DNA of 50,049 bases, taken from a virus (taxonomy: Duplodnaviria > Caudoviricetes). How positions within the stretch are numbered: the stretch's first letter is position 1; each line of letters starts with the position of its first letter. This document shows, one piece after another, positions 1-50,049 of the stretch. The notes beneath the pieces are model-generated. The model did not search any database. It saw nothing but the letters and a program-made list of their open reading frames with translations, and was not told the DNA's origin. The stretch lies in IMG/VR virus record IMGVR_UViG_3300045912_000109, positions 1 to 50,049 of that record. The stretch is one strand, 5' to 3'. A program made the position numbers and the translations under genes.

Positions 1-127
1 CTCAACGAACAGCTTAATTACACTCCGATTGGATTTGCCCGATACTATATGAGCGGGTTAAGCTCAAACGCTGAGCGCAAAGACTTCCTTGTGGAAAACG
101 CGAACGGAGATTTTGTGCAGGACAAAA
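1..127. repeat. Terminal overlap identical to 49923-50049 (circular contig)
   Basis: The first 127 nt match the last 127 nt exactly and the reading frame continues across the junction. 127 is a common assembler k-mer length. Confidence 0.95.
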
Positions 128-1071
128 CCATTTTTATGAAGGCATTGGTAGGAACGCTTGCCGCTCCGCTTTTAATGCTTGCTTCTTGGGCCACAGAAGA
201 CGACGAAGAAGAGAAGGGATGGTTTCGTATTTACGGCTCCGGCCCTAGAGACCCGGAATTACGCAGGGCATGGCAGCAGCAGGGGCATCGTCCATACAGC
301 ATAGAGATCAACGGAGTAATCATAAACTACCTGCCAACTCCGTTCTCTGTAATGCTTGGGGCGATTGGAACATTTATGGATGCGCAGCGAGAGGCGAAAG
401 ATTACCGAGGTCCGGGAGGGGTATTAGGGGCAGTAGATCAGTCAGCTTCGATTGCGTTTGCTCTCCTTGGGGCAGCATTTGCCTCAACACTCAATCAATC
501 GTTCTTGTCCGGCGTTCAGTCGCTTGTTGACGTTGCGAACGCGAACAACCCTGCCGACGCAATGAAGCGATTTTTGGGTGGAACGGCATCTTCCTTTATT
601 ACTCCCGGAAACGTCCGAGAGTTGTTCCGAACAATCGATCCGAGGGTGTTTGAGTCTCCGACAATCGTGGGGCAAGTATTCCGCAACTGGCCTGTAGTTG
701 GTCCTTCTCTAAATCGACCAGCACTCAACCGATATGGGGAGGAAGTGAATCGTAACCAGTGGCCGCTGTTTGGCAGGTTCATTGGGGTGGTAAATCAAAC
801 CGATCCTGTGTTTGCGGTGGCGGCAGAGAGAGGGCTAAACATTCCCGACTTGAGGGCTTCCGCTGTAATGGGAGGCCAGAGAATGGATTACGATACGGCT
901 TACAGGTTCACGGAGATAGCTGGACCCATCCTCAAGCAGCTTGACTACGCATCTCTGCCTTCTTTGCGGACAGCTTCCATTGACCAGGCGAACGAAATAC
1001 TGGCGAGGAACCGCAGGATAGCGGCGGCACGTGCTCGTGCTGTTATGAGGGTGACGGCAGCCGCGCAATAA
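1..1071 (+). CDS. C-terminal part of the giant polyvalent/internal virion protein starting at 43809 (LPD38-like C-terminus)
   Basis: Frame is open from base 1 (CTC AAC GAA...) and in frame with 49923. Motifs YLPTPFSVMLGAIG, LNQSFLSGV and LNRYGEEV resemble C-termini of large phage injected proteins. Confidence 0.8.
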   Translation, partial: LNEQLNYTPIGFARYYMSGLSSNAERKDFLVENANGDFVQDKTIFMKALVGTLAAPLLMLASWATEDDEEEKGWFRIYGSGPRDPELRRAWQQQGHRPYSIEINGVIINYLPTPFSVMLGAIGTFMDAQREAKDYRGPGGVLGAVDQSASIAFALLGAAFASTLNQSFLSGVQSLVDVANANNPADAMKRFLGGTASSFITPGNVRELFRTIDPRVFESPTIVGQVFRNWPVVGPSLNRPALNRYGEEVNRNQWPLFGRFIGVVNQTDPVFAVAAERGLNIPDLRASAVMGGQRMDYDTAYRFTEIAGPILKQLDYASLPSLRTASIDQANEILARNRRIAAARARAVMRVTAAAQ

Positions 1072-1074
1072 TAG

Positions 1075-1103
1075 TTGACAGGCCGGGGGCTGTTTCTTAA
1101 AGT
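1075..1103 (+). promoter_or_regulatory. Sigma70-like promoter
   Basis: TTGACA (1075-1080), 17 nt, TAAAGT (1098-1103). Confidence 0.7.
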
Positions 1104-1134
1104 TGGCACTGCATTGTCAATTTGTGTTGGTTGG

Positions 1135-1170
1135 CCCCTCTCCCTTCTTGGTGGGAGAGGGGTTTTTCTT
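1135..1170 (+). terminator. Intrinsic terminator
   Basis: CCCCTCTCCC...GGGAGAGGGG stem followed by TTTTTCTT. Confidence 0.8.
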
Positions 1171-1208
1171 GTTGACGAAACGCATACTATCGGAAACGAT
1201 AGTGCTCG

Positions 1209-1442
1209 ATGAGCAACTACAGACGACCACGTTCCGAAAGCAAAATCGAAGAATCAAACGAGTTTGCCGAAATTCACAAAGAACTTTTGAAAGCGGCAGT
1301 CGCGGCCACATTCCCGGCAGAGCCGTTTCCCACAAAAGAGCAACACGATCGGTATTGCACGAACATCGTGGGGGTGACAGAAGTGATTACGGCAAAGTTT
1401 ATGCAGCGGCAGAAGGCGCGTAGAACGGTTGACACAGAGTAG
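1209..1442 (+). CDS. Hypothetical protein
   Basis: 77-aa ATG ORF filling the gap between terminator and next promoter. Confidence 0.6.
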   Translation: MSNYRRPRSESKIEESNEFAEIHKELLKAAVAATFPAEPFPTKEQHDRYCTNIVGVTEVITAKFMQRQKARRTVDTE

Positions 1443-1457
1443 CAAGTGTGCTACAAC
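1429..1457 (+). promoter_or_regulatory. Promoter with operator GTAGCA-N4-TGCTAC (1439-1454)
   Basis: TTGACA-17 nt-TACAAC with TG extension; the palindrome lies in the spacer and overlaps the -10. Confidence 0.7.
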
Positions 1458-1501
1458 TTGTGGACGCTGGTAATGGTGCCAGCGCAACCCACAAACAACC
1501 G

Positions 1502-2401
1502 ATGAAGTTCTCAAACAAATTCAATCTGCCCGGCCCTATGTTCCGGGCACTATCTTTTAACGGCTACCGTCCCGGAGATTCCGGCGGGATGCCATACTTG
1601 TCTGTCACTCAACTGATCTCTCCCCCAAGAAAAGTGATTCTGGGGGAGCGTCATTCCGATAAAATTACGGAAGATGTTTCAGATCGGATTTGGTCCCTCT
1701 TAGGCCAATCCGTGCACTCTATACTGGAGGCGGCAGAGGATGAATCCAGCATATCCGAAGAGCGTCTTTACATGGACATCGACGGATACCGCATTGGCGG
1801 GATGATTGATCTTTACGAAACAACCGGAGTGCTCTGTGACTTCAAAGTGACATCCGTATGGAGTGTCATCATGGGGAGTCACGATGAGTGGGAGCAACAG
1901 CTTAACCTCAATGCCGGGCTTTACAGACATGCCGGGTTTGAGGTTAACAAGGTTGAGATCATCGCTATTCTTCGGGACTGGCAGGAGAGAAAGGCAGAAG
2001 TTGACCCCAACTATCCGCAGTGCGGGTTTCAGGTCATTGAGTTTCCTTTGTGGACGCAAGAGCAGGTAATAGAGTTTGCGCGTGAGCGCATCAAGCTCTT
2101 CAAAGAAGCGGCGGGGAAGCCGGATCATCTGCTTCCTCTTTGTTCGCCGGAAGAACGCTGGCGGCGTGGAGACTCATACGCCGTCAAGAAGGCCGGTAAC
2201 AAAAAAGCCACGAAGGTTTTCGATACCGAGGAAGAGGCTAAGGCGTGCGCCTTTGCCCTGACGAAAGAAGCGAACGGGAAAACAACCTACGAAGTTGAGT
2301 TTCGTCCGGGGCAAGACTTGCGCTGCTTGCGCTACTGTGAAGTGGCGCAGTTCTGTTCATACGGCAGAAATCTCCAGCAAAAAATCGAAGAAATTGAGTA
2401 A
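1502..2401 (+). CDS. Cas4-like / PD-(D/E)XK exonuclease
   Basis: GQSVHSILE, EERL, GMIDL, DFKVT, QQLNLNA and C-terminal RCLRYCEVAQFC cysteine cluster; adjacent to an SSB-like gene. Confidence 0.8.
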   Translation: MKFSNKFNLPGPMFRALSFNGYRPGDSGGMPYLSVTQLISPPRKVILGERHSDKITEDVSDRIWSLLGQSVHSILEAAEDESSISEERLYMDIDGYRIGGMIDLYETTGVLCDFKVTSVWSVIMGSHDEWEQQLNLNAGLYRHAGFEVNKVEIIAILRDWQERKAEVDPNYPQCGFQVIEFPLWTQEQVIEFARERIKLFKEAAGKPDHLLPLCSPEERWRRGDSYAVKKAGNKKATKVFDTEEEAKACAFALTKEANGKTTYEVEFRPGQDLRCLRYCEVAQFCSYGRNLQQKIEEIE

Positions 2402-2408
2402 TCAACAC

Positions 2409-2436
2409 TTGATATAAGAAGCAAATCTGCTACAAG
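2409..2436 (+). promoter_or_regulatory. Promoter with operator variant GAAGCA-AATC-TGCTAC (2418-2433)
   Basis: TTGATA-16 nt-TACAAG, same layout as the promoter at 1429. Confidence 0.55.
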
Positions 2437-2475
2437 CAAAATCTCAACCCACAACCCACAACCCACAAACAAAAA

Positions 2476-3381
2476 ATGAGCAAACAACTATTCCCTGTAG
2501 GAGAAGCCTTCGGATGGTCCCCGGACGATCCGATTACAGAGGTCAGCGGTAAGATCAAGTCCCTGTATGACCCGCAAGAATACGATGGAGCCAATGGCCC
2601 CTTCACAATCCAGAACGGAGTCCTGACGACAGAGCACGGAGACATAAAGCTCGTCTTGTTCTCCAACACCCTGCCGAAAACGGCTCGTGGCCGTAACGTG
2701 ACGATCAAGCTGGGGAAGGACAAGAAAAATAAACTCGGAGGCGTAACCTACGAGATCAGCGAATACTTCTCGAAGAAAAAAAACGAGGATGTTCAAGAGG
2801 AGATCATAAAGGTCAACGGGCTTGCCGTGATTTCTTACGAAGGGGCACAGCCAAAACCAGCGGAAAGCAAACCAGCGGAAGATAAGCCGAATCCTCGCAA
2901 CAAGCTGGTGCAGGAATCCACTATCGCATACGATAGCGATCCAGTGGCCGACATGGAGCTTCTCATCAATCTTCACTGGCGAATTGACCAAGCGGTGAAG
3001 ATCAAATACAAAGATGTGAATGAAGAGACCCGCCGATGCTACGTCAACAGCATTTTCATACAAGCTGACAAATGCGGGATCGTGAATAGGTTTATCGCAT
3101 CCGCATCAGTGAAGCAGGCTCCGGCTAAACCTCAAGAGCAGGCAGAAGAAGCCAAGGAAACGGATGCAGGCTTCGAGCGAGAGCCATATATTTGGGAGTC
3201 TTCCGTAATTCCTTCGGGGACGCTGGCAGGAAAGCGTCTTGGGGATGTTGAACCCGAGGACATCATTCGGATGCACAAGTTCTGTGTGCAGAGAGGGAGT
3301 AAAACCCTCTTTTCGCAGCACTTGGCGCAGGCGGTGAAAGACCTGCATCTTGATCTGGAGGATGATGACTTCCCCCTGTGA
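2476..3381 (+). CDS. ssDNA-binding / recombination protein (OB-fold-like N-terminus)
   Basis: Beta-rich N-terminus, acidic C-terminal tail EDDDFPL typical of SSBs, position after the exonuclease. Confidence 0.6.
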   Translation: MSKQLFPVGEAFGWSPDDPITEVSGKIKSLYDPQEYDGANGPFTIQNGVLTTEHGDIKLVLFSNTLPKTARGRNVTIKLGKDKKNKLGGVTYEISEYFSKKKNEDVQEEIIKVNGLAVISYEGAQPKPAESKPAEDKPNPRNKLVQESTIAYDSDPVADMELLINLHWRIDQAVKIKYKDVNEETRRCYVNSIFIQADKCGIVNRFIASASVKQAPAKPQEQAEEAKETDAGFEREPYIWESSVIPSGTLAGKRLGDVEPEDIIRMHKFCVQRGSKTLFSQHLAQAVKDLHLDLEDDDFPL

Positions 3382-3604
3382 AGTTTTGGAGGAGGCGAGG
3401 AGGCTGATTAAAAAGCTGGGCATAACGCATGACCAGTTTGCCGCTTCTTTGACGCTTCCCAAAAAACCCCACCGCGTTACCGTCGCAAGATGGCTTAACA
3501 CGAGCCGACCTAACTGGCACTGTCCGAGTGGGCAGGCTATTGTGGCGGTAATGCAGTGGATACAACAACAAAAAACCGCAAACAAACCACAAACAATAAA
3601 ATGA
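3362..3604 (+). CDS. Cro/XRE-like helix-turn-helix protein
   Basis: LGITHDQFAASL...RVTVARWLN pattern, ~80 aa. Confidence 0.7.
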   Translation: MMTSPCEVLEEARRLIKKLGITHDQFAASLTLPKKPHRVTVARWLNTSRPNWHCPSGQAIVAVMQWIQQQKTANKPQTIK

Positions 3605-4623
3605 GCAAAACAACCAAAGTCACTGGCCTCTTCGTTAAGAGAGGAGCAAAAGAAGAAATTGCAAAGCGTTCGGAGTATGCCGACTGGAAAGCCGGGAAGC
3701 TCACGAAAGAACTCAAAGCGCAATTCACAAAAACCCAAGTGTCGCAACTCTTGGCGATGGTGGAGCGCGATGAAGCCCTCGACGAAGAGAACCCTGATGA
3801 GTTCTTCAAAGCCTACGAGAGCATTAAAGCTGACTTGGCTCGTGCGGCAGAGCACTTTGAAGCCGAAGCTCTGGCAGAAGCGGAGGCGAAAGCCAAGGCC
3901 GAGGCCGAAAAGCAGGCGAAGAAGGGCAAAGAGTTGGCCCTTGTTGAGTCCGTCAAAGAAATCCAATTCGGAGAGGCGTATGCCAAGTTCACGAAGAAGT
4001 TTGATCTTGGCGAAAACATGAACCAGTGTGTTCCAAGGGGCAAAGTCACCGAGGAAGATTTGGTGGGTGCGTTGGCCTTGGGCTTTGGTCTGGAGAACAT
4101 GAGCCAGTGGGTCATTGGAGACATCGTTTGCGCTCTTGAGAACATGGGTTACGAGAACGTGGTTATCGCAGTCTGCGAACGCTTCAAGAAGGCGTATCCT
4201 ACTGTGTCCGGCTACGCTCGTGTCAGCCGCCATGTTCCCGTTGAGAAGCGGGATTCTTCTATCCCGTTCACGGTCTACCGGGAAATTGCCAATGCCCGGT
4301 TCAGCGAGAGCGATGACAAGAACCTGCAGACCATGCACAAACTCATTGACCGTGCTGTCAGCGAGGGCTGGGGGGCAGGCGATGCTCGCTCGCATGTTGA
4401 GGCCGAGCGCGGGGTGAAGAAAGACGACAAAAAGCCTGGATTGAGCTTGTTTGTCGTGAGCCTCGATAACCCGGTGACTTCGTATTTTACTTCGGAAGTT
4501 CCGAAATACAGCGAAAGCACTCTGATCGTTGACCTCAAAGCCAAGAAGTTCTTGGAAAAGAAGGGCAACAAAACTGAGTGGTCTGAGTTCTTCTCTGACG
4601 AGTCTGAGAAATCCTCGTCCTGA
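3601..4623 (+). CDS. Putative DNA-binding protein with LmbU-like domain
   Basis: QWVIGD...YPTVSGYARVSRHVPVEKRDSSIPFTVYREIA...AVSEGW resembles the LmbU-type pattern; N-terminal coiled coil. Confidence 0.55.
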   Translation: MSKTTKVTGLFVKRGAKEEIAKRSEYADWKAGKLTKELKAQFTKTQVSQLLAMVERDEALDEENPDEFFKAYESIKADLARAAEHFEAEALAEAEAKAKAEAEKQAKKGKELALVESVKEIQFGEAYAKFTKKFDLGENMNQCVPRGKVTEEDLVGALALGFGLENMSQWVIGDIVCALENMGYENVVIAVCERFKKAYPTVSGYARVSRHVPVEKRDSSIPFTVYREIANARFSESDDKNLQTMHKLIDRAVSEGWGAGDARSHVEAERGVKKDDKKPGLSLFVVSLDNPVTSYFTSEVPKYSESTLIVDLKAKKFLEKKGNKTEWSEFFSDESEKSSS

Positions 4624-4637
4624 CGGATTGGGCCAAC

Positions 4638-4675
4638 AAAAAACCCACCCCGCAATTAAGCAGGGTGGGTTTTTC
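4638..4675. terminator. Bidirectional intrinsic terminator
   Basis: AAAAAACCCACCC...GGGTGGGTTTTT between convergent genes. Confidence 0.85.
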
Positions 4676-4682
4676 TGTTTGG

Positions 4683-6329
4683 TTATTGTTCGGTCGTGAC
4701 GGGGGAGACGGTGATTGTAGGATCGACGTTTCCGTCCATCAGCAAATCGATTCTCTTGAGTTTTTCATCAAGAGCAGCGCAGATAGCCTCTTCAATTCCA
4801 ACTCCCGCCGCATAGACGATATACTGGAACGAGGGAGACTTTCCTCCTTGCCGATGAACTCTTCCCAATACCTGCTTGAGGTCCATAGCGGACTCACAAG
4901 GGGAGATAAGGGAGTGGCGAGGATGATTGCCGTTGAGGTCTTGAAGGTTGATGCCTTCTTTACACGCTTGGGTAATACCAACGATGCAGCGGATGTCGTC
5001 CCGCTGAAAGGCGTCGATGAAACCTCGGCGTTCCTCTGGCTTTTGTGAGCCAACGATGAACCCGCATTTCCCTATTTTCTTCGTAATCGTATCGACCACG
5101 AATTGCAGGGACTCACGAAAGTTCATTGCGATGAACACGGAGTTGCCTTCTTCGATGAGATCAAGCGCAATATCCGCGATGCCGGGAGCTTTGTGAAGCT
5201 CGATGGCGCGGCGCGTCTTGATTCTCTCCGCAAGTATTGCTCCCGCACGGTCTGCGGCAGGGATTGACTCGTAAATCTCGTTGACTCTCTGTTCGAGTTC
5301 TTCGTATTCCGAGGCAATCTTTTTGCCGTTCTCCATGTCGAATGCCTTTGCGTGAATAGTGGTCTCTGGAAACGCATCCCCCAAGTCCTGAACGCGAAGG
5401 CGCGTTCCATACTCGGGGAATATGTGACTGTGAATCCGCTTTAGTGCGGACTGCGATCCGGAGAAAAACAGCCCGAACTTACCCTCTTTGACTCCGTGAG
5501 CTTTGAGGAACTGGAAGTATGTTCGCCCTCCTCTGTGGAGATTGCACGCTCTTCCAATCTCTGCGAAGTTCATGGGAGTCTCCGCTATCGTAGCCGATAG
5601 TCCCATAAAGGGAACGTGCTGGTCGATAGCAGCCCTAATGAGCAGGCTGTTCAGGGTTCCCATCGTTTTTGCTCGATGGATTTCATCGAAGATGACGATG
5701 GTGTTTTCTGGAATGTGCCACTTGAAACCGCGAACAGCCTTTGAGCGAGGATTTGCCTTCTCCTCGGTCTGCTGGCCGAACTCGGTTTTACCGAGCTTCA
5801 TCCATTCCCACCCATAGACGCCGACGACATCGACACCGACGGCGTTAGCCGCCCGATGCCAATCTGTGCAAACAGATTTAGGGCAGACGACGAGAACCTC
5901 TTTACCAAGCTCCCGTGCGATGAACAGAGAGATGTAAGTCTTTCCTACTCCGGTTGAGTGACCGAGGATATGGAAGTTGTGTTTCTGCATTGAGCGAACG
6001 CCGTATTGAACAGAAGTGATTTGATACTCAAGAACCATGTCTGGATACTTGAGTGGAACCAACTCGTGCTCGATGGACTTCACTTCTTCTTTGCGGGTTT
6101 CGGTGAAGACCCCGGCGGTCGATGACCAGTGATCGCATTGCCACTGGCCTTTATACTTTGAAACACGGACTCCGATTTCACGAAGTGCCTCTTTGTTTTC
6201 GCGGTAAAACTTCCAGAAATCCTCAGAGAGATCGAAGGATTTGCGAATCCATCTGACTCCTCCAGAAGTGTTCACTTGCATGGCTTGTCCGAAGACAACG
6301 ATTTCTTCCAACTGTTGTAGTAGTGTCAT
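4683..6329 (-). CDS. Superfamily 2 (SNF2-like) helicase/ATPase
   Basis: Walker A STGVGKT, VVCPKS, DEIH, LSAT, EGINL, QVLGRVHRQG. Confidence 0.9.
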   Translation of the reverse strand: MTLLQQLEEIVVFGQAMQVNTSGGVRWIRKSFDLSEDFWKFYRENKEALREIGVRVSKYKGQWQCDHWSSTAGVFTETRKEEVKSIEHELVPLKYPDMVLEYQITSVQYGVRSMQKHNFHILGHSTGVGKTYISLFIARELGKEVLVVCPKSVCTDWHRAANAVGVDVVGVYGWEWMKLGKTEFGQQTEEKANPRSKAVRGFKWHIPENTIVIFDEIHRAKTMGTLNSLLIRAAIDQHVPFMGLSATIAETPMNFAEIGRACNLHRGGRTYFQFLKAHGVKEGKFGLFFSGSQSALKRIHSHIFPEYGTRLRVQDLGDAFPETTIHAKAFDMENGKKIASEYEELEQRVNEIYESIPAADRAGAILAERIKTRRAIELHKAPGIADIALDLIEEGNSVFIAMNFRESLQFVVDTITKKIGKCGFIVGSQKPEERRGFIDAFQRDDIRCIVGITQACKEGINLQDLNGNHPRHSLISPCESAMDLKQVLGRVHRQGGKSPSFQYIVYAAGVGIEEAICAALDEKLKRIDLLMDGNVDPTITVSPVTTEQ

Positions 6330-6383
6330 GTTTGGTTTTTGATTTACGCAAGCGGAATTGCTTGCGTTCTGCTGATAGAACAG

Positions 6384-6434
6384 CAGACTTCTTCCCCCCA
6401 CTATCGTTTCCGATAGCGAGGGGAAGCGTGTCTG
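6384..6434. repeat. Intergenic ~50-bp hairpin unit, copy 1
   Basis: CAGAC..CTTCCCC..CTATCG-TTTC-CGATAG..GGGGAAG..GTGTCTG. Confidence 0.85.
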
Positions 6435-6437
6435 ATG

Positions 6438-7193
6438 TTACGACTGGAGCACTGTTGGAACAGAGGTAAGATGCTGGAGAGCTTCCGCATCTTTGACTTC
6501 TTTCTTGTGCCATTCGATAATCGCACGGGCGTCATCCAGAAGGCCGGATTTTTCGTGGTCCCCGTAAAATCCCCACACAGATGAGTCTCTTACCTCTTCG
6601 CCTGTTGGGGAAATTATTGAGACGATGCCATAGACATCGCCCCAAGCCCAACTGCAATAGAGTTCGTATGCGCTTTTGCAGGCTTCTTCTCCACCGCCAT
6701 CTCGCAAGCCAACTTCTTTGGCCCACTGCGGGGTTGCGAACGCCATGACCAAAGCGTAGTCTCCTTGGCAATGACCATTGTAAGTTCCATAATAACATGG
6801 AACATTAGCGATTTTGCAAAGCCATTTTACCATATCGAAGTAATCCTCTGCGTTGCTGTATCTTGTTGGCTTTGGAGCCTGTTCGCTACACAGACTACCA
6901 AAGGCGTCCCTTACTGATTCGCTGTATCGGAAACGATAGTCAGCGAACTCCTTAAGGGAGCAATTAAGATTTTTGATGAGATTGACACGTTTGCCACGTG
7001 CGAACTGCTCATCAGGAATCATTCCGACAAGATCCCAGATGTCCGGGACATCACCGTAAGTGATAAAACTCCGGTCACGGTAATTAAAAACCATAAGCGG
7101 AGGATTGCAGTCCCAATCCTCGAAAGGATTGGCTGGATAATCATCTAGGGCAACGACTACTTTGTAGCCGTCAATTTCGATTGTTTCTTTCAT
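6438..7193 (-). CDS. Hypothetical phage protein (putative early gene)
   Basis: Long ORF with DDYPANPFEDWD, WAWGDVYG and SVWGFYG motifs; A/C-rich leader before MKETIE. Confidence 0.8.
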   Translation of the reverse strand: MKETIEIDGYKVVVALDDYPANPFEDWDCNPPLMVFNYRDRSFITYGDVPDIWDLVGMIPDEQFARGKRVNLIKNLNCSLKEFADYRFRYSESVRDAFGSLCSEQAPKPTRYSNAEDYFDMVKWLCKIANVPCYYGTYNGHCQGDYALVMAFATPQWAKEVGLRDGGGEEACKSAYELYCSWAWGDVYGIVSIISPTGEEVRDSSVWGFYGDHEKSGLLDDARAIIEWHKKEVKDAEALQHLTSVPTVLQS

Positions 7194-7243
7194 GTGTTTG
7201 GTTTTGTTCACTCGCCCTGAATGAGCGAGCGTCTGAGTTTTTA

Positions 7244-7300
7244 AGTCAGACTGCCGCCCCCCACTATCGTAACCGATAGTGAGAAGCGGTGTGTCTGACT
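7244..7300. repeat. Intergenic hairpin unit, copy 2
   Basis: AGTCAGAC-TGCCGC..CACTATCG-TAAC-CGATAGTG..GCGGT-GT-GTCTGACT. Confidence 0.85.
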
Positions 7301-7748
7301 ACTCGTTGGCTGCCTTTTGCCACGCTTCTTCTTCGGTAGAGAAGGGGCCGATTGCTTTTTCATCTTCCAAGCATCCGGGCAAGCAGTGCGAGTAATACCA
7401 GCCCGTCAGCTTTTCGATGACCTTATCTTTGCCGAGGTAATAGACCTCGACGTTGGCAAGTTTATCGACGAGTTCTTCGTATTCTTCTTTGGCCGATGGG
7501 TCGAAGATGTCGTCCCCAAGACAAAGATAATCTTCATCTTTGACGAGACCATCCTCGTAATCGACAATTCCGGTTCGATACCATGTTGGGTCCATCTCGC
7601 GGAGAACGCTTGATGGAGTCATGTGCTCGAAAGGGCCGCCGACTTCTTTGAATGAGTAGGTTTCATCCAAAGAGTCGCAAAACAATTCTTCCACGTTAAC
7701 GGGAGAATGATTCGAGCGAATAATTTCTTCGATGATTTTTTCTTTCAT
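7299..7748 (-). CDS. Acidic hypothetical protein
   Basis: 149 aa, very D/E-rich; PSSVLREMDP and GWYY...PGCL...GPFSTEEEA motifs. Confidence 0.8.
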   Translation of the reverse strand: MKEKIIEEIIRSNHSPVNVEELFCDSLDETYSFKEVGGPFEHMTPSSVLREMDPTWYRTGIVDYEDGLVKDEDYLCLGDDIFDPSAKEEYEELVDKLANVEVYYLGKDKVIEKLTGWYYSHCLPGCLEDEKAIGPFSTEEEAWQKAANE

Positions 7749-7801
7749 TGTGTGTATTTCTATTAAGGTTGGTTTTTGGTTACGGAGTTGCTTAACGCAA
7801 T

Positions 7802-7852
7802 CCGACTACCGCTCCCCACTATCGTAACCGATAGTGAGAAGCGGTGTGTCGA
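7802..7852. repeat. Intergenic hairpin unit, copy 3
   Basis: Shares 37 identical bp (CCCCACTATCGTAACCGATAGTGAGAAGCGGTGTGTC) with copy 2. Confidence 0.85.
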
Positions 7853-7853
7853 A

Positions 7854-8309
7854 TCACTCTGGTTTTGCTCCTATCTCGATTGCTTTTTTAATGAGTTCAG
7901 GCTCATGGATTGGATGAATCCAAGAAGCCCTTTCGCCGAGAGCGTATCTGACAAAGCCGCCGCGCTGCATGAACTCACGTTCCCTTTCGGGAAATTGAAA
8001 GGCTAGGTTCTTCCAAGCCTTCCAGTTTAGCTTTTCGGCAATCAATGGGAAGATTTCCGAAAAGAAGAACTTGGAGTTTGTTTCCAGCCTTTTGGCCATG
8101 CGGGAGCGCATTATTGCGCGTCCTCGTTTCGGGTCTTTCCCGAAACTCACTTGCCCCATGCGGTAAATATCGGGTGCTTTTGGCAGCCCGATATTAAGCT
8201 CGGGAACAAGGAAATGCTCGGGGTCATCTTCTCTTTCTTCCCAAACTTTGAAGTCAAAGTTGGCCCCATTGAACAGAGCCATAGCTTGTTTTTTGTATTG
8301 TTTTGTCAT
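7854..8309 (-). CDS. Hypothetical protein
   Basis: 151-aa ORF bounded by hairpin units, with an A/C-rich leader. Confidence 0.75.
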   Translation of the reverse strand: MTKQYKKQAMALFNGANFDFKVWEEREDDPEHFLVPELNIGLPKAPDIYRMGQVSFGKDPKRGRAIMRSRMAKRLETNSKFFFSEIFPLIAEKLNWKAWKNLAFQFPEREREFMQRGGFVRYALGERASWIHPIHEPELIKKAIEIGAKPE

Positions 8310-8347
8310 AATTTTGGTTTGTTGGTTTTCTGAATGGTTAATTCCAA

Positions 8348-8400
8348 TCAGACTTCCGCCCTCTACTATCGTTTCCGACAGTAAAGGGCGGCGTGTCTAA
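8348..8400. repeat. Intergenic hairpin unit, copy 4
   Basis: TCAGAC-TTCCGCCCT-CTACTATCG-TTTC-CGACAGTA-AAGGGCGG-CGTGTCTAA. Confidence 0.8.
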
Positions 8401-8524
8401 CGGGTTTCGGCGATGATGTATGCCGCGGTTATTAGTAATGTGATTGCGAAAATAGCCAGAGCCAGCATAACTGGCTCTGTGCTTTTCCGCCGATTGCGGG
8501 GGGCTTGAGGATTGCGGAATGCGC

Positions 8525-9382
8525 TCACAACCAGCCCTCCTGAGCGGCGAACCGCTCGACTTCCTTGCGCTCGAATTTGTGGCATCCGATTGTCACGCTA
8601 TCGGAACCGATAGCGCAAAGCTCGAATGGTCCGACATTGTGAGTTTCGACATCACGAACCCACTCTTTGCCTTCATCCCACATGCGGTTGATAAACATGA
8701 AGGAACGCTTGGCGTCCTCATATTTGACTTCCGCTCCATGGGAAGTCTGAACGACAATCGAATTGTGGCGATGAATGCGCCGAAGCAGAGGCGGAATTTT
8801 CATAAGGTATCTGTTCGGGTGAAAGCTATCATCAGAAAAGAATCTCTTAACGCTTTTCTCGATGCTTTCTTTTTCCTTTGATTTCTTTTTCTCAGCCATG
8901 CTTCGCCGTTTTTCGGCCAGCTTTTGGAGCACGGATCGTGTTTCCTCATTGGCTAGAGGATTCTCCAGCCCGTAGAAGGCGCAAAGCTCTTCAATCTCTC
9001 GTGAGATGGCATGAGCTTTGAAGATTTGACGCGCACTCGTTCGAGAACGCTTTACCGCTTCGACAGATTCGTTAAAATCTGCGACACGGGCGCGGAGAAT
9101 CTCTTGCGGGGAAGGATTCATTCGCAGTTCTGGAGCATAGAACACTGGCACCCCAAAAGGAATAGAGCGTCTGGCAAAATTGATATGCTTTGCCGTAGTT
9201 GGCCCCCACTTATCCTTTGTGAAGAGAGCGGCGCGGTTCCCACGCTCGTTCATAACGAAACGAGCGATCGGAAAATGCCGACCATAGGAGTAGATCGTAG
9301 TTCCTTCAAAGAAGAAGTTGCTCCCTTTGCCATAATTTTTATTTTGTGATGCCCACAAATGGGCCACTTGCATGTTATTCAT
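8525..9382 (-). CDS. Hypothetical phage protein (putative early gene)
   Basis: VAHLWA...TIYSYGRHFPIA...TTAKH motifs. Confidence 0.8.
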   Translation of the reverse strand: MNNMQVAHLWASQNKNYGKGSNFFFEGTTIYSYGRHFPIARFVMNERGNRAALFTKDKWGPTTAKHINFARRSIPFGVPVFYAPELRMNPSPQEILRARVADFNESVEAVKRSRTSARQIFKAHAISREIEELCAFYGLENPLANEETRSVLQKLAEKRRSMAEKKKSKEKESIEKSVKRFFSDDSFHPNRYLMKIPPLLRRIHRHNSIVVQTSHGAEVKYEDAKRSFMFINRMWDEGKEWVRDVETHNVGPFELCAIGSDSVTIGCHKFERKEVERFAAQEGWL

Positions 9383-9611
9383 TTTTTTGGTTCTTTCTTG
9401 GTTTGTTGGTTTTTGACGGCTCTGCATTTACCACGGGCTTGCCACCGTTCCACTATCGTAACCGATAGTGAAGCTGCATTACCCGAGCCACGAGCGAAAC
9501 GAATCTCGCAAGCGGCCCGGAAAACCAAACCATAACCAAACCATAAACTGACTTTTCAAAGAACAACGTGGTAAGCATGAAAAGAATAGGACTTTTCTCG
9601 ACCACAGAAAA

Positions 9612-9640
9612 AGTGTAGCAAAAATGCTACTTTATGTCAA
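9612..9640 (-). promoter_or_regulatory. Leftward promoter with operator GTAGCA-AAAA-TGCTAC (9615-9630)
   Basis: Minus strand TTGACA-17 nt-TACACT, heading the 9.4-4.7 kb leftward gene run. Confidence 0.75.
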
Positions 9641-9697
9641 GCGGTTTGAAGCACTTTTCTCTTGTGTCCCGCTATCGTATCCGATAGTATTTTCATC

Positions 9698-10651
9698 ATG
9701 CCTGAGAAAGTGAAGCGATGGGATTGGCCGTTGGCCTTTAGTTTGTATTGCGCCGGGATGGGGCCGAAAGAGATCGCCAATCTTCCCGAGTTTCGCGGGC
9801 TGTCGGAGAAAAGCCTTGCTAACGCCATTGTAAAGCAGGGATGGGCGAAGGCCCGAGAGAAGCACCAGATGGAGCGAGCGGTTTATCTCACGAGCAATCT
9901 GCAAGAGGCCCGGAAGGTGGCGATAGAAAAGCATTACAAGTTCCTGCTGCAAGAGGTAGAGTTAGAGCGAAAGGTGATAGAGCAGCGGGTGAAGACCGGG
10001 AAGACGAATGAGCAGACCGCCCGGTTGGAGATATTGAAGCGATATGTTGAACTTGCAGAGAAGGCTTTAGGGATAGAGGGGGAGAAAACGGGCGATCCAA
10101 AACGTGATGGGGATCGCTGGCTGATTGCCATACAAGTCAATGGGGAATCTGTTCCCGTAAAAACGGCGGAAGAACAAAGCCCTACAAGCGGTTTTAATCC
10201 CTTATCCGCTATCGTGACCCTACCGACGATTAAAAACGCCGCACAGGGCCACGTAGAGCCGGGAAACGGCATGTCTGAAACACATCACAAAGCCGACAAT
10301 GAACAAAACCCCGAAAAAACGCCGGACTCCACCCACCAACCCGATGATTTTTTAATAAACCCACCCGCCGAAAACAAACAATATCGAAACAATAACCACC
10401 CCACACAAAAAGCCAGCCGACTCCCAGCAATCCCACCATTAAACGCAACCCCGGAAGAAATACTCTTCACCCACCGAGGAGAAGAACCACCCGATGAACA
10501 ACCTGCCGATGAACAACCGCCCGATGAAGAACTATCGGAACCGATAGTAAAACCAACACCACGAAAAACAAACTTCCCCATTCTCCGCCAAAGACCAAAA
10601 CCAAAAGGAAAATCATGGGGCAGACCCAAAACCCAAAACCCCAAAAAATAA
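9698..10651 (+). CDS. HTH protein, candidate terminase small subunit, with low-complexity C-terminal tail
   Basis: AFSLYCAGMGPKEIA...LSEKSL...KQGW HTH followed by helical oligomerisation-like segment; P/K/N/Q-rich tail with EEPPD/EQPAD/EQPPD repeats. Confidence 0.5.
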   Translation: MPEKVKRWDWPLAFSLYCAGMGPKEIANLPEFRGLSEKSLANAIVKQGWAKAREKHQMERAVYLTSNLQEARKVAIEKHYKFLLQEVELERKVIEQRVKTGKTNEQTARLEILKRYVELAEKALGIEGEKTGDPKRDGDRWLIAIQVNGESVPVKTAEEQSPTSGFNPLSAIVTLPTIKNAAQGHVEPGNGMSETHHKADNEQNPEKTPDSTHQPDDFLINPPAENKQYRNNNHPTQKASRLPAIPPLNATPEEILFTHRGEEPPDEQPADEQPPDEELSEPIVKPTPRKTNFPILRQRPKPKGKSWGRPKTQNPKK

Positions 10652-10658
10652 AGACACA

Positions 10659-10699
10659 AAAAAAGACCCGGCAGCTTACCGCCACCGGGCCTCTTTTGC
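10659..10699. terminator. Bidirectional terminator
   Basis: A-run, CCCGG...CCGGG stem, CTCTTTT between convergent genes. Confidence 0.6.
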
Positions 10700-10706
10700 T
10701 TCTGGT

Positions 10707-11537
10707 TCACTCCCCCTTTGCCTTGCCGGCTTTCTCAATCATGCGCTTTTGATTGCGCACGATTTCCAGTTCCTTCTCTTCCGCTTCACTCACGAAACGG
10801 AAACTGCCGCGCACCGTCAACGCCTTAGAAGCGCGGAAAGCATTCCGCAGCATGGCGGACACGTCCGACAGCGTGACCTTGCGGTCTGCCACCTGAGAGG
10901 CGACAAACTCGCAAGCCAACCGGCAGCTTTCCGCCGGAGACAGCTTGGCTTTTTCGTCCGACTTGCCGCCCTTGCCGCCATCGCTCTCTTTTTTCGGAGA
11001 GCGTGACTTGCTTTCAATAAAGCCGTCCGCTTCCGCTTTAGAGCGTAGCTGCTCCAACGCTCCGCTCCCCTTGTCAGAGTTAAGAGCATCAGTCAGCAAC
11101 GGGCGCGCTGCCTTGGTTTCAAGTAACGTTTTAAGGTTGCCCGATCCTAGACGGCTTCTTATCGCTTCGATGTGTCGCACGGGAAAACCGTTTTCCCGTA
11201 AGGCAATCGCTATCTTTCTTTCTTGGCCCAACTGGTGCGCCCGGCCTAAAGAGAAAGAAACGCTCACCCTCTCCTTAAAAGAGGGCCACGACTCATCAGG
11301 AACCAATGATGCCAAAATGGCGCAGTTGTCTTTGCCAGATTGGCACAATCGATCAAAATGATCGATGAGCGTGCAGAATTCGCCCTCTCCGCTAAGACGG
11401 GCTTTTTCAATGCGGCCCGTATCGTCAAACGATATATCTTTTAATATATCGTTAACACTCCGCGAATCAAGTGCGACTTCAGCTTTAGCGTTATTCTTGC
11501 GCTTTGCAAGTGTCTTAGTGTTTGTGTTTGTGTTCAT
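10707..11537 (-). CDS. Hypothetical basic protein
   Basis: 276-aa ORF; leftward TTGACA...TATCCT promoter near 11703-11730. Confidence 0.7.
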   Translation of the reverse strand: MNTNTNTKTLAKRKNNAKAEVALDSRSVNDILKDISFDDTGRIEKARLSGEGEFCTLIDHFDRLCQSGKDNCAILASLVPDESWPSFKERVSVSFSLGRAHQLGQERKIAIALRENGFPVRHIEAIRSRLGSGNLKTLLETKAARPLLTDALNSDKGSGALEQLRSKAEADGFIESKSRSPKKESDGGKGGKSDEKAKLSPAESCRLACEFVASQVADRKVTLSDVSAMLRNAFRASKALTVRGSFRFVSEAEEKELEIVRNQKRMIEKAGKAKGE

Positions 11538-11835
11538 TATTTTTCCTTTCTTGTTGCGTTTATCTTATCCCTGCCGCTATCGGAAACGACAGCGAACAAG
11601 CAAGAATAAGATTGCGCAACAAAAGGAAAGTGAACCTTTTTGTTTTGGGAAAGATCTGATGTTGGATTCTTGGTGGATAGAACCGAACCAGCCAACAGTG
11701 AGAGGATAGCAGAAACGTGCCTTGTGTCAATAGGTTTTTGCCCGGATTTCTGATAAACAAAAACCCGCGCTGGATTGCTCCAACGCGGGTCTGGCCGTCC
11801 CCGTCTATGTCTCCAATGCCTTTCGGCAAAAAACG

Positions 11836-12114
11836 TTAACGCCGTTTAATGTGTGCCGCTTTGCGGGCGGCGTCAGCGGTTTCTCCTATGGCCGAAAGCC
11901 AAGGATATTTTCCTTGGCAGTAGGCTACGACGCTGAAACGTAGGTAGTAGTAACTCCCATTGGGCAGCCGTGTTGTCCATCCAATAAGATTCCACAAGTT
12001 GCCCAGCCGGGGGGCGGTGAAAATGTCCTGCTCAGGATCGGGCAAGACTCCTAATTCTTTTAAGATTTTCATGGGTGTTACAGGCCTTTCACCCGTTCGC
12101 CCCGGAAGGTTCAC
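11836..12114 (-). CDS. Hypothetical protein
   Basis: ORF between a leftward TTGACA (~12204-12209) and a hairpin terminator (~11760-11790); start uncertain. Confidence 0.45.
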   Translation of the reverse strand: MNLPGRTGERPVTPMKILKELGVLPDPEQDIFTAPRLGNLWNLIGWTTRLPNGSYYYLRFSVVAYCQGKYPWLSAIGETADAARKAAHIKRR

Positions 12115-12259
12115 TGATCCCTACACGCGCCGGAGTTCCGCGCTTCGGGAACCTAGGCCAACCACAGCCTAGGTAGTTTCATTCTCGCCTATCCTGCGGA
12201 AATGTCAACAAAATACATGCCCGAACATATCAATTTTCCACTATCGGAGACGATAGCAA

Positions 12260-12776
12260 CGCAAGCCACCAGCACCAGCACCAAGGGAACAACGTGCCAG
12301 CACTAGGCCAGCGGGAACCAGCACCAAGATCAGAAACAGGCAAGCGGATCACCACCAAGGGAACCAACAACAAGGAATCCCTTTTTTCCAGCAGACACAC
12401 CAACCCACCACACCACCCATACCCCCCGGAGCCGGGAGGCTGCCAACGCTATACCCCCACCCAACGAAAAAAACCAACGAAAAAAACCCGCGAAAAAACC
12501 AGAGAAAAAACCCTTCCAAAACCACCCCCAAAGACTACTTCAAAAACCACCCTAAAAACCACCCCTAGAGACCACTCCTAAAGACCGCTCAGCAAGGAAA
12601 GCCTTACGAACCTCTGCTAGAGCTACTCTGCGGTTTATCTTTACGCGGGTGGGGGGAGTATCTTCATGCAGATACAGTAGGCGGTAGAATCTTTTTTGGT
12701 GGTGGTGGGGTGGTATTTTGTGTGGTGTTGTGTTTTGTGTGTGTGGGGTGGGGTTGTTTTGGTGTTGTGGTTATGG
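12260..12776. other. Non-coding low-complexity region with strand-skew switch (A/C-rich, then G/T-rich)
   Basis: AAAACCACCC-type runs to ~12590, then GGTGGTGGGG/TGTGTTTTG runs from ~12690. Confidence 0.8.
12631..12659 (-). repeat. Degenerate type I-E-like CRISPR repeat
   Basis: Minus strand ACTCCCCCCACCCGCGTAAAGATAAACCG: intact ATAAACCG handle, stem broken by GGG>AAA. Confidence 0.55.
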
Positions 12777-12867
12777 CGGCTCATCCCCACGATGGTGGGG
12801 AACGCGGCAGGCTCCGGGCTGCCAGTCCATGACCTGCGCGGTCCATCCCCACGATGGTGGGGAGAGC
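12777..12867 (-). CRISPR. Cas-less type I-E-like mini-array (2 repeats, 1 spacer)
   Basis: Minus strand GCTCTCCCCACCATCGTGGGGATGGACCG, 33-nt spacer CGCAGGTCATGGACTGGCAGCCCGGAGCCTGCC, GCGTTCCCCACCATCGTGGGGATGAGCCG. 29-nt repeats with CCCCAC/GTGGGG stem and 8-nt handle, as in I-E repeats. Confidence 0.88.
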
Positions 12868-12875
12868 GCAATGGC

Positions 12876-12904
12876 ACTTTCGCTGAAATTTTTGTTTTCG
12901 TCAA
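12876..12904 (-). promoter_or_regulatory. Promoter for the mini-array
   Basis: Minus strand TTGACG-17 nt-GAAAGT, predicted start 1-3 nt before the first repeat; A-rich upstream tract. Confidence 0.6.
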
Positions 12905-12982
12905 GAGATTTTTTTGATTTTTTTTCACTATCGTTTCCGATAGTTGGGTTGTGTGGGGTTTTGAAAAGCGGGGTGGGTGGTG

Positions 12983-13180
12983 TTATTGGGTTAGCTTTTT
13001 TCGGGCTTCTTTGAGGATATTGACACGCCTCTCGGCTGCCCGGTAGTTCTTGATTGCGCGTTGCAGTTTTTTTCGGGCTTTGCATTTCTTCCATTGGGCG
13101 CGGCGTATGAGGGAATCCAATCCCAACAGCAGATAAATGTCCGGCGTTTGTTTCTGTTGTGGGGATGAGGGGGTGTTCAT
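12983..13180 (-). CDS. Small basic hypothetical protein
   Basis: ATG overlaps the MTase stop (ATGA); MNTPSSPQQK... Confidence 0.5.
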   Translation of the reverse strand: MNTPSSPQQKQTPDIYLLLGLDSLIRRAQWKKCKARKKLQRAIKNYRAAERRVNILKEARKKLTQ

Positions 13181-13860
13181 TCGTTTGGGAAACAAAAACT
13201 TTGCTGCGCTGTTTCCCGATCAATCCGCTCGCAAGCTGCTTTGAAGTAGTCTTTGTCGATTTCGCAGGCGGTTAGGTGGAGTCGTGCATAGTGGCAGGCG
13301 ATAGCGATGGAGCCGCTGCCCATGTGGGTGTCGAGGATCGTCTGACCCGGCTTGGCGTAGTTTGCCAGCAGCCATGAGTAGAGCTTAACTGGCTTTTGCG
13401 TTGGGTGGATGCGATTTTCCCCCATAGGACGACATGCGTATTTTTTGACAGGGCTTTTGAAACTCGTCCACGCAAGTTCCGCTGCTGCTAAAGAAAACTT
13501 GTGCGGCTGCTGTTTGTCCCATATCAGCCAGCACGGGGAGTTTAGCGGCATCATTTCGATGAAGTGGTTTGCACCCCACACGATTTGATTTTTTGAAACG
13601 CGCTGGAGTTCGGTAAAGTATTTTTGATCTGGTGGCTTAGAGTCCCAATCTTTTTTTGCCTGCTTCTGTCTTACAGGATTTGCCGCCATTCCGATCCCAT
13701 AAGGCGGATCAATAATCGCCAGATCGAAGTGTTTGTCAGGATATTCTGCCATGAGTTCCATGCAGTCCATACAACGGATGTCCAGAAATTCCCGGACAAA
13801 TCGATTGACCGGATGCTTGCCAGCGTCCACGTTGGCTATTGATTGCGTTTCTTGCTTCAT
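13177..13860 (-). CDS. DNA N6-adenine/N4-cytosine methyltransferase (beta class)
   Basis: DLAIIDPPY, HPTQKP, LDTHMGSGS, CEID. Confidence 0.92.
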   Translation of the reverse strand: MKQETQSIANVDAGKHPVNRFVREFLDIRCMDCMELMAEYPDKHFDLAIIDPPYGIGMAANPVRQKQAKKDWDSKPPDQKYFTELQRVSKNQIVWGANHFIEMMPLNSPCWLIWDKQQPHKFSLAAAELAWTSFKSPVKKYACRPMGENRIHPTQKPVKLYSWLLANYAKPGQTILDTHMGSGSIAIACHYARLHLTACEIDKDYFKAACERIDRETAQQSFCFPNE

Positions 13861-13899
13861 TGTTTGTCCTCCGGCTGTGAGTCCCGTTTGGCGTTCAAA
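13791..13899 (+). repeat. Degenerate attC-like site A
   Basis: CCCGGAC-AAATC-GATTGACC...GGC-GTTCAAA; interior shares ~35 bp with site C. Confidence 0.5.
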
Positions 13900-13929
13900 A
13901 TTCCACCCATTCAAGCATAGCGTCTGTGT

Positions 13930-14307
13930 TCATTGTGCTGGAACCTCGAAAACGTGGTGTCCCCCTCGCCGTGAGCTATGCCAATAGCACGGCCAGAAAC
14001 AGGGATTTTGTCGAAGGGCGTTAATGATCTCCTCGTTGCCGGACCATCCCCCCGTGGAAATGCTATATCGGACAACTGGCCTCTTTAGGTCGTTCTCGGT
14101 TTCTTCTACTCTCCACCCCCAATCGGAGTATTCCCACGCGCTTTTGATAATATCGAACACTTCGTGCGGGTGCATGACGTTGTCCAGTGGCATGTTTTTT
14201 AACCATGAAAGAAAATCCTCCGACGGATAACCTTCTTCATCCAGAAGCTCCCCGTTGAAGGGCTCGAATGGTTGTTGGTCTTTTTGCAAATCCCGTCCGT
14301 TTTTCAT
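13930..14307 (-). CDS. Hypothetical phage protein
   Basis: LDEEGYPS...STGGWSGNEEIINAL...RGGHH; coupled by ATGA overlap. Confidence 0.8.
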   Translation of the reverse strand: MKNGRDLQKDQQPFEPFNGELLDEEGYPSEDFLSWLKNMPLDNVMHPHEVFDIIKSAWEYSDWGWRVEETENDLKRPVVRYSISTGGWSGNEEIINALRQNPCFWPCYWHSSRRGGHHVFEVPAQ

Positions 14308-15098
14308 AAAGGCAACACTTCTTGCGCGAGACGCCGAACGGCTATCTCAAAATACTTTTGTTCCTTTTCAATACCGATGTATCCACGTCCTTCCAGCTTG
14401 GCTGCAAGGCATGTCGTCCCGCTTCCCATGCACGGGTCAAGCACCGTATCTCCGGGGTTTGTGTAGGTTCGCACCATGTAGCGCATAAGTGCGAGCGGCT
14501 TCTGCGTTGGGTGCAACCCGACCTCACAGTTGAACTTCTGCCACGATGACGGAACACGCATTTCTGGGAGTTTCTGGTGGTCGCGCCCTTCAAACTCGCG
14601 GTAGTTGTCCGACTGCGAGCGGAACGCTACTCCGTATTTCACACGGTCAGCCCCGCCTCCCGTCCTTTCCTGCATTTGTTTGTTGTATGTCCACTTCTTT
14701 TCTGCAAACACCAGCACAGATTCATGCTCCTTCATTGGCTCGCGCACCGTGTTTGCAAAGTTGCTACCACGATTTTTGATCCATATCCATTCATGGCGGA
14801 AACAAGGCAGATTGCTCATAACCATACGGGATGCGAAAGGTTGGCTCGCAGTCGTTACCACTGCACCACGGCACACGCGCATTGCTTCCACCCACCACGC
14901 TTCCACAGGAAACGGTGTGTCCCACTTGTTGCTTGTCATCCCATACGGCAAATCCGTGATGATTGCATCCACCGATTTGTCCGGCAGGGTTTTCATTACG
15001 TCTAGGCAATCGCCAAGAATCAAATCACTTTTTGCGCGATCCACCAAATGGCTGCCCGCCGTCACGCTGGCTGCTGGATTAGTTTTTTGGTCCATCAT
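14304..15098 (-). CDS. DNA N6-adenine/N4-cytosine methyltransferase (beta class)
   Basis: GDCLDVM, ITDLPY, HPTQKP, LDPCMGSGTT, GIE. Confidence 0.92.
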   Translation of the reverse strand: MMDQKTNPAASVTAGSHLVDRAKSDLILGDCLDVMKTLPDKSVDAIITDLPYGMTSNKWDTPFPVEAWWVEAMRVCRGAVVTTASQPFASRMVMSNLPCFRHEWIWIKNRGSNFANTVREPMKEHESVLVFAEKKWTYNKQMQERTGGGADRVKYGVAFRSQSDNYREFEGRDHQKLPEMRVPSSWQKFNCEVGLHPTQKPLALMRYMVRTYTNPGDTVLDPCMGSGTTCLAAKLEGRGYIGIEKEQKYFEIAVRRLAQEVLPL

Positions 15099-15134
15099 TT
15101 TTTCTCAGAGTTTTGGTGATCTTGATCGTTAGCG
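15038..15134 (+). repeat. attC-like site B (R'' box lost)
   Basis: L'' GATCCACC (8 nt) ... L' GGTGATC (7 nt), 6 nt, R' GTTAGCG. Confidence 0.65.
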
Positions 15135-15839
15135 AAATAGGGTCGCAATAACATCAGCGTCTTCCGGTTTGCTTTCAATATCTCCAAGACTGACCGATTT
15201 TCCCCACACCGAAACGCTTATTCCATTCTCGGTGTTTTGTATCGAACAGAATCCAGCACTCGTCACTGGTTCATGGTATGATCCCGCCGCCGCCTTGTGC
15301 GTGATTGGGTCGTTAAAAATCATTGGGAAGTCCTCTCCGAATATGATGTATTTTGCTTGCATAGAAATTTTCTGTGTTGCAGAGCACGTTTCCGTAAGGG
15401 ACTGCTCCTCTTGAACGTTGGCTACCCCTAATCGCCGCCTAACCCTGAGCGGAGCTTGGTCTAGTTTAGCGAGAAAGTTTTCCGCCGCTCTTTCGATTGT
15501 TGAACCGTATCCGTATGGAATTTTTTGCGCCCACTGAAATCTACCTTGCGCTTCATGCTCTATAGTAAATGCCCATCGAAAATCCTCCCTGCCGCCGTTT
15601 CCGGTTCCTCGGCAGATATACGGTTTGCCGTATTCAGCCGCTTTTTGAACTGCTGATACTGCTAATTTACTTCGCTGGACAATTTGGCATATTTCCATCA
15701 ATTCGGATTCTAGGAGCCTCAACCCATGATTATTGTGCAAATACTCCCATAATTCGTATAAATACGAACTGCGAACAATGCGATCCACCGAATAGCTGCC
15801 CTCCGTCACGCTGGCTGCTGACTTCGTTTCTTGCTTCAT
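15129..15839 (-). CDS. Hypothetical protein, probably a fusion of two cassette ORFs
   Basis: Starts with shared leader MKQETKSAASVTEGS; internal linker ANVQEEQSLTETCSA precedes a second Met (MQAKYIIF). Confidence 0.65.
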   Translation of the reverse strand: MKQETKSAASVTEGSYSVDRIVRSSYLYELWEYLHNNHGLRLLESELMEICQIVQRSKLAVSAVQKAAEYGKPYICRGTGNGGREDFRWAFTIEHEAQGRFQWAQKIPYGYGSTIERAAENFLAKLDQAPLRVRRRLGVANVQEEQSLTETCSATQKISMQAKYIIFGEDFPMIFNDPITHKAAAGSYHEPVTSAGFCSIQNTENGISVSVWGKSVSLGDIESKPEDADVIATLFR

Positions 15840-15878
15840 TGTTTTTTCTCCGGCTGTTGATGATCACGGGCGTTCGGC
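15770..15878 (+). repeat. Complete attC-like site C (109 bp)
   Basis: R'' TGCGAAC, 5 nt, L'' GATCCACC, GAATAGC ... GCTGTT, L' GATGATC, 6 nt, R' GTTCGGC; extra unpaired bases fall on the L'' arm. Confidence 0.72.
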
Positions 15879-15880
15879 AT

Positions 15881-16090
15881 CTAGTCTGGAATTATGCCGT
15901 TCGCCAGACAGCTAGCCGTGTTTGCAGCGTGGTTCGCGGCGCGTTTAACTCGCTTGAGTTCCTCTTCGAGTCGAGCGATCTTTTCAAATGCGTTGATCAG
16001 TGCGCCTTTGATTTCGGCGTCTGTCAGAGGCCGATTCATGGTGTTGATTTCATAAAGGGCTTCTTTTGCTGTGCAGTATTGCAGGTTCAT
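15881..16090 (-). CDS. Small coiled-coil hypothetical protein
   Basis: 69-aa ORF whose stop lies 2 nt from R' of site C. Confidence 0.6.
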   Translation of the reverse strand: MNLQYCTAKEALYEINTMNRPLTDAEIKGALINAFEKIARLEEELKRVKRAANHAANTASCLANGIIPD

Positions 16091-16128
16091 AGGATGTTCC
16101 TTTCAATGATGCCAAATTGTTTGGCGTT

Positions 16129-16419
16129 TTATTGGCTGTTTTTTTGCCGCTCAATGGATTCGTTGTCGGAAGCATATCGCAGCCACCATTCCTGATAGCG
16201 GAATTTGGGTTTCCCGGTTTTGTCTTTGCCGACCTCTTCAAAGCCGGACACCATGATGCCGTCGGCCCCGATAAAATCGACTCGGGCTCTTTCGATTGTT
16301 GCCACAGCCACTTTCCCATCCTTGTCCATAGCAAGCGCAAAGCCGTCTCTGGACAATGAGAACCGGCCAATGCAGATTTTTTTCGGCTCAGGCTCCTGAG
16401 CATAGATTTCGTAGATCAT
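16129..16419 (-). CDS. Hypothetical protein
   Basis: 96-aa ORF, GIMVSGFEE...YQEWWL. Confidence 0.7.
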   Translation of the reverse strand: MIYEIYAQEPEPKKICIGRFSLSRDGFALAMDKDGKVAVATIERARVDFIGADGIMVSGFEEVGKDKTGKPKFRYQEWWLRYASDNESIERQKNSQ

Positions 16420-16477
16420 GTTAATTTCCTTTACTTGAGCCAGCGGTAAGAGTCTTGGTTGAGTTGATGTAGGCAGT

Positions 16478-16561
16478 TTTCATAACGGTAAAACTTCTTG
16501 CGCGAGACGCCGAACAGTTACCCGCTGGCACGTCGGATGCTGGATTAGGTTTTTTCTTCAT
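16478..16561 (-). pseudogene. Internally deleted methyltransferase cassette remnant
   Basis: Leader MKKKPNPASDVPAGN joined to the MTase tail VRRLAQEVLPL*; 16493-16515 is identical to 14317-14339. Confidence 0.7.
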
Positions 16562-16890
16562 TGTTTGTGTGTGTTTGTTGTTAGAGAATCAGGTATGGTC
16601 TTAATAGAAACCCCGGACGACTGCTTGAAGATTATCATTCGTCTTGCAGGAACTATCTTTCCATTCGGAATGCTCGGACTTCTGATAATTCGCTCTTCCA
16701 AAACTTTCGTGAAAAACGAACCTAAAGATGGGAGCGGAACGCAGAGACCAGCTTTCATATACTCAATGAGAACTTCGATGAACGCATCGCATATAATCTT
16801 AACGTCCGCTTTATTAAATCCAGAGACATGAGAAACATCATCAACGAACTCAGCGTATGTTGCTCTTCTCAAAATACACTTAGTTGCCAT
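16558..16890 (-). CDS. HU/IHF-like histone-like DNA-binding protein
   Basis: SGFNKADVKIICDAFIEVL...VPLPSLGSF...RIIRSP...VPARRMIIFKQS. Confidence 0.85.
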   Translation of the reverse strand: MATKCILRRATYAEFVDDVSHVSGFNKADVKIICDAFIEVLIEYMKAGLCVPLPSLGSFFTKVLEERIIRSPSIPNGKIVPARRMIIFKQSSGVSIKTIPDSLTTNTHKQ

Positions 16891-17101
16891 ATTTCCTCCT
16901 TAGTCTTGAATACTTCCCCGCCAAAATCATCATCAATGCAAGAACTATCGCAAACGATAGCGCAATCGGGCCGCAGGCCGCGCTCGTAAAAATGCCGGAC
17001 AAAGTTAGCTTCGCCCCGTGAAAGCAAATCGCGGCGCAGTATCGGAAGAAAAGCAATCCCCCGAACGACCATATCAAAACGAAAATCGTTAGCTCGTTCA
17101 T
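16880..17101 (-). CDS. Small membrane protein
   Basis: Two hydrophobic segments; ATGA overlap with the upstream gene. Confidence 0.55.
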   Translation of the reverse strand: MNELTIFVLIWSFGGLLFFRYCAAICFHGAKLTLSGIFTSAACGPIALSFAIVLALMMILAGKYSRLRRKYGN

Positions 17102-17463
17102 TTTGCGTCGGCTCCGTATATCAGCCACCCCTTTTCGCGGGAAATAGCTGGATTTGCGTGGATAAATTTGTGTCCCTCATCTGAAACTGCCATCCAAGTG
17201 CCAATATCAAGCATGTTTTTTCCAAGCCTTCCTTTCATGTGGTGAATCTGGCATGAAGGAAGGTGTGGATAGACAGCGCATCGTGGGTTCATCATCAAAA
17301 ATTTCTTTCTAAGTTCCGCATAAACTTCCTTAGTCCGAATCATTTTCTTCGAGACTTTGTTCATTGGTTTTTTTGCCTTTAGAGCGGCTGGCTTTTTGGG
17401 CTTTTTCTTGAGTTTTTCTATATACTCCTCGTATGTCGGTTTCTTGAATCCACTTTTCTTCAT
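17098..17463 (-). CDS. HNH-like endonuclease
   Basis: RCAVY...QIHHMKGR...WMAVSDEGHKFIH. Confidence 0.7.
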   Translation of the reverse strand: MKKSGFKKPTYEEYIEKLKKKPKKPAALKAKKPMNKVSKKMIRTKEVYAELRKKFLMMNPRCAVYPHLPSCQIHHMKGRLGKNMLDIGTWMAVSDEGHKFIHANPAISREKGWLIYGADAK

Positions 17464-18085
17464 CAGTTTCCTCCTGAGATGTCACGAAATCATAAATTGC
17501 TCTTAGGAAAGAGCTATGCCGCTTGTTGCGGATATTGAAAGTTTTTGCCGATGACTGTGCATCAAGTTTAGCAAGCGAGCTAATTATGTCAATCCAATGC
17601 AGCCTGTATTCCGATCCCTTAAAAGGAAGGAATGGTTGAGAACACTCAGAGAAAATCTGCTGAAACAATCTCAATGTGATGCTTTTCTGTTCAACCAAAA
17701 CCGCCAATACTTCATGCCACCTGTGGGCGACTTTCGTAAGTATCGTATCCGATAGAAAGGGATTTTCCGAAACAGAGTTCACGGTGATCCATACGGACTC
17801 AAACTCTCTGGCATTTGCACAGCGGAATTTGAACGGGAGGAATACGTGTGGCCCTAATTTGAATTTCGGATAAACCGAGATTCCGTAGAACCTGTTGTAG
17901 AACTCCAAAGCCGCCCTTTCTGTTTGTATGACAAGCGGATTTGCCGAGGTCACTTCAAACCCCGGAAAAGAAGAGTGGCGGGATGCCACCCTAATTAGCT
18001 CTTTTCCTATCTCTAGGCGATCTTTCTGGCTTGCCGTAATAGTATTTTTGGAGGTCTTTAAGACCTTGGATTGCTTCTTTCTCAT
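17330..18085 (-). CDS. Hypothetical protein
   Basis: 251-aa ORF in the leftward operon; both ends overlap neighbours, so limits are uncertain. Confidence 0.55.
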   Translation of the reverse strand: MRKKQSKVLKTSKNTITASQKDRLEIGKELIRVASRHSSFPGFEVTSANPLVIQTERAALEFYNRFYGISVYPKFKLGPHVFLPFKFRCANAREFESVWITVNSVSENPFLSDTILTKVAHRWHEVLAVLVEQKSITLRLFQQIFSECSQPFLPFKGSEYRLHWIDIISSLAKLDAQSSAKTFNIRNKRHSSFLRAIYDFVTSQEETDEEKWIQETDIRGVYRKTQEKAQKASRSKGKKTNEQSLEENDSD

Positions 18086-18227
18086 CGTTGTATTCTTGTT
18101 GAATGGTTTGTGGAAATGGCCTGCCGCGCTCGTGCATGACGCTCACCTTGTTCATCGGAAAGGCGGTTACGTGGAGGGTGAACCGCTTCCCATCGAACGC
18201 GAGGTATGGAGTAAGTTCGGAAGGCAT
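17991..18227 (-). CDS. Hypothetical protein
   Basis: First ORF after the leftward TTGACA-17 nt-CATTGT promoter (~18235-18263). Confidence 0.5.
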   Translation of the reverse strand: MPSELTPYLAFDGKRFTLHVTAFPMNKVSVMHERGRPFPQTIQQEYNDEKEAIQGLKDLQKYYYGKPERSPRDRKRAN

Positions 18228-18234
18228 GAGGGCA

Positions 18235-18320
18235 ACAATGACGCAAGGCAGGAGCTATGTCAAGAGATTTTTTTGGTTTTTTATCCCTATTGACATAAAA
18301 AGAGAAATGTGATCTACTAT
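18235..18320. promoter_or_regulatory. Divergent promoter pair
   Basis: Back-to-back TTGACA hexamers (minus strand 18258-18263; plus strand 18290-18295) separated by a T-rich tract. Confidence 0.6.
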
Positions 18321-18328
18321 GGGTTCCT

Positions 18329-18667
18329 ATGCAACACCAACATACACCACAAATAACCCGATCCATGATTCAAAACATGTGCGAGCAAGCTGCCATGTCA
18401 AAAAAGCAAATGCAGATTGTTCTGTGCAGCTTTGGGCGTGACACGGAGTATTCAGAATCAATGCAAATCCTCAAGGCGTATCCAGACAAAACTCATGTCC
18501 TCATAAAAACGACGGAAGATGAAATTGAAATCTCCGCCTTCAATAAAGACGGGGAGCCAATCGGGTGCTTCAATTCATCGTGCCCGCAAGAGTCCGAGTT
18601 CTGGATTGATGCGTTGGAAAAGCGCATTGGCTATGCCAACGCATCAGCTAGGCCGGATTTGAACTGA
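18329..18667 (+). CDS. Hypothetical protein
   Basis: 112-aa ORF directly after the rightward promoter. Confidence 0.65.
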   Translation: MQHQHTPQITRSMIQNMCEQAAMSKKQMQIVLCSFGRDTEYSESMQILKAYPDKTHVLIKTTEDEIEISAFNKDGEPIGCFNSSCPQESEFWIDALEKRIGYANASARPDLN

Positions 18668-18769
18668 GAAAAAGATTGACGTGGCGAGGAAACTGCGGTT
18701 AAATCGCCATAGTCTTGCATCAGAAACAGGACTTAAAACCAGAGCACGAATTAGGTGATTTTTCCAAAT

Positions 18770-18836
18770 CCCGGCCCTGTAACGGATGGTTTTCGTGCAC
18801 CATTTCTGAATCCGTTGCGGGGCCGGGTTCTTTTTT
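18770..18836 (+). terminator. Terminator/attenuator hairpin immediately upstream of the initiator gene
   Basis: 18-bp stem CCCGGCCCTGTAACGGAT / ATCCGTTGCGGGGCCGGG followed by TTCTTTTTT, 3 nt before the ATG. Confidence 0.75.
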
Positions 18837-18839
18837 CCC

Positions 18840-19991
18840 ATGAATGAACTAGAAGCAATCAGGATACGTCGGCAACACTTGTGCTCCAAGCCGATAGTCT
18901 TTAGCAGGGAGCTTGTTGCTGTGTGCGAAGGATCGCATGTCGGGGCCATACTCTTGAGCCAAGCAATGTATTGGGAGGAGAAAATGGGCAGGGAGTTTTA
19001 CAAAAGCAACGAAGATTGGCAAAAGGAACTCTGCATGTCTGAGAGAACATTCAAGACAGCAAGGAGCCATGTAGAAAGGTTTCTGCATGTGGAAAAGAAG
19101 GGATTGCCAGCAAGAAACTGGTATAAAATCAAGTGGTCTGAGCTTCACCGGGCATTGGCCGAGCTAGATTCCAGTGCGGACGAAAACGTCCTGTCCAGTG
19201 CGGACGAAAACGTCCTGACTGGAACGGACGAAAACGTCCGCACTATTACAGAGAATACAACAGAGATTACTTCAAAGAATACAATACCCGAAAAATCTGC
19301 TAACGCAGATTGTTCCGGGGAGACAGATGATTTTTCAGAACTATTTTCAGAACTAGAAAAAATCGAACAACCAGAACTATTCCATTCCCTACCAGAAAAC
19401 GAGAGCGTTATCGGAAACGATAAGCTACCGAAAAAAGAAAAACGAACTGACCGAATTTTCTCCCCCCCTAGTCCGCGCCGCCCCCCCTCAAAACGCAAAA
19501 CGGCGCAGCGCATTTTGAAAGCCGTGAGTGCGCAGGGGTTGAAGATGGCCGAGTGGTTTGCTTCCACGTTCCCGAGTAATGTGGAAATCACTCCACGGAG
19601 AGTTAAGGAGTTTGCCAGCCACTTTGACGAACTTCTGGCTCGCGGCAAGACGGAGGCGGAAATAATGACTGCCTGCAAATATGGCCGGGGAGACAAATTT
19701 TGGAAAACCAACTTTTTTTCTCCGGCGAAGCTCCTCGACAAAAACGATCAAGGGATGACCTACTTTGATGTATTCACCATCAAGGCAACTGCCGGGGCCG
19801 CATCTCCCGAAAAGAAACAAGAGCCGCCGCCGCCTAGGCAGCAATACAAGGTCAGCCCTGAGAAGTTCCGCGCCTTCATAATGGACCAATATCCTCACAC
19901 TACGGATGAGAGAGACCTCAACCCGGACACCACTCAATTCCCGATTAGGGTGAAAGAATGTTACGAAGCCATCCAGCGAGGAGAAATCTAA
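18840..19991 (+). CDS. Replication initiator (lambda O-like organisation)
   Basis: N-terminal wHTH pattern (GAILLSQAMYW...FYKSNEDWQKELCMSERTF), internal iterons, DKFWKTNFFSPAKL C-domain, directly upstream of DnaB. Confidence 0.85.
   Translation: MNELEAIRIRRQHLCSKPIVFSRELVAVCEGSHVGAILLSQAMYWEEKMGREFYKSNEDWQKELCMSERTFKTARSHVERFLHVEKKGLPARNWYKIKWSELHRALAELDSSADENVLSSADENVLTGTDENVRTITENTTEITSKNTIPEKSANADCSGETDDFSELFSELEKIEQPELFHSLPENESVIGNDKLPKKEKRTDRIFSPPSPRRPPSKRKTAQRILKAVSAQGLKMAEWFASTFPSNVEITPRRVKEFASHFDELLARGKTEAEIMTACKYGRGDKFWKTNFFSPAKLLDKNDQGMTYFDVFTIKATAGAASPEKKQEPPPPRQQYKVSPEKFRAFIMDQYPHTTDERDLNPDTTQFPIRVKECYEAIQRGEI
19170..19240. repeat. Iterons / putative replication origin
   Basis: Three 24-bp-period units, each containing the palindrome GGACG-AAAA-CGTCC, followed by an AT-rich tract. 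Confidence 0.85.
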
Positions 19992-21286
19992 TGGCAAAAA
20001 ATCTACTCCCATCAGACCACAAAGCAGAGATGGCCTTACTGGGGTCAATTTGTTTATCACCGAACGCCGTCATGCCTTCCTGCATAGAGCAGGGGGTGGA
20101 GAGCTACTTTCAAGACAAGTTTCACGCAATCGCATACGACATTCTGAAAGACATGTATCTTTCGGGCGAGCCGATTGATTGTGTGACGCTGACTCACAGG
20201 ATAATGGCGAGCGGTCAGTTCCCTCAATACTTATGGGGTAAGTTGACTGGCGACATTGCCACGGCGGTAGTTACGCATTACGGGTTCGAGTCATACATCT
20301 CAATTCTCCGCGAAAAATATGTTGCTCGAAAAGCAATCGAAATCGGGGGGAAGCTGACTGCTATCGGAAACGATATTACGAAAACCCCGGAAGATGTTGT
20401 TTCACTACTCATTGAGGCCGAGCGAGAGTTGACAAAACATTCTTCTGGAAGGGGCAAAACTCTTTCTGCAAAGCAAGCCATCAAGTTATCAATCGACAAA
20501 TGGGAGGAAATATCTCGCAGGAAGGAGAAGTTTATCCCCGGCATCCTTTCGGGAATCCCCTCTCTTGACAACACGACAAGAGGATGGAGGGCAAAGCAGA
20601 TGATTGCGATTGGGGCCAGAACAAAGGGCGGCAAGTCTGCATTAGCCATGCAGTTTGCCGTGGCAGCATGTAAGTTGAGCGAAAAAAGCGTGGGATACAT
20701 TAGCGCGGAGATGAGTGTTGACCAGCTTACGGACAGGGCGATAAGCCAAGAAGCCAGAGTAGATTTGGCGAAAATGACAGAAGGCGGATGGACGAAAGCA
20801 GAGCTAGATGCCATACGGAACGCCGCTGCCGCCATTGCAAAAACAAAACTTTACTTCCGGGAGTCATACGACCTGTCGGCGTGTCAATTCCAAGCCATTG
20901 CAAGGCAAATGGTCAACGACCACGGATGTTCGCTACTAATCGTGGACTATCTGCAACTGATGCGTGGTGACTCAAGAGACATGAACCGGGAGCAAGAAGT
21001 TAGTTCAATCGGGAGAGTAATTAAAACAACTGCCGCCGAGCTTGAAATCCCGATTATCGTCTTGATTCAGCTTAACAAAGATGGGGTGAGCCGGGAGAGT
21101 TCAGCGGTAGAAATGCACTCGGATGTCGTAATCAACATCGAATACAAAGAAAACAAAAACGACGAAGAAGAAGGAAATGAGGTTGACTGTTTTTTGAGGG
21201 TGAAATACAACAGAGACGGTGCTAATCCCAAAATTCCTGTGAGATTCATTAAAAACCAAACCCGCTTTGAGGAGCGATTTTTCTAA
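19991..21286 (+). CDS. dnaB: DnaB-like replicative helicase
   Basis: AEMALLGS, GARTKGGKS, SAEMS, IVDYLQL, REQEVS, LIQLN, KYNRDG. Confidence 0.93.
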   Translation: MAKNLLPSDHKAEMALLGSICLSPNAVMPSCIEQGVESYFQDKFHAIAYDILKDMYLSGEPIDCVTLTHRIMASGQFPQYLWGKLTGDIATAVVTHYGFESYISILREKYVARKAIEIGGKLTAIGNDITKTPEDVVSLLIEAERELTKHSSGRGKTLSAKQAIKLSIDKWEEISRRKEKFIPGILSGIPSLDNTTRGWRAKQMIAIGARTKGGKSALAMQFAVAACKLSEKSVGYISAEMSVDQLTDRAISQEARVDLAKMTEGGWTKAELDAIRNAAAAIAKTKLYFRESYDLSACQFQAIARQMVNDHGCSLLIVDYLQLMRGDSRDMNREQEVSSIGRVIKTTAAELEIPIIVLIQLNKDGVSRESSAVEMHSDVVINIEYKENKNDEEEGNEVDCFLRVKYNRDGANPKIPVRFIKNQTRFEERFF

Positions 21287-21287
21287 A

Positions 21288-21773
21288 ATGCTGACGATTG
21301 GGGCAGTTGATCCGGGAAACTCCGGCGCAATAGCGGTTATGAGCCAATCCTCAGATGCCATTTCCTGCAACGAGAATCGCCGTGTAGGGGTTTTTAGGTT
21401 CTCGGAGTATGGATACAGCGGAATGGCGGAAAAACTCGCAGAAATCGACTTTAATTTCGTGTTTTTGGAGTCCGTTCATTCTTTTCCGAGCCAAGGAGTA
21501 GTCTCCGTGTGGAAATTTGCGGAGAATTTTGGGTGGTGGAAGGGATATTTTGAAGGAAGAGGGGTATCCACAACCTTGGTGGCCCCGCAAACTTGGCAGA
21601 AACCTTTGGGAATCCCAAGCGTAAAGTCTGTTGGGAAGCAGAATCACAAAAAACTTCTCAAAAAAGCCGCGCAAGCTCTTTTTCCGAAACTGAAAGTAAC
21701 ACTCGAAACCGCAGACGCACTACTCATCTACCACTATGCAAAAAAAGTTCTCGAAAACAGTGATAAACCCTAA
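21288..21773 (+). CDS. RuvC-like Holliday junction resolvase
   Basis: AVDPGNSGAIA, FLESVH, VAPQTWQK, ADALLI. Confidence 0.85.
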   Translation: MLTIGAVDPGNSGAIAVMSQSSDAISCNENRRVGVFRFSEYGYSGMAEKLAEIDFNFVFLESVHSFPSQGVVSVWKFAENFGWWKGYFEGRGVSTTLVAPQTWQKPLGIPSVKSVGKQNHKKLLKKAAQALFPKLKVTLETADALLIYHYAKKVLENSDKP

Positions 21774-21960
21774 AACCGGGCGCAAACGCACCATCAAATA
21801 CGGCCAAAAGGGAAGTTCCATTAAGCCCGGAACAAAGAAGGGCGATGCCTATTGCGCTCGCTCAAACAAAATTAAGGGCAACTGGAGGTCTGATCCGAAC
21901 TCGCCGAACAATCTGAGCCGCAAAAAATGGAGATGCCGCGGCAGCAAATCCATGAGGTAG
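21736..21960 (+). CDS. Small basic conserved phage protein
   Basis: YGQKG...YCARS...PNSPNNLSRKKWRC motif. Confidence 0.7.
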   Translation: MQKKFSKTVINPKTGRKRTIKYGQKGSSIKPGTKKGDAYCARSNKIKGNWRSDPNSPNNLSRKKWRCRGSKSMR

Positions 21961-23862
21961 TCATTCCTCGCCCCAATCGTCCGAGCCGTAATCTGCCTCA
22001 TCAAATCCAGCATACACTGGTTCTGGATCATCAAAAAACCTTCTGCGAGCATTTTCTTTTGCTTTATCGTCTCCGATAAACTCCACGCCCGCTCTCATGG
22101 CCATAAGCAGGGCATAGACCAAACTGTCTGCCATGTCGGGGGATTTGCCCATCCGCATTTTCATTTCCTTTTTTGTTTCAGCGGCCAGTTTTTTGTTTTT
22201 GTAGCCATACCGACGCGAGCACAATTCTCCTGCGAGTTCAGATTCCGGGTCAATCCCCACAAGCACCCCAAGGTTGAGGGCGTGGTAGACGTTGAACCAG
22301 TATTCCGTCACGAGACGATCATACGCCTCAAACGCCTTCCGTTTATCTTCGGCGGACACCGTTCTTGTAGTCGGGCTACCAGACGAAGAAATCCCGTAAA
22401 TATCCAAGGCGGAAGAATCTTGCTTAATCCACTCCTTGATAATCGCTTGAGAAATTTTCCCGCCATCTCCAGAAATATCCATTCCGAAGTTCACGGGCTT
22501 AACGCCGACTTCGACGCAAAGTGGCACAAGGTTTTTTGCCAAAGTTTCCTCAAAAACCCCGCCGGAAGGGAAAATGACTTTTTGGCCGACATACTGAAAA
22601 ATCTTCCGGTTTGACCCGGACTCGCGGCCTACTCTCCCAATAGTCAGAACACATCGGTCTCCGCCGACAGTGAAAGCCGTGTCGAATCCGGCAACCAGCG
22701 TTGTGCCTTCTTGCGTCCATCGCACATCTCTTTGCAGCGATTCTTTCTTCAAAATTGTCTTGTTGATTATCGTAAGCGATAGCTCTCCAAGCCCCCAAGC
22801 AAATCCCTTGGCGTTCCGAATGTAATCAAGAGCCTTTTCGTCTCCGTAGCAGTCTTTAAGCATGTCTTGCTGCTTGGCTCTTGTCAGCAGGTAGGGAAAC
22901 GGAGGAGGTTCATCGGGAGGAGCTTGAAAGTTTGGAGACTTGTCGCCGTGAAGAAAAATGCAGACACCAGTCCGAGTTTTCCACCCGTCCATAGTTTCAT
23001 TGACAGAATCATACCCGAGCGGGTGGTCTGGCTGGCAAAGCTCTGTGTGTGGGTTTTCTGTCGGAAGGGGGTTCCCGATCCCGGCAAAAAGAAAGTCGGT
23101 ATTTGCACGAAGGTTTGACCTTGCGTTGAGAACTAATTTTTCCATCTCTGCCAGTTCATCGATAAACAATCGGACACGAGTGTTTTTGCGCCCTCGTGTG
23201 GTTGCGACAGCTTGTTGACCACCAAGCCCCGGCTCAAACGCCAGTGCCTTAATTGCGTTCGTGTAGTCTTTGGTTTTGTCATTAGGATCGTCTTTATCTG
23301 GAGACCAAGCCCCCGGCATAAAGACGATCATCTTGCGATAGTCGATATTGTGTCCCATTGGAAAGTTGGAGGCGCGATGCAGTTTTCCAATCATCCCCCA
23401 AATACGGTCCTCGGAAGCCCCGAGTGTTGTTGTTGCGACAAATGTGGAAGTGCATTGAGGGGCGGCACGCCAGTCCAAGTAAGCGAAAGCAGCGACCGGA
23501 TAGGACTTCGACACGGAGGCCGGTCCTGCAATGGCAACATCTTTTTCAAAACACAACGCTTCAAAAATCCGAAGCGCACTTGTGTTTTTGTATCCGCGAA
23601 CCTCAAGTTCAAATTCGCTGCCCCAATTCAAACGAACAGCGTTGCAAAAGTGTTCGAGAGGAGAAAGAAAATGGTAGTCATCTATGTTGATTCCCATTTT
23701 GCTTTGCATTAACTTCCCATAGTTTGTATCAGGAGTTGCTTTTGGATTCTGATAGCACCCCCTCTGCATCACGTAGCCGAAAATCTCCTTGTGGAATTGG
23801 GGAAGGCCGTCTGGAAACGGATACCCATAATTTTTCTTGTCAGGAACTATGATGGATGGCAT
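21961..23862 (-). CDS. terL: Terminase large subunit
   Basis: Walker A-like GPASVSKS, Walker B LFIDELAE, GIGNP, RNase H-like GFDTAF..GGD and SPDMADSL. Confidence 0.88.
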   Translation of the reverse strand: MPSIIVPDKKNYGYPFPDGLPQFHKEIFGYVMQRGCYQNPKATPDTNYGKLMQSKMGINIDDYHFLSPLEHFCNAVRLNWGSEFELEVRGYKNTSALRIFEALCFEKDVAIAGPASVSKSYPVAAFAYLDWRAAPQCTSTFVATTTLGASEDRIWGMIGKLHRASNFPMGHNIDYRKMIVFMPGAWSPDKDDPNDKTKDYTNAIKALAFEPGLGGQQAVATTRGRKNTRVRLFIDELAEMEKLVLNARSNLRANTDFLFAGIGNPLPTENPHTELCQPDHPLGYDSVNETMDGWKTRTGVCIFLHGDKSPNFQAPPDEPPPFPYLLTRAKQQDMLKDCYGDEKALDYIRNAKGFAWGLGELSLTIINKTILKKESLQRDVRWTQEGTTLVAGFDTAFTVGGDRCVLTIGRVGRESGSNRKIFQYVGQKVIFPSGGVFEETLAKNLVPLCVEVGVKPVNFGMDISGDGGKISQAIIKEWIKQDSSALDIYGISSSGSPTTRTVSAEDKRKAFEAYDRLVTEYWFNVYHALNLGVLVGIDPESELAGELCSRRYGYKNKKLAAETKKEMKMRMGKSPDMADSLVYALLMAMRAGVEFIGDDKAKENARRRFFDDPEPVYAGFDEADYGSDDWGEE

Positions 23863-23884
23863 AAATTAAACTCTACACCCACGT

Positions 23885-24274
23885 ATGCGCCTTTGGAACA
23901 AAAATAACACACCAGTCGGAGGATGGATTTTCTTCTGGAAAGACAGTTCTGGAAGAGAGTTCAAAACTGTCGGAACCAGTGGTGGTTTTCACGGACTGAT
24001 TCGCAAGATTCGCAGGGAAATGTATGAGAACAATGTAACCCCGCCAGAATACTTGGAAGACTTGGTAGAGGATCAAATTTGCACTCGCCAGCCGCCGCAA
24101 GCGTGTTACTACGAAGGCAAAATCGGGGATCAGCTTGCAAAAACAATTCACGTTTTTGCAAGGGCGGCGGATAGCGTGGCAAGCAAAATTGGAATACAGA
24201 GCAACCTTGAGAAAAAAGCTCGCGGATGCGCTGCTTGCGGCAAGCGCAGAACTCAAATGAACCAACTCACCTGA
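23885..24274 (+). CDS. Hypothetical protein with C-terminal CxxC
   Basis: PVGGW...GCAACGKRR; first gene of the structural operon. Confidence 0.75.
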   Translation: MRLWNKNNTPVGGWIFFWKDSSGREFKTVGTSGGFHGLIRKIRREMYENNVTPPEYLEDLVEDQICTRQPPQACYYEGKIGDQLAKTIHVFARAADSVASKIGIQSNLEKKARGCAACGKRRTQMNQLT

Positions 24275-24275
24275 C

Positions 24276-26663
24276 ATGGCTCGCAAGAAAAAAACTATCG
24301 GAAACGATAGTCACCTACCACAATCGGGTGACTTAAACCTTCTGACCGTCTCGGAAAATGGCAAGGCTCCCGAGAGCGCGATCAGAGATTCAAACTCCGC
24401 CTATCAAATCGCAACTAGGCTGCGCCAAGACAACGCAGGAAGAGCCAATAAAATGATCCGGCTCTACAAAGCATACAAGCGGTTTCCAACGGTCGAATAC
24501 TCGAAGATTGTGAAAACAAAGTTCCCTTGGCAATCCACCGTGAATTGGGGCCAGCTTGAGTTCATCATTGACAACCAAAAAACCAGCTTCATTGACTTGC
24601 TGACCGAGCGCACGTCAGCTTGCAGCATAACCACAAAGTTTGGCGGGATAGAGAAAAGAGCAGAATACTCGGAGTTGATAAGCAAGGGCTTCGACTTGAT
24701 TCTTCGCCAATGGGATGGCTACCTCATTAACCGAGAGCAAGACATTGAGCAAATGCTTCTTTACGGGAAGGGCGTTGAGATGTGGGATCGGCCTACGGGA
24801 TGGCAGAGCAAGCACAAGTGCCTGACAAAAATATACATACCAAGCCGAACTGAAATCGATTTATCCAATCTGGACATCATGGTTACGGAGGACAGCTACT
24901 CCCCGGTAGAGTTCTACCGGATGATCCAGAACGAAGAAACGGCAGAGGCGGCAGGGTGGAATTATTGGGCCTGCATTCGGGCAATCCGGCACAACACGAG
25001 CTACGACAACGCCCACCGCAACTCTGTTCAGTTCGTGAAAGATGTGGCAGAGGGCAACATCAATCTGACCAGAGAATACTCGAAAAGCATTGACGTTTAT
25101 ACAATCTACGTCCGCGAATACGGTTCTGGAAAAATCTCAAAGTTCATCGTCCTGCAAGACTATTACCCAATCGCCTCTCTTGCAAGAAGCAGTCCAGAAA
25201 ATGAGGCAACAACTATGGGGTTCCTGTTCAAAAAAATTGAGTGGTTTGACGGGTGGACATCCCTCATGTGCCCGTTCACCGATTCTTCCGGGTCCGGCAT
25301 GTGGCATGAAATCAAAGGCCTAGGAGACCGAGCATTCGTGGGGGCGCGTCAATATGACGTGACCATGAACAGCATTATTGACGCAATTCGCCTCAATCAA
25401 ATGCTCATGCTCAAAGGATCAAACTCGGAGTCGACAAAAAAGCTCAAGCAAATGGAGTGGTTGCCGATTTCTGTTTTGCCCGAAGACGTTGACTTCGCTC
25501 AGAATCGATTTGAAATTCCAACTCAGGAGTCACTGAACGTCTTGCAGCAGGGGCAGAACGACCTCTACTCTGGAATTGGCCAATATCGTATTAACGCTCC
25601 AACCCGGCAAAACCGTCAACGCACGGCGCGGGAAACTGAAATTGATGCGGCAGAATCAGCAAAACTCTCCGGTTCTCAAATCCGCCTCTACAACGAATGC
25701 GAGACTCGCTGGCAGAGAGAAACGGTTCGCAGGTTCCTAAACTCAAAAACAGGCGAGCAGGGCCGGGAGTTTTATGATCGGTTCGTTGACATGATGACAG
25801 AGTATGGAGTCCCGCCAGAAGCCTATGAGTGGGAAAACATCGAAATGATTCAGAGCAACATGCTTTTCGGGGCAGGCTCCCCATCGCAGAAGCTCATGGC
25901 CGCAGAAAAGACTATGGCGATTTGCGGCATGGTTCCGGCCAACAAGGGCCAGTTCAACGCGATGCGTGACGCCATTGCAGCTTTGAACACAAGGGCAATG
26001 GTTGACCGATACCTGCCCGAGCAAAAAAATCCCATCCCCGAGGAATACAACATCATTTCTTTCGAGAACGCGGGGATGAACGATCCTCTGGCAAACCTCG
26101 AAAACTTCCGAGTTCTTCCCACGCAGAACCATCTGGATCACATTCGTGGTCATTTCTCCGATATAATGACTCAAATTCAGAAGGCCGCTCAAGCCATTCA
26201 GCAGGGCGGAATGAGCAAAGAAGACGCGATGCGGGTTCTTGTAAGCTCCAACATTAAGGCGGCTCATACTACCGCTCACATTGAGTTTGTGGCGCGGGAT
26301 CAGAGCAAACAAGCAGAACTTCGTTTAATCATGCAGAACATGGCAGAGCTTCAACGCATGATGGCGCAGCTTCAAGCCATGATTGAGCAAATGCCTGATC
26401 CGCAGCAGCAACAGCAGCAGGGAATGAGCGAAGAGGAAATCAAACTCCAAGCCAAGGCAGCAATGGCTGCTCTTGATGTGGAAACCAAGCGGCAGTTGGC
26501 TGAGATCAAAATGGCAGCTATTGCGGCCCAACACGACTTGCGGCAGAAAATCACTGAGGAAAAAGGCGTTACTCAAATTGCGCTGCAAAGAGCTAAAGCG
26601 CAAATGGACGCACCCCGAGAAAAACCTATGCCGAAACAAACGGAGAATTATAACGAGCCATGA
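24276..26663 (+). CDS. Portal protein (podovirus type, Q/M-rich C-terminal barrel-like region)
   Basis: 795 aa, RTARE motif, helical C-terminus, position before scaffold and capsid. Confidence 0.75.
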   Translation: MARKKKTIGNDSHLPQSGDLNLLTVSENGKAPESAIRDSNSAYQIATRLRQDNAGRANKMIRLYKAYKRFPTVEYSKIVKTKFPWQSTVNWGQLEFIIDNQKTSFIDLLTERTSACSITTKFGGIEKRAEYSELISKGFDLILRQWDGYLINREQDIEQMLLYGKGVEMWDRPTGWQSKHKCLTKIYIPSRTEIDLSNLDIMVTEDSYSPVEFYRMIQNEETAEAAGWNYWACIRAIRHNTSYDNAHRNSVQFVKDVAEGNINLTREYSKSIDVYTIYVREYGSGKISKFIVLQDYYPIASLARSSPENEATTMGFLFKKIEWFDGWTSLMCPFTDSSGSGMWHEIKGLGDRAFVGARQYDVTMNSIIDAIRLNQMLMLKGSNSESTKKLKQMEWLPISVLPEDVDFAQNRFEIPTQESLNVLQQGQNDLYSGIGQYRINAPTRQNRQRTARETEIDAAESAKLSGSQIRLYNECETRWQRETVRRFLNSKTGEQGREFYDRFVDMMTEYGVPPEAYEWENIEMIQSNMLFGAGSPSQKLMAAEKTMAICGMVPANKGQFNAMRDAIAALNTRAMVDRYLPEQKNPIPEEYNIISFENAGMNDPLANLENFRVLPTQNHLDHIRGHFSDIMTQIQKAAQAIQQGGMSKEDAMRVLVSSNIKAAHTTAHIEFVARDQSKQAELRLIMQNMAELQRMMAQLQAMIEQMPDPQQQQQQGMSEEEIKLQAKAAMAALDVETKRQLAEIKMAAIAAQHDLRQKITEEKGVTQIALQRAKAQMDAPREKPMPKQTENYNEP

Positions 26664-26950
26664 ACGCACGAGAAATTGAAATGGCGCAATCTCTTGCGCT
26701 TTCCATTGCCAAAGACAGTCGTTGGCCATCATTCCGGGAGTATATCCGGACTTCTCTTGGGATCACTGGCCTTGTAGAATCCGACAAAGCAGCGCAAGCT
26801 CTTGGGGTATCTATCGGCATTCACCGAGTCATTACGACTATTGAAGAAGTTGGGGCAGAAGAAAAAGAAGTCGAACCTCTTCCGAATGCAAAAGCCAAAG
26901 CGCAAAAAGAAACTCGTGATCCAGTCGATCCCGACTTAGAAGAATCTTAA
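26660..26950 (+). CDS. Hypothetical protein
   Basis: 96 aa, coupled to the portal stop. Confidence 0.7.
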   Translation: MNAREIEMAQSLALSIAKDSRWPSFREYIRTSLGITGLVESDKAAQALGVSIGIHRVITTIEEVGAEEKEVEPLPNAKAKAQKETRDPVDPDLEES

Positions 26951-26967
26951 CCCACACCCACAAAACT

Positions 26968-28254
26968 ATGAGCGAACAAACAGCATCCGTCGAAACCAAA
27001 AACCAGCAAGACAATTCAACCCCGGAGGCTCCAAAGCCAACCGTGGCAGTAAAAGGAACTCCGGCAGACCTCATTGCGAAGTTCGCACCCAAGAAGATTG
27101 AAGATCAAGTAAAGCAAAACGAGGAAGGTCAGCAGCGAATCGACGAGCGCAAGGCGCAAATGGAGGAAATCGACAGGGCTGAAACCAAGCTCCTGCAAGA
27201 TGAGGGGAGGAAAAAAGGCGGCTTTATGAAGTCAAAGCTCACCGAGCTTGATGAAATGAGGCGCAAGCTGCAAGAGGCCGAGGAAAAGCTCGCAAAGTAT
27301 CAAGAGCAGAACGTAGATGAACTGAACAAAAAAATCGCCGACCTCGAAAGCCAGCTTGCTTCTGCCGACACGAAGAAAGAAGCAATGGAGTTGGCCAACA
27401 AGCTCGCCCGGATTGAAAAAGAGAGAGACGAATTGGTTAACCAATACGCAGAAGAAACGAAGAAGCTGCGAGATCGCCTTGATTTTTACGAGCTTGAAAG
27501 CAATCCTGAGTTTCAGCGTCGGTATGTCGCTCCAATGACCGCTTTGTATAAAGAGGCTTTGGATATAGTTGAAACGGACGCTCAATTAAAGCGTGCCTTC
27601 CAAAAAGCCCTGACGGCTAATGAATCATTTCTGCGCACGATGGGCACTCCAGACTCAGCAGAGTTTGCGCGTGATCGGGACAGCATTATCTCCGAAATTA
27701 TCGAAGGGCTTGCACCGTTCCATCAGCAGCGGTTTGCCGGGATTATGAATGAGTTCATTCGGGCAAGCAAAAATCACGCACAAGCCCTTATCGACCATCA
27801 GCAAACCAGCCAAGAAATCTTCAAAGACATCAATCAGCAAAAGCAGACAGAGGCACAGAAAGCAATTCGAGCATGGACAGAGAGCTTGAACCGAACTCGC
27901 AAAGCGATTGAGCCGGAACTACAAATCGACAAAGAGACCGAGACAATCATCAAGAAGGCTGGGATCGAAGTGAACACCGAGCGGGACGAGGCGATTGCAC
28001 GCGCTATCGTAACCGATAGTTCCCCATACAAGGCAGACGACATCACCCGAGTCATCAACCAAGGCGCATTGTTCCCCAAGGCGCAGGCCATTATCAAGGC
28101 CCAGCAAGTGCAAATTTCCGAACTGCGGTCTCTCGTTGAGAAGCTGCAAGGCTCATCTCCGACAAACAGAAGCTCAGGGATAAACCAGCATAACGAGAAC
28201 AGAGGCAATAACTTAGAATCGTTTGTTTCAAGGTTTTCCCCTGCTTCAAGGTAA
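26968..28254 (+). CDS. Putative capsid scaffolding protein
   Basis: Charged coiled-coil protein upstream of the capsid gene. Confidence 0.6.
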   Translation: MSEQTASVETKNQQDNSTPEAPKPTVAVKGTPADLIAKFAPKKIEDQVKQNEEGQQRIDERKAQMEEIDRAETKLLQDEGRKKGGFMKSKLTELDEMRRKLQEAEEKLAKYQEQNVDELNKKIADLESQLASADTKKEAMELANKLARIEKERDELVNQYAEETKKLRDRLDFYELESNPEFQRRYVAPMTALYKEALDIVETDAQLKRAFQKALTANESFLRTMGTPDSAEFARDRDSIISEIIEGLAPFHQQRFAGIMNEFIRASKNHAQALIDHQQTSQEIFKDINQQKQTEAQKAIRAWTESLNRTRKAIEPELQIDKETETIIKKAGIEVNTERDEAIARAIVTDSSPYKADDITRVINQGALFPKAQAIIKAQQVQISELRSLVEKLQGSSPTNRSSGINQHNENRGNNLESFVSRFSPASR

Positions 28255-28279
28255 CGCCAAAATTTCTGAAAAAAATTTG

Positions 28280-28496
28280 TTGACGTTTTGAACGAAAAAA
28301 CATAGAAGTTCAGCATCAGCAGATATGGTGGTGGTCCACTCTCCCGAAAGGGAGCACATAGAGCTTCATCTGCGGCTCAAAAAATTGGCAAGGCCCTAAT
28401 ACGGGAGCGCGGGGAGTCCGACCGCTGAACGCAAGCAATCGCTATGCGGCGCAGCAGTCGTGTAGCAAAAAACTCAAACCCAAACTTTTCAAACTT
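28280..28496 (+). promoter_or_regulatory. Promoter and structured 5' leader of the capsid gene
   Basis: TTGACG at 28280 with A-tract upstream; GCAGAT...ATCTGC stem enclosing CTCCC-GAAA-GGGAG. Confidence 0.55.
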
Positions 28497-29906
28497 ATGC
28501 CAACTAATCAACAACTCTACTTCGAGAGCTGTAGTCAGATCGACACCTTCTTCCGGGAAGGCCGCGAATACTTCAACGAGATTTACCTCAAGAAGTTGAT
28601 GCAGAACTCGCCTTACTTCACCCGTGTGGAAACCCGTTCGTGGCCCATGAACACCGGGCCGACTCAGCGCGGTTTTCGTTTTGGTCGTGGATACTACGAC
28701 CCCTGCAATCCCTTCAAGCGGATCATCTCTGACCGCTGTGAACAAAACTCCTGCGACAGCAACCCCGAAATCATCAAGCGTCCGGGAACCGACTCCTACA
28801 CTTGGGAGTTGCTTCGCCGCCAAATGAGGACAGAGTGGATTTGCGTCGAAGACTTGACCATGCGGCTCTTCCCTGCCGAAGAAATTCTTCACTTGGAAGA
28901 AAACAACGCCAAGATCACCCGCAACGTCCATGAAGAGTTCGTTCGCTCGAACTACATTTGGGGTTCCGCCCACAAGTGGGTTGGCTTCGTCAACGAAGAC
29001 GGCACCTATTGCGGACACTTGGACGACGGAGCGTTCTTTGTTCCCGAACACAGTTCTGGCAATGATGCTGGTCCGAACCTGTGTAACATTCGGGTAAAAT
29101 GCTCCGTTGCCGATCTGTCCAAAATCGCCCAGCTTTCTCTCGACATGCTTGATGAAGCTCTTGTTGACCTTCAAGACGAAGATGACGCCTATCGGCTGGA
29201 CTTGGTTGAAGCGGCTGGCCAACCCTTGCTCGACATCATCATTCCCGATGTTCGCGTGGGCCGCAGCCTTTACTTCCAAACCAAAAACAACCAAGGTTAC
29301 TGGGATGCTGACACCGACTTCGACAAGCGAATCACTGCTTACCGTCTTGGAGTCAACCGGATCATCGGAGACTACGCCTTTGGTTACGACATCACGGCCC
29401 CTCGGTTTAACGTGGACACCGACTTCAACGCGACGCTTCCTCCGTTCAACGAAGACGATCCTTCCACTTGGCCGCGCTTGCTTCGTGTTCCGAAATACAT
29501 CTGCCAACCCGCAGAAATCGGAGGCAAATACGTCCCCAACCGCGATTACAAAAACGCCGATTTTGGCATCAGTATTGCGTGGGTTCCGAAAGGAATCATC
29601 AAATGGGAACGTCCGTCCCTCACTGGCTACGGCAGTGCTCAAATGGAAACCCCGAACTATGCCGGGGATTGGGAGTGGCGTCGGCCAGACTGGGAGTGCA
29701 ACGAGTGGGGCAAATCCGGTTACTACCGCGCCGAGTTCCACATGGGTGCGCAGTTCTTCGATCCCACGATTATGCACACGTTCCTGCATCGTCTGGATCG
29801 CAGCAAAAACCTCCGCGGCTCTTGCTGCCCTCTCAACGAATACCGTGCTCCCGCCGAGCAAGACTGCTACGTCTGCGAAGGTGTTGGAGAAGGTGGAGAA
29901 GGTTAA
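28497..29906 (+). CDS. Major capsid protein
   Basis: 469 aa, strongly biased codon usage, own promoter and terminator, follows portal and scaffold. Confidence 0.8.
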   Translation: MPTNQQLYFESCSQIDTFFREGREYFNEIYLKKLMQNSPYFTRVETRSWPMNTGPTQRGFRFGRGYYDPCNPFKRIISDRCEQNSCDSNPEIIKRPGTDSYTWELLRRQMRTEWICVEDLTMRLFPAEEILHLEENNAKITRNVHEEFVRSNYIWGSAHKWVGFVNEDGTYCGHLDDGAFFVPEHSSGNDAGPNLCNIRVKCSVADLSKIAQLSLDMLDEALVDLQDEDDAYRLDLVEAAGQPLLDIIIPDVRVGRSLYFQTKNNQGYWDADTDFDKRITAYRLGVNRIIGDYAFGYDITAPRFNVDTDFNATLPPFNEDDPSTWPRLLRVPKYICQPAEIGGKYVPNRDYKNADFGISIAWVPKGIIKWERPSLTGYGSAQMETPNYAGDWEWRRPDWECNEWGKSGYYRAEFHMGAQFFDPTIMHTFLHRLDRSKNLRGSCCPLNEYRAPAEQDCYVCEGVGEGGEG

Positions 29907-29914
29907 TCTCAACT

Positions 29915-29938
29915 GAGAGGGGGCTTCGGCCCCCTCTC
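29915..29938 (+). terminator. Hairpin/terminator after the capsid gene
   Basis: GAGAGGGGGC-TTCG-GCCCCCTCTC (UUCG loop), weak U-tract. Confidence 0.7.
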
Positions 29939-29955
29939 GCATTACCTTAAAAAAT

Positions 29956-30105
29956 ATGTCCGACTGCAAAACCAAACCCTGTTTTGAGAACATGACCCGC
30001 GACGAACAAACGTGGGAAATCTACAAGCAGCTTTGCGAGATCAAAGAACAGATTGCGGAAATCAAAGCAATCGTTGAAACCATTCAACAAAACACTCAAC
30101 CCTGA
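29956..30105 (+). CDS. 49-aa protein (not in ORF track)
   Basis: MSDCKTKPCFENMTRDEQTWEIYKQLCEIKEQIAEIKAIVETIQQNTQP; CF..(M/L)....Q..EIY motif shared with the N-terminus of 30917. Confidence 0.65.
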   Translation: MSDCKTKPCFENMTRDEQTWEIYKQLCEIKEQIAEIKAIVETIQQNTQP

Positions 30106-30148
30106 CCCTGCTATCGGAAACGATAGTTAAAAACAGAAAACAAAAAAT

Positions 30149-30772
30149 ATGCCTACTACATCTGCACCCGCCCGCCACCAACACAATCGTCGTTTGGTGA
30201 CTTACTTGGACATTCCTTTCGATCTTATGATCGCTGGAGATGTTGACCTCTCGGGCCCGCTTCCCGACAATGCAACCCGCTTCCATCCAACAAGCGTAGT
30301 TCTCGACATTAACTTTGTTCGTGGAACTGAAACGGTGGCCGCTCAAGTCGGAGCGGATAATGGAACTAACGGTCAGACCGTTTTCACCACGCAAACGCTG
30401 ACTGGAGTGGCGCAAGATCGGCAATATGTTCTCGTGCCTTCGGCCAACGGATTCGTCATCACTGGAACGAAAAAACTTCGCCTTAAGAAAGTAGCTCTTC
30501 GTGTCGGCCAAGCCATCACGAACCGCGCTCGCGCAAACAACATCGCAACTCTGACTACCGCAGCGGCGCATGGATTCGCGCCGGGAGATGTGATTACTGT
30601 GGCGAGCGTTGGCGGGACTGGATACAACGGAACCGTGACTGTTCTCACTGTCCCGACCGCTACTACGTTCACTTACGCCTCTGTTGGCGCGAATGAAACC
30701 ACGGCGGCAGACACAGCCGGACGGGTTGGAGCTTGTCGCGGCGTTGCTCACGTTACCGGCATTTACTACTAA
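30149..30772 (+). CDS. Virion structural/decoration protein
   Basis: T/A/V/G-rich beta protein, AHGFAPGDVITV...YNGTVTV module. Confidence 0.65.
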   Translation: MPTTSAPARHQHNRRLVTYLDIPFDLMIAGDVDLSGPLPDNATRFHPTSVVLDINFVRGTETVAAQVGADNGTNGQTVFTTQTLTGVAQDRQYVLVPSANGFVITGTKKLRLKKVALRVGQAITNRARANNIATLTTAAAHGFAPGDVITVASVGGTGYNGTVTVLTVPTATTFTYASVGANETTAADTAGRVGACRGVAHVTGIYY

Positions 30773-30916
30773 CCAAAGAAACAATCGCCACCCGCATGAA
30801 TGTTGAGTTCTTTCCGATCTTTAGAGGAAGCTCATCGCCTCTTGTGGGGGATTGGATTGAACTCAACGCCTGCGGGGGAGTAAAAGCCTCTCTCGCAGGC
30901 AAACGCTGAAAAGAAT

Positions 30917-32353
30917 ATGAGTATTGCATGTTTCGTCAATTTGCCTCCGAGTTCACAGAAGTATGAAATCTACTCTGTCCTGATGACACAGGCAGGAAAG
31001 GAAGAAGAAATGATTGCGAGAGACTGTTTTGATGCGCTGGGACCGTCTGGCCAACTTTACCACATCAAAGAGGCTTTGGAGGATGCGTTTGATGAAATCG
31101 CCAACGTCCTGCCGCTCGCCGCGCCGGGTGTCTCACGCGGCATGCTCGGCAACGGCACGCAGACCATCGGCGGAAACAAAACATTTGCCGACAACCTCAC
31201 CGTGCAGGGCAACACCTCTCTCGGCGATTCAGCTTCCGACACGCTTACGATCAGCGGCACCATCACCGCCGCCAACGCCAACGGCACGGCGGCAAACTCG
31301 GTTGCCAACGTCGGCACGCTGGATGGTCGTTATCCCTCAATCCTCCAACGCGCTCCCGGTCTGGCCCTAAACAGCAACGCTGCGTGGGCCACCTATGCAG
31401 ACGGCCCTGCCGTCGCGGGCACGTCGCAATGCTCCGGGGCGGTGCTCACCCCCCTCAACCGCGTCGTCATCGTTCCCAATGACCGCAGCACGGTGGATAA
31501 TTACGATCCGGTGACAAACACAATCACGACCGGGCCAACACATGGTGCGGGATGGTTTGCGTTTTCCGGGGGGGTTTTGTTGCGAGACGGGCGAGTGGTG
31601 TTAATCCCGTCCGCTTCCACCGTGGTCGGGCTGCTCTCGGCAAATCTGACGACCTACACCGCAGGGCCGTCCCGCACTGGCCCCTCGAATGCGTTTCATG
31701 GCGGCGTGCTCACCGCCAACAACCGGGTGGTATTTGCCCCGACCGATAATCCCACGGTGGACTGGTATGATGTGGCGGCGAATACCTACAACGTCGGCCC
31801 CGCGCATGGCCGGGGATTCACAGCGTTTGCCGGAGCGCAACTGCTACAAAATGGCACCGTGTTGCTCGTGCCGAATAACTCAACGACCATCGGATTGTTT
31901 GATCCCGTGGCAGGCACCTACTCGAACGGACCAACCCACGGTAAGGGCGCGGGGGCGTTTTATGGAGCCGCGCCGCTGCCCGATGGCCGGGTGTTGCTGG
32001 TGCCGTTTAGTAGCCCAAATGTCGGGCTCTACGATCCGAGAACCAATACATACGCCGACGGCCCCGCCCACGGGATGGGCTCCAATGCCTACGTCGGCGG
32101 GGTGGCTCTACCCTCTGGCGATGTGCTGTTGATCCCGCGCAACGCGGCCCAACACGCGATTTACAATTATCGGACTAACACCCTGACATTTCTGCCCGCC
32201 CACGGAAAGGGCACGATTGCGTGGTCTGGCGGAGTTCTCCTCGGCGATGGCCGAGTCGTCACAGTCCCGCGAAACGCAGGCGTCTTGGGGCTCATCAACT
32301 CTCACCAACCCGCTCCCGGCCTCATCCTCGGTCCCTTTTACAACAAACTATAA
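30917..32353 (+). CDS. Fibre / receptor-binding protein with beta-propeller-like repeats
   Basis: QTIGGNKTF fibre motif, then about seven ~43-aa repeats (GGVLL.DGRVVLIP...YDP..NTY..GP.HG). Confidence 0.75.
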   Translation: MSIACFVNLPPSSQKYEIYSVLMTQAGKEEEMIARDCFDALGPSGQLYHIKEALEDAFDEIANVLPLAAPGVSRGMLGNGTQTIGGNKTFADNLTVQGNTSLGDSASDTLTISGTITAANANGTAANSVANVGTLDGRYPSILQRAPGLALNSNAAWATYADGPAVAGTSQCSGAVLTPLNRVVIVPNDRSTVDNYDPVTNTITTGPTHGAGWFAFSGGVLLRDGRVVLIPSASTVVGLLSANLTTYTAGPSRTGPSNAFHGGVLTANNRVVFAPTDNPTVDWYDVAANTYNVGPAHGRGFTAFAGAQLLQNGTVLLVPNNSTTIGLFDPVAGTYSNGPTHGKGAGAFYGAAPLPDGRVLLVPFSSPNVGLYDPRTNTYADGPAHGMGSNAYVGGVALPSGDVLLIPRNAAQHAIYNYRTNTLTFLPAHGKGTIAWSGGVLLGDGRVVTVPRNAGVLGLINSHQPAPGLILGPFYNKL

Positions 32354-32358
32354 AACCC

Positions 32359-32781
32359 ATGAAAAAAACCACCCTCATCCTCATTATCGCCGCGACATTT
32401 GTCGCGGGTAACAGCCTCCACGCCCAACTCCTCGGAGCCCCGCCCGAGACGCCAGCAGAACGTCAGGCCCGGCTCATTGTCGAATCGGTCGAGTCCAGCA
32501 AAAACGCCATCCTCGGCGAGTTCCGGCACAATTTCCGGTTGCTGTGGGATTCCCCCGATCCTCAGGCGGTCCTCGATGCCCTCGGCCCACGGGCAGGGAA
32601 ATTGTTTGCCATCAACTCCCGGCTGACCCAATACATCCTGAACGAGCTAACTCTGGCCAACGACACCGCCGCCATCGCCGAGGTCAACGCGCTGCTCGCT
32701 CGCATCCCGTCTCATGTCGTCAACGAGGACGGCACGGTGACGCTGATTGAGCCAGAGCCGGAGCCCACGCCGCAAGAATAA
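32359..32781 (+). CDS. Hypothetical protein with signal peptide
   Basis: MKKTTLILIIAATFVAGNSLHA-Q. Confidence 0.7.
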   Translation: MKKTTLILIIAATFVAGNSLHAQLLGAPPETPAERQARLIVESVESSKNAILGEFRHNFRLLWDSPDPQAVLDALGPRAGKLFAINSRLTQYILNELTLANDTAAIAEVNALLARIPSHVVNEDGTVTLIEPEPEPTPQE

Positions 32782-32784
32782 CCC

Positions 32785-33156
32785 ATGCATTTACCGCCAG
32801 AAAACTGCCCGAACGACGGAGTTTGCGTTACGCTTCCAACGCGCATTTATGCACTTGAGGATGCGCAAGGGCGGCAAGACGCCGCGTTAGAACGCATAGG
32901 AAAAGACCTCGACCAAGTTAAGCGGGAGGTCCACGAAATCCGCGTCACGATTCGAGAGCGAGACGGACAGGCGCAATTCCTGCGCACTGTTTTTCTCACG
33001 TTGCTAGGGATGTTTGTGAGCGGGGTCATCGCCATGCTAGCGCAGATAGGCGTAACGGTTTATTACGCTGGGAAAATGGCCGAAAAAATCGACCGCATGG
33101 TGTTGGTGGTCGATGATCACGAAGCGCGTATTCGTGCGGAGGAACGGAAACCATGA
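32785..33156 (+). CDS. Membrane coiled-coil protein (lysis module)
   Basis: Coiled coil plus one TM segment, upstream of the endolysin. Confidence 0.6.
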   Translation: MHLPPENCPNDGVCVTLPTRIYALEDAQGRQDAALERIGKDLDQVKREVHEIRVTIRERDGQAQFLRTVFLTLLGMFVSGVIAMLAQIGVTVYYAGKMAEKIDRMVLVVDDHEARIRAEERKP

Positions 33157-33380
33157 CGCCGAGTCGCACTCCCTCTCCGGTTCTGTATATGGTTGTGGGG
33201 AGCATTTGCCTCATAGCGATCACATGCGTGTCGTCGCTGGCCTATATGTCGATTTTCGGCGTGTCCCCGCATGAAGCGGTGTTTGGTGCACTCAAGGACG
33301 CGACGACATTCATTTTGGGTGCGCTGACTGGGATTTTGGTCAACACTCGCAATCAACCTCCACAAAATGGAGAAAAATGA
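33153..33380 (+). CDS. Putative holin
   Basis: 75 aa, two hydrophobic helices. Confidence 0.55.
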   Translation: MTPSRTPSPVLYMVVGSICLIAITCVSSLAYMSIFGVSPHEAVFGALKDATTFILGALTGILVNTRNQPPQNGEK

Positions 33381-33517
33381 ATGCGTTGGTGCTCCTCAAA
33401 TGGCTCGCAATCATCGGCATCGTCGCCATTGCACTTTGTTGCTGGGGGTGCTCTTTGCAATATCGCTATCCTGACATCATCGGAGAGCAGCCTAACATTG
33501 GAGGGATTGGGGAATGA
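33377..33517 (+). CDS. Small lipoprotein (possible spanin component; not in ORF track)
   Basis: MNALVLLKWLAIIGIVAIALCCWGCSLQY...; ATGA overlaps at both ends. Confidence 0.55.
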   Translation: MNALVLLKWLAIIGIVAIALCCWGCSLQYRYPDIIGEQPNIGGIGE

Positions 33518-33924
33518 GGACGCTGAACGCACTTGAGGAGCCTCGGGTGTATTGGGATCGACAGGCTCGGACATGGCGCACGGATTCCGATGTCGTTTGG
33601 TTTGCGCGGGAGGCTAACGTCACCATTGTCGTCAACGCGGGATTTGAGACTGACCTTGCCAGCGTTCCGTTTTTTCTGGTCCCATTCGTCAGCATGTACG
33701 GCAACTGGAATCGCGCTGCCATCGTCCACGACTATTTGTATTTTCACCGGGGCGTGTTGCCGTGCGGCAAGATTCTGACGCGCAAACAGTGCGACCGGAT
33801 TTTCTTAGACATCGCAATCGTGGATGGGACGAATCCGTTTGTGGCAATGATGGGGTATTATGGGATCAGGACCAATCCGGCCAACTGGCCGATTTTTAAG
33901 CGCTGGGGAGGGCAGGCAAAATGA
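33514..33924 (+). CDS. DUF1353-like protein
   Basis: GFETDLASVP...RAAIVHDYLY...CDRIF. Confidence 0.85.
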   Translation: MRTLNALEEPRVYWDRQARTWRTDSDVVWFAREANVTIVVNAGFETDLASVPFFLVPFVSMYGNWNRAAIVHDYLYFHRGVLPCGKILTRKQCDRIFLDIAIVDGTNPFVAMMGYYGIRTNPANWPIFKRWGGQAK

Positions 33925-41841: not shown

Positions 41842-43797
41842 ATGAGCATCTTTCGCGCATCTCCATCTGATTTTGATCGTTTCCCGGAAGCGGCAAGCAT
41901 TGCTGCAAACACATCGAACTTCCTTGTCAACAACTTGGCAAACACCGGGAAGGCGATTGGTCAGGCATTGGCTATTGATGCGGCGCGAGCGCAGGCGGCA
42001 GAAATCCTGCCGCAGCTTAATGAGAGCTATCTGGCGGGGATGGAGCAGATCAACAACGGGAACATCGGGGTAGGGCTTGGGATGATTTTTGATACCGCGA
42101 GTTATGCTCAGACAAATCCGCTTCTTTCGCGCATTGCTCGTGATGCTCAGATTAGCGCGAGTCAAGTAGCGCAAGCGAAGCTCGAAACGATCCTCACCGA
42201 AAACATGAGGCTCAACCTCATGCGGCAAGGGGCAGACATTGAGGTTGAGACTGACCGGAGGAAGTTGCAAAACCAACAAGACTTCAAGGGGGATGAGCCG
42301 CAAAAACCGAGTGTTATTGATCTGTATCGTCAATTAAAGGGCGGGCAACCGATTCAGGGAGCCTCCGGCGCGAGCACAGGAGGCCAGCCACAAGGTTTTT
42401 CCGATTTGGGATGGGAAACGGTCCCCGGAATACGACAAAACGATTCTACTGACAATTTTTGGGCTGAAAACGACGACATTCCGCCAAACGACTACGCTGG
42501 ACCTCTCCCAACAAACTCAGGCCCGCCCGATTCTATCGGAAACGATAGGCAAATTATTTTTACAGACATCGTTGAAAGCTCTAGGAGCAAAGAAGAGGCG
42601 AAAAAAATAATACAAGACAACGTGAATTTAGGGTTTCTTACTCCAGAAGAGGGGCAAGCATTCAGTGATCAACTGGAAAATCTTGCTCAAGGAGATAGTG
42701 ACTTTGAAGAACTTAGGCAGCAAGCAATTCAAGCCGCAAGCGAGAACACTGTGGCGTGGGGAGAACAGGCGGTGAAGGATCAGAGTCAGCAGATAGATAG
42801 AAGCATCCAGCAAAACCCCGATGCTCGATTGGCAGTTCAGCAGGCAATCGCATCGGGAAATCTTATCCAAATGAAGATTGCTCCCGACTTGCAAGCATTT
42901 CTTCCGTTTGAGGAAATCTTAGTTCCGGCAGAAAGGGGAAGTCTAGAATTTACACTGACACTTCAAGGAAACGACGGAAGCCTTCAAATTAAAGATAAGC
43001 CCAACGAAGGGGGCATGGACATTACTGGAATGGCTAACGAAGTTATTGGCGCGGCGTCCCGCTTAAACAGCATTGCCGGGTTATCCGATTTCGCAAGGCG
43101 TGTTGGAGGTAATATCTATTACCGCGAGACGCCCGGCGGCTCTGACAGCAGAGTCCTCACGGTATATGGAAGAGACTCCAAAACCGGAGAGGCCATCGTT
43201 TTTTCCGATACTACGGTTCAGGGCAAAAAGTCCTTGGCAACTCCTGTTCAACTGCCGCCCGAAGTCAGAAAGGACATCGACACAATCAATGGGTTCAAAG
43301 CACTCATTCAAACTCAATCCACGGGTATTGCGGCAGAGCCAGCAGAAATCCCCTATCCAGAGCAAACTTCTAGTGGAGAAGAGCGCACGGAGGGAACGAT
43401 GAGGCAAAGATTGATGCAACAGGTCACGGCAGATATACCCAATGCACCGAAAGAATTTCAAGATTACGTTGTAGAGGTTGGGGTTAAAAAGGGCGCGGAA
43501 GCGGCGAGTATGCTCGTTACTCAGTTTGAAACAAACCCCAAGGGAACTCTTCTTGAATTTGCAAAAACCATCAGAGAGCAAGCAAGATTTGCATTTCCGT
43601 TTTTAGAGCTTCCAGAAAGACCAAAAACCGTCGAAGAGCCTCCGTTCCCTACATTCACTCCAAAACAACAATCCATTCAGGATCAGGCTTTAGACGTAAT
43701 TAAATCTTGGATGAAAAGAAATCTTACTCCGCAAGGAAGGTATGACGCCGCGATTGAAAGAGCAGAAAAGATTGAAAAACTTGCAGAATCCATGTAG
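41842..43797 (+). CDS. Internal virion / DNA ejection protein
   Basis: 651 aa, Q/E-rich, between the small and giant ejection genes. Confidence 0.65.
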   Translation: MSIFRASPSDFDRFPEAASIAANTSNFLVNNLANTGKAIGQALAIDAARAQAAEILPQLNESYLAGMEQINNGNIGVGLGMIFDTASYAQTNPLLSRIARDAQISASQVAQAKLETILTENMRLNLMRQGADIEVETDRRKLQNQQDFKGDEPQKPSVIDLYRQLKGGQPIQGASGASTGGQPQGFSDLGWETVPGIRQNDSTDNFWAENDDIPPNDYAGPLPTNSGPPDSIGNDRQIIFTDIVESSRSKEEAKKIIQDNVNLGFLTPEEGQAFSDQLENLAQGDSDFEELRQQAIQAASENTVAWGEQAVKDQSQQIDRSIQQNPDARLAVQQAIASGNLIQMKIAPDLQAFLPFEEILVPAERGSLEFTLTLQGNDGSLQIKDKPNEGGMDITGMANEVIGAASRLNSIAGLSDFARRVGGNIYYRETPGGSDSRVLTVYGRDSKTGEAIVFSDTTVQGKKSLATPVQLPPEVRKDIDTINGFKALIQTQSTGIAAEPAEIPYPEQTSSGEERTEGTMRQRLMQQVTADIPNAPKEFQDYVVEVGVKKGAEAASMLVTQFETNPKGTLLEFAKTIREQARFAFPFLELPERPKTVEEPPFPTFTPKQQSIQDQALDVIKSWMKRNLTPQGRYDAAIERAEKIEKLAESM

Positions 43798-43808
43798 GAA
43801 CTCCTGAT

Positions 43809-46800
43809 ATGGAAACTTTGCTGCAAGAAACAGATGTCGATATAACGAGGTTCCCCAACCTCAGTAAGACCGACGAAGAAATGGATGAGTATGATCGCAT
43901 CCAGCAAAGGATTGCGAGATACAACGAAGCTCTTGCGGTAAGAAGTGGCTACAAAGACGAGGGGAAGCCGGAGGGATATTCTGATGAGGCATGGACGGCA
44001 CTTCGGCGCGGGGGTGAGCAGCTAAAGATGATGCTCTATGCCGGGGCTGCGGCTGCTGGAGAAATAACTGGAGCAAAGAGCCTTCAAGACTGGGGAGAGA
44101 CAGAAGCTCTTCGTAAGATCGATGAGATCAACAAGCGGTTTGCCCCGTCGGTAAATAGCTTCATGGACGTTCCGGGGGACAGTGTTGGGCAGACATTCGA
44201 CAACGCATTTCGTTATCTCCTGAGCGCAGCAGGAGAGACAATTCCCACAATGATACCTTCCCTGATTGCTGGGGCAGGTGCTGGGGCAATCGCGGGACAA
44301 GTTGGGAAAAAGGCTCTTGTGGCAAAAGCGACCGAACAGCTAACGAGAAACCTTACTGCAAGATACGGCCAAAGAAAGGCGGGGGAGATGATTGCCAGAC
44401 ATGCGCTTAACATAAAGCGCATTGCGGATGCAGCGAATGCGGGGAATGTTCGTGCGGCCCAAATGATGGGGGCATTTGGGGTGAATTACCCGTTGGCGGT
44501 TGGAGAGGTTTATCAAGGGATGATGGATAGCGAGGAGGGAGCATCAGGCGCACTGGCGTTTGGTTTCGGAGTTCCATTCGCTGCACTTGACACGCTTCCA
44601 GAAGTGATGGCTATCGACAAACTGATTGGGCCGGGAGCCGGGAGAAGATTCGCCAAAACGTTTGCAGATCGAGCAAAGATTGCCGGGATTACAGATTTGC
44701 AACTTGCCCTATCAGAGGCCGGAACAGAGGTAGCTCAAGAAGTTATCGCAAAAGCAGCAGCGATGATAAATGATCCGTCGAAGAAGTTCACGGATCAGGA
44801 TTTCGTTGAGCTTGCAGACGTTGCGATTAGAACCTTTATCGGAATGGGATCAACTTTTGGTGCGGCGGCGGGGCTTCGCCAAGCGGTTATTGCTCCAAGC
44901 TCGGACCCAAGAGTAAATCAAAAACAGTCAGAAATTGAGCGGAAGGCGGCAGAGATGTCTACGCCTTTTGGCGCAGCAGGGATCATCAATGAAGAACGAC
45001 AGCGAGGAACTGGCAGACCCGAGGCTGAAATTATTGCCGATCAAGCCCGGCTCGAAAACGAAGAGGCTCAACTCCGCAGGGAATTGGAAACCGCGCAAGA
45101 AGAAGAAGCTGTCAGGATTAGGGCCAGCATCGAAGAGATTGAAAGAAGGAAAGCTGACAATGCTGCCGAGCTTACAAGACTACGTAATCAAGACGGCGGA
45201 AGGTTTGGAGAGGCAGAGGGCAGTCAGCTACAAGAAGATGGAGCGGAGGCTGAAAGAGGCGCGGAAGAAGGAGCGTCACCAGAGTTTGCTGCAAAGCTGC
45301 AAGCAGTCACATCCCGATTCATGGCTGGGAGAACTCGCTCGCCGGATGAGAGGCAGAGAGGCATATTACAAGAGATCGCTCGCAAAGAAATTGCCCGCGA
45401 TAAAATCGCGGAGCGGCTACGTGCCTTATCAGAGCGGCCCGAACAGGCATCACCCGCAGAAGATGCCGAATTTAGTGCGCTCGCCAAAACCGAAAAAGCA
45501 TTGGGAACGGACATCGCAGAGCTTACTGCTTCGCTTCGTATCGACCCTAGTGAAACGAAGCCCATCCGTCGTAGCAAGTCTCCCGCCGTCCCTGCGTATC
45601 TGCGAGACAATCCCTTCTCCCGCCCTCGTTACGAAGTTAAGAAGAGCGAGATCGATGCAATCATTGACGGAGCACGAGAGAGCGATCCTAGAGATGCACA
45701 AACAAAAGAATGGCTCAAAGAGGCTATTGACCAATACATTCCCTTGATCGACGAGCTTGGAGTCAAGGTGGAATATGGTAAGACTGGCCGAGCCGGATAC
45801 AACTATCAGACCAACGCAATTCTACTTCCAAGCCCGGAGGAATACAGAAAAGCAGCTTCATACGGCAAGGATGACTTGTCGAAGATCATCGAGGAAGAAG
45901 CCATTCACGCGGCCCAATTCAAAGCCTTGCGGGATGAGTTTGATGCTTCCAAGGACACAAACTTTGGATCATTTCTCAAGAAGAAAATCGACAGGCTTGT
46001 TGAGGACATTGAGCGTGCTGACAGCGACATCCTCAAGAAAATCGCTCGTGGCTATATTGGGCCGAGGGCCAAGGTAACTGACAACACATCGAGGACTCAA
46101 CTTTACATTGAGTTTGAGAGGGCAGTTATTCAGAGGATGCGGACTGGCCAGCTTACCGAAGATTTGCGAGCGGCTAAGAAAGAGGCGCAAGCAGGGTCGG
46201 CGGCGGCGAGAACATTTATTGATTCTGTGCTTGAGGCTCTTGAGCGATACCGGGCAGCTATTGTTCGGTTTATTAACCGTGCAACATCGCCGAAGCGCAT
46301 TCAAGAACGGCTTAAGCAAGTCAACGCAATTCTTGATGAGTTTGGGATCATCAATCGTCCGACTCAGTTAGATTCCACTATCGTATCCGATACCAATGAG
46401 AGCAACATTCCGACCGGGCAGAGAGAACTTCAACGTCAAGACCAGCAAGAAGAAGCTGGCGGCACCGCGCAAAACCAGAAAACCCAACAAGAGCAAAGTC
46501 TGCCGCAAGAAGAAGGTCTAGTATCATCAGCGGCGGATGATGGGGGAACCGCAACCACCGCTACGGCGAGAGTTGACCAGCAAGACGCTCGTTTCAGCGA
46601 ACTGACGGCATCTATCACACCGGACACCGACCTTGAAGTGTGGAAAGCCGAGAACCCGGAAGCGTATGCCGAGCTTAAGAAGATGCGGGAGAAGGTGCTT
46701 CGTGAGGCGGGGTATGATGTGGGTCCGGTAATTCATCAGACGAACGCTTCAAATTTCACAGAGTTCGACATTGGTAAGGCTAGAAATACCGGACGTAGCA

Positions 46801-49800
46801 AGGTGGGGTTCTTCTTCACCGATAATCCCGATGTTGAGTATGGCAGGAATACCATTAACGCATTTCTCGAATCCAAGGAACCGCTTACCTTCGACTCTTT
46901 CAATGCTTTTGACGAATGGGCATCACGCAACGAAACATCCTTCGGGGATACGGCGTCTTTGAGGTCTGTCTTGCGTGAAAAAGGTTATGACAGTATAGAG
47001 ATCAAAGGTAAAACCGATGGTTTTGAGCAGACGATCACCGTCGTTCTGGACCCATCCCAAATCAAATCCGCCGAGCCGCTGAACCGCGACGAGAACGGCA
47101 ACTTGATTCCGCCTTCCCAATGGGCTAACCCGGAGAGTGACAGTATTCTCTTCTCTCCTGAGCAACAAACTGAGACCACGCAAGACGAAGCTCTTGCAGA
47201 AATAAATCAAATTGGCACAGACCAGCTTACCAAGTCACTGTTGGGCTTTGCGGAAGAAATGGAAGGGAAGCCGCGTAAGCGAGTATCGCAAGCATCGTGG
47301 GCGTATAAGCTGGGTGCGGCGATCAAATACGACAGTCAGACAAACAAAGAGTCTTTTGAGAAAGCGGCAAACTACATTCGTTCTCGTGGGATTCTTAAAG
47401 TCATGCGAACTTTCGCAAACGACAGATCAAGTATTCCTCAGACGCTCCAAAACATCATCGGCCCGGCTCTAAACGCATACTTCGATACCTTTGCAAGCAT
47501 GGCGCAGGGGCTTGATAGCGTGGCCTCGCTCCCGGCAGACCAGAGGCTTGAATTGCAAAGCGAGATTACTTCGCTCGCTCCAAGGTTAAATGCCTCTGGA
47601 TTCAATAATGCTTCCGAAGCTGGGAGGGCATTGCAGATTCTCAAGAAAACGCAAATCTTCGCAGGAAAGTGGGATCGCATGGCCACTCTTGAAAGAATGC
47701 TTTCTCCTTACATCAAGAAACTTGAGAAATCCACAAGGGCCAACGTCAAAGACTTAGCGGTCAATCTGACGAGGATCGCTGACTTGGCTCAAGAAGAGGT
47801 AATCACGAGAGGGGAGAAGGTAAATGCGGCGATTGAGTTAATAAAACGGGCAACCGCTGACCCGAAGAAGTTTGTGCGCGGCAGCAAGGCATCAATGGCC
47901 AAGAACCGGGCTGCTCTCAAAGAGGCTATTGATCGAATCGTCTTTGAGGCATCGGACGCCATTCATAAGTTCGGAGGAGACGAGCACGCTTATCAGTTAG
48001 CCCGAAAGCTCAAGCACATTATTGCTCCGGTTCGCGGAGGAACTGATCCAGAGAAGAGCGTAGATGCAATGATTGTGAAGGCACTCAATGAAGTTTTCAA
48101 AGAGTCGCTTCGCATGGACCCGACCGGACCCAAGAAAGTCACGAAGACTGACAGTGTTCGCGCCCTCAATCTACTAAAGCAAGCTATCGGAAACGATACT
48201 CTGAAAAACCAGATTCTTGACAATCTAGAAAACCAAATCGCCGCTGGATATGCGAAGGGAAAATCCGACCCGCAGTATATTGCCGACGGCTACCCGCAAG
48301 CGTTTGAAGCTGCTAGGGAGAAGGACTATGCTCGCAGCGTTCTTGAGGGCGCGATGAAAGAGGCCGAGCAAAATCTCAACGTCATCGTGAACAAGCTGAT
48401 TGAGACATCGTGGGGCGCAGGGATGGATTCGATTGGCCAAATCAAAAGCTACTTCCGGGAAAAGCTGGGCGGCATTGCCAGCAAAGAAGTGATCGACAGG
48501 CTTGTGGAAGATGTTGACGCAACGCTGACAAAAAGAGCCATCCGCAGGCTTGAGGAGTTGGCTACATTCACGGTTCGAGTGAAAACTCCAGACGGAGAGA
48601 CCAAGACCATTACGCTTGAGGAATACTACTCCGATCCGGACTTCTACGAGCGGTTAAGTTCTTCTATCGGCGGGGCAAAGCTGATCCGTGGCGCGATGAA
48701 AGACGAAGACGGCATCCGCACGACTCTGAATCAAGTTGTGAAGATGGGGCGCACGCGCAAAGACAAATACGCAAATGCCATTGCGCAAAACATCATTCAA
48801 GAGATGGGCATCCCCGAGGAGTATGCGACAGCAATGCAGAACCTCATCGTAAGCGAGATCAAGTTAGCCGTCAAAGACCGCATGACTCAGAACATCAAGC
48901 GTGAGCTTGACAAGCTGGAGGAGAGCGCGAAGAAAAATGAAAGCTCGCAAGAGGCTCGAAAAACGATGCTTGACAAGCTGATAGAGTATGCTGCCTCTGG
49001 CTACTTGCACGAAGAGAAAATCTACGAGTCAATCCGCAAGGCTCACCCCAAGCTCAAGCTGCCCCCTTGGAGCATTGAGATGGCAGAGAAGATTGAAGCC
49101 CTTGGAGAAATCGCAGACACTTCGACAGGATTTCTGAAAGAGCGCGCTCAATCTGAGATCGTTAAAGAGATCGTTCGTTCTCAACCAATTTCAAAAGAGG
49201 AGATGGTGACTACGTGGTGGTATTACAGCCTTCTCTCTGGTCCGGCAACGACCATCCTGAACTTGGGTTCGTCGCTTCTAAACTCGTTCCTCAACACATT
49301 CTGGCACGCGATACAGAATCCCTCAAAATTCAGAATGACATTTCAGGCATTCATTGAAGGGATTAGGAATCGCGGGATTCCCGAGATGATGTATGCCCTC
49401 AAGACCGGGCTATACTCATCCGACTTGGACGCGAAGTATCCAATCATCTCAATTCTTGAAGCGGCAACGCCGGAGAGCCATCCTACTTTTTACAAAGTCA
49501 CTCGCTTTGGGGATATTCCGATTTTGAAATACACGTCTCCCGTCTATGTATTTCGGATATTGAAAGCCACAGACTTGTTGTTCAAGGGGGCGGCTATGGA
49601 GGCCCGGCTCGCCACCCTTGACGCAAAGATCACGCAAGCACAGAGAGAAGAAGCGCGAGCGCAAGCCATAGAAGAAATTGGCCCTGAGACAAAAGAAAAC
49701 AAGTTGGAGATTGAAAAGAGAACGAATGAGATAATCGACGAGAAAATTGCTGCGGTTAACTCATACGCATACCGTTCAGCCGTGCAAGACTCACGGCGAG

Positions 49801-50049
49801 CGGTGTTCACGCAGGAGCCGGAAGGGGTTATTGGAATGCTGGCAAGGATGATTGGCTCTTTGTCAGAAAGACAGCCAGCGATTAAAGCCGTTGTTCCTTT
49901 CACAAACATCGTTGCTAACGTCCTCAACGAACAGCTTAATTACACTCCGATTGGATTTGCCCGATACTATATGAGCGGGTTAAGCTCAAACGCTGAGCGC
50001 AAAGACTTCCTTGTGGAAAACGCGAACGGAGATTTTGTGCAGGACAAAA
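43809..50049 (+). CDS. Giant polyvalent / internal virion protein (~2,394 aa including 1-1071)
   Basis: ATG at 43809 (METLLQETDVDI...). The ORF track lists nothing in this frame, consistent with no stop before the window end, and it is in frame with base 1. Contains an ART-PolyVal-like domain and an EEAIH zincin-like motif. Confidence 0.88.
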   Translation, partial: METLLQETDVDITRFPNLSKTDEEMDEYDRIQQRIARYNEALAVRSGYKDEGKPEGYSDEAWTALRRGGEQLKMMLYAGAAAAGEITGAKSLQDWGETEALRKIDEINKRFAPSVNSFMDVPGDSVGQTFDNAFRYLLSAAGETIPTMIPSLIAGAGAGAIAGQVGKKALVAKATEQLTRNLTARYGQRKAGEMIARHALNIKRIADAANAGNVRAAQMMGAFGVNYPLAVGEVYQGMMDSEEGASGALAFGFGVPFAALDTLPEVMAIDKLIGPGAGRRFAKTFADRAKIAGITDLQLALSEAGTEVAQEVIAKAAAMINDPSKKFTDQDFVELADVAIRTFIGMGSTFGAAAGLRQAVIAPSSDPRVNQKQSEIERKAAEMSTPFGAAGIINEERQRGTGRPEAEIIADQARLENEEAQLRRELETAQEEEAVRIRASIEEIERRKADNAAELTRLRNQDGGRFGEAEGSQLQEDGAEAERGAEEGASPEFAAKLQAVTSRFMAGRTRSPDERQRGILQEIARKEIARDKIAERLRALSERPEQASPAEDAEFSALAKTEKALGTDIAELTASLRIDPSETKPIRRSKSPAVPAYLRDNPFSRPRYEVKKSEIDAIIDGARESDPRDAQTKEWLKEAIDQYIPLIDELGVKVEYGKTGRAGYNYQTNAILLPSPEEYRKAASYGKDDLSKIIEEEAIHAAQFKALRDEFDASKDTNFGSFLKKKIDRLVEDIERADSDILKKIARGYIGPRAKVTDNTSRTQLYIEFERAVIQRMRTGQLTEDLRAAKKEAQAGSAAARTFIDSVLEALERYRAAIVRFINRATSPKRIQERLKQVNAILDEFGIINRPTQLDSTIVSDTNESNIPTGQRELQRQDQQEEAGGTAQNQKTQQEQSLPQEEGLVSSAADDGGTATTATARVDQQDARFSELTASITPDTDLEVWKAENPEAYAELKKMREKVLREAGYDVGPVIHQTNASNFTEFDIGKARNTGRSKVGFFFTDNPDVEYGRNTINAFLESKEPLTFDSFNAFDEWASRNETSFGDTASLRSVLREKGYDSIEIKGKTDGFEQTITVVLDPSQIKSAEPLNRDENGNLIPPSQWANPESDSILFSPEQQTETTQDEALAEINQIGTDQLTKSLLGFAEEMEGKPRKRVSQASWAYKLGAAIKYDSQTNKESFEKAANYIRSRGILKVMRTFANDRSSIPQTLQNIIGPALNAYFDTFASMAQGLDSVASLPADQRLELQSEITSLAPRLNASGFNNASEAGRALQILKKTQIFAGKWDRMATLERMLSPYIKKLEKSTRANVKDLAVNLTRIADLAQEEVITRGEKVNAAIELIKRATADPKKFVRGSKASMAKNRAALKEAIDRIVFEASDAIHKFGGDEHAYQLARKLKHIIAPVRGGTDPEKSVDAMIVKALNEVFKESLRMDPTGPKKVTKTDSVRALNLLKQAIGNDTLKNQILDNLENQIAAGYAKGKSDPQYIADGYPQAFEAAREKDYARSVLEGAMKEAEQNLNVIVNKLIETSWGAGMDSIGQIKSYFREKLGGIASKEVIDRLVEDVDATLTKRAIRRLEELATFTVRVKTPDGETKTITLEEYYSDPDFYERLSSSIGGAKLIRGAMKDEDGIRTTLNQVVKMGRTRKDKYANAIAQNIIQEMGIPEEYATAMQNLIVSEIKLAVKDRMTQNIKRELDKLEESAKKNESSQEARKTMLDKLIEYAASGYLHEEKIYESIRKAHPKLKLPPWSIEMAEKIEALGEIADTSTGFLKERAQSEIVKEIVRSQPISKEEMVTTWWYYSLLSGPATTILNLGSSLLNSFLNTFWHAIQNPSKFRMTFQAFIEGIRNRGIPEMMYALKTGLYSSDLDAKYPIISILEAATPESHPTFYKVTRFGDIPILKYTSPVYVFRILKATDLLFKGAAMEARLATLDAKITQAQREEARAQAIEEIGPETKENKLEIEKRTNEIIDEKIAAVNSYAYRSAVQDSRRAVFTQEPEGVIGMLARMIGSLSERQPAIKAVVPFTNIVANVLNEQLNYTPIGFARYYMSGLSSNAERKDFLVENANGDFVQDK

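What the first reader, a model, noticed from the sequence alone, without database searches (positions are those of the whole stretch)
1187..48199. Genome-wide 16-bp palindrome (CTATCG-N4-CGATAG) written ~31 times, including inside essential genes
Seen: about 29 exact TATCG-N4-CGATA copies plus two one-mismatch copies, where ~0.05 is expected by chance for 10 fixed bases in 50 kb. The centre is constrained (GAAA/TTTC, TAAC, TATC, GAAC, GAGA/TCTC) and outer bases sometimes co-vary (TTATCG..CGATAA at 19408, 22064, 35836). Copies are densest at 5.5-13 kb but also lie in helicase, DnaB, terminase, portal, scaffold, tail and ejection genes, in different frames (TIGNDS, AIVTDS, YRIRY, LSEPIV), so selection acts on the DNA. 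Inference: a dimeric protein marks or coats the whole genome, by analogy with mycobacteriophage stoperators or parS/Noc-type sites. Possible roles are silencing, segregation of a non-integrating prophage, genome entry, or self-marking. Candidate binders are the LmbU-like protein (3601), the HTH (3362) and the basic protein (10707).
Basis: partly seen in the sequence, partly recalled or inferred. Interest (0 to 1): 0.88.

Follow-up and report, generated by a model that had tools for sequence, protein, structure and literature searches.

The report
Conserved genome-wide palindrome in uncultivated phages
A 14-16 base palindrome is written about 15-29 times, often at the same places, in every genome of a large lineage of uncultivated phages, and is most likely the docking site of a phage-encoded dimeric DNA-binding protein whose role is still unknown.

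Summary
TATCG-N4-CGATA occurs 29 times in the 50-kb window (a whole phage record), against about 0.01 expected, plus two one-mismatch copies. Codon shuffling leaves 0.47 of the 22 in-gene copies.

It is a lineage trait. All 80 loci of TerL relatives, all 62 loci with the neighbouring p355 gene and 6 of 6 complete relatives carry it. Proteins are only 26-66% identical. Sites sit at orthologous places (TerL tail, SSB linker, DnaB linker, portal start) with frozen synonymous positions. A sister clade with the same structural genes but another early module lacks it.

About 40% of sites fill tiny stop-to-start gaps. In the leftward early operon the palindrome caps 50-nt hairpins with compensatory changes and G.U pairs on the sense strand only.

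Best reading (0.45): dispersed operators of a phage-encoded dimer. The best candidate is p355 (3556-4623), which has a ParB/KorB/Noc-like HTH and a predicted homodimer. This works like KorB OB sites, Noc sites or stoperators. Main rival (0.3): an RNA hairpin signal at cistron junctions.

Binding and function are untested, and the host is unknown.

The parts
1188..1201 (.). site, centre GAAA, between the end of the giant ORF (1071) and ORF 1209-1442
   Evidence: promoter-like 1075-1103 and terminator-like 1133-1164 lie just upstream
2922..2935 (.). site in the SSB-like gene p301, linker at about aa 148-152
   Evidence: orthologous site in 6 of 6 genomes compared; peptide context
5586..5599 (.). 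site in the SNF2/ResIII helicase gene, about aa 267-270
   Evidence: same place in G005
6378..6439 (-). class I long hairpin, palindrome 6402-6415 at its tip, just upstream of the helicase gene
   Evidence: minus strand -38.8 vs plus -30.5 kcal/mol; z -7.5; in alignment A7
6925..6938 (.). site inside ORF 6438-7211(-)
7241..7302 (-). class I long hairpin, palindrome 7265-7278 at its tip, between two leftward genes
   Evidence: minus -40.2 vs plus -33.2; z -9.5; A7
7796..7857 (-). class I long hairpin, palindrome 7820-7833 at its tip
   Evidence: minus -43.4 vs plus -28.7; z -9.4; A7
8343..8404 (-). class I long hairpin whose tip is the one-mismatch copy 8367-8380; the mismatch is a G.U pair on the minus strand
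   Evidence: minus -40.4 vs plus -25.6
8599..8612 (.). site in the 3' part of ORF 8525-9427(-)
   Evidence: minus -26.3 vs plus -19.0
9430..9491 (-). hairpin with palindrome 9454-9467, 26 nt before the ATG of ORF 8525-9427(-), downstream of promoter-like 9640-9612(-)
9673..9686 (.). site 11 nt upstream of the likely ATG (9698) of p329
10533..10546 (.). site in the C-terminal part of p329 (LSEPIV)
   Evidence: a like place in G005 and L313
11578..11591 (.). one-mismatch copy inside ORF 11560-11829(-); the mismatch is a G.U pair on the sense strand
12242..12255 (.). intergenic site
12929..12942 (.). site in a T-rich stretch among small ORFs
16946..16959 (.). site in small ORF 16880-17128(-)
17741..17754 (.). 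site in ORF 17330-18085(-)
19409..19422 (.). site in the replication O-like gene, about aa 190-193
20362..20375 (.). site in the DnaB linker, about aa 134-138
   Evidence: relatives have a site at DnaB aa 136-145
22065..22078 (.). site in the TerL C-terminal tail, aa 594-597 (FIGDDK)
   Evidence: present in 6 of 6 genomes and at offset 1733 in all 40 loci printed; synonymous positions frozen
22768..22781 (.). site in TerL, about aa 360
24296..24309 (.). site in codons 7-11 of the portal gene; in relatives it lies just upstream of the portal ATG
28005..28018 (.). site in ORF 26968-28254 (AIVTDS)
30112..30125 (.). intergenic site 23 nt before the ATG at 30149
34674..34687 (.). intergenic site 5 nt before the ATG at 34693
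35837..35850 (.). site in ORF 35544-36818
37134..37147 (.). site in ORF 36829-38661
40149..40162 (.). site in ORF 39516-40445 (YRIRY, frame 0)
42534..42547 (.). site in ORF 41842-43797
46379..46392 (.). site in the giant polyvalent protein, aa 856, at the left edge of the segment not shared with G009
48185..48198 (.). site in the giant polyvalent protein, aa 1458; orthologous site in G005 and G009
3556..4623 (+). p355, best candidate binder: long helix, ParB/KorB/Noc-like HTH domain (about aa 162-287), C-terminal beta domain
9662..10651 (+). p329, second candidate: three-helix HTH plus long coiled coil (small-terminase-like or Myb/LuxR-like)
17098..17463 (-). p121, HNH nuclease that travels with the motif
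2476..3381 (+). p301, SSB-like protein with an acidic DDDFPL-type tail; travels with the motif

Best explanation
The palindrome (T/C)TATCG-KWWM-CGATA(A/G) is a conserved cis-acting site set of one lineage of uncultivated tailed phages. It is inherited together with their early/replication module.

Most likely mechanism: each copy is an operator-like site on double-stranded DNA. It is read by a symmetric dimer of a phage-encoded helix-turn-helix protein, each subunit reading one TATCGK half-site across a loosely constrained A/T-rich centre. The best candidate is p355 (3556-4623). The roughly 15-29 occupied sites lie mostly at cistron junctions and in protein linkers. Together they would give the phage one genome-wide handle for control or organisation: transcription roadblock or silencing, or genome compaction. 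This is how KorB works through its OB sites, Noc through its binding sites, and mycobacteriophage repressors through stoperators.

Because any such palindrome is also a hairpin in the transcript, the sites are kept a few bases from start codons. In the leftward early operon they have been built out into long sense-strand RNA hairpins that bridge the stop and start codons.

Shown:
- the sites, their excess over chance and their conservation;
- their linkage to the early module;
- the hairpins.

Inferred:
- recognition of double-stranded DNA;
- the identity of the binder;
- the purpose.
For: Excess and selection:
- 29 copies against 0.01 expected.
- Codon shuffling leaves 0.47 in-gene copies against 22 observed.

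Lineage-wide spread:
- 354 copies in 80 of 80 TerL-relative loci.
- 515 copies in 62 of 62 p355 loci.
- 15-26 copies in 6 of 6 complete relatives.
- 20 copies on the single phage contig of a MAG and none in its other roughly 750 kb.

Orthologous places despite 26-66% protein identity:
- At the TerL site the third codon positions of TTT, ATC, NNC and GAT are invariant in 56 distinct sequences, while flanking third positions vary.

Sequence-specific, dyad-symmetric recognition:
- Both arms are invariant and the centre is symmetric K-W-W-M.
- Perfect sites far outnumber one-mismatch sites: 29 against 2 in the window, and 17-26 against 2-11 in the four motif-bearing relatives examined.
- Compensated two-mismatch variants are not enriched, 0-3 per genome.
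- 21 of 34 one-mismatch sites break pairing altogether.

Linkage to the early module:
- A sister clade shares TerL, portal, capsid and tail genes. It has 0-1 copies per complete genome and none in 72 of 82 loci.
- Only p301, p355, p329, p121 and DnaB are common to the window and all 6 complete relatives that carry the motif, and absent from the 3 motif-poor genomes.

p355 as the binder:
- AF2 model with pLDDT 80.
- The only Foldseek row with high probability is Noc 7nfu_B: E 0.26, probability 0.99.
- VIA-align: ParB-parS 6s6h_B Z 7.8 (rmsd 9.1, 136 aligned); Spo0J 1vz0_A Z 7.4 (rmsd 4.2, 107 aligned, 22% identity); KorB-operator 1r71_A Z 6.2 (rmsd 3.3, 109 aligned); KorB 8qa8_A Z 5.6.
- Language-model neighbours include ParB-HTH, DUF6192 and DUF3102 clusters at 0.88-0.90.
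- Homodimer score 0.82 against a best control of 0.00. That mark was reached by 20 of 30 proteins solved as pairs of one chain and 1 of 23 solved as single chains. Runs agree in at least 61% of contacts and partner pLDDT is at least 76.
- Its HTH stretch is almost invariant over the 62 loci, like the site core, whereas the p329 HTH is variable.
Against: - No binding was tested.
- The fold matches of p355 are weak. Z is under 8 for a helical domain, and Rubisco factor Raf1 scores as high. Pfam and PDB sequence searches find nothing.
- p355 has no detectable ParB N-terminal CTPase domain, and no ParA was seen.
- The phyletic link is to a whole module, so it cannot single out p355.
- The long early hairpins are strand-specific: 35 of 37 fold better on the sense strand. 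15 of 22 pairs show compensatory changes, with many U.G pairs. That is a property of single-stranded RNA or DNA, not of a duplex operator.
- Placement relative to translation signals suggests an RNA-level role. 23 of 31 start-proximal sites in six relatives end 3-8 nt before the start codon, often 2 nt after the upstream stop.
- Sense-strand centres are skewed, GAAA 31 against TTTC 7. These sites are not independent and the sense strand is A-rich.
- In one relative (G009) the centre is the asymmetric TTGR.
Confidence: 0.45

Rival explanations
1. The functional form is a single-stranded hairpin, chiefly in the mRNA. A UAUCG-loop-CGAUA stem-loop placed between the stop codon of one cistron and the start codon of the next is recognised by a phage or host RNA-binding factor or nuclease. 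It would govern translational coupling, mRNA processing or mRNA stability in a phage that has no Shine-Dalgarno sequences. The DNA palindrome would be only its template.
For: - Class I elements run from the upstream stop (GTAA/GTAG) to the downstream ATG.
- 35 of 37 fold better on the sense strand. In a separate set the figure is 18 of 18, by 3-17 kcal/mol.
- RNAalifold on 25 elements gives 22 pairs, 15 of them with compensatory changes and many U.G pairs.
- Both one-mismatch copies of the window are G.U on the sense strand.
- In relatives the short sites fill stop-to-start gaps with 3-8 nt before the ATG.
- Conserved genes lack Shine-Dalgarno motifs.
- The sense-strand loop bias is GAAA 31 against UUUC 7.
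- True U-tract terminators exist elsewhere, so these hairpins are a different thing.
Against: - The five apical pairs never covary: 25 of 25 are identical, and no compensated variants are enriched. This is unusual for a purely structural RNA.
- Over all genomes the one-mismatch sites are sense G.U 9, antisense G.U 4 and pair-breaking 21.
- The loop constraint is symmetric (K..M, W W), as expected for duplex DNA.
- 60% of sites lie inside genes, with no start codon nearby.
- The outer pair is often mismatched on the sense strand: C..A 13, G..A 19.
- No RNA-binding protein was recognised.
Confidence: 0.3
2. The palindrome is the target of a phage nuclease or packaging protein: the HNH nuclease p121, or the small-terminase-like p329. 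Nicks or breaks at the sites would serve packaging, recombination-dependent replication or exchange of gene and domain cassettes between co-infecting relatives.
For: - p121 is an HNH nuclease: the profile matches a Cas5-HNH at E 1.5e-5, and the CxxC..HH..N..CxxCH motifs are present.
- p121 travels with the motif.
- p329 has an HTH plus coiled coil like small terminases, with a site before and inside its own gene.
- An exonuclease and an SSB-like gene lie beside it.
- Ends of megablast alignments of at least 85% identity fall near sites. 8.0% lie within 20 bp against 1.8% at random. Junctions with a site give 50% against 36% without. Deep in-gene sites give 8.7% against 3.1%.
- The hypervariable early region has roughly one site per gene.
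- The site at giant-protein aa 856 lies at the edge of the ART/kinase swap.
Against: - The breakpoint excess is small and may be an artefact, because alignments tend to end at a conserved 16-bp island.
- In G009 the swap edge is about 120 residues from the site, and the second site lies inside shared sequence.
- HNH genes next to terminases are common and, as I recall from Kala et al. 2014 (not read here), not sequence-specific.
- Strong synonymous conservation at about 20 places per genome is hard to explain by second-order selection for evolvability.
- No read-level data on nicks or ends could be had: only contigs are kept for the runs that hold this phage.
Confidence: 0.1
3. The sites mimic the binding site of a host protein (nucleoid, division or replication factor) that the phage recruits or titrates.
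For: - The core is invariant over phages with 43-55% G+C. A conserved host factor would explain this.
- The size and symmetry are those of chromosomal site sets such as matS, SlmA and Noc sites (recalled, not from a call).
Against: - The motif is lost together with the phage's own early module in a sister clade with the same virion genes.
- The host is unknown, so its chromosome could not be counted.
- The one cellular bin that holds such a phage has 0 copies outside the phage contig. That bin is probably not the host.
Confidence: 0.07
4. The palindrome is a selfish miniature repeat (REP- or MITE-like), or a by-product of composition or codon use.
For: The early-region copies share a roughly 50-nt repeat with conserved outer boxes CAGAC/GTCTG.
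Against: - Shuffles and codon shuffles exclude composition.
- Sites are orthologous across deep divergence and lie in frame inside essential genes.
- A scan of viral contigs with the extended motif listed only contigs with a single site each.
Confidence: 0.03

Closest known systems
17-bp palindromic repeat of Cluster O mycobacteriophages (TGTTCGG-N3-CCGAACA; PMC4351075, passages and the whole of section 8 read)
   Same: - More than 30 copies per genome with invariant arms and an A/T-rich variable centre.
- A mix of short intergenic, 5'-proximal and in-gene places.
- Similar positions in related genomes.
- No copies in the host.
- The authors infer a dimeric binder and call the function unknown. 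They also see indels between repeats.
   Different: - Different sequence and geometry (7-3-7 against 5/6-4-5/6).
- That case rests on five near-identical genomes. Here the sites persist across hundreds of contigs with about 50% protein identity, are lost in a sister clade, and cap strand-specific long hairpins.
Stoperators of Cluster A mycobacteriophages (PMC9283540, abstract and introduction passages read)
   Same: More than twenty sites spread over the genome, many in short intergenic spaces, read by a phage-encoded HTH protein. It is a plausible model for a roadblock role.
   Different: - Stoperators are asymmetric 13-mers read by a monomer.
- Their orientation follows transcription.
- They belong to temperate phages.
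- Here the site is a palindrome, the candidate binder is a predicted dimer, and no lysogeny genes were seen.
ParB-family site sets: KorB OB sites on plasmid RK2 (PMC11790492, passages read), Noc binding sites, parS
   Same: - 13-16-bp palindromes dispersed over a replicon, inside and between genes, read by a dimer with a ParB-type HTH.
- The fold of the p355 domain matches KorB, Spo0J, ParB and Noc DNA-binding domains.
   Different: - No N-terminal CTPase domain or ParA partner was detected.
- The sequence differs from OB (core TTTAGCGGCTAAA).
- The numbers of OB and Noc sites are recalled, not from a call.
Intercistronic hairpins of phage early operons (for example the RNase III sites of T7; recalled, no paper read)
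   Same: Long hairpins between consecutive early genes on the sense strand, without U tracts.
   Different: - Those have no invariant apical sequence and no counterparts inside genes or in late operons.
- RNase III dependence is untested here.
Integron attC sites (recalled, no paper read)
   Same: Strand-specific imperfect palindromes after each small cassette gene. They have conserved boxes and a covarying middle, and act as folded single strands.
   Different: - No tyrosine recombinase was found.
- Here both the tip and the base are conserved, not the base alone.
- Sites also lie in core genes.

Membership tests
Cluster A stoperator system | asymmetric 13-mer site | tested here: not met
   The site is a perfect 5+5 (often 6+6) palindrome.
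Cluster A stoperator system | site orientation follows the direction of transcription | tested here: inconclusive
   The arms are symmetric. The centre is skewed on the sense strand (GAAA 31 against TTTC 7), but the sites are not independent and the sense strand is A-rich.
Cluster A stoperator system | many sites dispersed over the genome, enriched in short intergenic spaces | tested here: met
   60 of 150 sites in 7 genomes are intergenic, although 93% of the sequence is coding.
ParB / KorB / Noc site sets | 13-16-bp palindromic sites dispersed on the replicon | tested here: met
ParB / KorB / Noc site sets | binder with a ParB-type HTH DNA-binding domain | tested here: inconclusive
   p355: Foldseek Noc 7nfu_B E 0.26, probability 0.99. 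VIA-align ParB 6s6h_B Z 7.8, Spo0J 1vz0_A Z 7.4, KorB 1r71_A Z 6.2. All are under the Z of 8 the tool calls safe. No Pfam or PDB sequence hit.
ParB / KorB / Noc site sets | N-terminal ParB/Srx CTPase domain | tested here: not met
   Pfam finds no family in p355. The modelled N-terminus is a beta hairpin plus helices.
ParB / KorB / Noc site sets | ParA-type partner ATPase | tested here: inconclusive
   No ParA family appeared among the window proteins scanned with Pfam. Not every ORF was scanned.
Cluster O mycobacteriophage repeat | sequence TGTTCGG-N3-CCGAACA | tested here: not met
   Different sequence and spacing. It works like it but is not a member.
Intrinsic (rho-independent) terminators | G+C-rich hairpin followed by a U tract | tested here: not met
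   The three long hairpins at 6402, 7265 and 7820 have no U run after them (sequences). Of the 45 terminator-like sites the scan listed in 1-20000, one overlaps a palindrome: a 7-pair, 3-GC stem at 9671-9688. The strong 12-17-pair U-tract terminators lie at 10697-10659(-), 11792-11761(-) and 1133-1164(+).
N4-type hairpin promoters | virion RNA polymerase that reads template-strand hairpins | tested here: inconclusive
   The giant virion-type proteins show only ART-PolyVal or Kinase-PolyVal domains and no PDB sequence match. No polymerase domain was seen, but most of these proteins are unassigned.
REP / MITE-like selfish repeats | extragenic copies at non-orthologous places | tested here: not met
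   60% of sites are in genes and many are orthologous across genomes.
Known RNA families (Rfam 15) | match at gathering score | tested here: not met
   0 matches in the window.

The most novel reading that the evidence does not exclude
The palindrome is a dual-use junction signal. As duplex DNA it docks a CTPase-less ParB/KorB-like dimer that controls a whole, apparently lytic, phage genome from about 20 fixed positions. As an RNA (or single-stranded DNA) hairpin placed exactly between stop and start codons it replaces Shine-Dalgarno-based initiation by hairpin-gated coupling. It also marks the borders at which genes and protein domains are exchanged between relatives.
Probability: 0.15. Interest if true: 0.88.

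Novelty: new variant of a known kind. Interest (0 to 1): 0.72.

Why it matters
Genome-wide palindromic site sets in phages have been noted before, for example in Cluster O, but never explained.

This lineage offers an unusually strong natural experiment:
- It has hundreds of diverged genomes in which the same 14-bp core is held at orthologous places, even at synonymous codon positions.
- A sister clade lost the core together with one gene module.
- Only four or five candidate genes remain.

The question 'what are these sites for' therefore becomes directly testable with one or two proteins and one oligonucleotide.

If the RNA reading is right, it would show a sequence-specific hairpin system organising translation in a Shine-Dalgarno-free phage.

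In practice the motif is also a sharp marker for recognising, and de-contaminating bins of, this phage lineage in metagenomes.

Tried and rejected
Searches for relatives or known features that gave nothing:
- GenBank phages held no near relative. Megablast gave only a 37-bp match, and tblastn with TerL found nothing in 50,697 records.
- A single-protein search with the portal in viral contigs found no relative. A single distant TerL found only two remote loci.
- No tRNA genes and no Rfam family.
- No paper in the library holds the motif written in five forms. About 1.7 million further PMC articles are not searched.

Binders I considered and dropped as universal readers:
- The HU-like protein 16558-16890 and the two methyltransferases 13177-13914 and 14304-15098 are absent from the 5 relatives tested.
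- The four-Cys protein 23885-24274 is also present in motif-poor genomes.
- The replication O-like protein has no match in the relatives.

Ideas rejected or left weak:
- Promoter reading: no conserved -35 element. The GATAAW after the site is an inconsistent -10, and the site is symmetric (by eye).
- Covariation between the p355 helix and site variants: the centres of the site drift with G+C content, so no clean signal.
- Cassette-border idea for the polyvalent proteins: only one of four borders fits.

Structure and homology searches that added nothing:
- PDB profile searches with p355 and p329 gave nothing meaningful.
- Foldseek for p329 gave only weak Myb/LuxR HTH rows with E above 3.
- A profile search for p355 homologues returned 10 proteins, none with a Pfam family.

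Tools that could not help:
- Sequencing runs: no RNA holder listed, and all ten holders are kept as contigs only. Read starts, nicks and transcript ends could not be examined, and read laying was not used.
- Supplementary files of papers were not asked for.

Caveat on method: gene calls are my own heuristic (longest ORFs ranked by conservation), so start codons and 'in-gene' labels near gene starts are approximate.

Full report
**What the window is.** The 50,049-base window is a whole IMG/VR virus record with a 127-bp end overlap, so it is a circularly assembled phage genome of about 49.9 kb.
- Recognisable genes are a DnaB helicase (19958-21286), a replication O-like protein (18840-19991) and an exonuclease (1448-2401).
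- There is also an SNF2/ResIII helicase (4683-6401, minus strand) and a weakly terminase-like large protein (21961-23862, minus strand).
- Two DNA methyltransferases and an HU-like protein are present.
- A giant ORF wraps the record ends (43809 to 1071) and carries an ART-PolyVal domain.
- GenBank phages hold no near relative. Megablast gave only a 37-bp match and tblastn with the terminase found nothing in 50,697 records.
- No tRNA gene and no Rfam family were found.

- TATCG-N4-CGATA occurs 29 times. 100 dinucleotide shuffles gave mean 0.01 and largest 1.
- The 16-bp form CTATCG-N4-CGATAG occurs 17 times.
- There are exactly two one-mismatch copies, at 8367 and 11578, against 0.55 expected.
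- 22 of the 29 copies lie inside my ORF calls. Shuffling synonymous codons within genes (200 runs) leaves 0.47 in-gene copies on average, maximum 3. Four relatives gave 11-14 observed against 0.5-0.75.

**It is a lineage trait, not a peculiarity of this genome.**
- The terminase has many metagenomic relatives at 40-60% identity on contigs of 50-60 kb.
- An alignment of 23 of them (A1) retrieved 413 viral-contig loci, of which the best 80 were kept.
- All 80 of those 80 loci carry the palindrome: 354 copies in 857 kb.
- Five complete relatives have 17, 15, 19, 21 and 23 copies. Their G+C is 43-45% against 50% in the window, and their proteins are only 26-66% identical to the window's.
- A sixth complete relative, G009 (G+C 54%), has 26 copies.
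- All 62 loci that encode a relative of the window's p355 protein also carry it: 515 copies in 1.12 Mb, at least 2 each and up to 20 in 20 kb.
- In the one cellular bin that holds such a phage (labelled Woesearchaeota), all 20 copies are on the 51.8-kb phage contig and none are in the other roughly 750 kb.

**Anatomy of the site.**
- Both arms are invariant by construction of the search. What the relatives add is the flank and the centre.
- The centre is K-W-W-M, itself dyad-symmetric. The outer pair is C..G in the window (79% and 69%) but T..A in the relatives (90% and 97%).
- In G+C-richer relatives the centre drifts to TTGR, TCGC and similar, so it is only loosely constrained.
- Perfect sites dominate. 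One-mismatch sites number 2-11 per genome in the five motif-bearing genomes examined.
- Two-mismatch variants that would keep pairing are not enriched, 0-3 per genome.
- Of 34 one-mismatch sites in seven genomes, 9 are G.U on the sense strand, 4 are G.U on the antisense strand and 21 break the pair.
- Selection therefore keeps the sequence of both arms, not merely the ability to pair.

**Positions are conserved.**
- Measured from the terminase start, all 40 loci printed have a site at offset 1733, and most have one at -426. The window's counterparts are at 1784 and -447.
- Mapped through protein alignments, 6 of 6 genomes compared share the site in the terminase tail (aa 597) and the one in the p301 linker (aa 152).
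- Subsets share sites in the SNF2 helicase (aa 270 or aa 100), the 610-aa virion protein (aa 66), DnaB (aa 134-145) and the giant protein (aa 1462).
- At the terminase site the codons TTT ATC GGN NNC GAT AAR have invariant or nearly invariant third positions in 56 distinct sequences. Information is 2.0, 2.0, 1.4, 2.0, 2.0 and 1.8 bits, while third positions of flanking codons carry 0.1-1.7 bits.
- In-gene sites sit in linkers or tails and read I-(G/V/A)-x-D or L-S-x-x-I.

**Where the sites lie.**
- Over seven genomes, 60 of 150 sites are intergenic although 93% of the sequence is coding by my calls.
- In the relatives many fill a minimal gap. The upstream stop codon ends 2 nt before the 16-bp palindrome.
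- 23 of 31 start-proximal sites have 3-8 nt between the core and the start codon.
- These phages show almost no Shine-Dalgarno motifs. Leaders of conserved genes are C/A-rich.
- The two largest site-free gaps of the window are 12943-16945 and 30126-34673. The first holds the methyltransferases and HU gene that the relatives lack.

**A second layer: long strand-specific hairpins.** In the leftward early operon the palindrome is the tip of a roughly 50-nt hairpin.
- The hairpin runs from the upstream stop (GTAA or GTAG) to the downstream ATG. Conserved outer boxes CAGAC/GTCTG enclose a variable middle.
- Of 37 distinct elements that fold at -24 kcal/mol or better, 35 fold better on the strand that is sense for those genes. 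In a hand-picked set the figure is 18 of 18, by 3-17 kcal/mol.
- RNAalifold on 25 of them predicts 22 pairs. 15 have compensatory changes and many are U.G pairs, while the five apical pairs are identical in 25 of 25.
- Window members are at 6402, 7265, 7820 and 8367, and more weakly at 8599, 9454 and 11578.
- These three long hairpins have no U tract (sequences). Strong U-tract terminators lie elsewhere.
- This is a property of a single strand, most simply the early mRNA.

**A natural control.** A second terminase alignment (A2) retrieved a sister clade.
- 72 of its 82 loci have no copy. There are 19 copies in 917 kb, and no other 5+5 palindrome is enriched.
- Three complete members have 1, 0 and 1 copies.
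- They share terminase, portal, capsid, the small four-Cys protein and the tail genes with the window.
- They lack p301, p355, p329, p121 and the window-type DnaB. These are the only window proteins found in all six complete relatives that carry the motif.
- The motif is thus tied to the early/replication module. The block is inherited together, so phyletic patterns cannot go further.

**The candidate readers.**
- p301 is an SSB-like protein with an OB-type N-terminus (by eye) and a DDDFPL/DDIPY acidic tail.
- p121 is an HNH nuclease (motifs; profile match to a Cas5-HNH, E 1.5e-5).
- p329 has a confident three-helix HTH followed by a long coiled coil. It gives weak Myb/LuxR-type fold rows and language-model neighbours with HTH_50 and Terminase_5. 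A site lies 11 nt before its ATG and another in its 3' part.
- p355 is modelled at pLDDT 80. Its domain at about 162-287 is matched by Noc in Foldseek (E 0.26, probability 0.99).
- VIA-align matches that p355 domain to ParB-parS (Z 7.8), Spo0J (Z 7.4, 22% identity) and KorB-operator (Z 6.2 and 5.6). Rubisco factor Raf1 scores similarly.
- The language-model neighbours of p355 include ParB-HTH, DUF6192 and DUF3102 clusters at 0.88-0.90.
- Two copies of p355 are predicted to pair symmetrically: score 0.82 against a best control of 0.00. That mark was reached by 20 of 30 proteins solved as pairs of one chain and 1 of 23 solved as single chains. Runs agree in at least 61% of contacts and partner pLDDT is at least 76.
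- The HTH stretch of p355 is nearly invariant over the 62 loci, as the site core is, while that of p329 is variable.
- p355 has no Pfam family and no ParB CTPase domain.

**Reading.**
- The invariant arms, the symmetric degenerate centre, the lack of compensated variants and the link to a module encoding a predicted dimeric ParB-type HTH protein favour a duplex-DNA operator set read by a phage protein.
- By analogy with KorB, Noc and stoperators, the role would be genome-wide control or organisation (the site numbers of KorB and Noc are recalled).
- The closest published parallel is the unexplained 17-bp palindrome of Cluster O mycobacteriophages.
- The stop-hairpin-start placement and the strand-specific, covarying long hairpins are genuine evidence for an RNA-level role. 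I keep that as a strong rival and as a possible second function of the same element.
- A nuclease, packaging or recombination role is possible but weakly supported.
- Host mimicry cannot be tested without the host.

**Limits.**
- No binding, cutting or expression data exist.
- The runs that hold this phage come from hot-spring and microbial-mat metagenomes. They are kept as contigs only and none is RNA.
- Related sites are not independent observations.
- Gene starts are heuristic.
- Fold matches are below the level the tool calls safe.

Noticed in passing
window 19246-19282: A 37-bp stretch inside the replication O-like gene is 97% identical to the replication protein O gene of 19 lambdoid (Stx-converting and related) E. 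coli phages. The genome is otherwise unrelated to them.
   Followed up: no
window 43809-50049 continuing at 128-1071: A giant ORF of about 2,390 aa wraps the record ends and carries an ART-PolyVal domain at aa 974-1089. The counterpart in relative G009 carries a Kinase-PolyVal domain at aa 1058-1153 in a non-homologous segment. This is a domain swap in a polyvalent virion-type protein.
   Followed up: partly
window 21736-21960: A 74-aa very basic protein (pI 11.4) is the best-conserved small protein, 63-72% identical in 4 of 5 relatives. It has no Pfam family and converges on the end of the terminase gene.
   Followed up: no
whole window and G003: Conserved genes have no Shine-Dalgarno motif. 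Leaders are C/A-rich, for example ACCCACAA repeats before 2476, 26968 and 28497.
   Followed up: partly
window 12943-16945 and 30126-34673: The two largest site-free gaps. The first holds two N6/N4 DNA methyltransferases and lies beside an HU-like gene that the five relatives lack. The second is the G+C-richest part, 56%. The pattern fits recently acquired DNA without sites.
   Followed up: partly
L194 / G010 contig C3: A 51.8-kb contig binned in a MAG labelled Candidatus Woesearchaeota is a phage of this lineage: TerL 50% identical, with all 20 palindromes of the bin on this contig. The bacterial-type DnaB and SSB tail argue for a bacterial host, so the binning is probably wrong.
   Followed up: partly
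proteins P0047, P0048, P0071-P0073, P0111: Several terminase relatives are 770-940 aa long and carry intein or Hint-type Pfam domains. These are inteins in the large terminase of this lineage.
   Followed up: no
G003 about 46570-46620 (L203): A divergent promoter region carries the separate palindrome TATTGAC-N2-GTCAATA overlapping TTGACA -35 boxes on both strands. It is a classical operator-like arrangement unrelated to the main motif (by eye).
   Followed up: no
window 21961-23862: The terminase gene lies alone on the minus strand between plus-strand genes. It ends back to back with the 74-aa gene, and its start lies 22 bp from the divergent 129-aa gene.
   Followed up: no
window 21001-31000: Public runs that hold this stretch are labelled hot springs or microbial mat metagenomes: 10 rows from 7 studies, two of them possibly the source sample.
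   Followed up: no

Follow-up and report, generated by a model that had tools for sequence, protein, structure and literature searches.

The question raised by this locus is what a CRISPR array with a single spacer between two repeats of type I-E appearance does in a phage genome that encodes no recognisable Cas protein. The window analysed here spans a complete virus record, which is 50,049 bases long, has direct repeats at its termini and an overall G+C content of 50%. An initial annotation had described the locus as a self-promoted, cas-less mini-array of type I-E. The core of this description stands, since a genuine I-E-style array is present in a complete phage genome; the attribute "self-promoted" is not supported. 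We hypothesize that this array, together with a second one elsewhere in the same genome, is a genuine phage-borne type I-E CRISPR array that runs on the I-E proteins of the host and is directed against GC-rich foreign DNA. This is the reading we place first, and we hold it tentatively, at somewhat less than even confidence.

Array 1 lies on the minus strand. Its leader-proximal repeat (12839..12867, 29 nt, GCTCTCCCCACCATCGTGGGGATGGACCG) and its distal repeat (12777..12805, 29 nt, GCGTTCCCCACCATCGTGGGGATGAGCCG) enclose a spacer of 33 nt (12806..12838), of which 24 of 33 positions (73%) are G or C. Both 29-nt repeats of the initial annotation were recovered on this strand, at 12867-12839 and 12805-12777, and its 33-nt spacer is identical to the string at 12838-12806. 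The spacer was further said to have no match to the phage itself, and indeed the genome contains no second match at up to three mismatches, no other site with at least 22 of 33 matching positions, and none with a 10-nt seed. The repeat core (20 nt, at most three mismatches) occurs four times in the 50,049-nt genome versus not once in 100 shuffles. A candidate decayed repeat at 12631-12659 was rejected, as its 11 mismatches are at chance level (20 shuffles give zero to five such matches each). In the minimum-energy fold of array 1 the two repeats pair together, which is little informative.

The differences between the repeats are not spread evenly. The two repeats of array 1 are identical to each other at 25 of 29 positions. 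Compared with the repeat of array 2, the leader-proximal copy has two mismatches and the distal copy four, all of them confined to positions 2-4 and 25-26. The leader-proximal repeat is the source of the 8-nt 5′ handle of the predicted crRNA, ATGGACCG. The distal repeat has an intact hairpin and a handle changed at two positions, neither of which is predicted to enter the crRNA. Hence both crRNA-forming parts of array 1, the handle of the upstream repeat and the hairpin of the downstream repeat, are intact. As the changes (in the 5′ tail of the upstream repeat and the handle of the downstream repeat) fall outside the single possible crRNA, their pattern points to an array in use.

Array 2, whose repeats are the other two copies of the repeat core, and a degenerate fifth repeat do not figure in the initial annotation. 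Array 2 lies on the plus strand and comprises a first repeat of 29 nt with a hairpin visible in the fold (39279..39307, GTTTTCCCCACCATCGTGGGGATGGACCG), a 32-nt spacer (39308..39339, 14 of 32 positions G or C), and a second repeat that is identical to the first at 29/29 positions (39340..39368). A 32-nt spacer-like unit follows (39369..39400, 12/32 G+C), with no intact repeat after it. This unit agrees with the array-2 spacer at 27 of 32 positions, differing at positions 2, 4, 5, 11 and 13 with no synonymous-codon pattern, and both units are AT-richer than the array-1 spacer. Near copies of this kind look like the product of duplication, not of acquisition, which counts against use of the arrays as a weapon run on host I-E proteins. 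The fifth repeat (39485..39513, plus strand, six mismatches, handle ATGAACCG) is the sole stand-alone copy; it lies 116 nt past the second repeat of array 2 and ends 2 nt ahead of the ATG at 39516 of a gene encoding a 309-aa tail-region protein. All five phage repeats have a common loop variant, CAUC in the RNA, or a near variant of it that is absent from every other array searched, which suggests that one locus descended from the other within this lineage.

In both arrays the repeat closes a 4-nt loop with the stem CCCCAC/GTGGGG and has ATGGACCG as its 3′ octamer. The type I-E repeat is defined by a length of 29 nt, a GC-rich stem of 6–7 bp around four loop bases, and a 3′ part of 8 nt that becomes the 5′ handle of the crRNA, and the spacers of 33 nt (array 1) and 32 nt (array 2) are of the type I-E length of about 32–33 nt. 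In type I-E systems Cas6e cleaves at the 3′ base of the hairpin, leaving an 8-nt 5′ handle on the crRNA. A "typical 8-nt 5′ handle" is also mentioned in a part of the preprint on Cracr arrays (bioRxiv 10.1101/2024.10.29.618823). Stem and 8-nt handle of the phage repeat are identical to those of the I-E repeats of Thermus brockianus pTB1 (GTAGTCCCCACGCACGTGGGGATGGACCG) and of a Deinococcus gobiensis array (GTGTTCCCCACAGGCGTGGGGATGGACCG); over their whole length, agreement with the Thermus and Deinococcus repeats is 24-25/29, the differences being confined to the loop and one or two positions of the 5′ tail. The Thermus I-E consensus GTAGTCCCCACRCRYGTGGGGATGGMCSD, given with 32-nt spacers and an AAG PAM in the portion of the source used here (PMC6452258), fits the phage repeat at 24/29 positions. 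A second pTB1 array with the loop ACGC is located directly after cas2e, and the two I-E-type arrays of pTB1 with their different loops hint that the loop sequence is tolerated. When either phage array was compared with a collection of 72,556 plasmids, the best repeat-pair matches were Deinococcota I-E arrays (18–19 records of Thermus and two to three of Deinococcus).

A host array with this very repeat had been predicted, and the collections searched do not bear this out: the exact 19-nt core is found in no array among 185,579 species with one genome per species, where it has 14 single non-array matches, most of them plainly inside reading frames. It likewise occurs in no array of the metagenome collection (22 single matches), and IMG/VR contains no match to it. 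A single contig of 3 kb (L083), unrelated to the phage, has this core within a solitary repeat of I-E-like form, and a second repeat 84 nt further on. The helicase, the endolysin atlas, the methyltransferase homologues and a cluster look-up gave no usable host taxon. Thermus has a G+C content far above the 50% of this phage. This difference, and the lack of the exact repeat core in any host array searched, are both counted against the reading of a weapon run on host I-E proteins.

The claim that the array is cas-less was upheld for the families searched. A six-frame search of the complete genome with family profiles (PF08798, PF01867, PF09344, PF09481 and PF07282, the last being the TnpB zinc-ribbon) gave no match for Cas6e, Cas1, Cas7e, Cas8e or the TnpB zinc-ribbon (the latter at E≤1). 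As a positive control, Thermus thermophilus was matched among 14 control genomes in each profile search. With no cas family found, use of the Cas proteins of the host is the natural reading of these arrays.

Array 1 is co-oriented with the leftward gene block upstream of it, which includes two minus-strand DNA methyltransferase genes identified by family match (13177-13914 and 14304-15098), and array 2 is co-oriented with the rightward tail-gene block. Methyltransferases are a counter-defence kind of gene, and their position beside array 1 would fit an anti-CRISPR role as well. Other recognisable genes of the phage encode helicases, a replication initiator, an exonuclease, an endolysin, tail-fibre proteins and a weak terminase match; many phage proteins are without any family match. 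The nearest upstream ORFs measure 70 aa and 154 aa and match no family, except for one weak tail-fibre match of the latter (E 5.4e-4). Nor could any ORF that overlaps an array be assigned to a family, and Rfam and tRNA scans found nothing.

An A-rich leader-like stretch (12868..12904, minus strand) with TTGACG at 12903-12898 precedes array 1, and it is conserved in contigs of sibling phages (11 other letters in 12871-13180). A promoter starting at the first repeat had been proposed here. The best −10 element 17 nt after TTGACG is GAAAGT, which together make 8/12 by eye, and a sigma-70 consensus scan of 12200-13300 found no promoter-like site in the interval, so that neither the promoter nor the self-promoted character of the array is supported. 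No terminator-like site was predicted in 12200-13300 either. Given the common orientation of array 1 and the upstream genes, with no predicted terminator between them, read-through from the methyltransferase block would be the simpler source of an array-1 transcript. For array 2, a promoter-like site (CTGACA-16-TATGGT, 39134..39161, plus strand, 9/12, a consensus match only) is located 118 nt upstream. None of the sequencing runs listed as containing the phage is an RNA run. A genome-wide palindrome had also been noted just upstream of array 1, and this is correct: CTATCG-N4-CGATAG occurs at 28 sites with at most one mismatch, compared with 0.02 expected. The copy at 12928..12943 is located on the upstream side of array 1, without being assigned to it.

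The phage occurs in sequencing runs that carry the label of a hot spring or microbial mat metagenome, and siblings were compared by aligning the contigs of four runs to positions 10500-15500 of the genome. The four runs represent at most two samples from two studies, and three of them share a sample that is possibly the source of this genome. On either side of array 1 the sibling contigs are colinear with the genome; in record 1 of X3 (5,355 nt), genome positions 12295-12777 correspond to record positions 3720-4168, and 12871-13180 to 4740-5047. Between these blocks the lengths differ widely. From 12777 to 12871, record 1 of X3 and record 4 of X5, which are from one sample, have 571 letters versus 93 here, and from 12576 to 12871, record 7 of X7 has 704 letters versus 294 here. 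The boundaries of the variable segment are within a few bases of the ends of array 1. A piece of 35 letters covering the array-1 spacer is present in X3, X5, X7 and X8, and lies between the alignment joints 12777 to 12804 and 12838 to 12871. In one X5 contig a repeat is followed by five aligned letters, 27 other letters and a repeat, that is, by a second spacer of 32 nt. This is the one unit for which the repeat-spacer nature of the extra sibling sequence is seen directly; judged from its length only, the longer sibling array would contain about nine spacers. Siblings that are longer at this site and retain the spacer identify the locus as a CRISPR array of variable length. The siblings are also without the methyltransferase gene at 13180-13939 and have 53 letters in its place, which marks the neighbourhood as an accessory, variable region.

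The base composition of the spacers gives some indication of their origin. In addition to the array-1 spacer with its 73% G+C, the 27 letters of the X5 contig are GC-rich (21/27, 78%), and words that rich in G+C make up 0.9% of the 33-mers and 0.4% of the 27-mers of the phage itself. GC-rich spacers in a phage of 50% G+C were presumably taken from foreign GC-rich DNA, not from sibling phages. The proposal in the initial annotation to search the spacer against viral sequences led to no protospacer: neither the whole spacer of array 1 or array 2 nor its parts of 19–20 nt has one in IMG/VR. The array-2 spacer has no match elsewhere in its own genome. A search of 50,697 phage records gave matches at chance level only (E≥1), and among the 72,556 plasmids there was no spacer-only match above chance and, at blastn sensitivity, none in plasmids of Thermus or Deinococcus. 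No protospacer was present in the fetched loci. The absence of a protospacer for any spacer in the collections searched is counted against the reading of a weapon run on host I-E proteins. In the opposite direction, 146 spacers were collected from I-E-like arrays in the 51 IMG/VR loci that fit a looser I-E pattern, and none of them matches this phage.

Two further IMG/VR virus records have arrays without Cas6e, G001 (L041, 38.7 kb) and G002 (L067, 177.8 kb, with terminal repeats). Their arrays have four and five spacers, respectively, of 32–33 nt and a degenerate last repeat, and their repeat, GTTTTCCCCACACGCGTGGGGATGGACCG, differs from that of this phage at three loop bases only. Both are unrelated to this phage by tblastx of the fetched parts, and their arrays have no match among the phage records. 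The G001 array has a cI-like HTH gene on one side and an integrase gene on the other, which indicates a temperate phage, while the phage studied here may be virulent. Taken together, these three cases suggest that cas-less arrays of this repeat family recur in phages. Within its own lineage the arrays appear to be a recent gain. The terminase has no close relative in IMG/VR, with remote phage matches only. Isolated phages contain no match to the 309-aa tail-region protein, and IMG/VR contains 204 distant relatives of it; among the 80 of these that were kept, none has an I-E-like repeat within 6 kb, which points to a recent and lineage-specific acquisition of the arrays. The absence of repeats near the tail gene in all 80 distant relatives is again counted against the host I-E weapon reading.

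From the observed anatomy, the missing cas families, the likeness of the repeat and the variation in array length, we infer transcription, processing, loading, host and target as follows. Array 1 and the leftward block that contains the two methyltransferase genes would be covered by common minus-strand transcription. Host Cas6e would cleave after each repeat hairpin and release a crRNA of about 62 nt, in which the 33-nt spacer is preceded by the 8-nt handle AUGGACCG and followed by a hairpin tail of 21 nt. Loaded with this crRNA, host Cascade would then direct Cas3 to a GC-rich mobile element that competes in the same host cell, or to foreign DNA of another kind. The most likely host would be a bacterium of hot springs whose I-E system is of the Thermus type. 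The pattern of changes in the repeats, the canonical spacer lengths, the private loop, the GC-rich spacers and the variable length among siblings argue for an array that is used and turns over normally. That we rank a weapon first among the possible uses of such an array follows by analogy with the mini-arrays of viruses and with the Lalka phages of Thermus.

The main rival explanation, which we regard as possible and less probable, is that the arrays are RNA anti-CRISPRs. Produced early and in bulk, the arrays would titrate Cas6e and Cascade subunits of the host through their repeat hairpins and crRNA-like products in the manner of Racr, or would direct Cascade so as to repress the cas promoter of the host or a CRISPR-guarding toxin in the manner of Cracr; either way, the phage would be protected from I-E immunity. 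Phage-borne repeat mimics are described to inhibit I-E systems in the sections drawn on here (PMC10651486), and Cracr arrays, as far as the cited portion of the preprint goes, have degenerate last repeats and spacers directed against the cas loci of related strains (bioRxiv 10.1101/2024.10.29.618823). Array 2, with two related spacer-like units and then a degenerate repeat, resembles this description, and a GC-rich array-1 spacer would suit a target in the host chromosome. The lack of a protospacer in the mobile-element collections searched and the position of array 1, in a variable region and adjacent to the two methyltransferase genes, agree with such a role as well. So does the absence of an integrase: no tyrosine integrase was found in the genome, so the phage may be virulent, and this would leave little time for crRNA-guided interference with a co-infecting element. 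However, the spacers have the full length of 32–33 nt versus 21–24 nt in the tested I-E Cracr, according to the same part of that preprint (bioRxiv 10.1101/2024.10.29.618823), and the arrays are built of repeat-spacer-repeat units and not of solitary repeats. A far longer array at the same site in siblings is more in line with ordinary spacer turnover than with a fixed regulator. The two array-2 units differ in their PAM-proximal part, where the match of a regulator should persist, and no acr or aca gene is recognisable near the arrays. The two roles are compatible, as abundant phage crRNA would also compete with the crRNAs of the host.

A more far-reaching version of the host I-E reading, which we consider unlikely but worth stating, is that the phage, probably a virulent one, maintains its own CRISPR memory while having no cas gene at all. 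Array 1 would then gain and lose spacers through the adaptation machinery of the host I-E system and would be expressed through its Cas6e, Cascade and Cas3, the spacers being directed against mobile elements of the host or against the host itself, and array 2 might add crRNA-like RNAs late in infection. Use of host adaptation has been tentatively proposed for the Lalka phages of Thermus (bioRxiv 10.64898/2026.04.20.719267, in the part considered here).

We rate it as improbable that the arrays are passenger DNA, i.e. remnants of host arrays that arrived by recombination or mispackaging and now drift without function. The single spacer of array 1 with degenerate ends of its flanking repeats would be expected of such a remnant, and so would the lack of a conserved promoter and the missing repeats in 80/80 distant relatives. 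Against drift, repeats are present at two separate loci and follow the orientation of the local genes at both, and hairpins and crRNA-forming parts are intact in four of five repeats, with the changes in dispensable ends. In array 2 the repeats are 29/29 identical while the units between and after them are 27/32 identical. The loop variant is private to the lineage and was not copied from any array in the collections, and the locus is kept, and is longer, in sibling phages.

Very little probability is assigned to the possibility that the arrays serve a phage-encoded effector of a family yet to be described, comparable to Cas12r of the Lalka phages, instead of host I-E proteins. The many phage proteins without a family match would leave room for such an effector, and Lalka repeats are also 29 bp long, are combined with 32–33-bp spacers and begin with GTTYYYCCC in the portion of the report used here (PMC11437467). 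However, hairpin and handle of the phage repeat are those of type I-E and not of the Lalka consensus (PMC11437467, same portion), and no large gene adjoins either array. A Cas12r locus of the Lalka type was rejected, as the genome has no TnpB-like gene and no match to the TnpB zinc-ribbon at E≤1. A 410-aa ORF beside the G002 array belongs to no family, has no solved relative and has no homologue in this phage. Equally improbable is a use of the repeats by the phage for itself, as Cas6e-dependent RNA processing sites (e.g. for cleavage of a late transcript immediately ahead of the tail gene at 39516) or as recombination sites (e.g. homology for exchange with host arrays): the fifth repeat does end 2 nt before the ATG at 39516, and recombination between repeats could also produce the length differences among siblings, but array 1 is not tied to any gene start, the 80 relatives of the tail gene have no such site, and canonical spacer lengths would be left unexplained.

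To return to a phage-borne array run on host I-E proteins, the closest precedents are the mini-arrays of viruses, which are used in interviral conflict according to the parts of the two articles cited (PMC6858448; PMC7099407). As described there (Faure et al. 2019 in PMC7099407; Medvedeva et al. 2019, PMC6858448), such arrays are cas-less and have one or two spacers and host-type repeats, as is the case here. In these viruses as in this phage, use of host Cas proteins is presumed, and siblings coexist in the same environment. The definition in the relevant section of PMC7099407 can be compared point by point. One or two spacers are present, in that array 1 has one and array 2 one spacer plus a spacer-like unit, while the siblings are longer; cas genes are absent for the families searched. 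On the other hand, repeats identical to those of the host are part of this definition (PMC7099407), whereas the collections searched contain no identical array and the nearest ones differ in the loop and two bases, and spacers matching related viruses (PMC7099407) were not found in these collections. The small number of spacers, the absence of cas genes and the I-E-type repeat make the locus a mini-array in structural terms. It differs from the virus mini-arrays in that one genome has two arrays and a sibling array is much longer at the same site, and in its bacterial I-E setting in a hot-spring phage seemingly without integrase.

The Lalka phages are likewise hot-spring phages with short arrays, 29-bp repeats and 32–33-bp spacers, and the start of their repeats, GTTYYYCCC, resembles that of the repeat described here. 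In the available text of the preprint (bioRxiv 10.64898/2026.04.20.719267), their array content varies between siblings with one spacer common to them, adaptation genes are lacking and Cas1-Cas2 of the host I-E system are suspected to act instead, all of which is comparable to the situation here; spacers of Thermus Lalka arrays hit integrative elements of Thermus (bioRxiv 10.64898/2026.04.20.719267, same text). In contrast, the Lalka array is located 15 bp after the gene of a TnpB-like effector and its repeat is unlike Thermus repeats, at least in the parts of the reports consulted, whereas no TnpB-like gene lies directly upstream of either array here (PF07282, no match at E≤1). Cracr and Racr share with this phage, in the portions of the literature cited above, phage-borne mimics of I-E repeats, arrays of two or three units, a degenerate last repeat and the absence of cas genes, as well as possible competition with host crRNAs. 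Racr are defined by a single repeat without a partner within 100 bp; the arrays described here are not of this form, and only the copy at 39485-39513 stands alone. Cracr arrays are defined by a spacer-like part that has at least nine PAM-proximal matches to CreR/CreA of the host or to its cas or toxin promoter. Similar repeats or arrays may be tabulated in the supplements to the Thermus, Cracr and Racr publications.

Cas-less arrays in viruses are already known, and what we describe is most likely a known phage trick, the borrowing of host Cas proteins, in a new setting. What goes beyond the ordinary is the combination of two loci per phage, an I-E repeat of the Thermus type whose loop is private, and length variation among coexisting siblings. 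Well-documented bacterial cases with a canonical I-E repeat, two loci and length variation between siblings are few, a statement that is not based on a systematic survey. Cas6e and Cascade of the Thermus-type I-E system are biochemically tractable, and the case would allow "weapon against rivals" to be separated cleanly from "RNA anti-CRISPR" in such a system. If the array truly grows in phage genomes without phage cas genes, the adaptation enzymes of the host would be exploited by its parasite. If the full-pathway reading were true, the phage would parasitise adaptation, expression and interference of the type I-E system.

Repeats similar to those of the two cas-less type I-E-style arrays of this hot-spring phage are present on other records. 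A 3-kb metagenome contig (L083) carries two solitary I-E-like repeats at positions 2595–2708, which are located 84 nt apart and upstream of a gene. The 19-nt core of the first is identical to that of the phage repeat; in the second, the loop and the handle differ. Arrays of 4 and 5 spacers with the repeat GTTTTCCCCACACGCGTGGGGATGGACCG map to two loci of IMG/VR virus records, L041:5494–5768 and L067:3076–3409, respectively. These virus records (G001 and G002) are unrelated, and Cas6e was not found in either of them. The L041 array has a cI-like HTH gene on one side and an integrase gene on the other.

Immediately upstream of array 1 (12867–12777, minus strand) lies a basic reading frame of 70 codons (12983–13195, minus strand), which the colinear sibling contigs of related phages keep adjoining the array. 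A family search with this frame returned no match; it could encode a small regulator or act in anti-defence. Farther upstream, the methyltransferase gene at 13177–13914 is missing from the sibling phage contigs, in which 53 letters replace 758, and the second methyltransferase gene (14304–15098) has relatives at 84–91% identity in several collections.

Beside array 1, the stretch 12400–12770 is of low complexity and strand-asymmetric. Its C/A-rich part, in which six phased A-tracts recur with a period of 12–13 nt (12455–12565), gives way to a G/T-rich part at 12690–12770, and 12–13-nt deletions at 12478 and 12543 distinguish the sibling contigs from the window. The stretch resembles an origin or a segment of bent DNA.

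Between array 2 (39279–39368, plus strand) and the degenerate fifth repeat (39485–39513, plus strand) sits a 17-codon reading frame (39420–39473), with its ATG at 39420 and an AAGGAG upstream at a gap of 8 nt; it may encode a tiny basic peptide, or nothing. Beyond the tail-fibre genes, a reading frame stays open for at least 2,080 codons (43809–50048) and continues past the 3′ end of the record.

The palindrome CTATCG-N4-CGATAG occurs at 28 sites in the window (at most one mismatch) versus 0.02 expected, for example at 6401, 7264, 7819, 8366, 9453, 12928 and 16945. Many copies occupy intergenic positions in the leftward block, the minus-strand genes that include both methyltransferase genes. 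At 6401, 7264, 7819 and 8366, the palindrome is extended by flanking inverted repeats (cagac..gccgc / gcggtgtgtctg). These sites may serve the phage as operators, processing sites or terminators.

What the first reader, a model, noticed from the sequence alone, without database searches (positions are those of the whole stretch)
13121..16561. Integron attC-like sites, inverted and translated as shared N-terminal leaders, punctuate an accessory gene array
Seen: site C (15770-15878) has the attC box geometry on the plus strand, R''(..GAAC)-5-L''(GATCCACC)...L'(GATGATC)-6-R'(GTTC..), with extra bases on the L'' arm. Site B keeps L''/L'/R'. Related or decayed copies lie at 13791-13899, ~13121-13189, ~15379-15423, ~16148-16168 and 16509-16561. 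All genes are on the minus strand, opposite to normal integron cassettes. The upstream gene stops in or next to R' and the next gene starts inside the site, giving homologous leaders on unrelated proteins: MKQETQSIANVDAGKHPVNRFVR, MKQETKSAASVTEGSYSVDRIVR, MMDQKTNPAASVTAGSHLVDR, MKKKPNPASDVPAGN. No integrase is encoded. Inference: a phage cassette-exchange system in which the recombination site also supplies the translation start, using a host IntI in trans or homologous recombination. The R boxes deviate from GTTRRRY.
Basis: partly seen in the sequence, partly recalled or inferred. Interest (0 to 1): 0.88.

Follow-up and report, generated by a model that had tools for sequence, protein, structure and literature searches.

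The report
Fossil integron sites start phage genes
A 50-kb phage from a microbial-mat metagenome carries worn-down copies of its likely host's integron recombination sites, now reused as ribosome-binding site, start codon and first 22 codons of unrelated accessory genes, and as places where those genes are gained and lost.

Summary
Four copies of a ~110-nt module (A 13789-13903, B 15020-15138, C 15764-15882, D 16490-16592) sit at the 5' ends of minus-strand genes: two orphan DNA methylases, an unknown 236-aa protein and a 46-aa relic. They are homologous to attC sites of chromosomal integrons of Chthoniobacterales (Verrucomicrobiota). There the same ~120-nt imperfect palindrome recurs every ~0.4-1.7 kb next to an integron integrase. 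A covariance model built from host sites alone finds site C (E 7.5e-11) and B (7.8e-4), on the minus strand only. The phage genes lie on the attC bottom strand, and the apical loop has become SD+ATG. The phage copies have lost the hairpin: only C keeps both R boxes, and it folds no better than shuffles. Contigs of a co-occurring strain lack MT2, MT1 and a 722-nt block, with breakpoints inside the repeats and not at the integrase crossover point. The phage has no integrase. My reading is a decayed phage-borne attC cluster, reused as translation starts and as hot spots of homologous recombination. Integrase-mediated capture is probably historical. A distant relative (67 kb) has 25 sites, several well-folded ones among the seven I folded, some with start codons in their loops. 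attC clusters in phages are already published, so this is a new variant.

The parts
15764..15882 (-). Site C: the only full-length attC-like site (R', L', loop with GGAG-N8-ATG, L'' with bulged G, R''). It supplies the start (ATG 15839) and 23 codons of gene C.
   Evidence: Host-only model R1: 42 bits, E 7.5e-11, model 1-125, minus strand only. Host HMM E 1.3e-12. 3' arm 21/21 to host consensus. Folds poorly: -9.3 kcal/mol, z +1.8; arms-only -4.1.
15020..15138 (-). Site B: attC-derived module lacking R''. It supplies the start of methylase MT2 (ATG 15098).
   Evidence: R1 19.8 bits, E 7.8e-4. Host HMM hit 15036-15079, E 5.1e-6. After L'' the sequence runs straight into the methylase.
13789..13903 (-). 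Site A: diverged copy. It supplies the start (ATG 13860) and leader of methylase MT1.
   Evidence: 78% to site C over 86 nt, E 1.2e-13. Leader HMM E 1.5e-27, but that model includes it. Not found by the host model or host HMM.
16490..16592 (-). Site D: copy without an L' arm, because the HU-like gene overlaps it. Start of the 46-aa relic ORF.
   Evidence: Host HMM 16508-16549, E 1e-5. 72% to C, E 3.1e-5. Arms-only fold 0 kcal/mol.
13177..13860 (-). MT1, N6/N4 DNA methyltransferase with attC-derived leader (residues 1-23).
   Evidence: PF01555 E 1.1e-16. phrog_67 E 4.7e-44 from residue 27. Replaced by 53 nt in a co-occurring strain (joint 13180->13939).
14304..15098 (-). MT2, N6/N4 DNA methyltransferase with attC-derived leader.
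   Evidence: PF01555 E 9.6e-31. phrog_67 from residue 24. 72 of 80 viral homologues align only from residue 18 or later. Body absent in a co-occurring strain (joint 14321->15032).
14301..14344 (-). 3' end of MT2 plus the start of the next gene. Direct repeat of the B junction (ACTTyTTGCGCGA) and 89% identical to 16477-16520 in relic D.
   Evidence: the repeat finder D6; alignment A2; strain deletion joint lies inside it with 9 shared letters.
15129..15839 (-). Gene C (236 aa), apparently two units fused in frame. The N-domain (to about 15402) is shared with contig L087. The C-terminal 77-aa unit (15129-15362) also exists as a stand-alone protein.
   Evidence: No Pfam or PHROG family. L087 shares residues 1-146 only. 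Stand-alone homologues of 77-79 aa. Atlas structure matches to viral proteins of 93-116 aa for residues ~150-236.
15413..15422 (.). R-box-like GAACGTTGGC inside gene C, at the junction of its two units.
   Evidence: 97%-identity block with L087 ends here, and L087 continues with an attC 5' arm. No model hit of its own.
16421..16561 (-). 46-aa relic: leader D joined out of frame to a methylase 3' end and the start of a following gene.
   Evidence: Alignments A1 and A2; reading of frames (inference).
13930..14307 (-). 125-aa ORF of unknown function, between sites A and B.
   Evidence: No Pfam or PHROG family. Retained in the variant strain contig (13939-14181).
15881..16419 (-). 69-aa (15881-16090) and 96-aa (16129-16419) ORFs between sites C and D.
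   Evidence: No family. Lie within the 722-nt block missing from the variant strain (joint 15787->16510).
16558..16890 (-). HU-like DNA-binding protein, the upstream border of the array.
   Evidence: PF00216 E 3.2e-9; phrog_379.

Best explanation
The segment 13.1-16.6 kb is a decayed, integrase-less cluster of integron attC sites carried by a phage. The sites descend from the attC family of the sedentary chromosomal integrons of Chthoniobacterales (Verrucomicrobiota), the presumptive hosts. In the phage they lie with the attC bottom strand as coding strand. The apical loop has been remodelled into an A-rich Shine-Dalgarno plus ATG, and the L''/R'' arm is read as codons 8-23. Each site therefore now works as a portable 5' UTR, start codon and short leader for whatever gene follows: two orphan DNA methylases, an unknown protein, and a relic. 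The stem has eroded, so most copies are no longer credible integrase substrates. Today the repeats act mainly as patches of homology at which gene bodies are deleted, inserted and re-paired with other leaders. Shown: homology to host attC, orientation, start inside the site, loss of folding, and strain polymorphism with breakpoints in the repeats. Inferred: original capture by a host integron integrase, function as a translation-initiation region, and anti-restriction value of the methylases.
For: (1) A metagenome scan with a degenerate leader pattern returned 6 contigs in which the same element recurs, 4 copies each in contigs of about 2 kb. A genome scan returned 10 contigs, 9 labelled Verrucomicrobiota lineages and 1 Kiritimatiellia. 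(2) TIGR02249 integron integrase scores above its curated cut-off in 4 of 5 of those genomes, against 0 of 14 controls, and lies on the same contig as the element in 3. In G002 the integrase is followed by 23 sites over 14.5 kb, all in one orientation. (3) In the alignment of 41 host sites, 17 of 30 pairs have compensatory changes. 90% of cells are paired, against 31-39% when slid, and two bulged bases (T, G) sit on one arm. (4) Model R1, built from host sites only, finds C (E 7.5e-11) and B (7.8e-4) on the minus strand; every other window hit has E>=0.56. (5) Host cassette ORFs lie opposite to the model orientation in 35 of 38 cassettes and the integrases are divergent. The model strand is therefore the bottom strand, which is the phage coding strand. 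(6) A host attC folds at -39.8 kcal/mol (z -5.3). Sites C, B, A and D fold at -9.3, -12.3, -12.6 and -6.0, no better than shuffles. Arms-only folds: host -14.9; C -4.1, B -5.9, A -2.6, D 0. (7) Contigs of run X3 (5.4 and 15 kb, depth 55-62, 96-99% alike) skip 14322-15031 (MT2 body, 9 shared letters inside ACTTyTTGCGCGA). They also skip 15788-16509 (C x D leaders in register, 5 shared letters) and replace 13181-13938 (MT1 plus site A) by 53 letters. (8) Contig L087 shares with the window only this cassette (blastp). Gene-C body is about 97% identical, but its leader 80%, while the C leader is 88% identical to the other L087 leader. (9) G403, a 67-kb circular IMG/VR record, has distant homologues of the window's terminase-like, 795-aa and helicase genes. 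It has 25 R1 sites and no integrase, with methylases on the bottom strand and start codons in the loops of sites that keep their arms.
Against: No integrase assay and no expression data exist, so use of the ATGs is inferred from ORF structure and methylase homology. IntegronFinder's general attC model could not be run; my model is lineage-specific. Sites A and D are tied to attC only through their similarity to C and B, plus a partial host-HMM hit for D. The leader HMM that scores A highly was built from the copies themselves. The right-hand end of the 97% block shared with L087 falls on an AACG box, as an integrase crossover would, so integrase activity is not excluded. No homologue of the gene-C N-domain (0 of 401) and only a marginal one of the 77-aa unit (1 of 401, E 9.5e-4) was found in sampled Chthoniobacterales genomes. 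There is thus no direct sign of exchange with host arrays. The host assignment rests on attC similarity alone. All strain evidence comes from Logan contigs; run X3 is of the same sample as X1, which is probably the window's source.
Confidence: 0.7

Rival explanations
1. Active cassette exchange. The sites are still working attC sites. A host integron integrase acting in trans excises and inserts gene-plus-attC units in the phage genome, and the same site doubles as the translation start.
For: Site C keeps R', L', L'' with bulged G, and R'', and scores 42 bits against host attC. The block shared with L087 ends on an AACG box where L087 has a fresh attC 5' arm. The relative G403 has 25 sites; of the seven I folded, four fold well (z -5.0 to -7.9) and three do not (z -0.5 to +0.8). 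Its loop-start sites keep arms of -11.7 and -15.5 kcal/mol. 4 of 5 candidate host genomes encode an integron integrase. Phage attC sites have been recombined by IntI1 experimentally (PMC9892861, section 3.4 read). A low-depth back-joint 16542->15084 (depth 3.1) could be an excised circle.
Against: Bottom strands of A-D fold no better than shuffles. B lacks R'', D lacks L', and A is not recognised. All three well-supported strain joints lie 45-85 nt from the R' crossover point, in stretches shared by two repeats, as expected of homologous recombination. Leader and body of gene C have different histories, whereas an integrase moves them together.
Confidence: 0.2
2. The leader is a functional N-terminal peptide tag, for example a capsid-targeting or export signal like the shared leader of T4 internal proteins (recalled, not looked up here). 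It would be kept on unrelated proteins by selection, with its attC origin incidental.
For: Six proteins in two phages carry a leader in the same frame with the recurring motifs MKQET and V(D/N)R(I/F)VR. One G403 ORF (L132 11377-11670) ends its leader with DSVDRIVR in the same frame.
Against: The peptide changes about as fast as the DNA: C and L087 site 2 differ at 9 of 23 residues while the bodies are about 97% identical at the DNA level. B and D diverge after residue 20. Other G403 sites are read in other frames. A search of 5.8 billion proteins with residues 1-40 found only the L087 protein (1 hit, length window 129-413 aa).
Confidence: 0.07
3. Ordinary paralogy: the shared 5' ends are left over from tandem duplication of a methylase gene, and the resemblance to attC is chance.
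For: Two of the four genes are N6_N4 methylases. Relic D joins a leader to a methylase 3' end.
Against: The leader lies outside the methylase profile, whose matches start at residues 24-27. It is absent from 80 loci encoding MT2 homologues. It also heads non-methylase proteins. Site C matches host attC over its full length, including the upstream arm.
Confidence: 0.03

Closest known systems
Clusters of attC sites lacking an integrase (CALINs) in phage genomes (Qi et al. 2023, PMC9892861; abstract and section 3.4 read, supplements not seen)
   Same: attC sites without an integrase in phage genomes. Cassettes include N6_N4 DNA methylases, and some sites have divergent directions or several ORFs between them. 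Host integrase in trans is proposed, and five of six tested sites were recombined by IntI1.
   Different: Here the sites can be traced to one host lineage's chromosomal integron. All genes lie on the bottom strand, the loop carries SD+ATG so the site is translated, the hairpins have decayed, and the observed polymorphisms are homologous-recombination products. A 'find' in that paper gave 0 occurrences of 'start codon', 'opposite' and 'reverse'.
attC arrays of sedentary chromosomal integrons (as in Vibrio; here the Chthoniobacterales arrays L115, L101, L097)
   Same: The same sequence family, with AAC/GTT cores, an unpaired spacer, two bulged bases, a variable apex with compensatory changes, and cassettes of 0.4-1.7 kb.
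   Different: Host arrays have the integrase alongside, stable hairpins (z -5.3), and ORFs on the top strand in 35 of 38 cassettes. The phage copies have none of these.
Fused gene cassettes and att-site-borne translation starts in class 1 integrons (PMC4670013, listing and abstract start only; the attI1 ORF-11 leader is recalled)
   Same: Loss of an attC fuses neighbouring ORFs, as gene C appears to be. A recombination site can carry the ribosome-binding site and start codon for a cassette gene.
   Different: Those starts lie on the top strand in attI or in the upstream cassette. Here the start is in the gene's own attC, on the bottom strand, and is repeated on several genes.
PeSL mobile regulatory cassettes of T4-type phages (PMC2839356, PMC4122927; listings and abstract starts only)
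   Same: Short conserved regulatory repeats at gene boundaries in hyperplastic regions. They mediate insertion, deletion and replacement of accessory genes by recombination between repeats.
   Different: PeSLs are promoter/terminator stem-loops that are untranslated and have no integron ancestry. Here the repeat is a translated former attC.

Membership tests
integron attC recombination site | Imperfect inverted repeat R''-L''...L'-R' with conserved AAC/GTT cores | tested here: met
   Met for site C: GCGAAC 15771-15776 and GTTCGGC 15872-15878, with 5 of 7 R pairs and 13 of 15 L-stem pairs standard in the R1 alignment. Not met for B (no R''), D (no L') or A (GTC instead of GTT; not recognised).
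integron attC recombination site | Two extrahelical bases on the R''/L'' arm of the bottom strand (role recalled from the integron literature) | tested here: met
   Host consensus has a bulged T (column 106) and G (column 112) on the 3' arm. Site C keeps GGT[G]GATCGC. The T bulge is less clear in C.
integron attC recombination site | Bottom strand folds into a stable hairpin | tested here: not met
   C -9.3 kcal/mol (194 of 200 shuffles fold as well), B -12.3, A -12.6, D -6.0, against host -39.8 (0 of 200). Arms-only: -4.1, -5.9, -2.6 and 0, against -14.9.
integron attC recombination site | Detected by an attC covariance model | tested here: inconclusive
   A lineage-specific model from 41 host sites hits C (E 7.5e-11) and B (7.8e-4), but not A or D. 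IntegronFinder's general model was not available. Rfam gave no relevant match: 2 chance hits, E 2.4 and 8.9.
integron attC recombination site | Homologous sites form arrays next to an integron integrase | tested here: met
   TIGR02249 above cut-off in 4 of 5 genomes, on the same contig as the element in 3. 23 sites lie downstream of intI in G002.
integron attC recombination site | Recombined by IntI at G/TT of R' | not testable with these tools
   No assay possible. The three well-supported strain joints are not at R'. One homology boundary with L087 is at an AACG box.
integron gene cassette (canonical) | Promoterless ORF on the top strand followed by its attC | tested here: not met
   All phage genes are on the bottom strand and start inside the site. 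Host cassettes are canonical in 35 of 38.
CALIN (at least two attC sites, no integrase nearby) | Two or more attC hits within a few kb, with no integron integrase | tested here: met
   C and B are 744 nt apart. PF00589 has 0 matches in the complete 50-kb record. Met with my model, not with IntegronFinder's.
PeSL-type recombination modules | Indels between close relatives bounded by the repeats | tested here: met
   Joints 14321->15032 and 15787->16510 lie inside the repeats, with 9 and 5 shared letters. This is a 'works like' comparison, not membership: no promoter/terminator motif was found (3 promoter-like sites against 7.5 expected).

The most novel reading that the evidence does not exclude
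A group of Verrucomicrobia phages (this one, L087, and the 67-kb G403 with 25 sites) keeps integrase-less attC arrays as banks of counter-defence and accessory genes, serviced by the host's integron integrase. Within them a distinct class of 'bottom-strand' cassettes has evolved, whose attC loop carries SD+ATG. Such a cassette brings its own translation start and is expressed wherever it lands in a phage transcription unit. The window would show the end state of that design, and G403 the working state.
Probability: 0.3. Interest if true: 0.85.

Novelty: new variant of a known kind. Interest (0 to 1): 0.66.

Why it matters
Integrons are now seen as banks of anti-phage defence genes (abstracts in the listing). 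Phage-borne attC clusters were reported only in 2023. This case links a phage attC cluster to a particular host lineage's chromosomal integron. It also shows what becomes of such sites in a phage: they lose the hairpin, gain a ribosome-binding site and start codon, and live on as translated 5' modules and recombination hot spots around orphan methylases. The methylases are likely anti-restriction genes. It gives a concrete, testable route from site-specific to homology-driven gene shuffling. Together with G403 it offers a natural series for asking whether an attC can be both a recombination site and a translation-initiation region. It also provides a host prediction (Chthoniobacterales) for an otherwise unplaceable phage group.

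Tried and rejected
The phage nucleotide library gave only weak methylase hits: 6 records at 60-80% identity. Rfam gave nothing relevant.

Leader-based DNA patterns in IMG/VR found only L087 and L088. The leader HMM found nothing in the 80 MT2-homologue loci.

A protein search with residues 1-40 of gene C found 1 protein. This covers only proteins of 129-413 aa, so leader-bearing proteins of other lengths were not looked for.

BLAST of site C against 401 Chthoniobacterales genomes matched 44. All but 3 of the 50 listed places cover only the 3' arm, and none carries the ATG loop.

The gene-C N-domain was found in 0 of 401 of those genomes (that call warns an empty answer shows nothing without a positive control). 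The 77-aa unit was found in 1 of 401, at a marginal E 9.5e-4.

Pfam found nothing for 10 large G403 proteins. PHROGs named only a helicase, a primase and an exonuclease among 10. G403's phage nature therefore rests on its IMG/VR class, its 127-nt terminal repeat and distant homology to the window.

The G403 ORF at L132 3530-4066 looked methylase-like to me by motif, but has no Pfam hit. I make no claim for it.

Promoter and terminator scans gave no excess: 3 against 7.5 and 10 against 9.9 expected.

Short-side joints are set aside as possible cross-matches from other methylases or strains. These are 13306->13734, 13413->13514 and 15371->16030, with sides of 21-26 letters.

I considered a capsid-targeting leader and plain methylase paralogy; both are scored low under rivals.

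Full report
WHAT IS THERE. The window is a complete 50,049-bp IMG/VR virus record with direct terminal repeats. It has a DnaB-like helicase, a replication initiator and a weak terminase match. Between 12.98 and 18.2 kb all genes are on the minus strand.

Four copies of a ~110-nt module lie at A 13789-13903, B 15020-15138, C 15764-15882 and D 16490-16592. Each holds the start codon of the gene that follows on the minus strand:
- MT1 (ATG 13860) and MT2 (ATG 15098), both N6_N4 DNA methylases. Their family match begins only at residues 24-27.
- Gene C, 236 aa, with no family.
- A 46-aa relic at D.

The leaders are MKQETQSIANVDAGKHPVNRFVR, M-MDQKTNPAASVTAGSHLVDRAKS, MKQETKSAASVTEGSYSVDRIVR and MKKKPNPASDVPAGNCSASRARS. 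Of 80 viral loci encoding MT2 homologues, 72 align only from residue 18 onward, and none holds the module. The record has no tyrosine recombinase.

WHERE THE MODULE COMES FROM. A degenerate pattern from the leader's 3' half hit six metagenome contigs. In these a ~120-nt imperfect palindrome recurs in one orientation, 4 copies each in contigs of about 2 kb. A pattern from that element hit 10 contigs of species-representative genomes. Nine are labelled Verrucomicrobiales, Spartobacteria, Chthoniobacter, Chthoniobacterales or Terrimicrobiaceae, and one Kiritimatiellia.

Four of five such genomes encode an integron integrase above the curated TIGR02249 cut-off (395-420 bits against 265; 0 of 14 control genomes). 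In three the integrase is on the same contig as the element. In G002 the integrase (minus strand) is followed by 23 sites over 14.5 kb, all in the same orientation.

An alignment of 41 host sites shows invariant AAC...GTT cores, an unpaired spacer, a 15-bp stem with two bulged bases (T, G) on the 3' arm, and a variable apex. Of 30 pairs, 17 have compensatory changes. 90% of cells pair, against 31-39% when the partner is slid. These are attC sites of sedentary chromosomal integrons. Cassette ORFs lie opposite to the strand I modelled in 35 of 38 cassettes and the integrases are divergent, so the modelled strand is the bottom strand.

THE PHAGE COPIES ARE attC-DERIVED. An HMM made only of nine metagenome sites finds C over its full length (E 1.3e-12), and parts of B (5.1e-6) and D (1e-5). 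The covariance model R1, built from host sites only, finds C at 42 bits (E 7.5e-11) and B at 19.8 bits (7.8e-4), on the minus strand only. Nothing else in 50 kb scores better than E 0.56.

C's 3' arm equals the host consensus at 21 of 21 positions. Compared with host sites, the 5' half of the apex has been replaced by GGAG-N8-ATGAAGCAAGAAACG, while the rest of the apex and the L''/R'' arm are read as codons. No sampled host genome has that loop: 44 of 401 match site C, essentially only in the 3' arm.

THEY NO LONGER LOOK FUNCTIONAL AS attC. A host site folds at -39.8 kcal/mol (z -5.3; 0 of 200 shuffles as good). C, B, A and D fold at -9.3, -12.3, -12.6 and -6.0, no better than shuffles, and C is worse than most (z +1.8). 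Letting only the two arms pair gives -14.9 for the host site, but -4.1 (C), -5.9 (B, L box only), -2.6 (A, wrong geometry) and 0 (D). B lacks R'', since after GGTGGATCGC it runs into the methylase. D's 5' arm is overlapped by the HU-like gene. A is not recognised by the host models.

HOW THE ARRAY CHANGES NOW. Logan contigs of run X1 reproduce each of A-D with its flanks without a difference. X1 holds 95% of the stretch and is probably the source sample.

Run X3, from the same sample, holds a 96-99% identical strain on contigs of 5.4 and 15 kb (depth 55-62) that differs by three blocks:
(i) 14322-15031, the MT2 body, is skipped. The joint lies inside the 13-nt direct repeat ACTTyTTGCGCGA, found at the B junction and at MT2's 3' end, with 9 shared letters.
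(ii) 15788-16509 is skipped. This is an in-register crossover between the L'' parts of C and D (5 shared letters; 722 nt is the C-D repeat spacing). It removes the 69- and 96-aa genes and leaves gene C behind a D/C hybrid leader.
(iii) 13181-13938, MT1 with site A, is replaced by 53 letters.

None of these joints is at the AA/C (G/TT) of R', where an integron integrase cuts (cut position recalled; the G|TT junctions are confirmed in PMC9892861 section 3.4).

Relic D is what event (i) leaves: a leader joined to the last ~35 nt of a methylase and the next gene's ATG, 89% identical to 14301-14344. A low-depth back-joint 16542->15084 (depth 3.1) could be a circle or a duplication; I give it little weight.

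BETWEEN PHAGES. Contigs L087 and L088 (13.5 kb, carrying a scaffold-like and a capsid-like gene by my reading) share no other protein with the window at E<1e-5. They do carry three sites:
- one heading a 114-aa protein;
- one heading a 152-aa homologue of the gene-C N-domain;
- one with a 5' arm only, heading a GTG-started ORF.

The gene-C body is about 97% identical from R'' (GTTCGC) to an AACG box (window 15416-15419), and similarity then collapses. The leader in front of it is only 80% identical, while C's leader is 88% identical to the other L087 leader. Bodies and leaders have therefore been re-paired.

In the window, gene C reads through that box into a 77-aa unit. That unit exists as stand-alone proteins of 77-79 aa elsewhere and structurally resembles viral proteins of 93-116 aa. 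Gene C thus looks like a fused cassette pair.

A RELATIVE WITH WELL-FOLDED SITES. G403 is a 67,116-bp IMG/VR record with a 127-nt terminal repeat. It has distant homologues of the window's terminase-like (E 3e-38), 795-aa (1e-27) and helicase genes, and of both methylases. It has 25 R1 sites, all on the strand of its genes, and no integrase. Of the seven sites I folded, four fold well (z -5.0 to -7.9) and three do not (z -0.5 to +0.8).

G403 cassettes point both ways: 10 against 10 by longest ORF, with DUF1508 on the top strand and two N6_N4 methylases on the bottom strand. Several bottom-strand ORFs start in the loop of a site that keeps its arms, at -11.7 and -15.5 kcal/mol arms-only. One (L132 11377-11670) has a leader ...ETQSAS...GRDSVDRIVR in the window's frame. 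So a start codon in an attC with intact arms does occur in this phage group. The window shows a later, eroded state.

WHAT IT IS AND HOW IT WORKS. My best reading (0.7) is a fossil phage-borne attC cluster. The sites have been reused as portable translation starts and short leaders, and now act as homology patches for gain, loss and re-pairing of accessory genes. Capture by a host integrase is inferred from ancestry and from G403. Present-day turnover by homologous recombination is shown by the joints.

The leader peptide itself seems unconstrained: 9 of 23 residues differ between C and L087 site 2, beside bodies that are about 97% identical at the DNA level. A targeting function is therefore unlikely (0.07). 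An integrase-driven system still active in this phage is possible for site C only (0.2). Plain methylase paralogy is contradicted (0.03).

KNOWN OR NEW. attC sites and CALINs in phages, with N6_N4 methylase cassettes and IntI1-proficient sites, were published in 2023 (PMC9892861; abstract, section 3.4 and a term search read; supplements closed). Loss of attC fusing cassettes is known (PMC4670013, abstract start). Repeat-mediated shuffling in phages is known as PeSLs (PMC2839356, abstract start).

I found no description of attC loops serving as start sites for bottom-strand phage genes. The searches were 'attC / bacteriophage / CALIN' (34 papers, 15 listed), 'attC site / start codon / inverted cassettes', and terms within PMC9892861. 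That is 'not found in these searches', no more. I rate it a new variant of a known kind, with interest 0.66.

LIMITS. There is no wet test and no IntegronFinder run. The host is inferred from attC similarity. Strain evidence comes from contigs of what is probably the source sample.

Noticed in passing
L132-L135 (G403, 67,116-bp IMG/VR record); sites at L132 2165-11482 and L134 1602-3397, 10844-13582: A circular record distantly related to the window phage carries 25 attC sites of the same family, all in one orientation, and no integrase. Cassettes point both ways. This may be an unusually large phage-borne attC cluster.
   Followed up: partly
window 12230-12980: About 750 nt without a convincing gene. 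It holds A/C-rich 12-13-nt tandem repeats (12396-12586), a G/T-rich mirror (12705-12771) and two copies of a 31-nt hairpin unit CCCCACGATGGTGGGG (12776-12868). It could be an origin or a regulatory region.
   Followed up: partly
window 15129-15362 within gene C: The last 77 codons of gene C exist as stand-alone proteins of 77-79 aa elsewhere, one 96% identical on a 50.6-kb contig. Gene C is probably a fusion, or two products are made from one frame.
   Followed up: partly
L087 949-1869 and 2628-2665: In the related contig a C5 cytosine methylase directly precedes the first leader-bearing gene. A third, half-size site (5' arm AACGTCCGCGATAACC plus GGAG) precedes a GTG-started 81-aa ORF.
   Followed up: partly
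L115 1536-2468 and 3443-17952 (G002 contig 23): A Chthoniobacterales MAG has a textbook chromosomal integron: integrase plus 23 attC sites. Many cassette ORFs begin with signal-peptide-like MK... sequences.
   Followed up: partly
window 16568-16578: In the variant strain contig (run X3) about 500 record letters are unaccounted for between 16568 and 16578, just upstream of site D's ATG. This may be an extra inserted unit.
   Followed up: no
window 43809-50048: An open frame of more than 2,080 aa runs off the end of the record as given. Because the record has terminal repeats, it may continue at the start.
   Followed up: no
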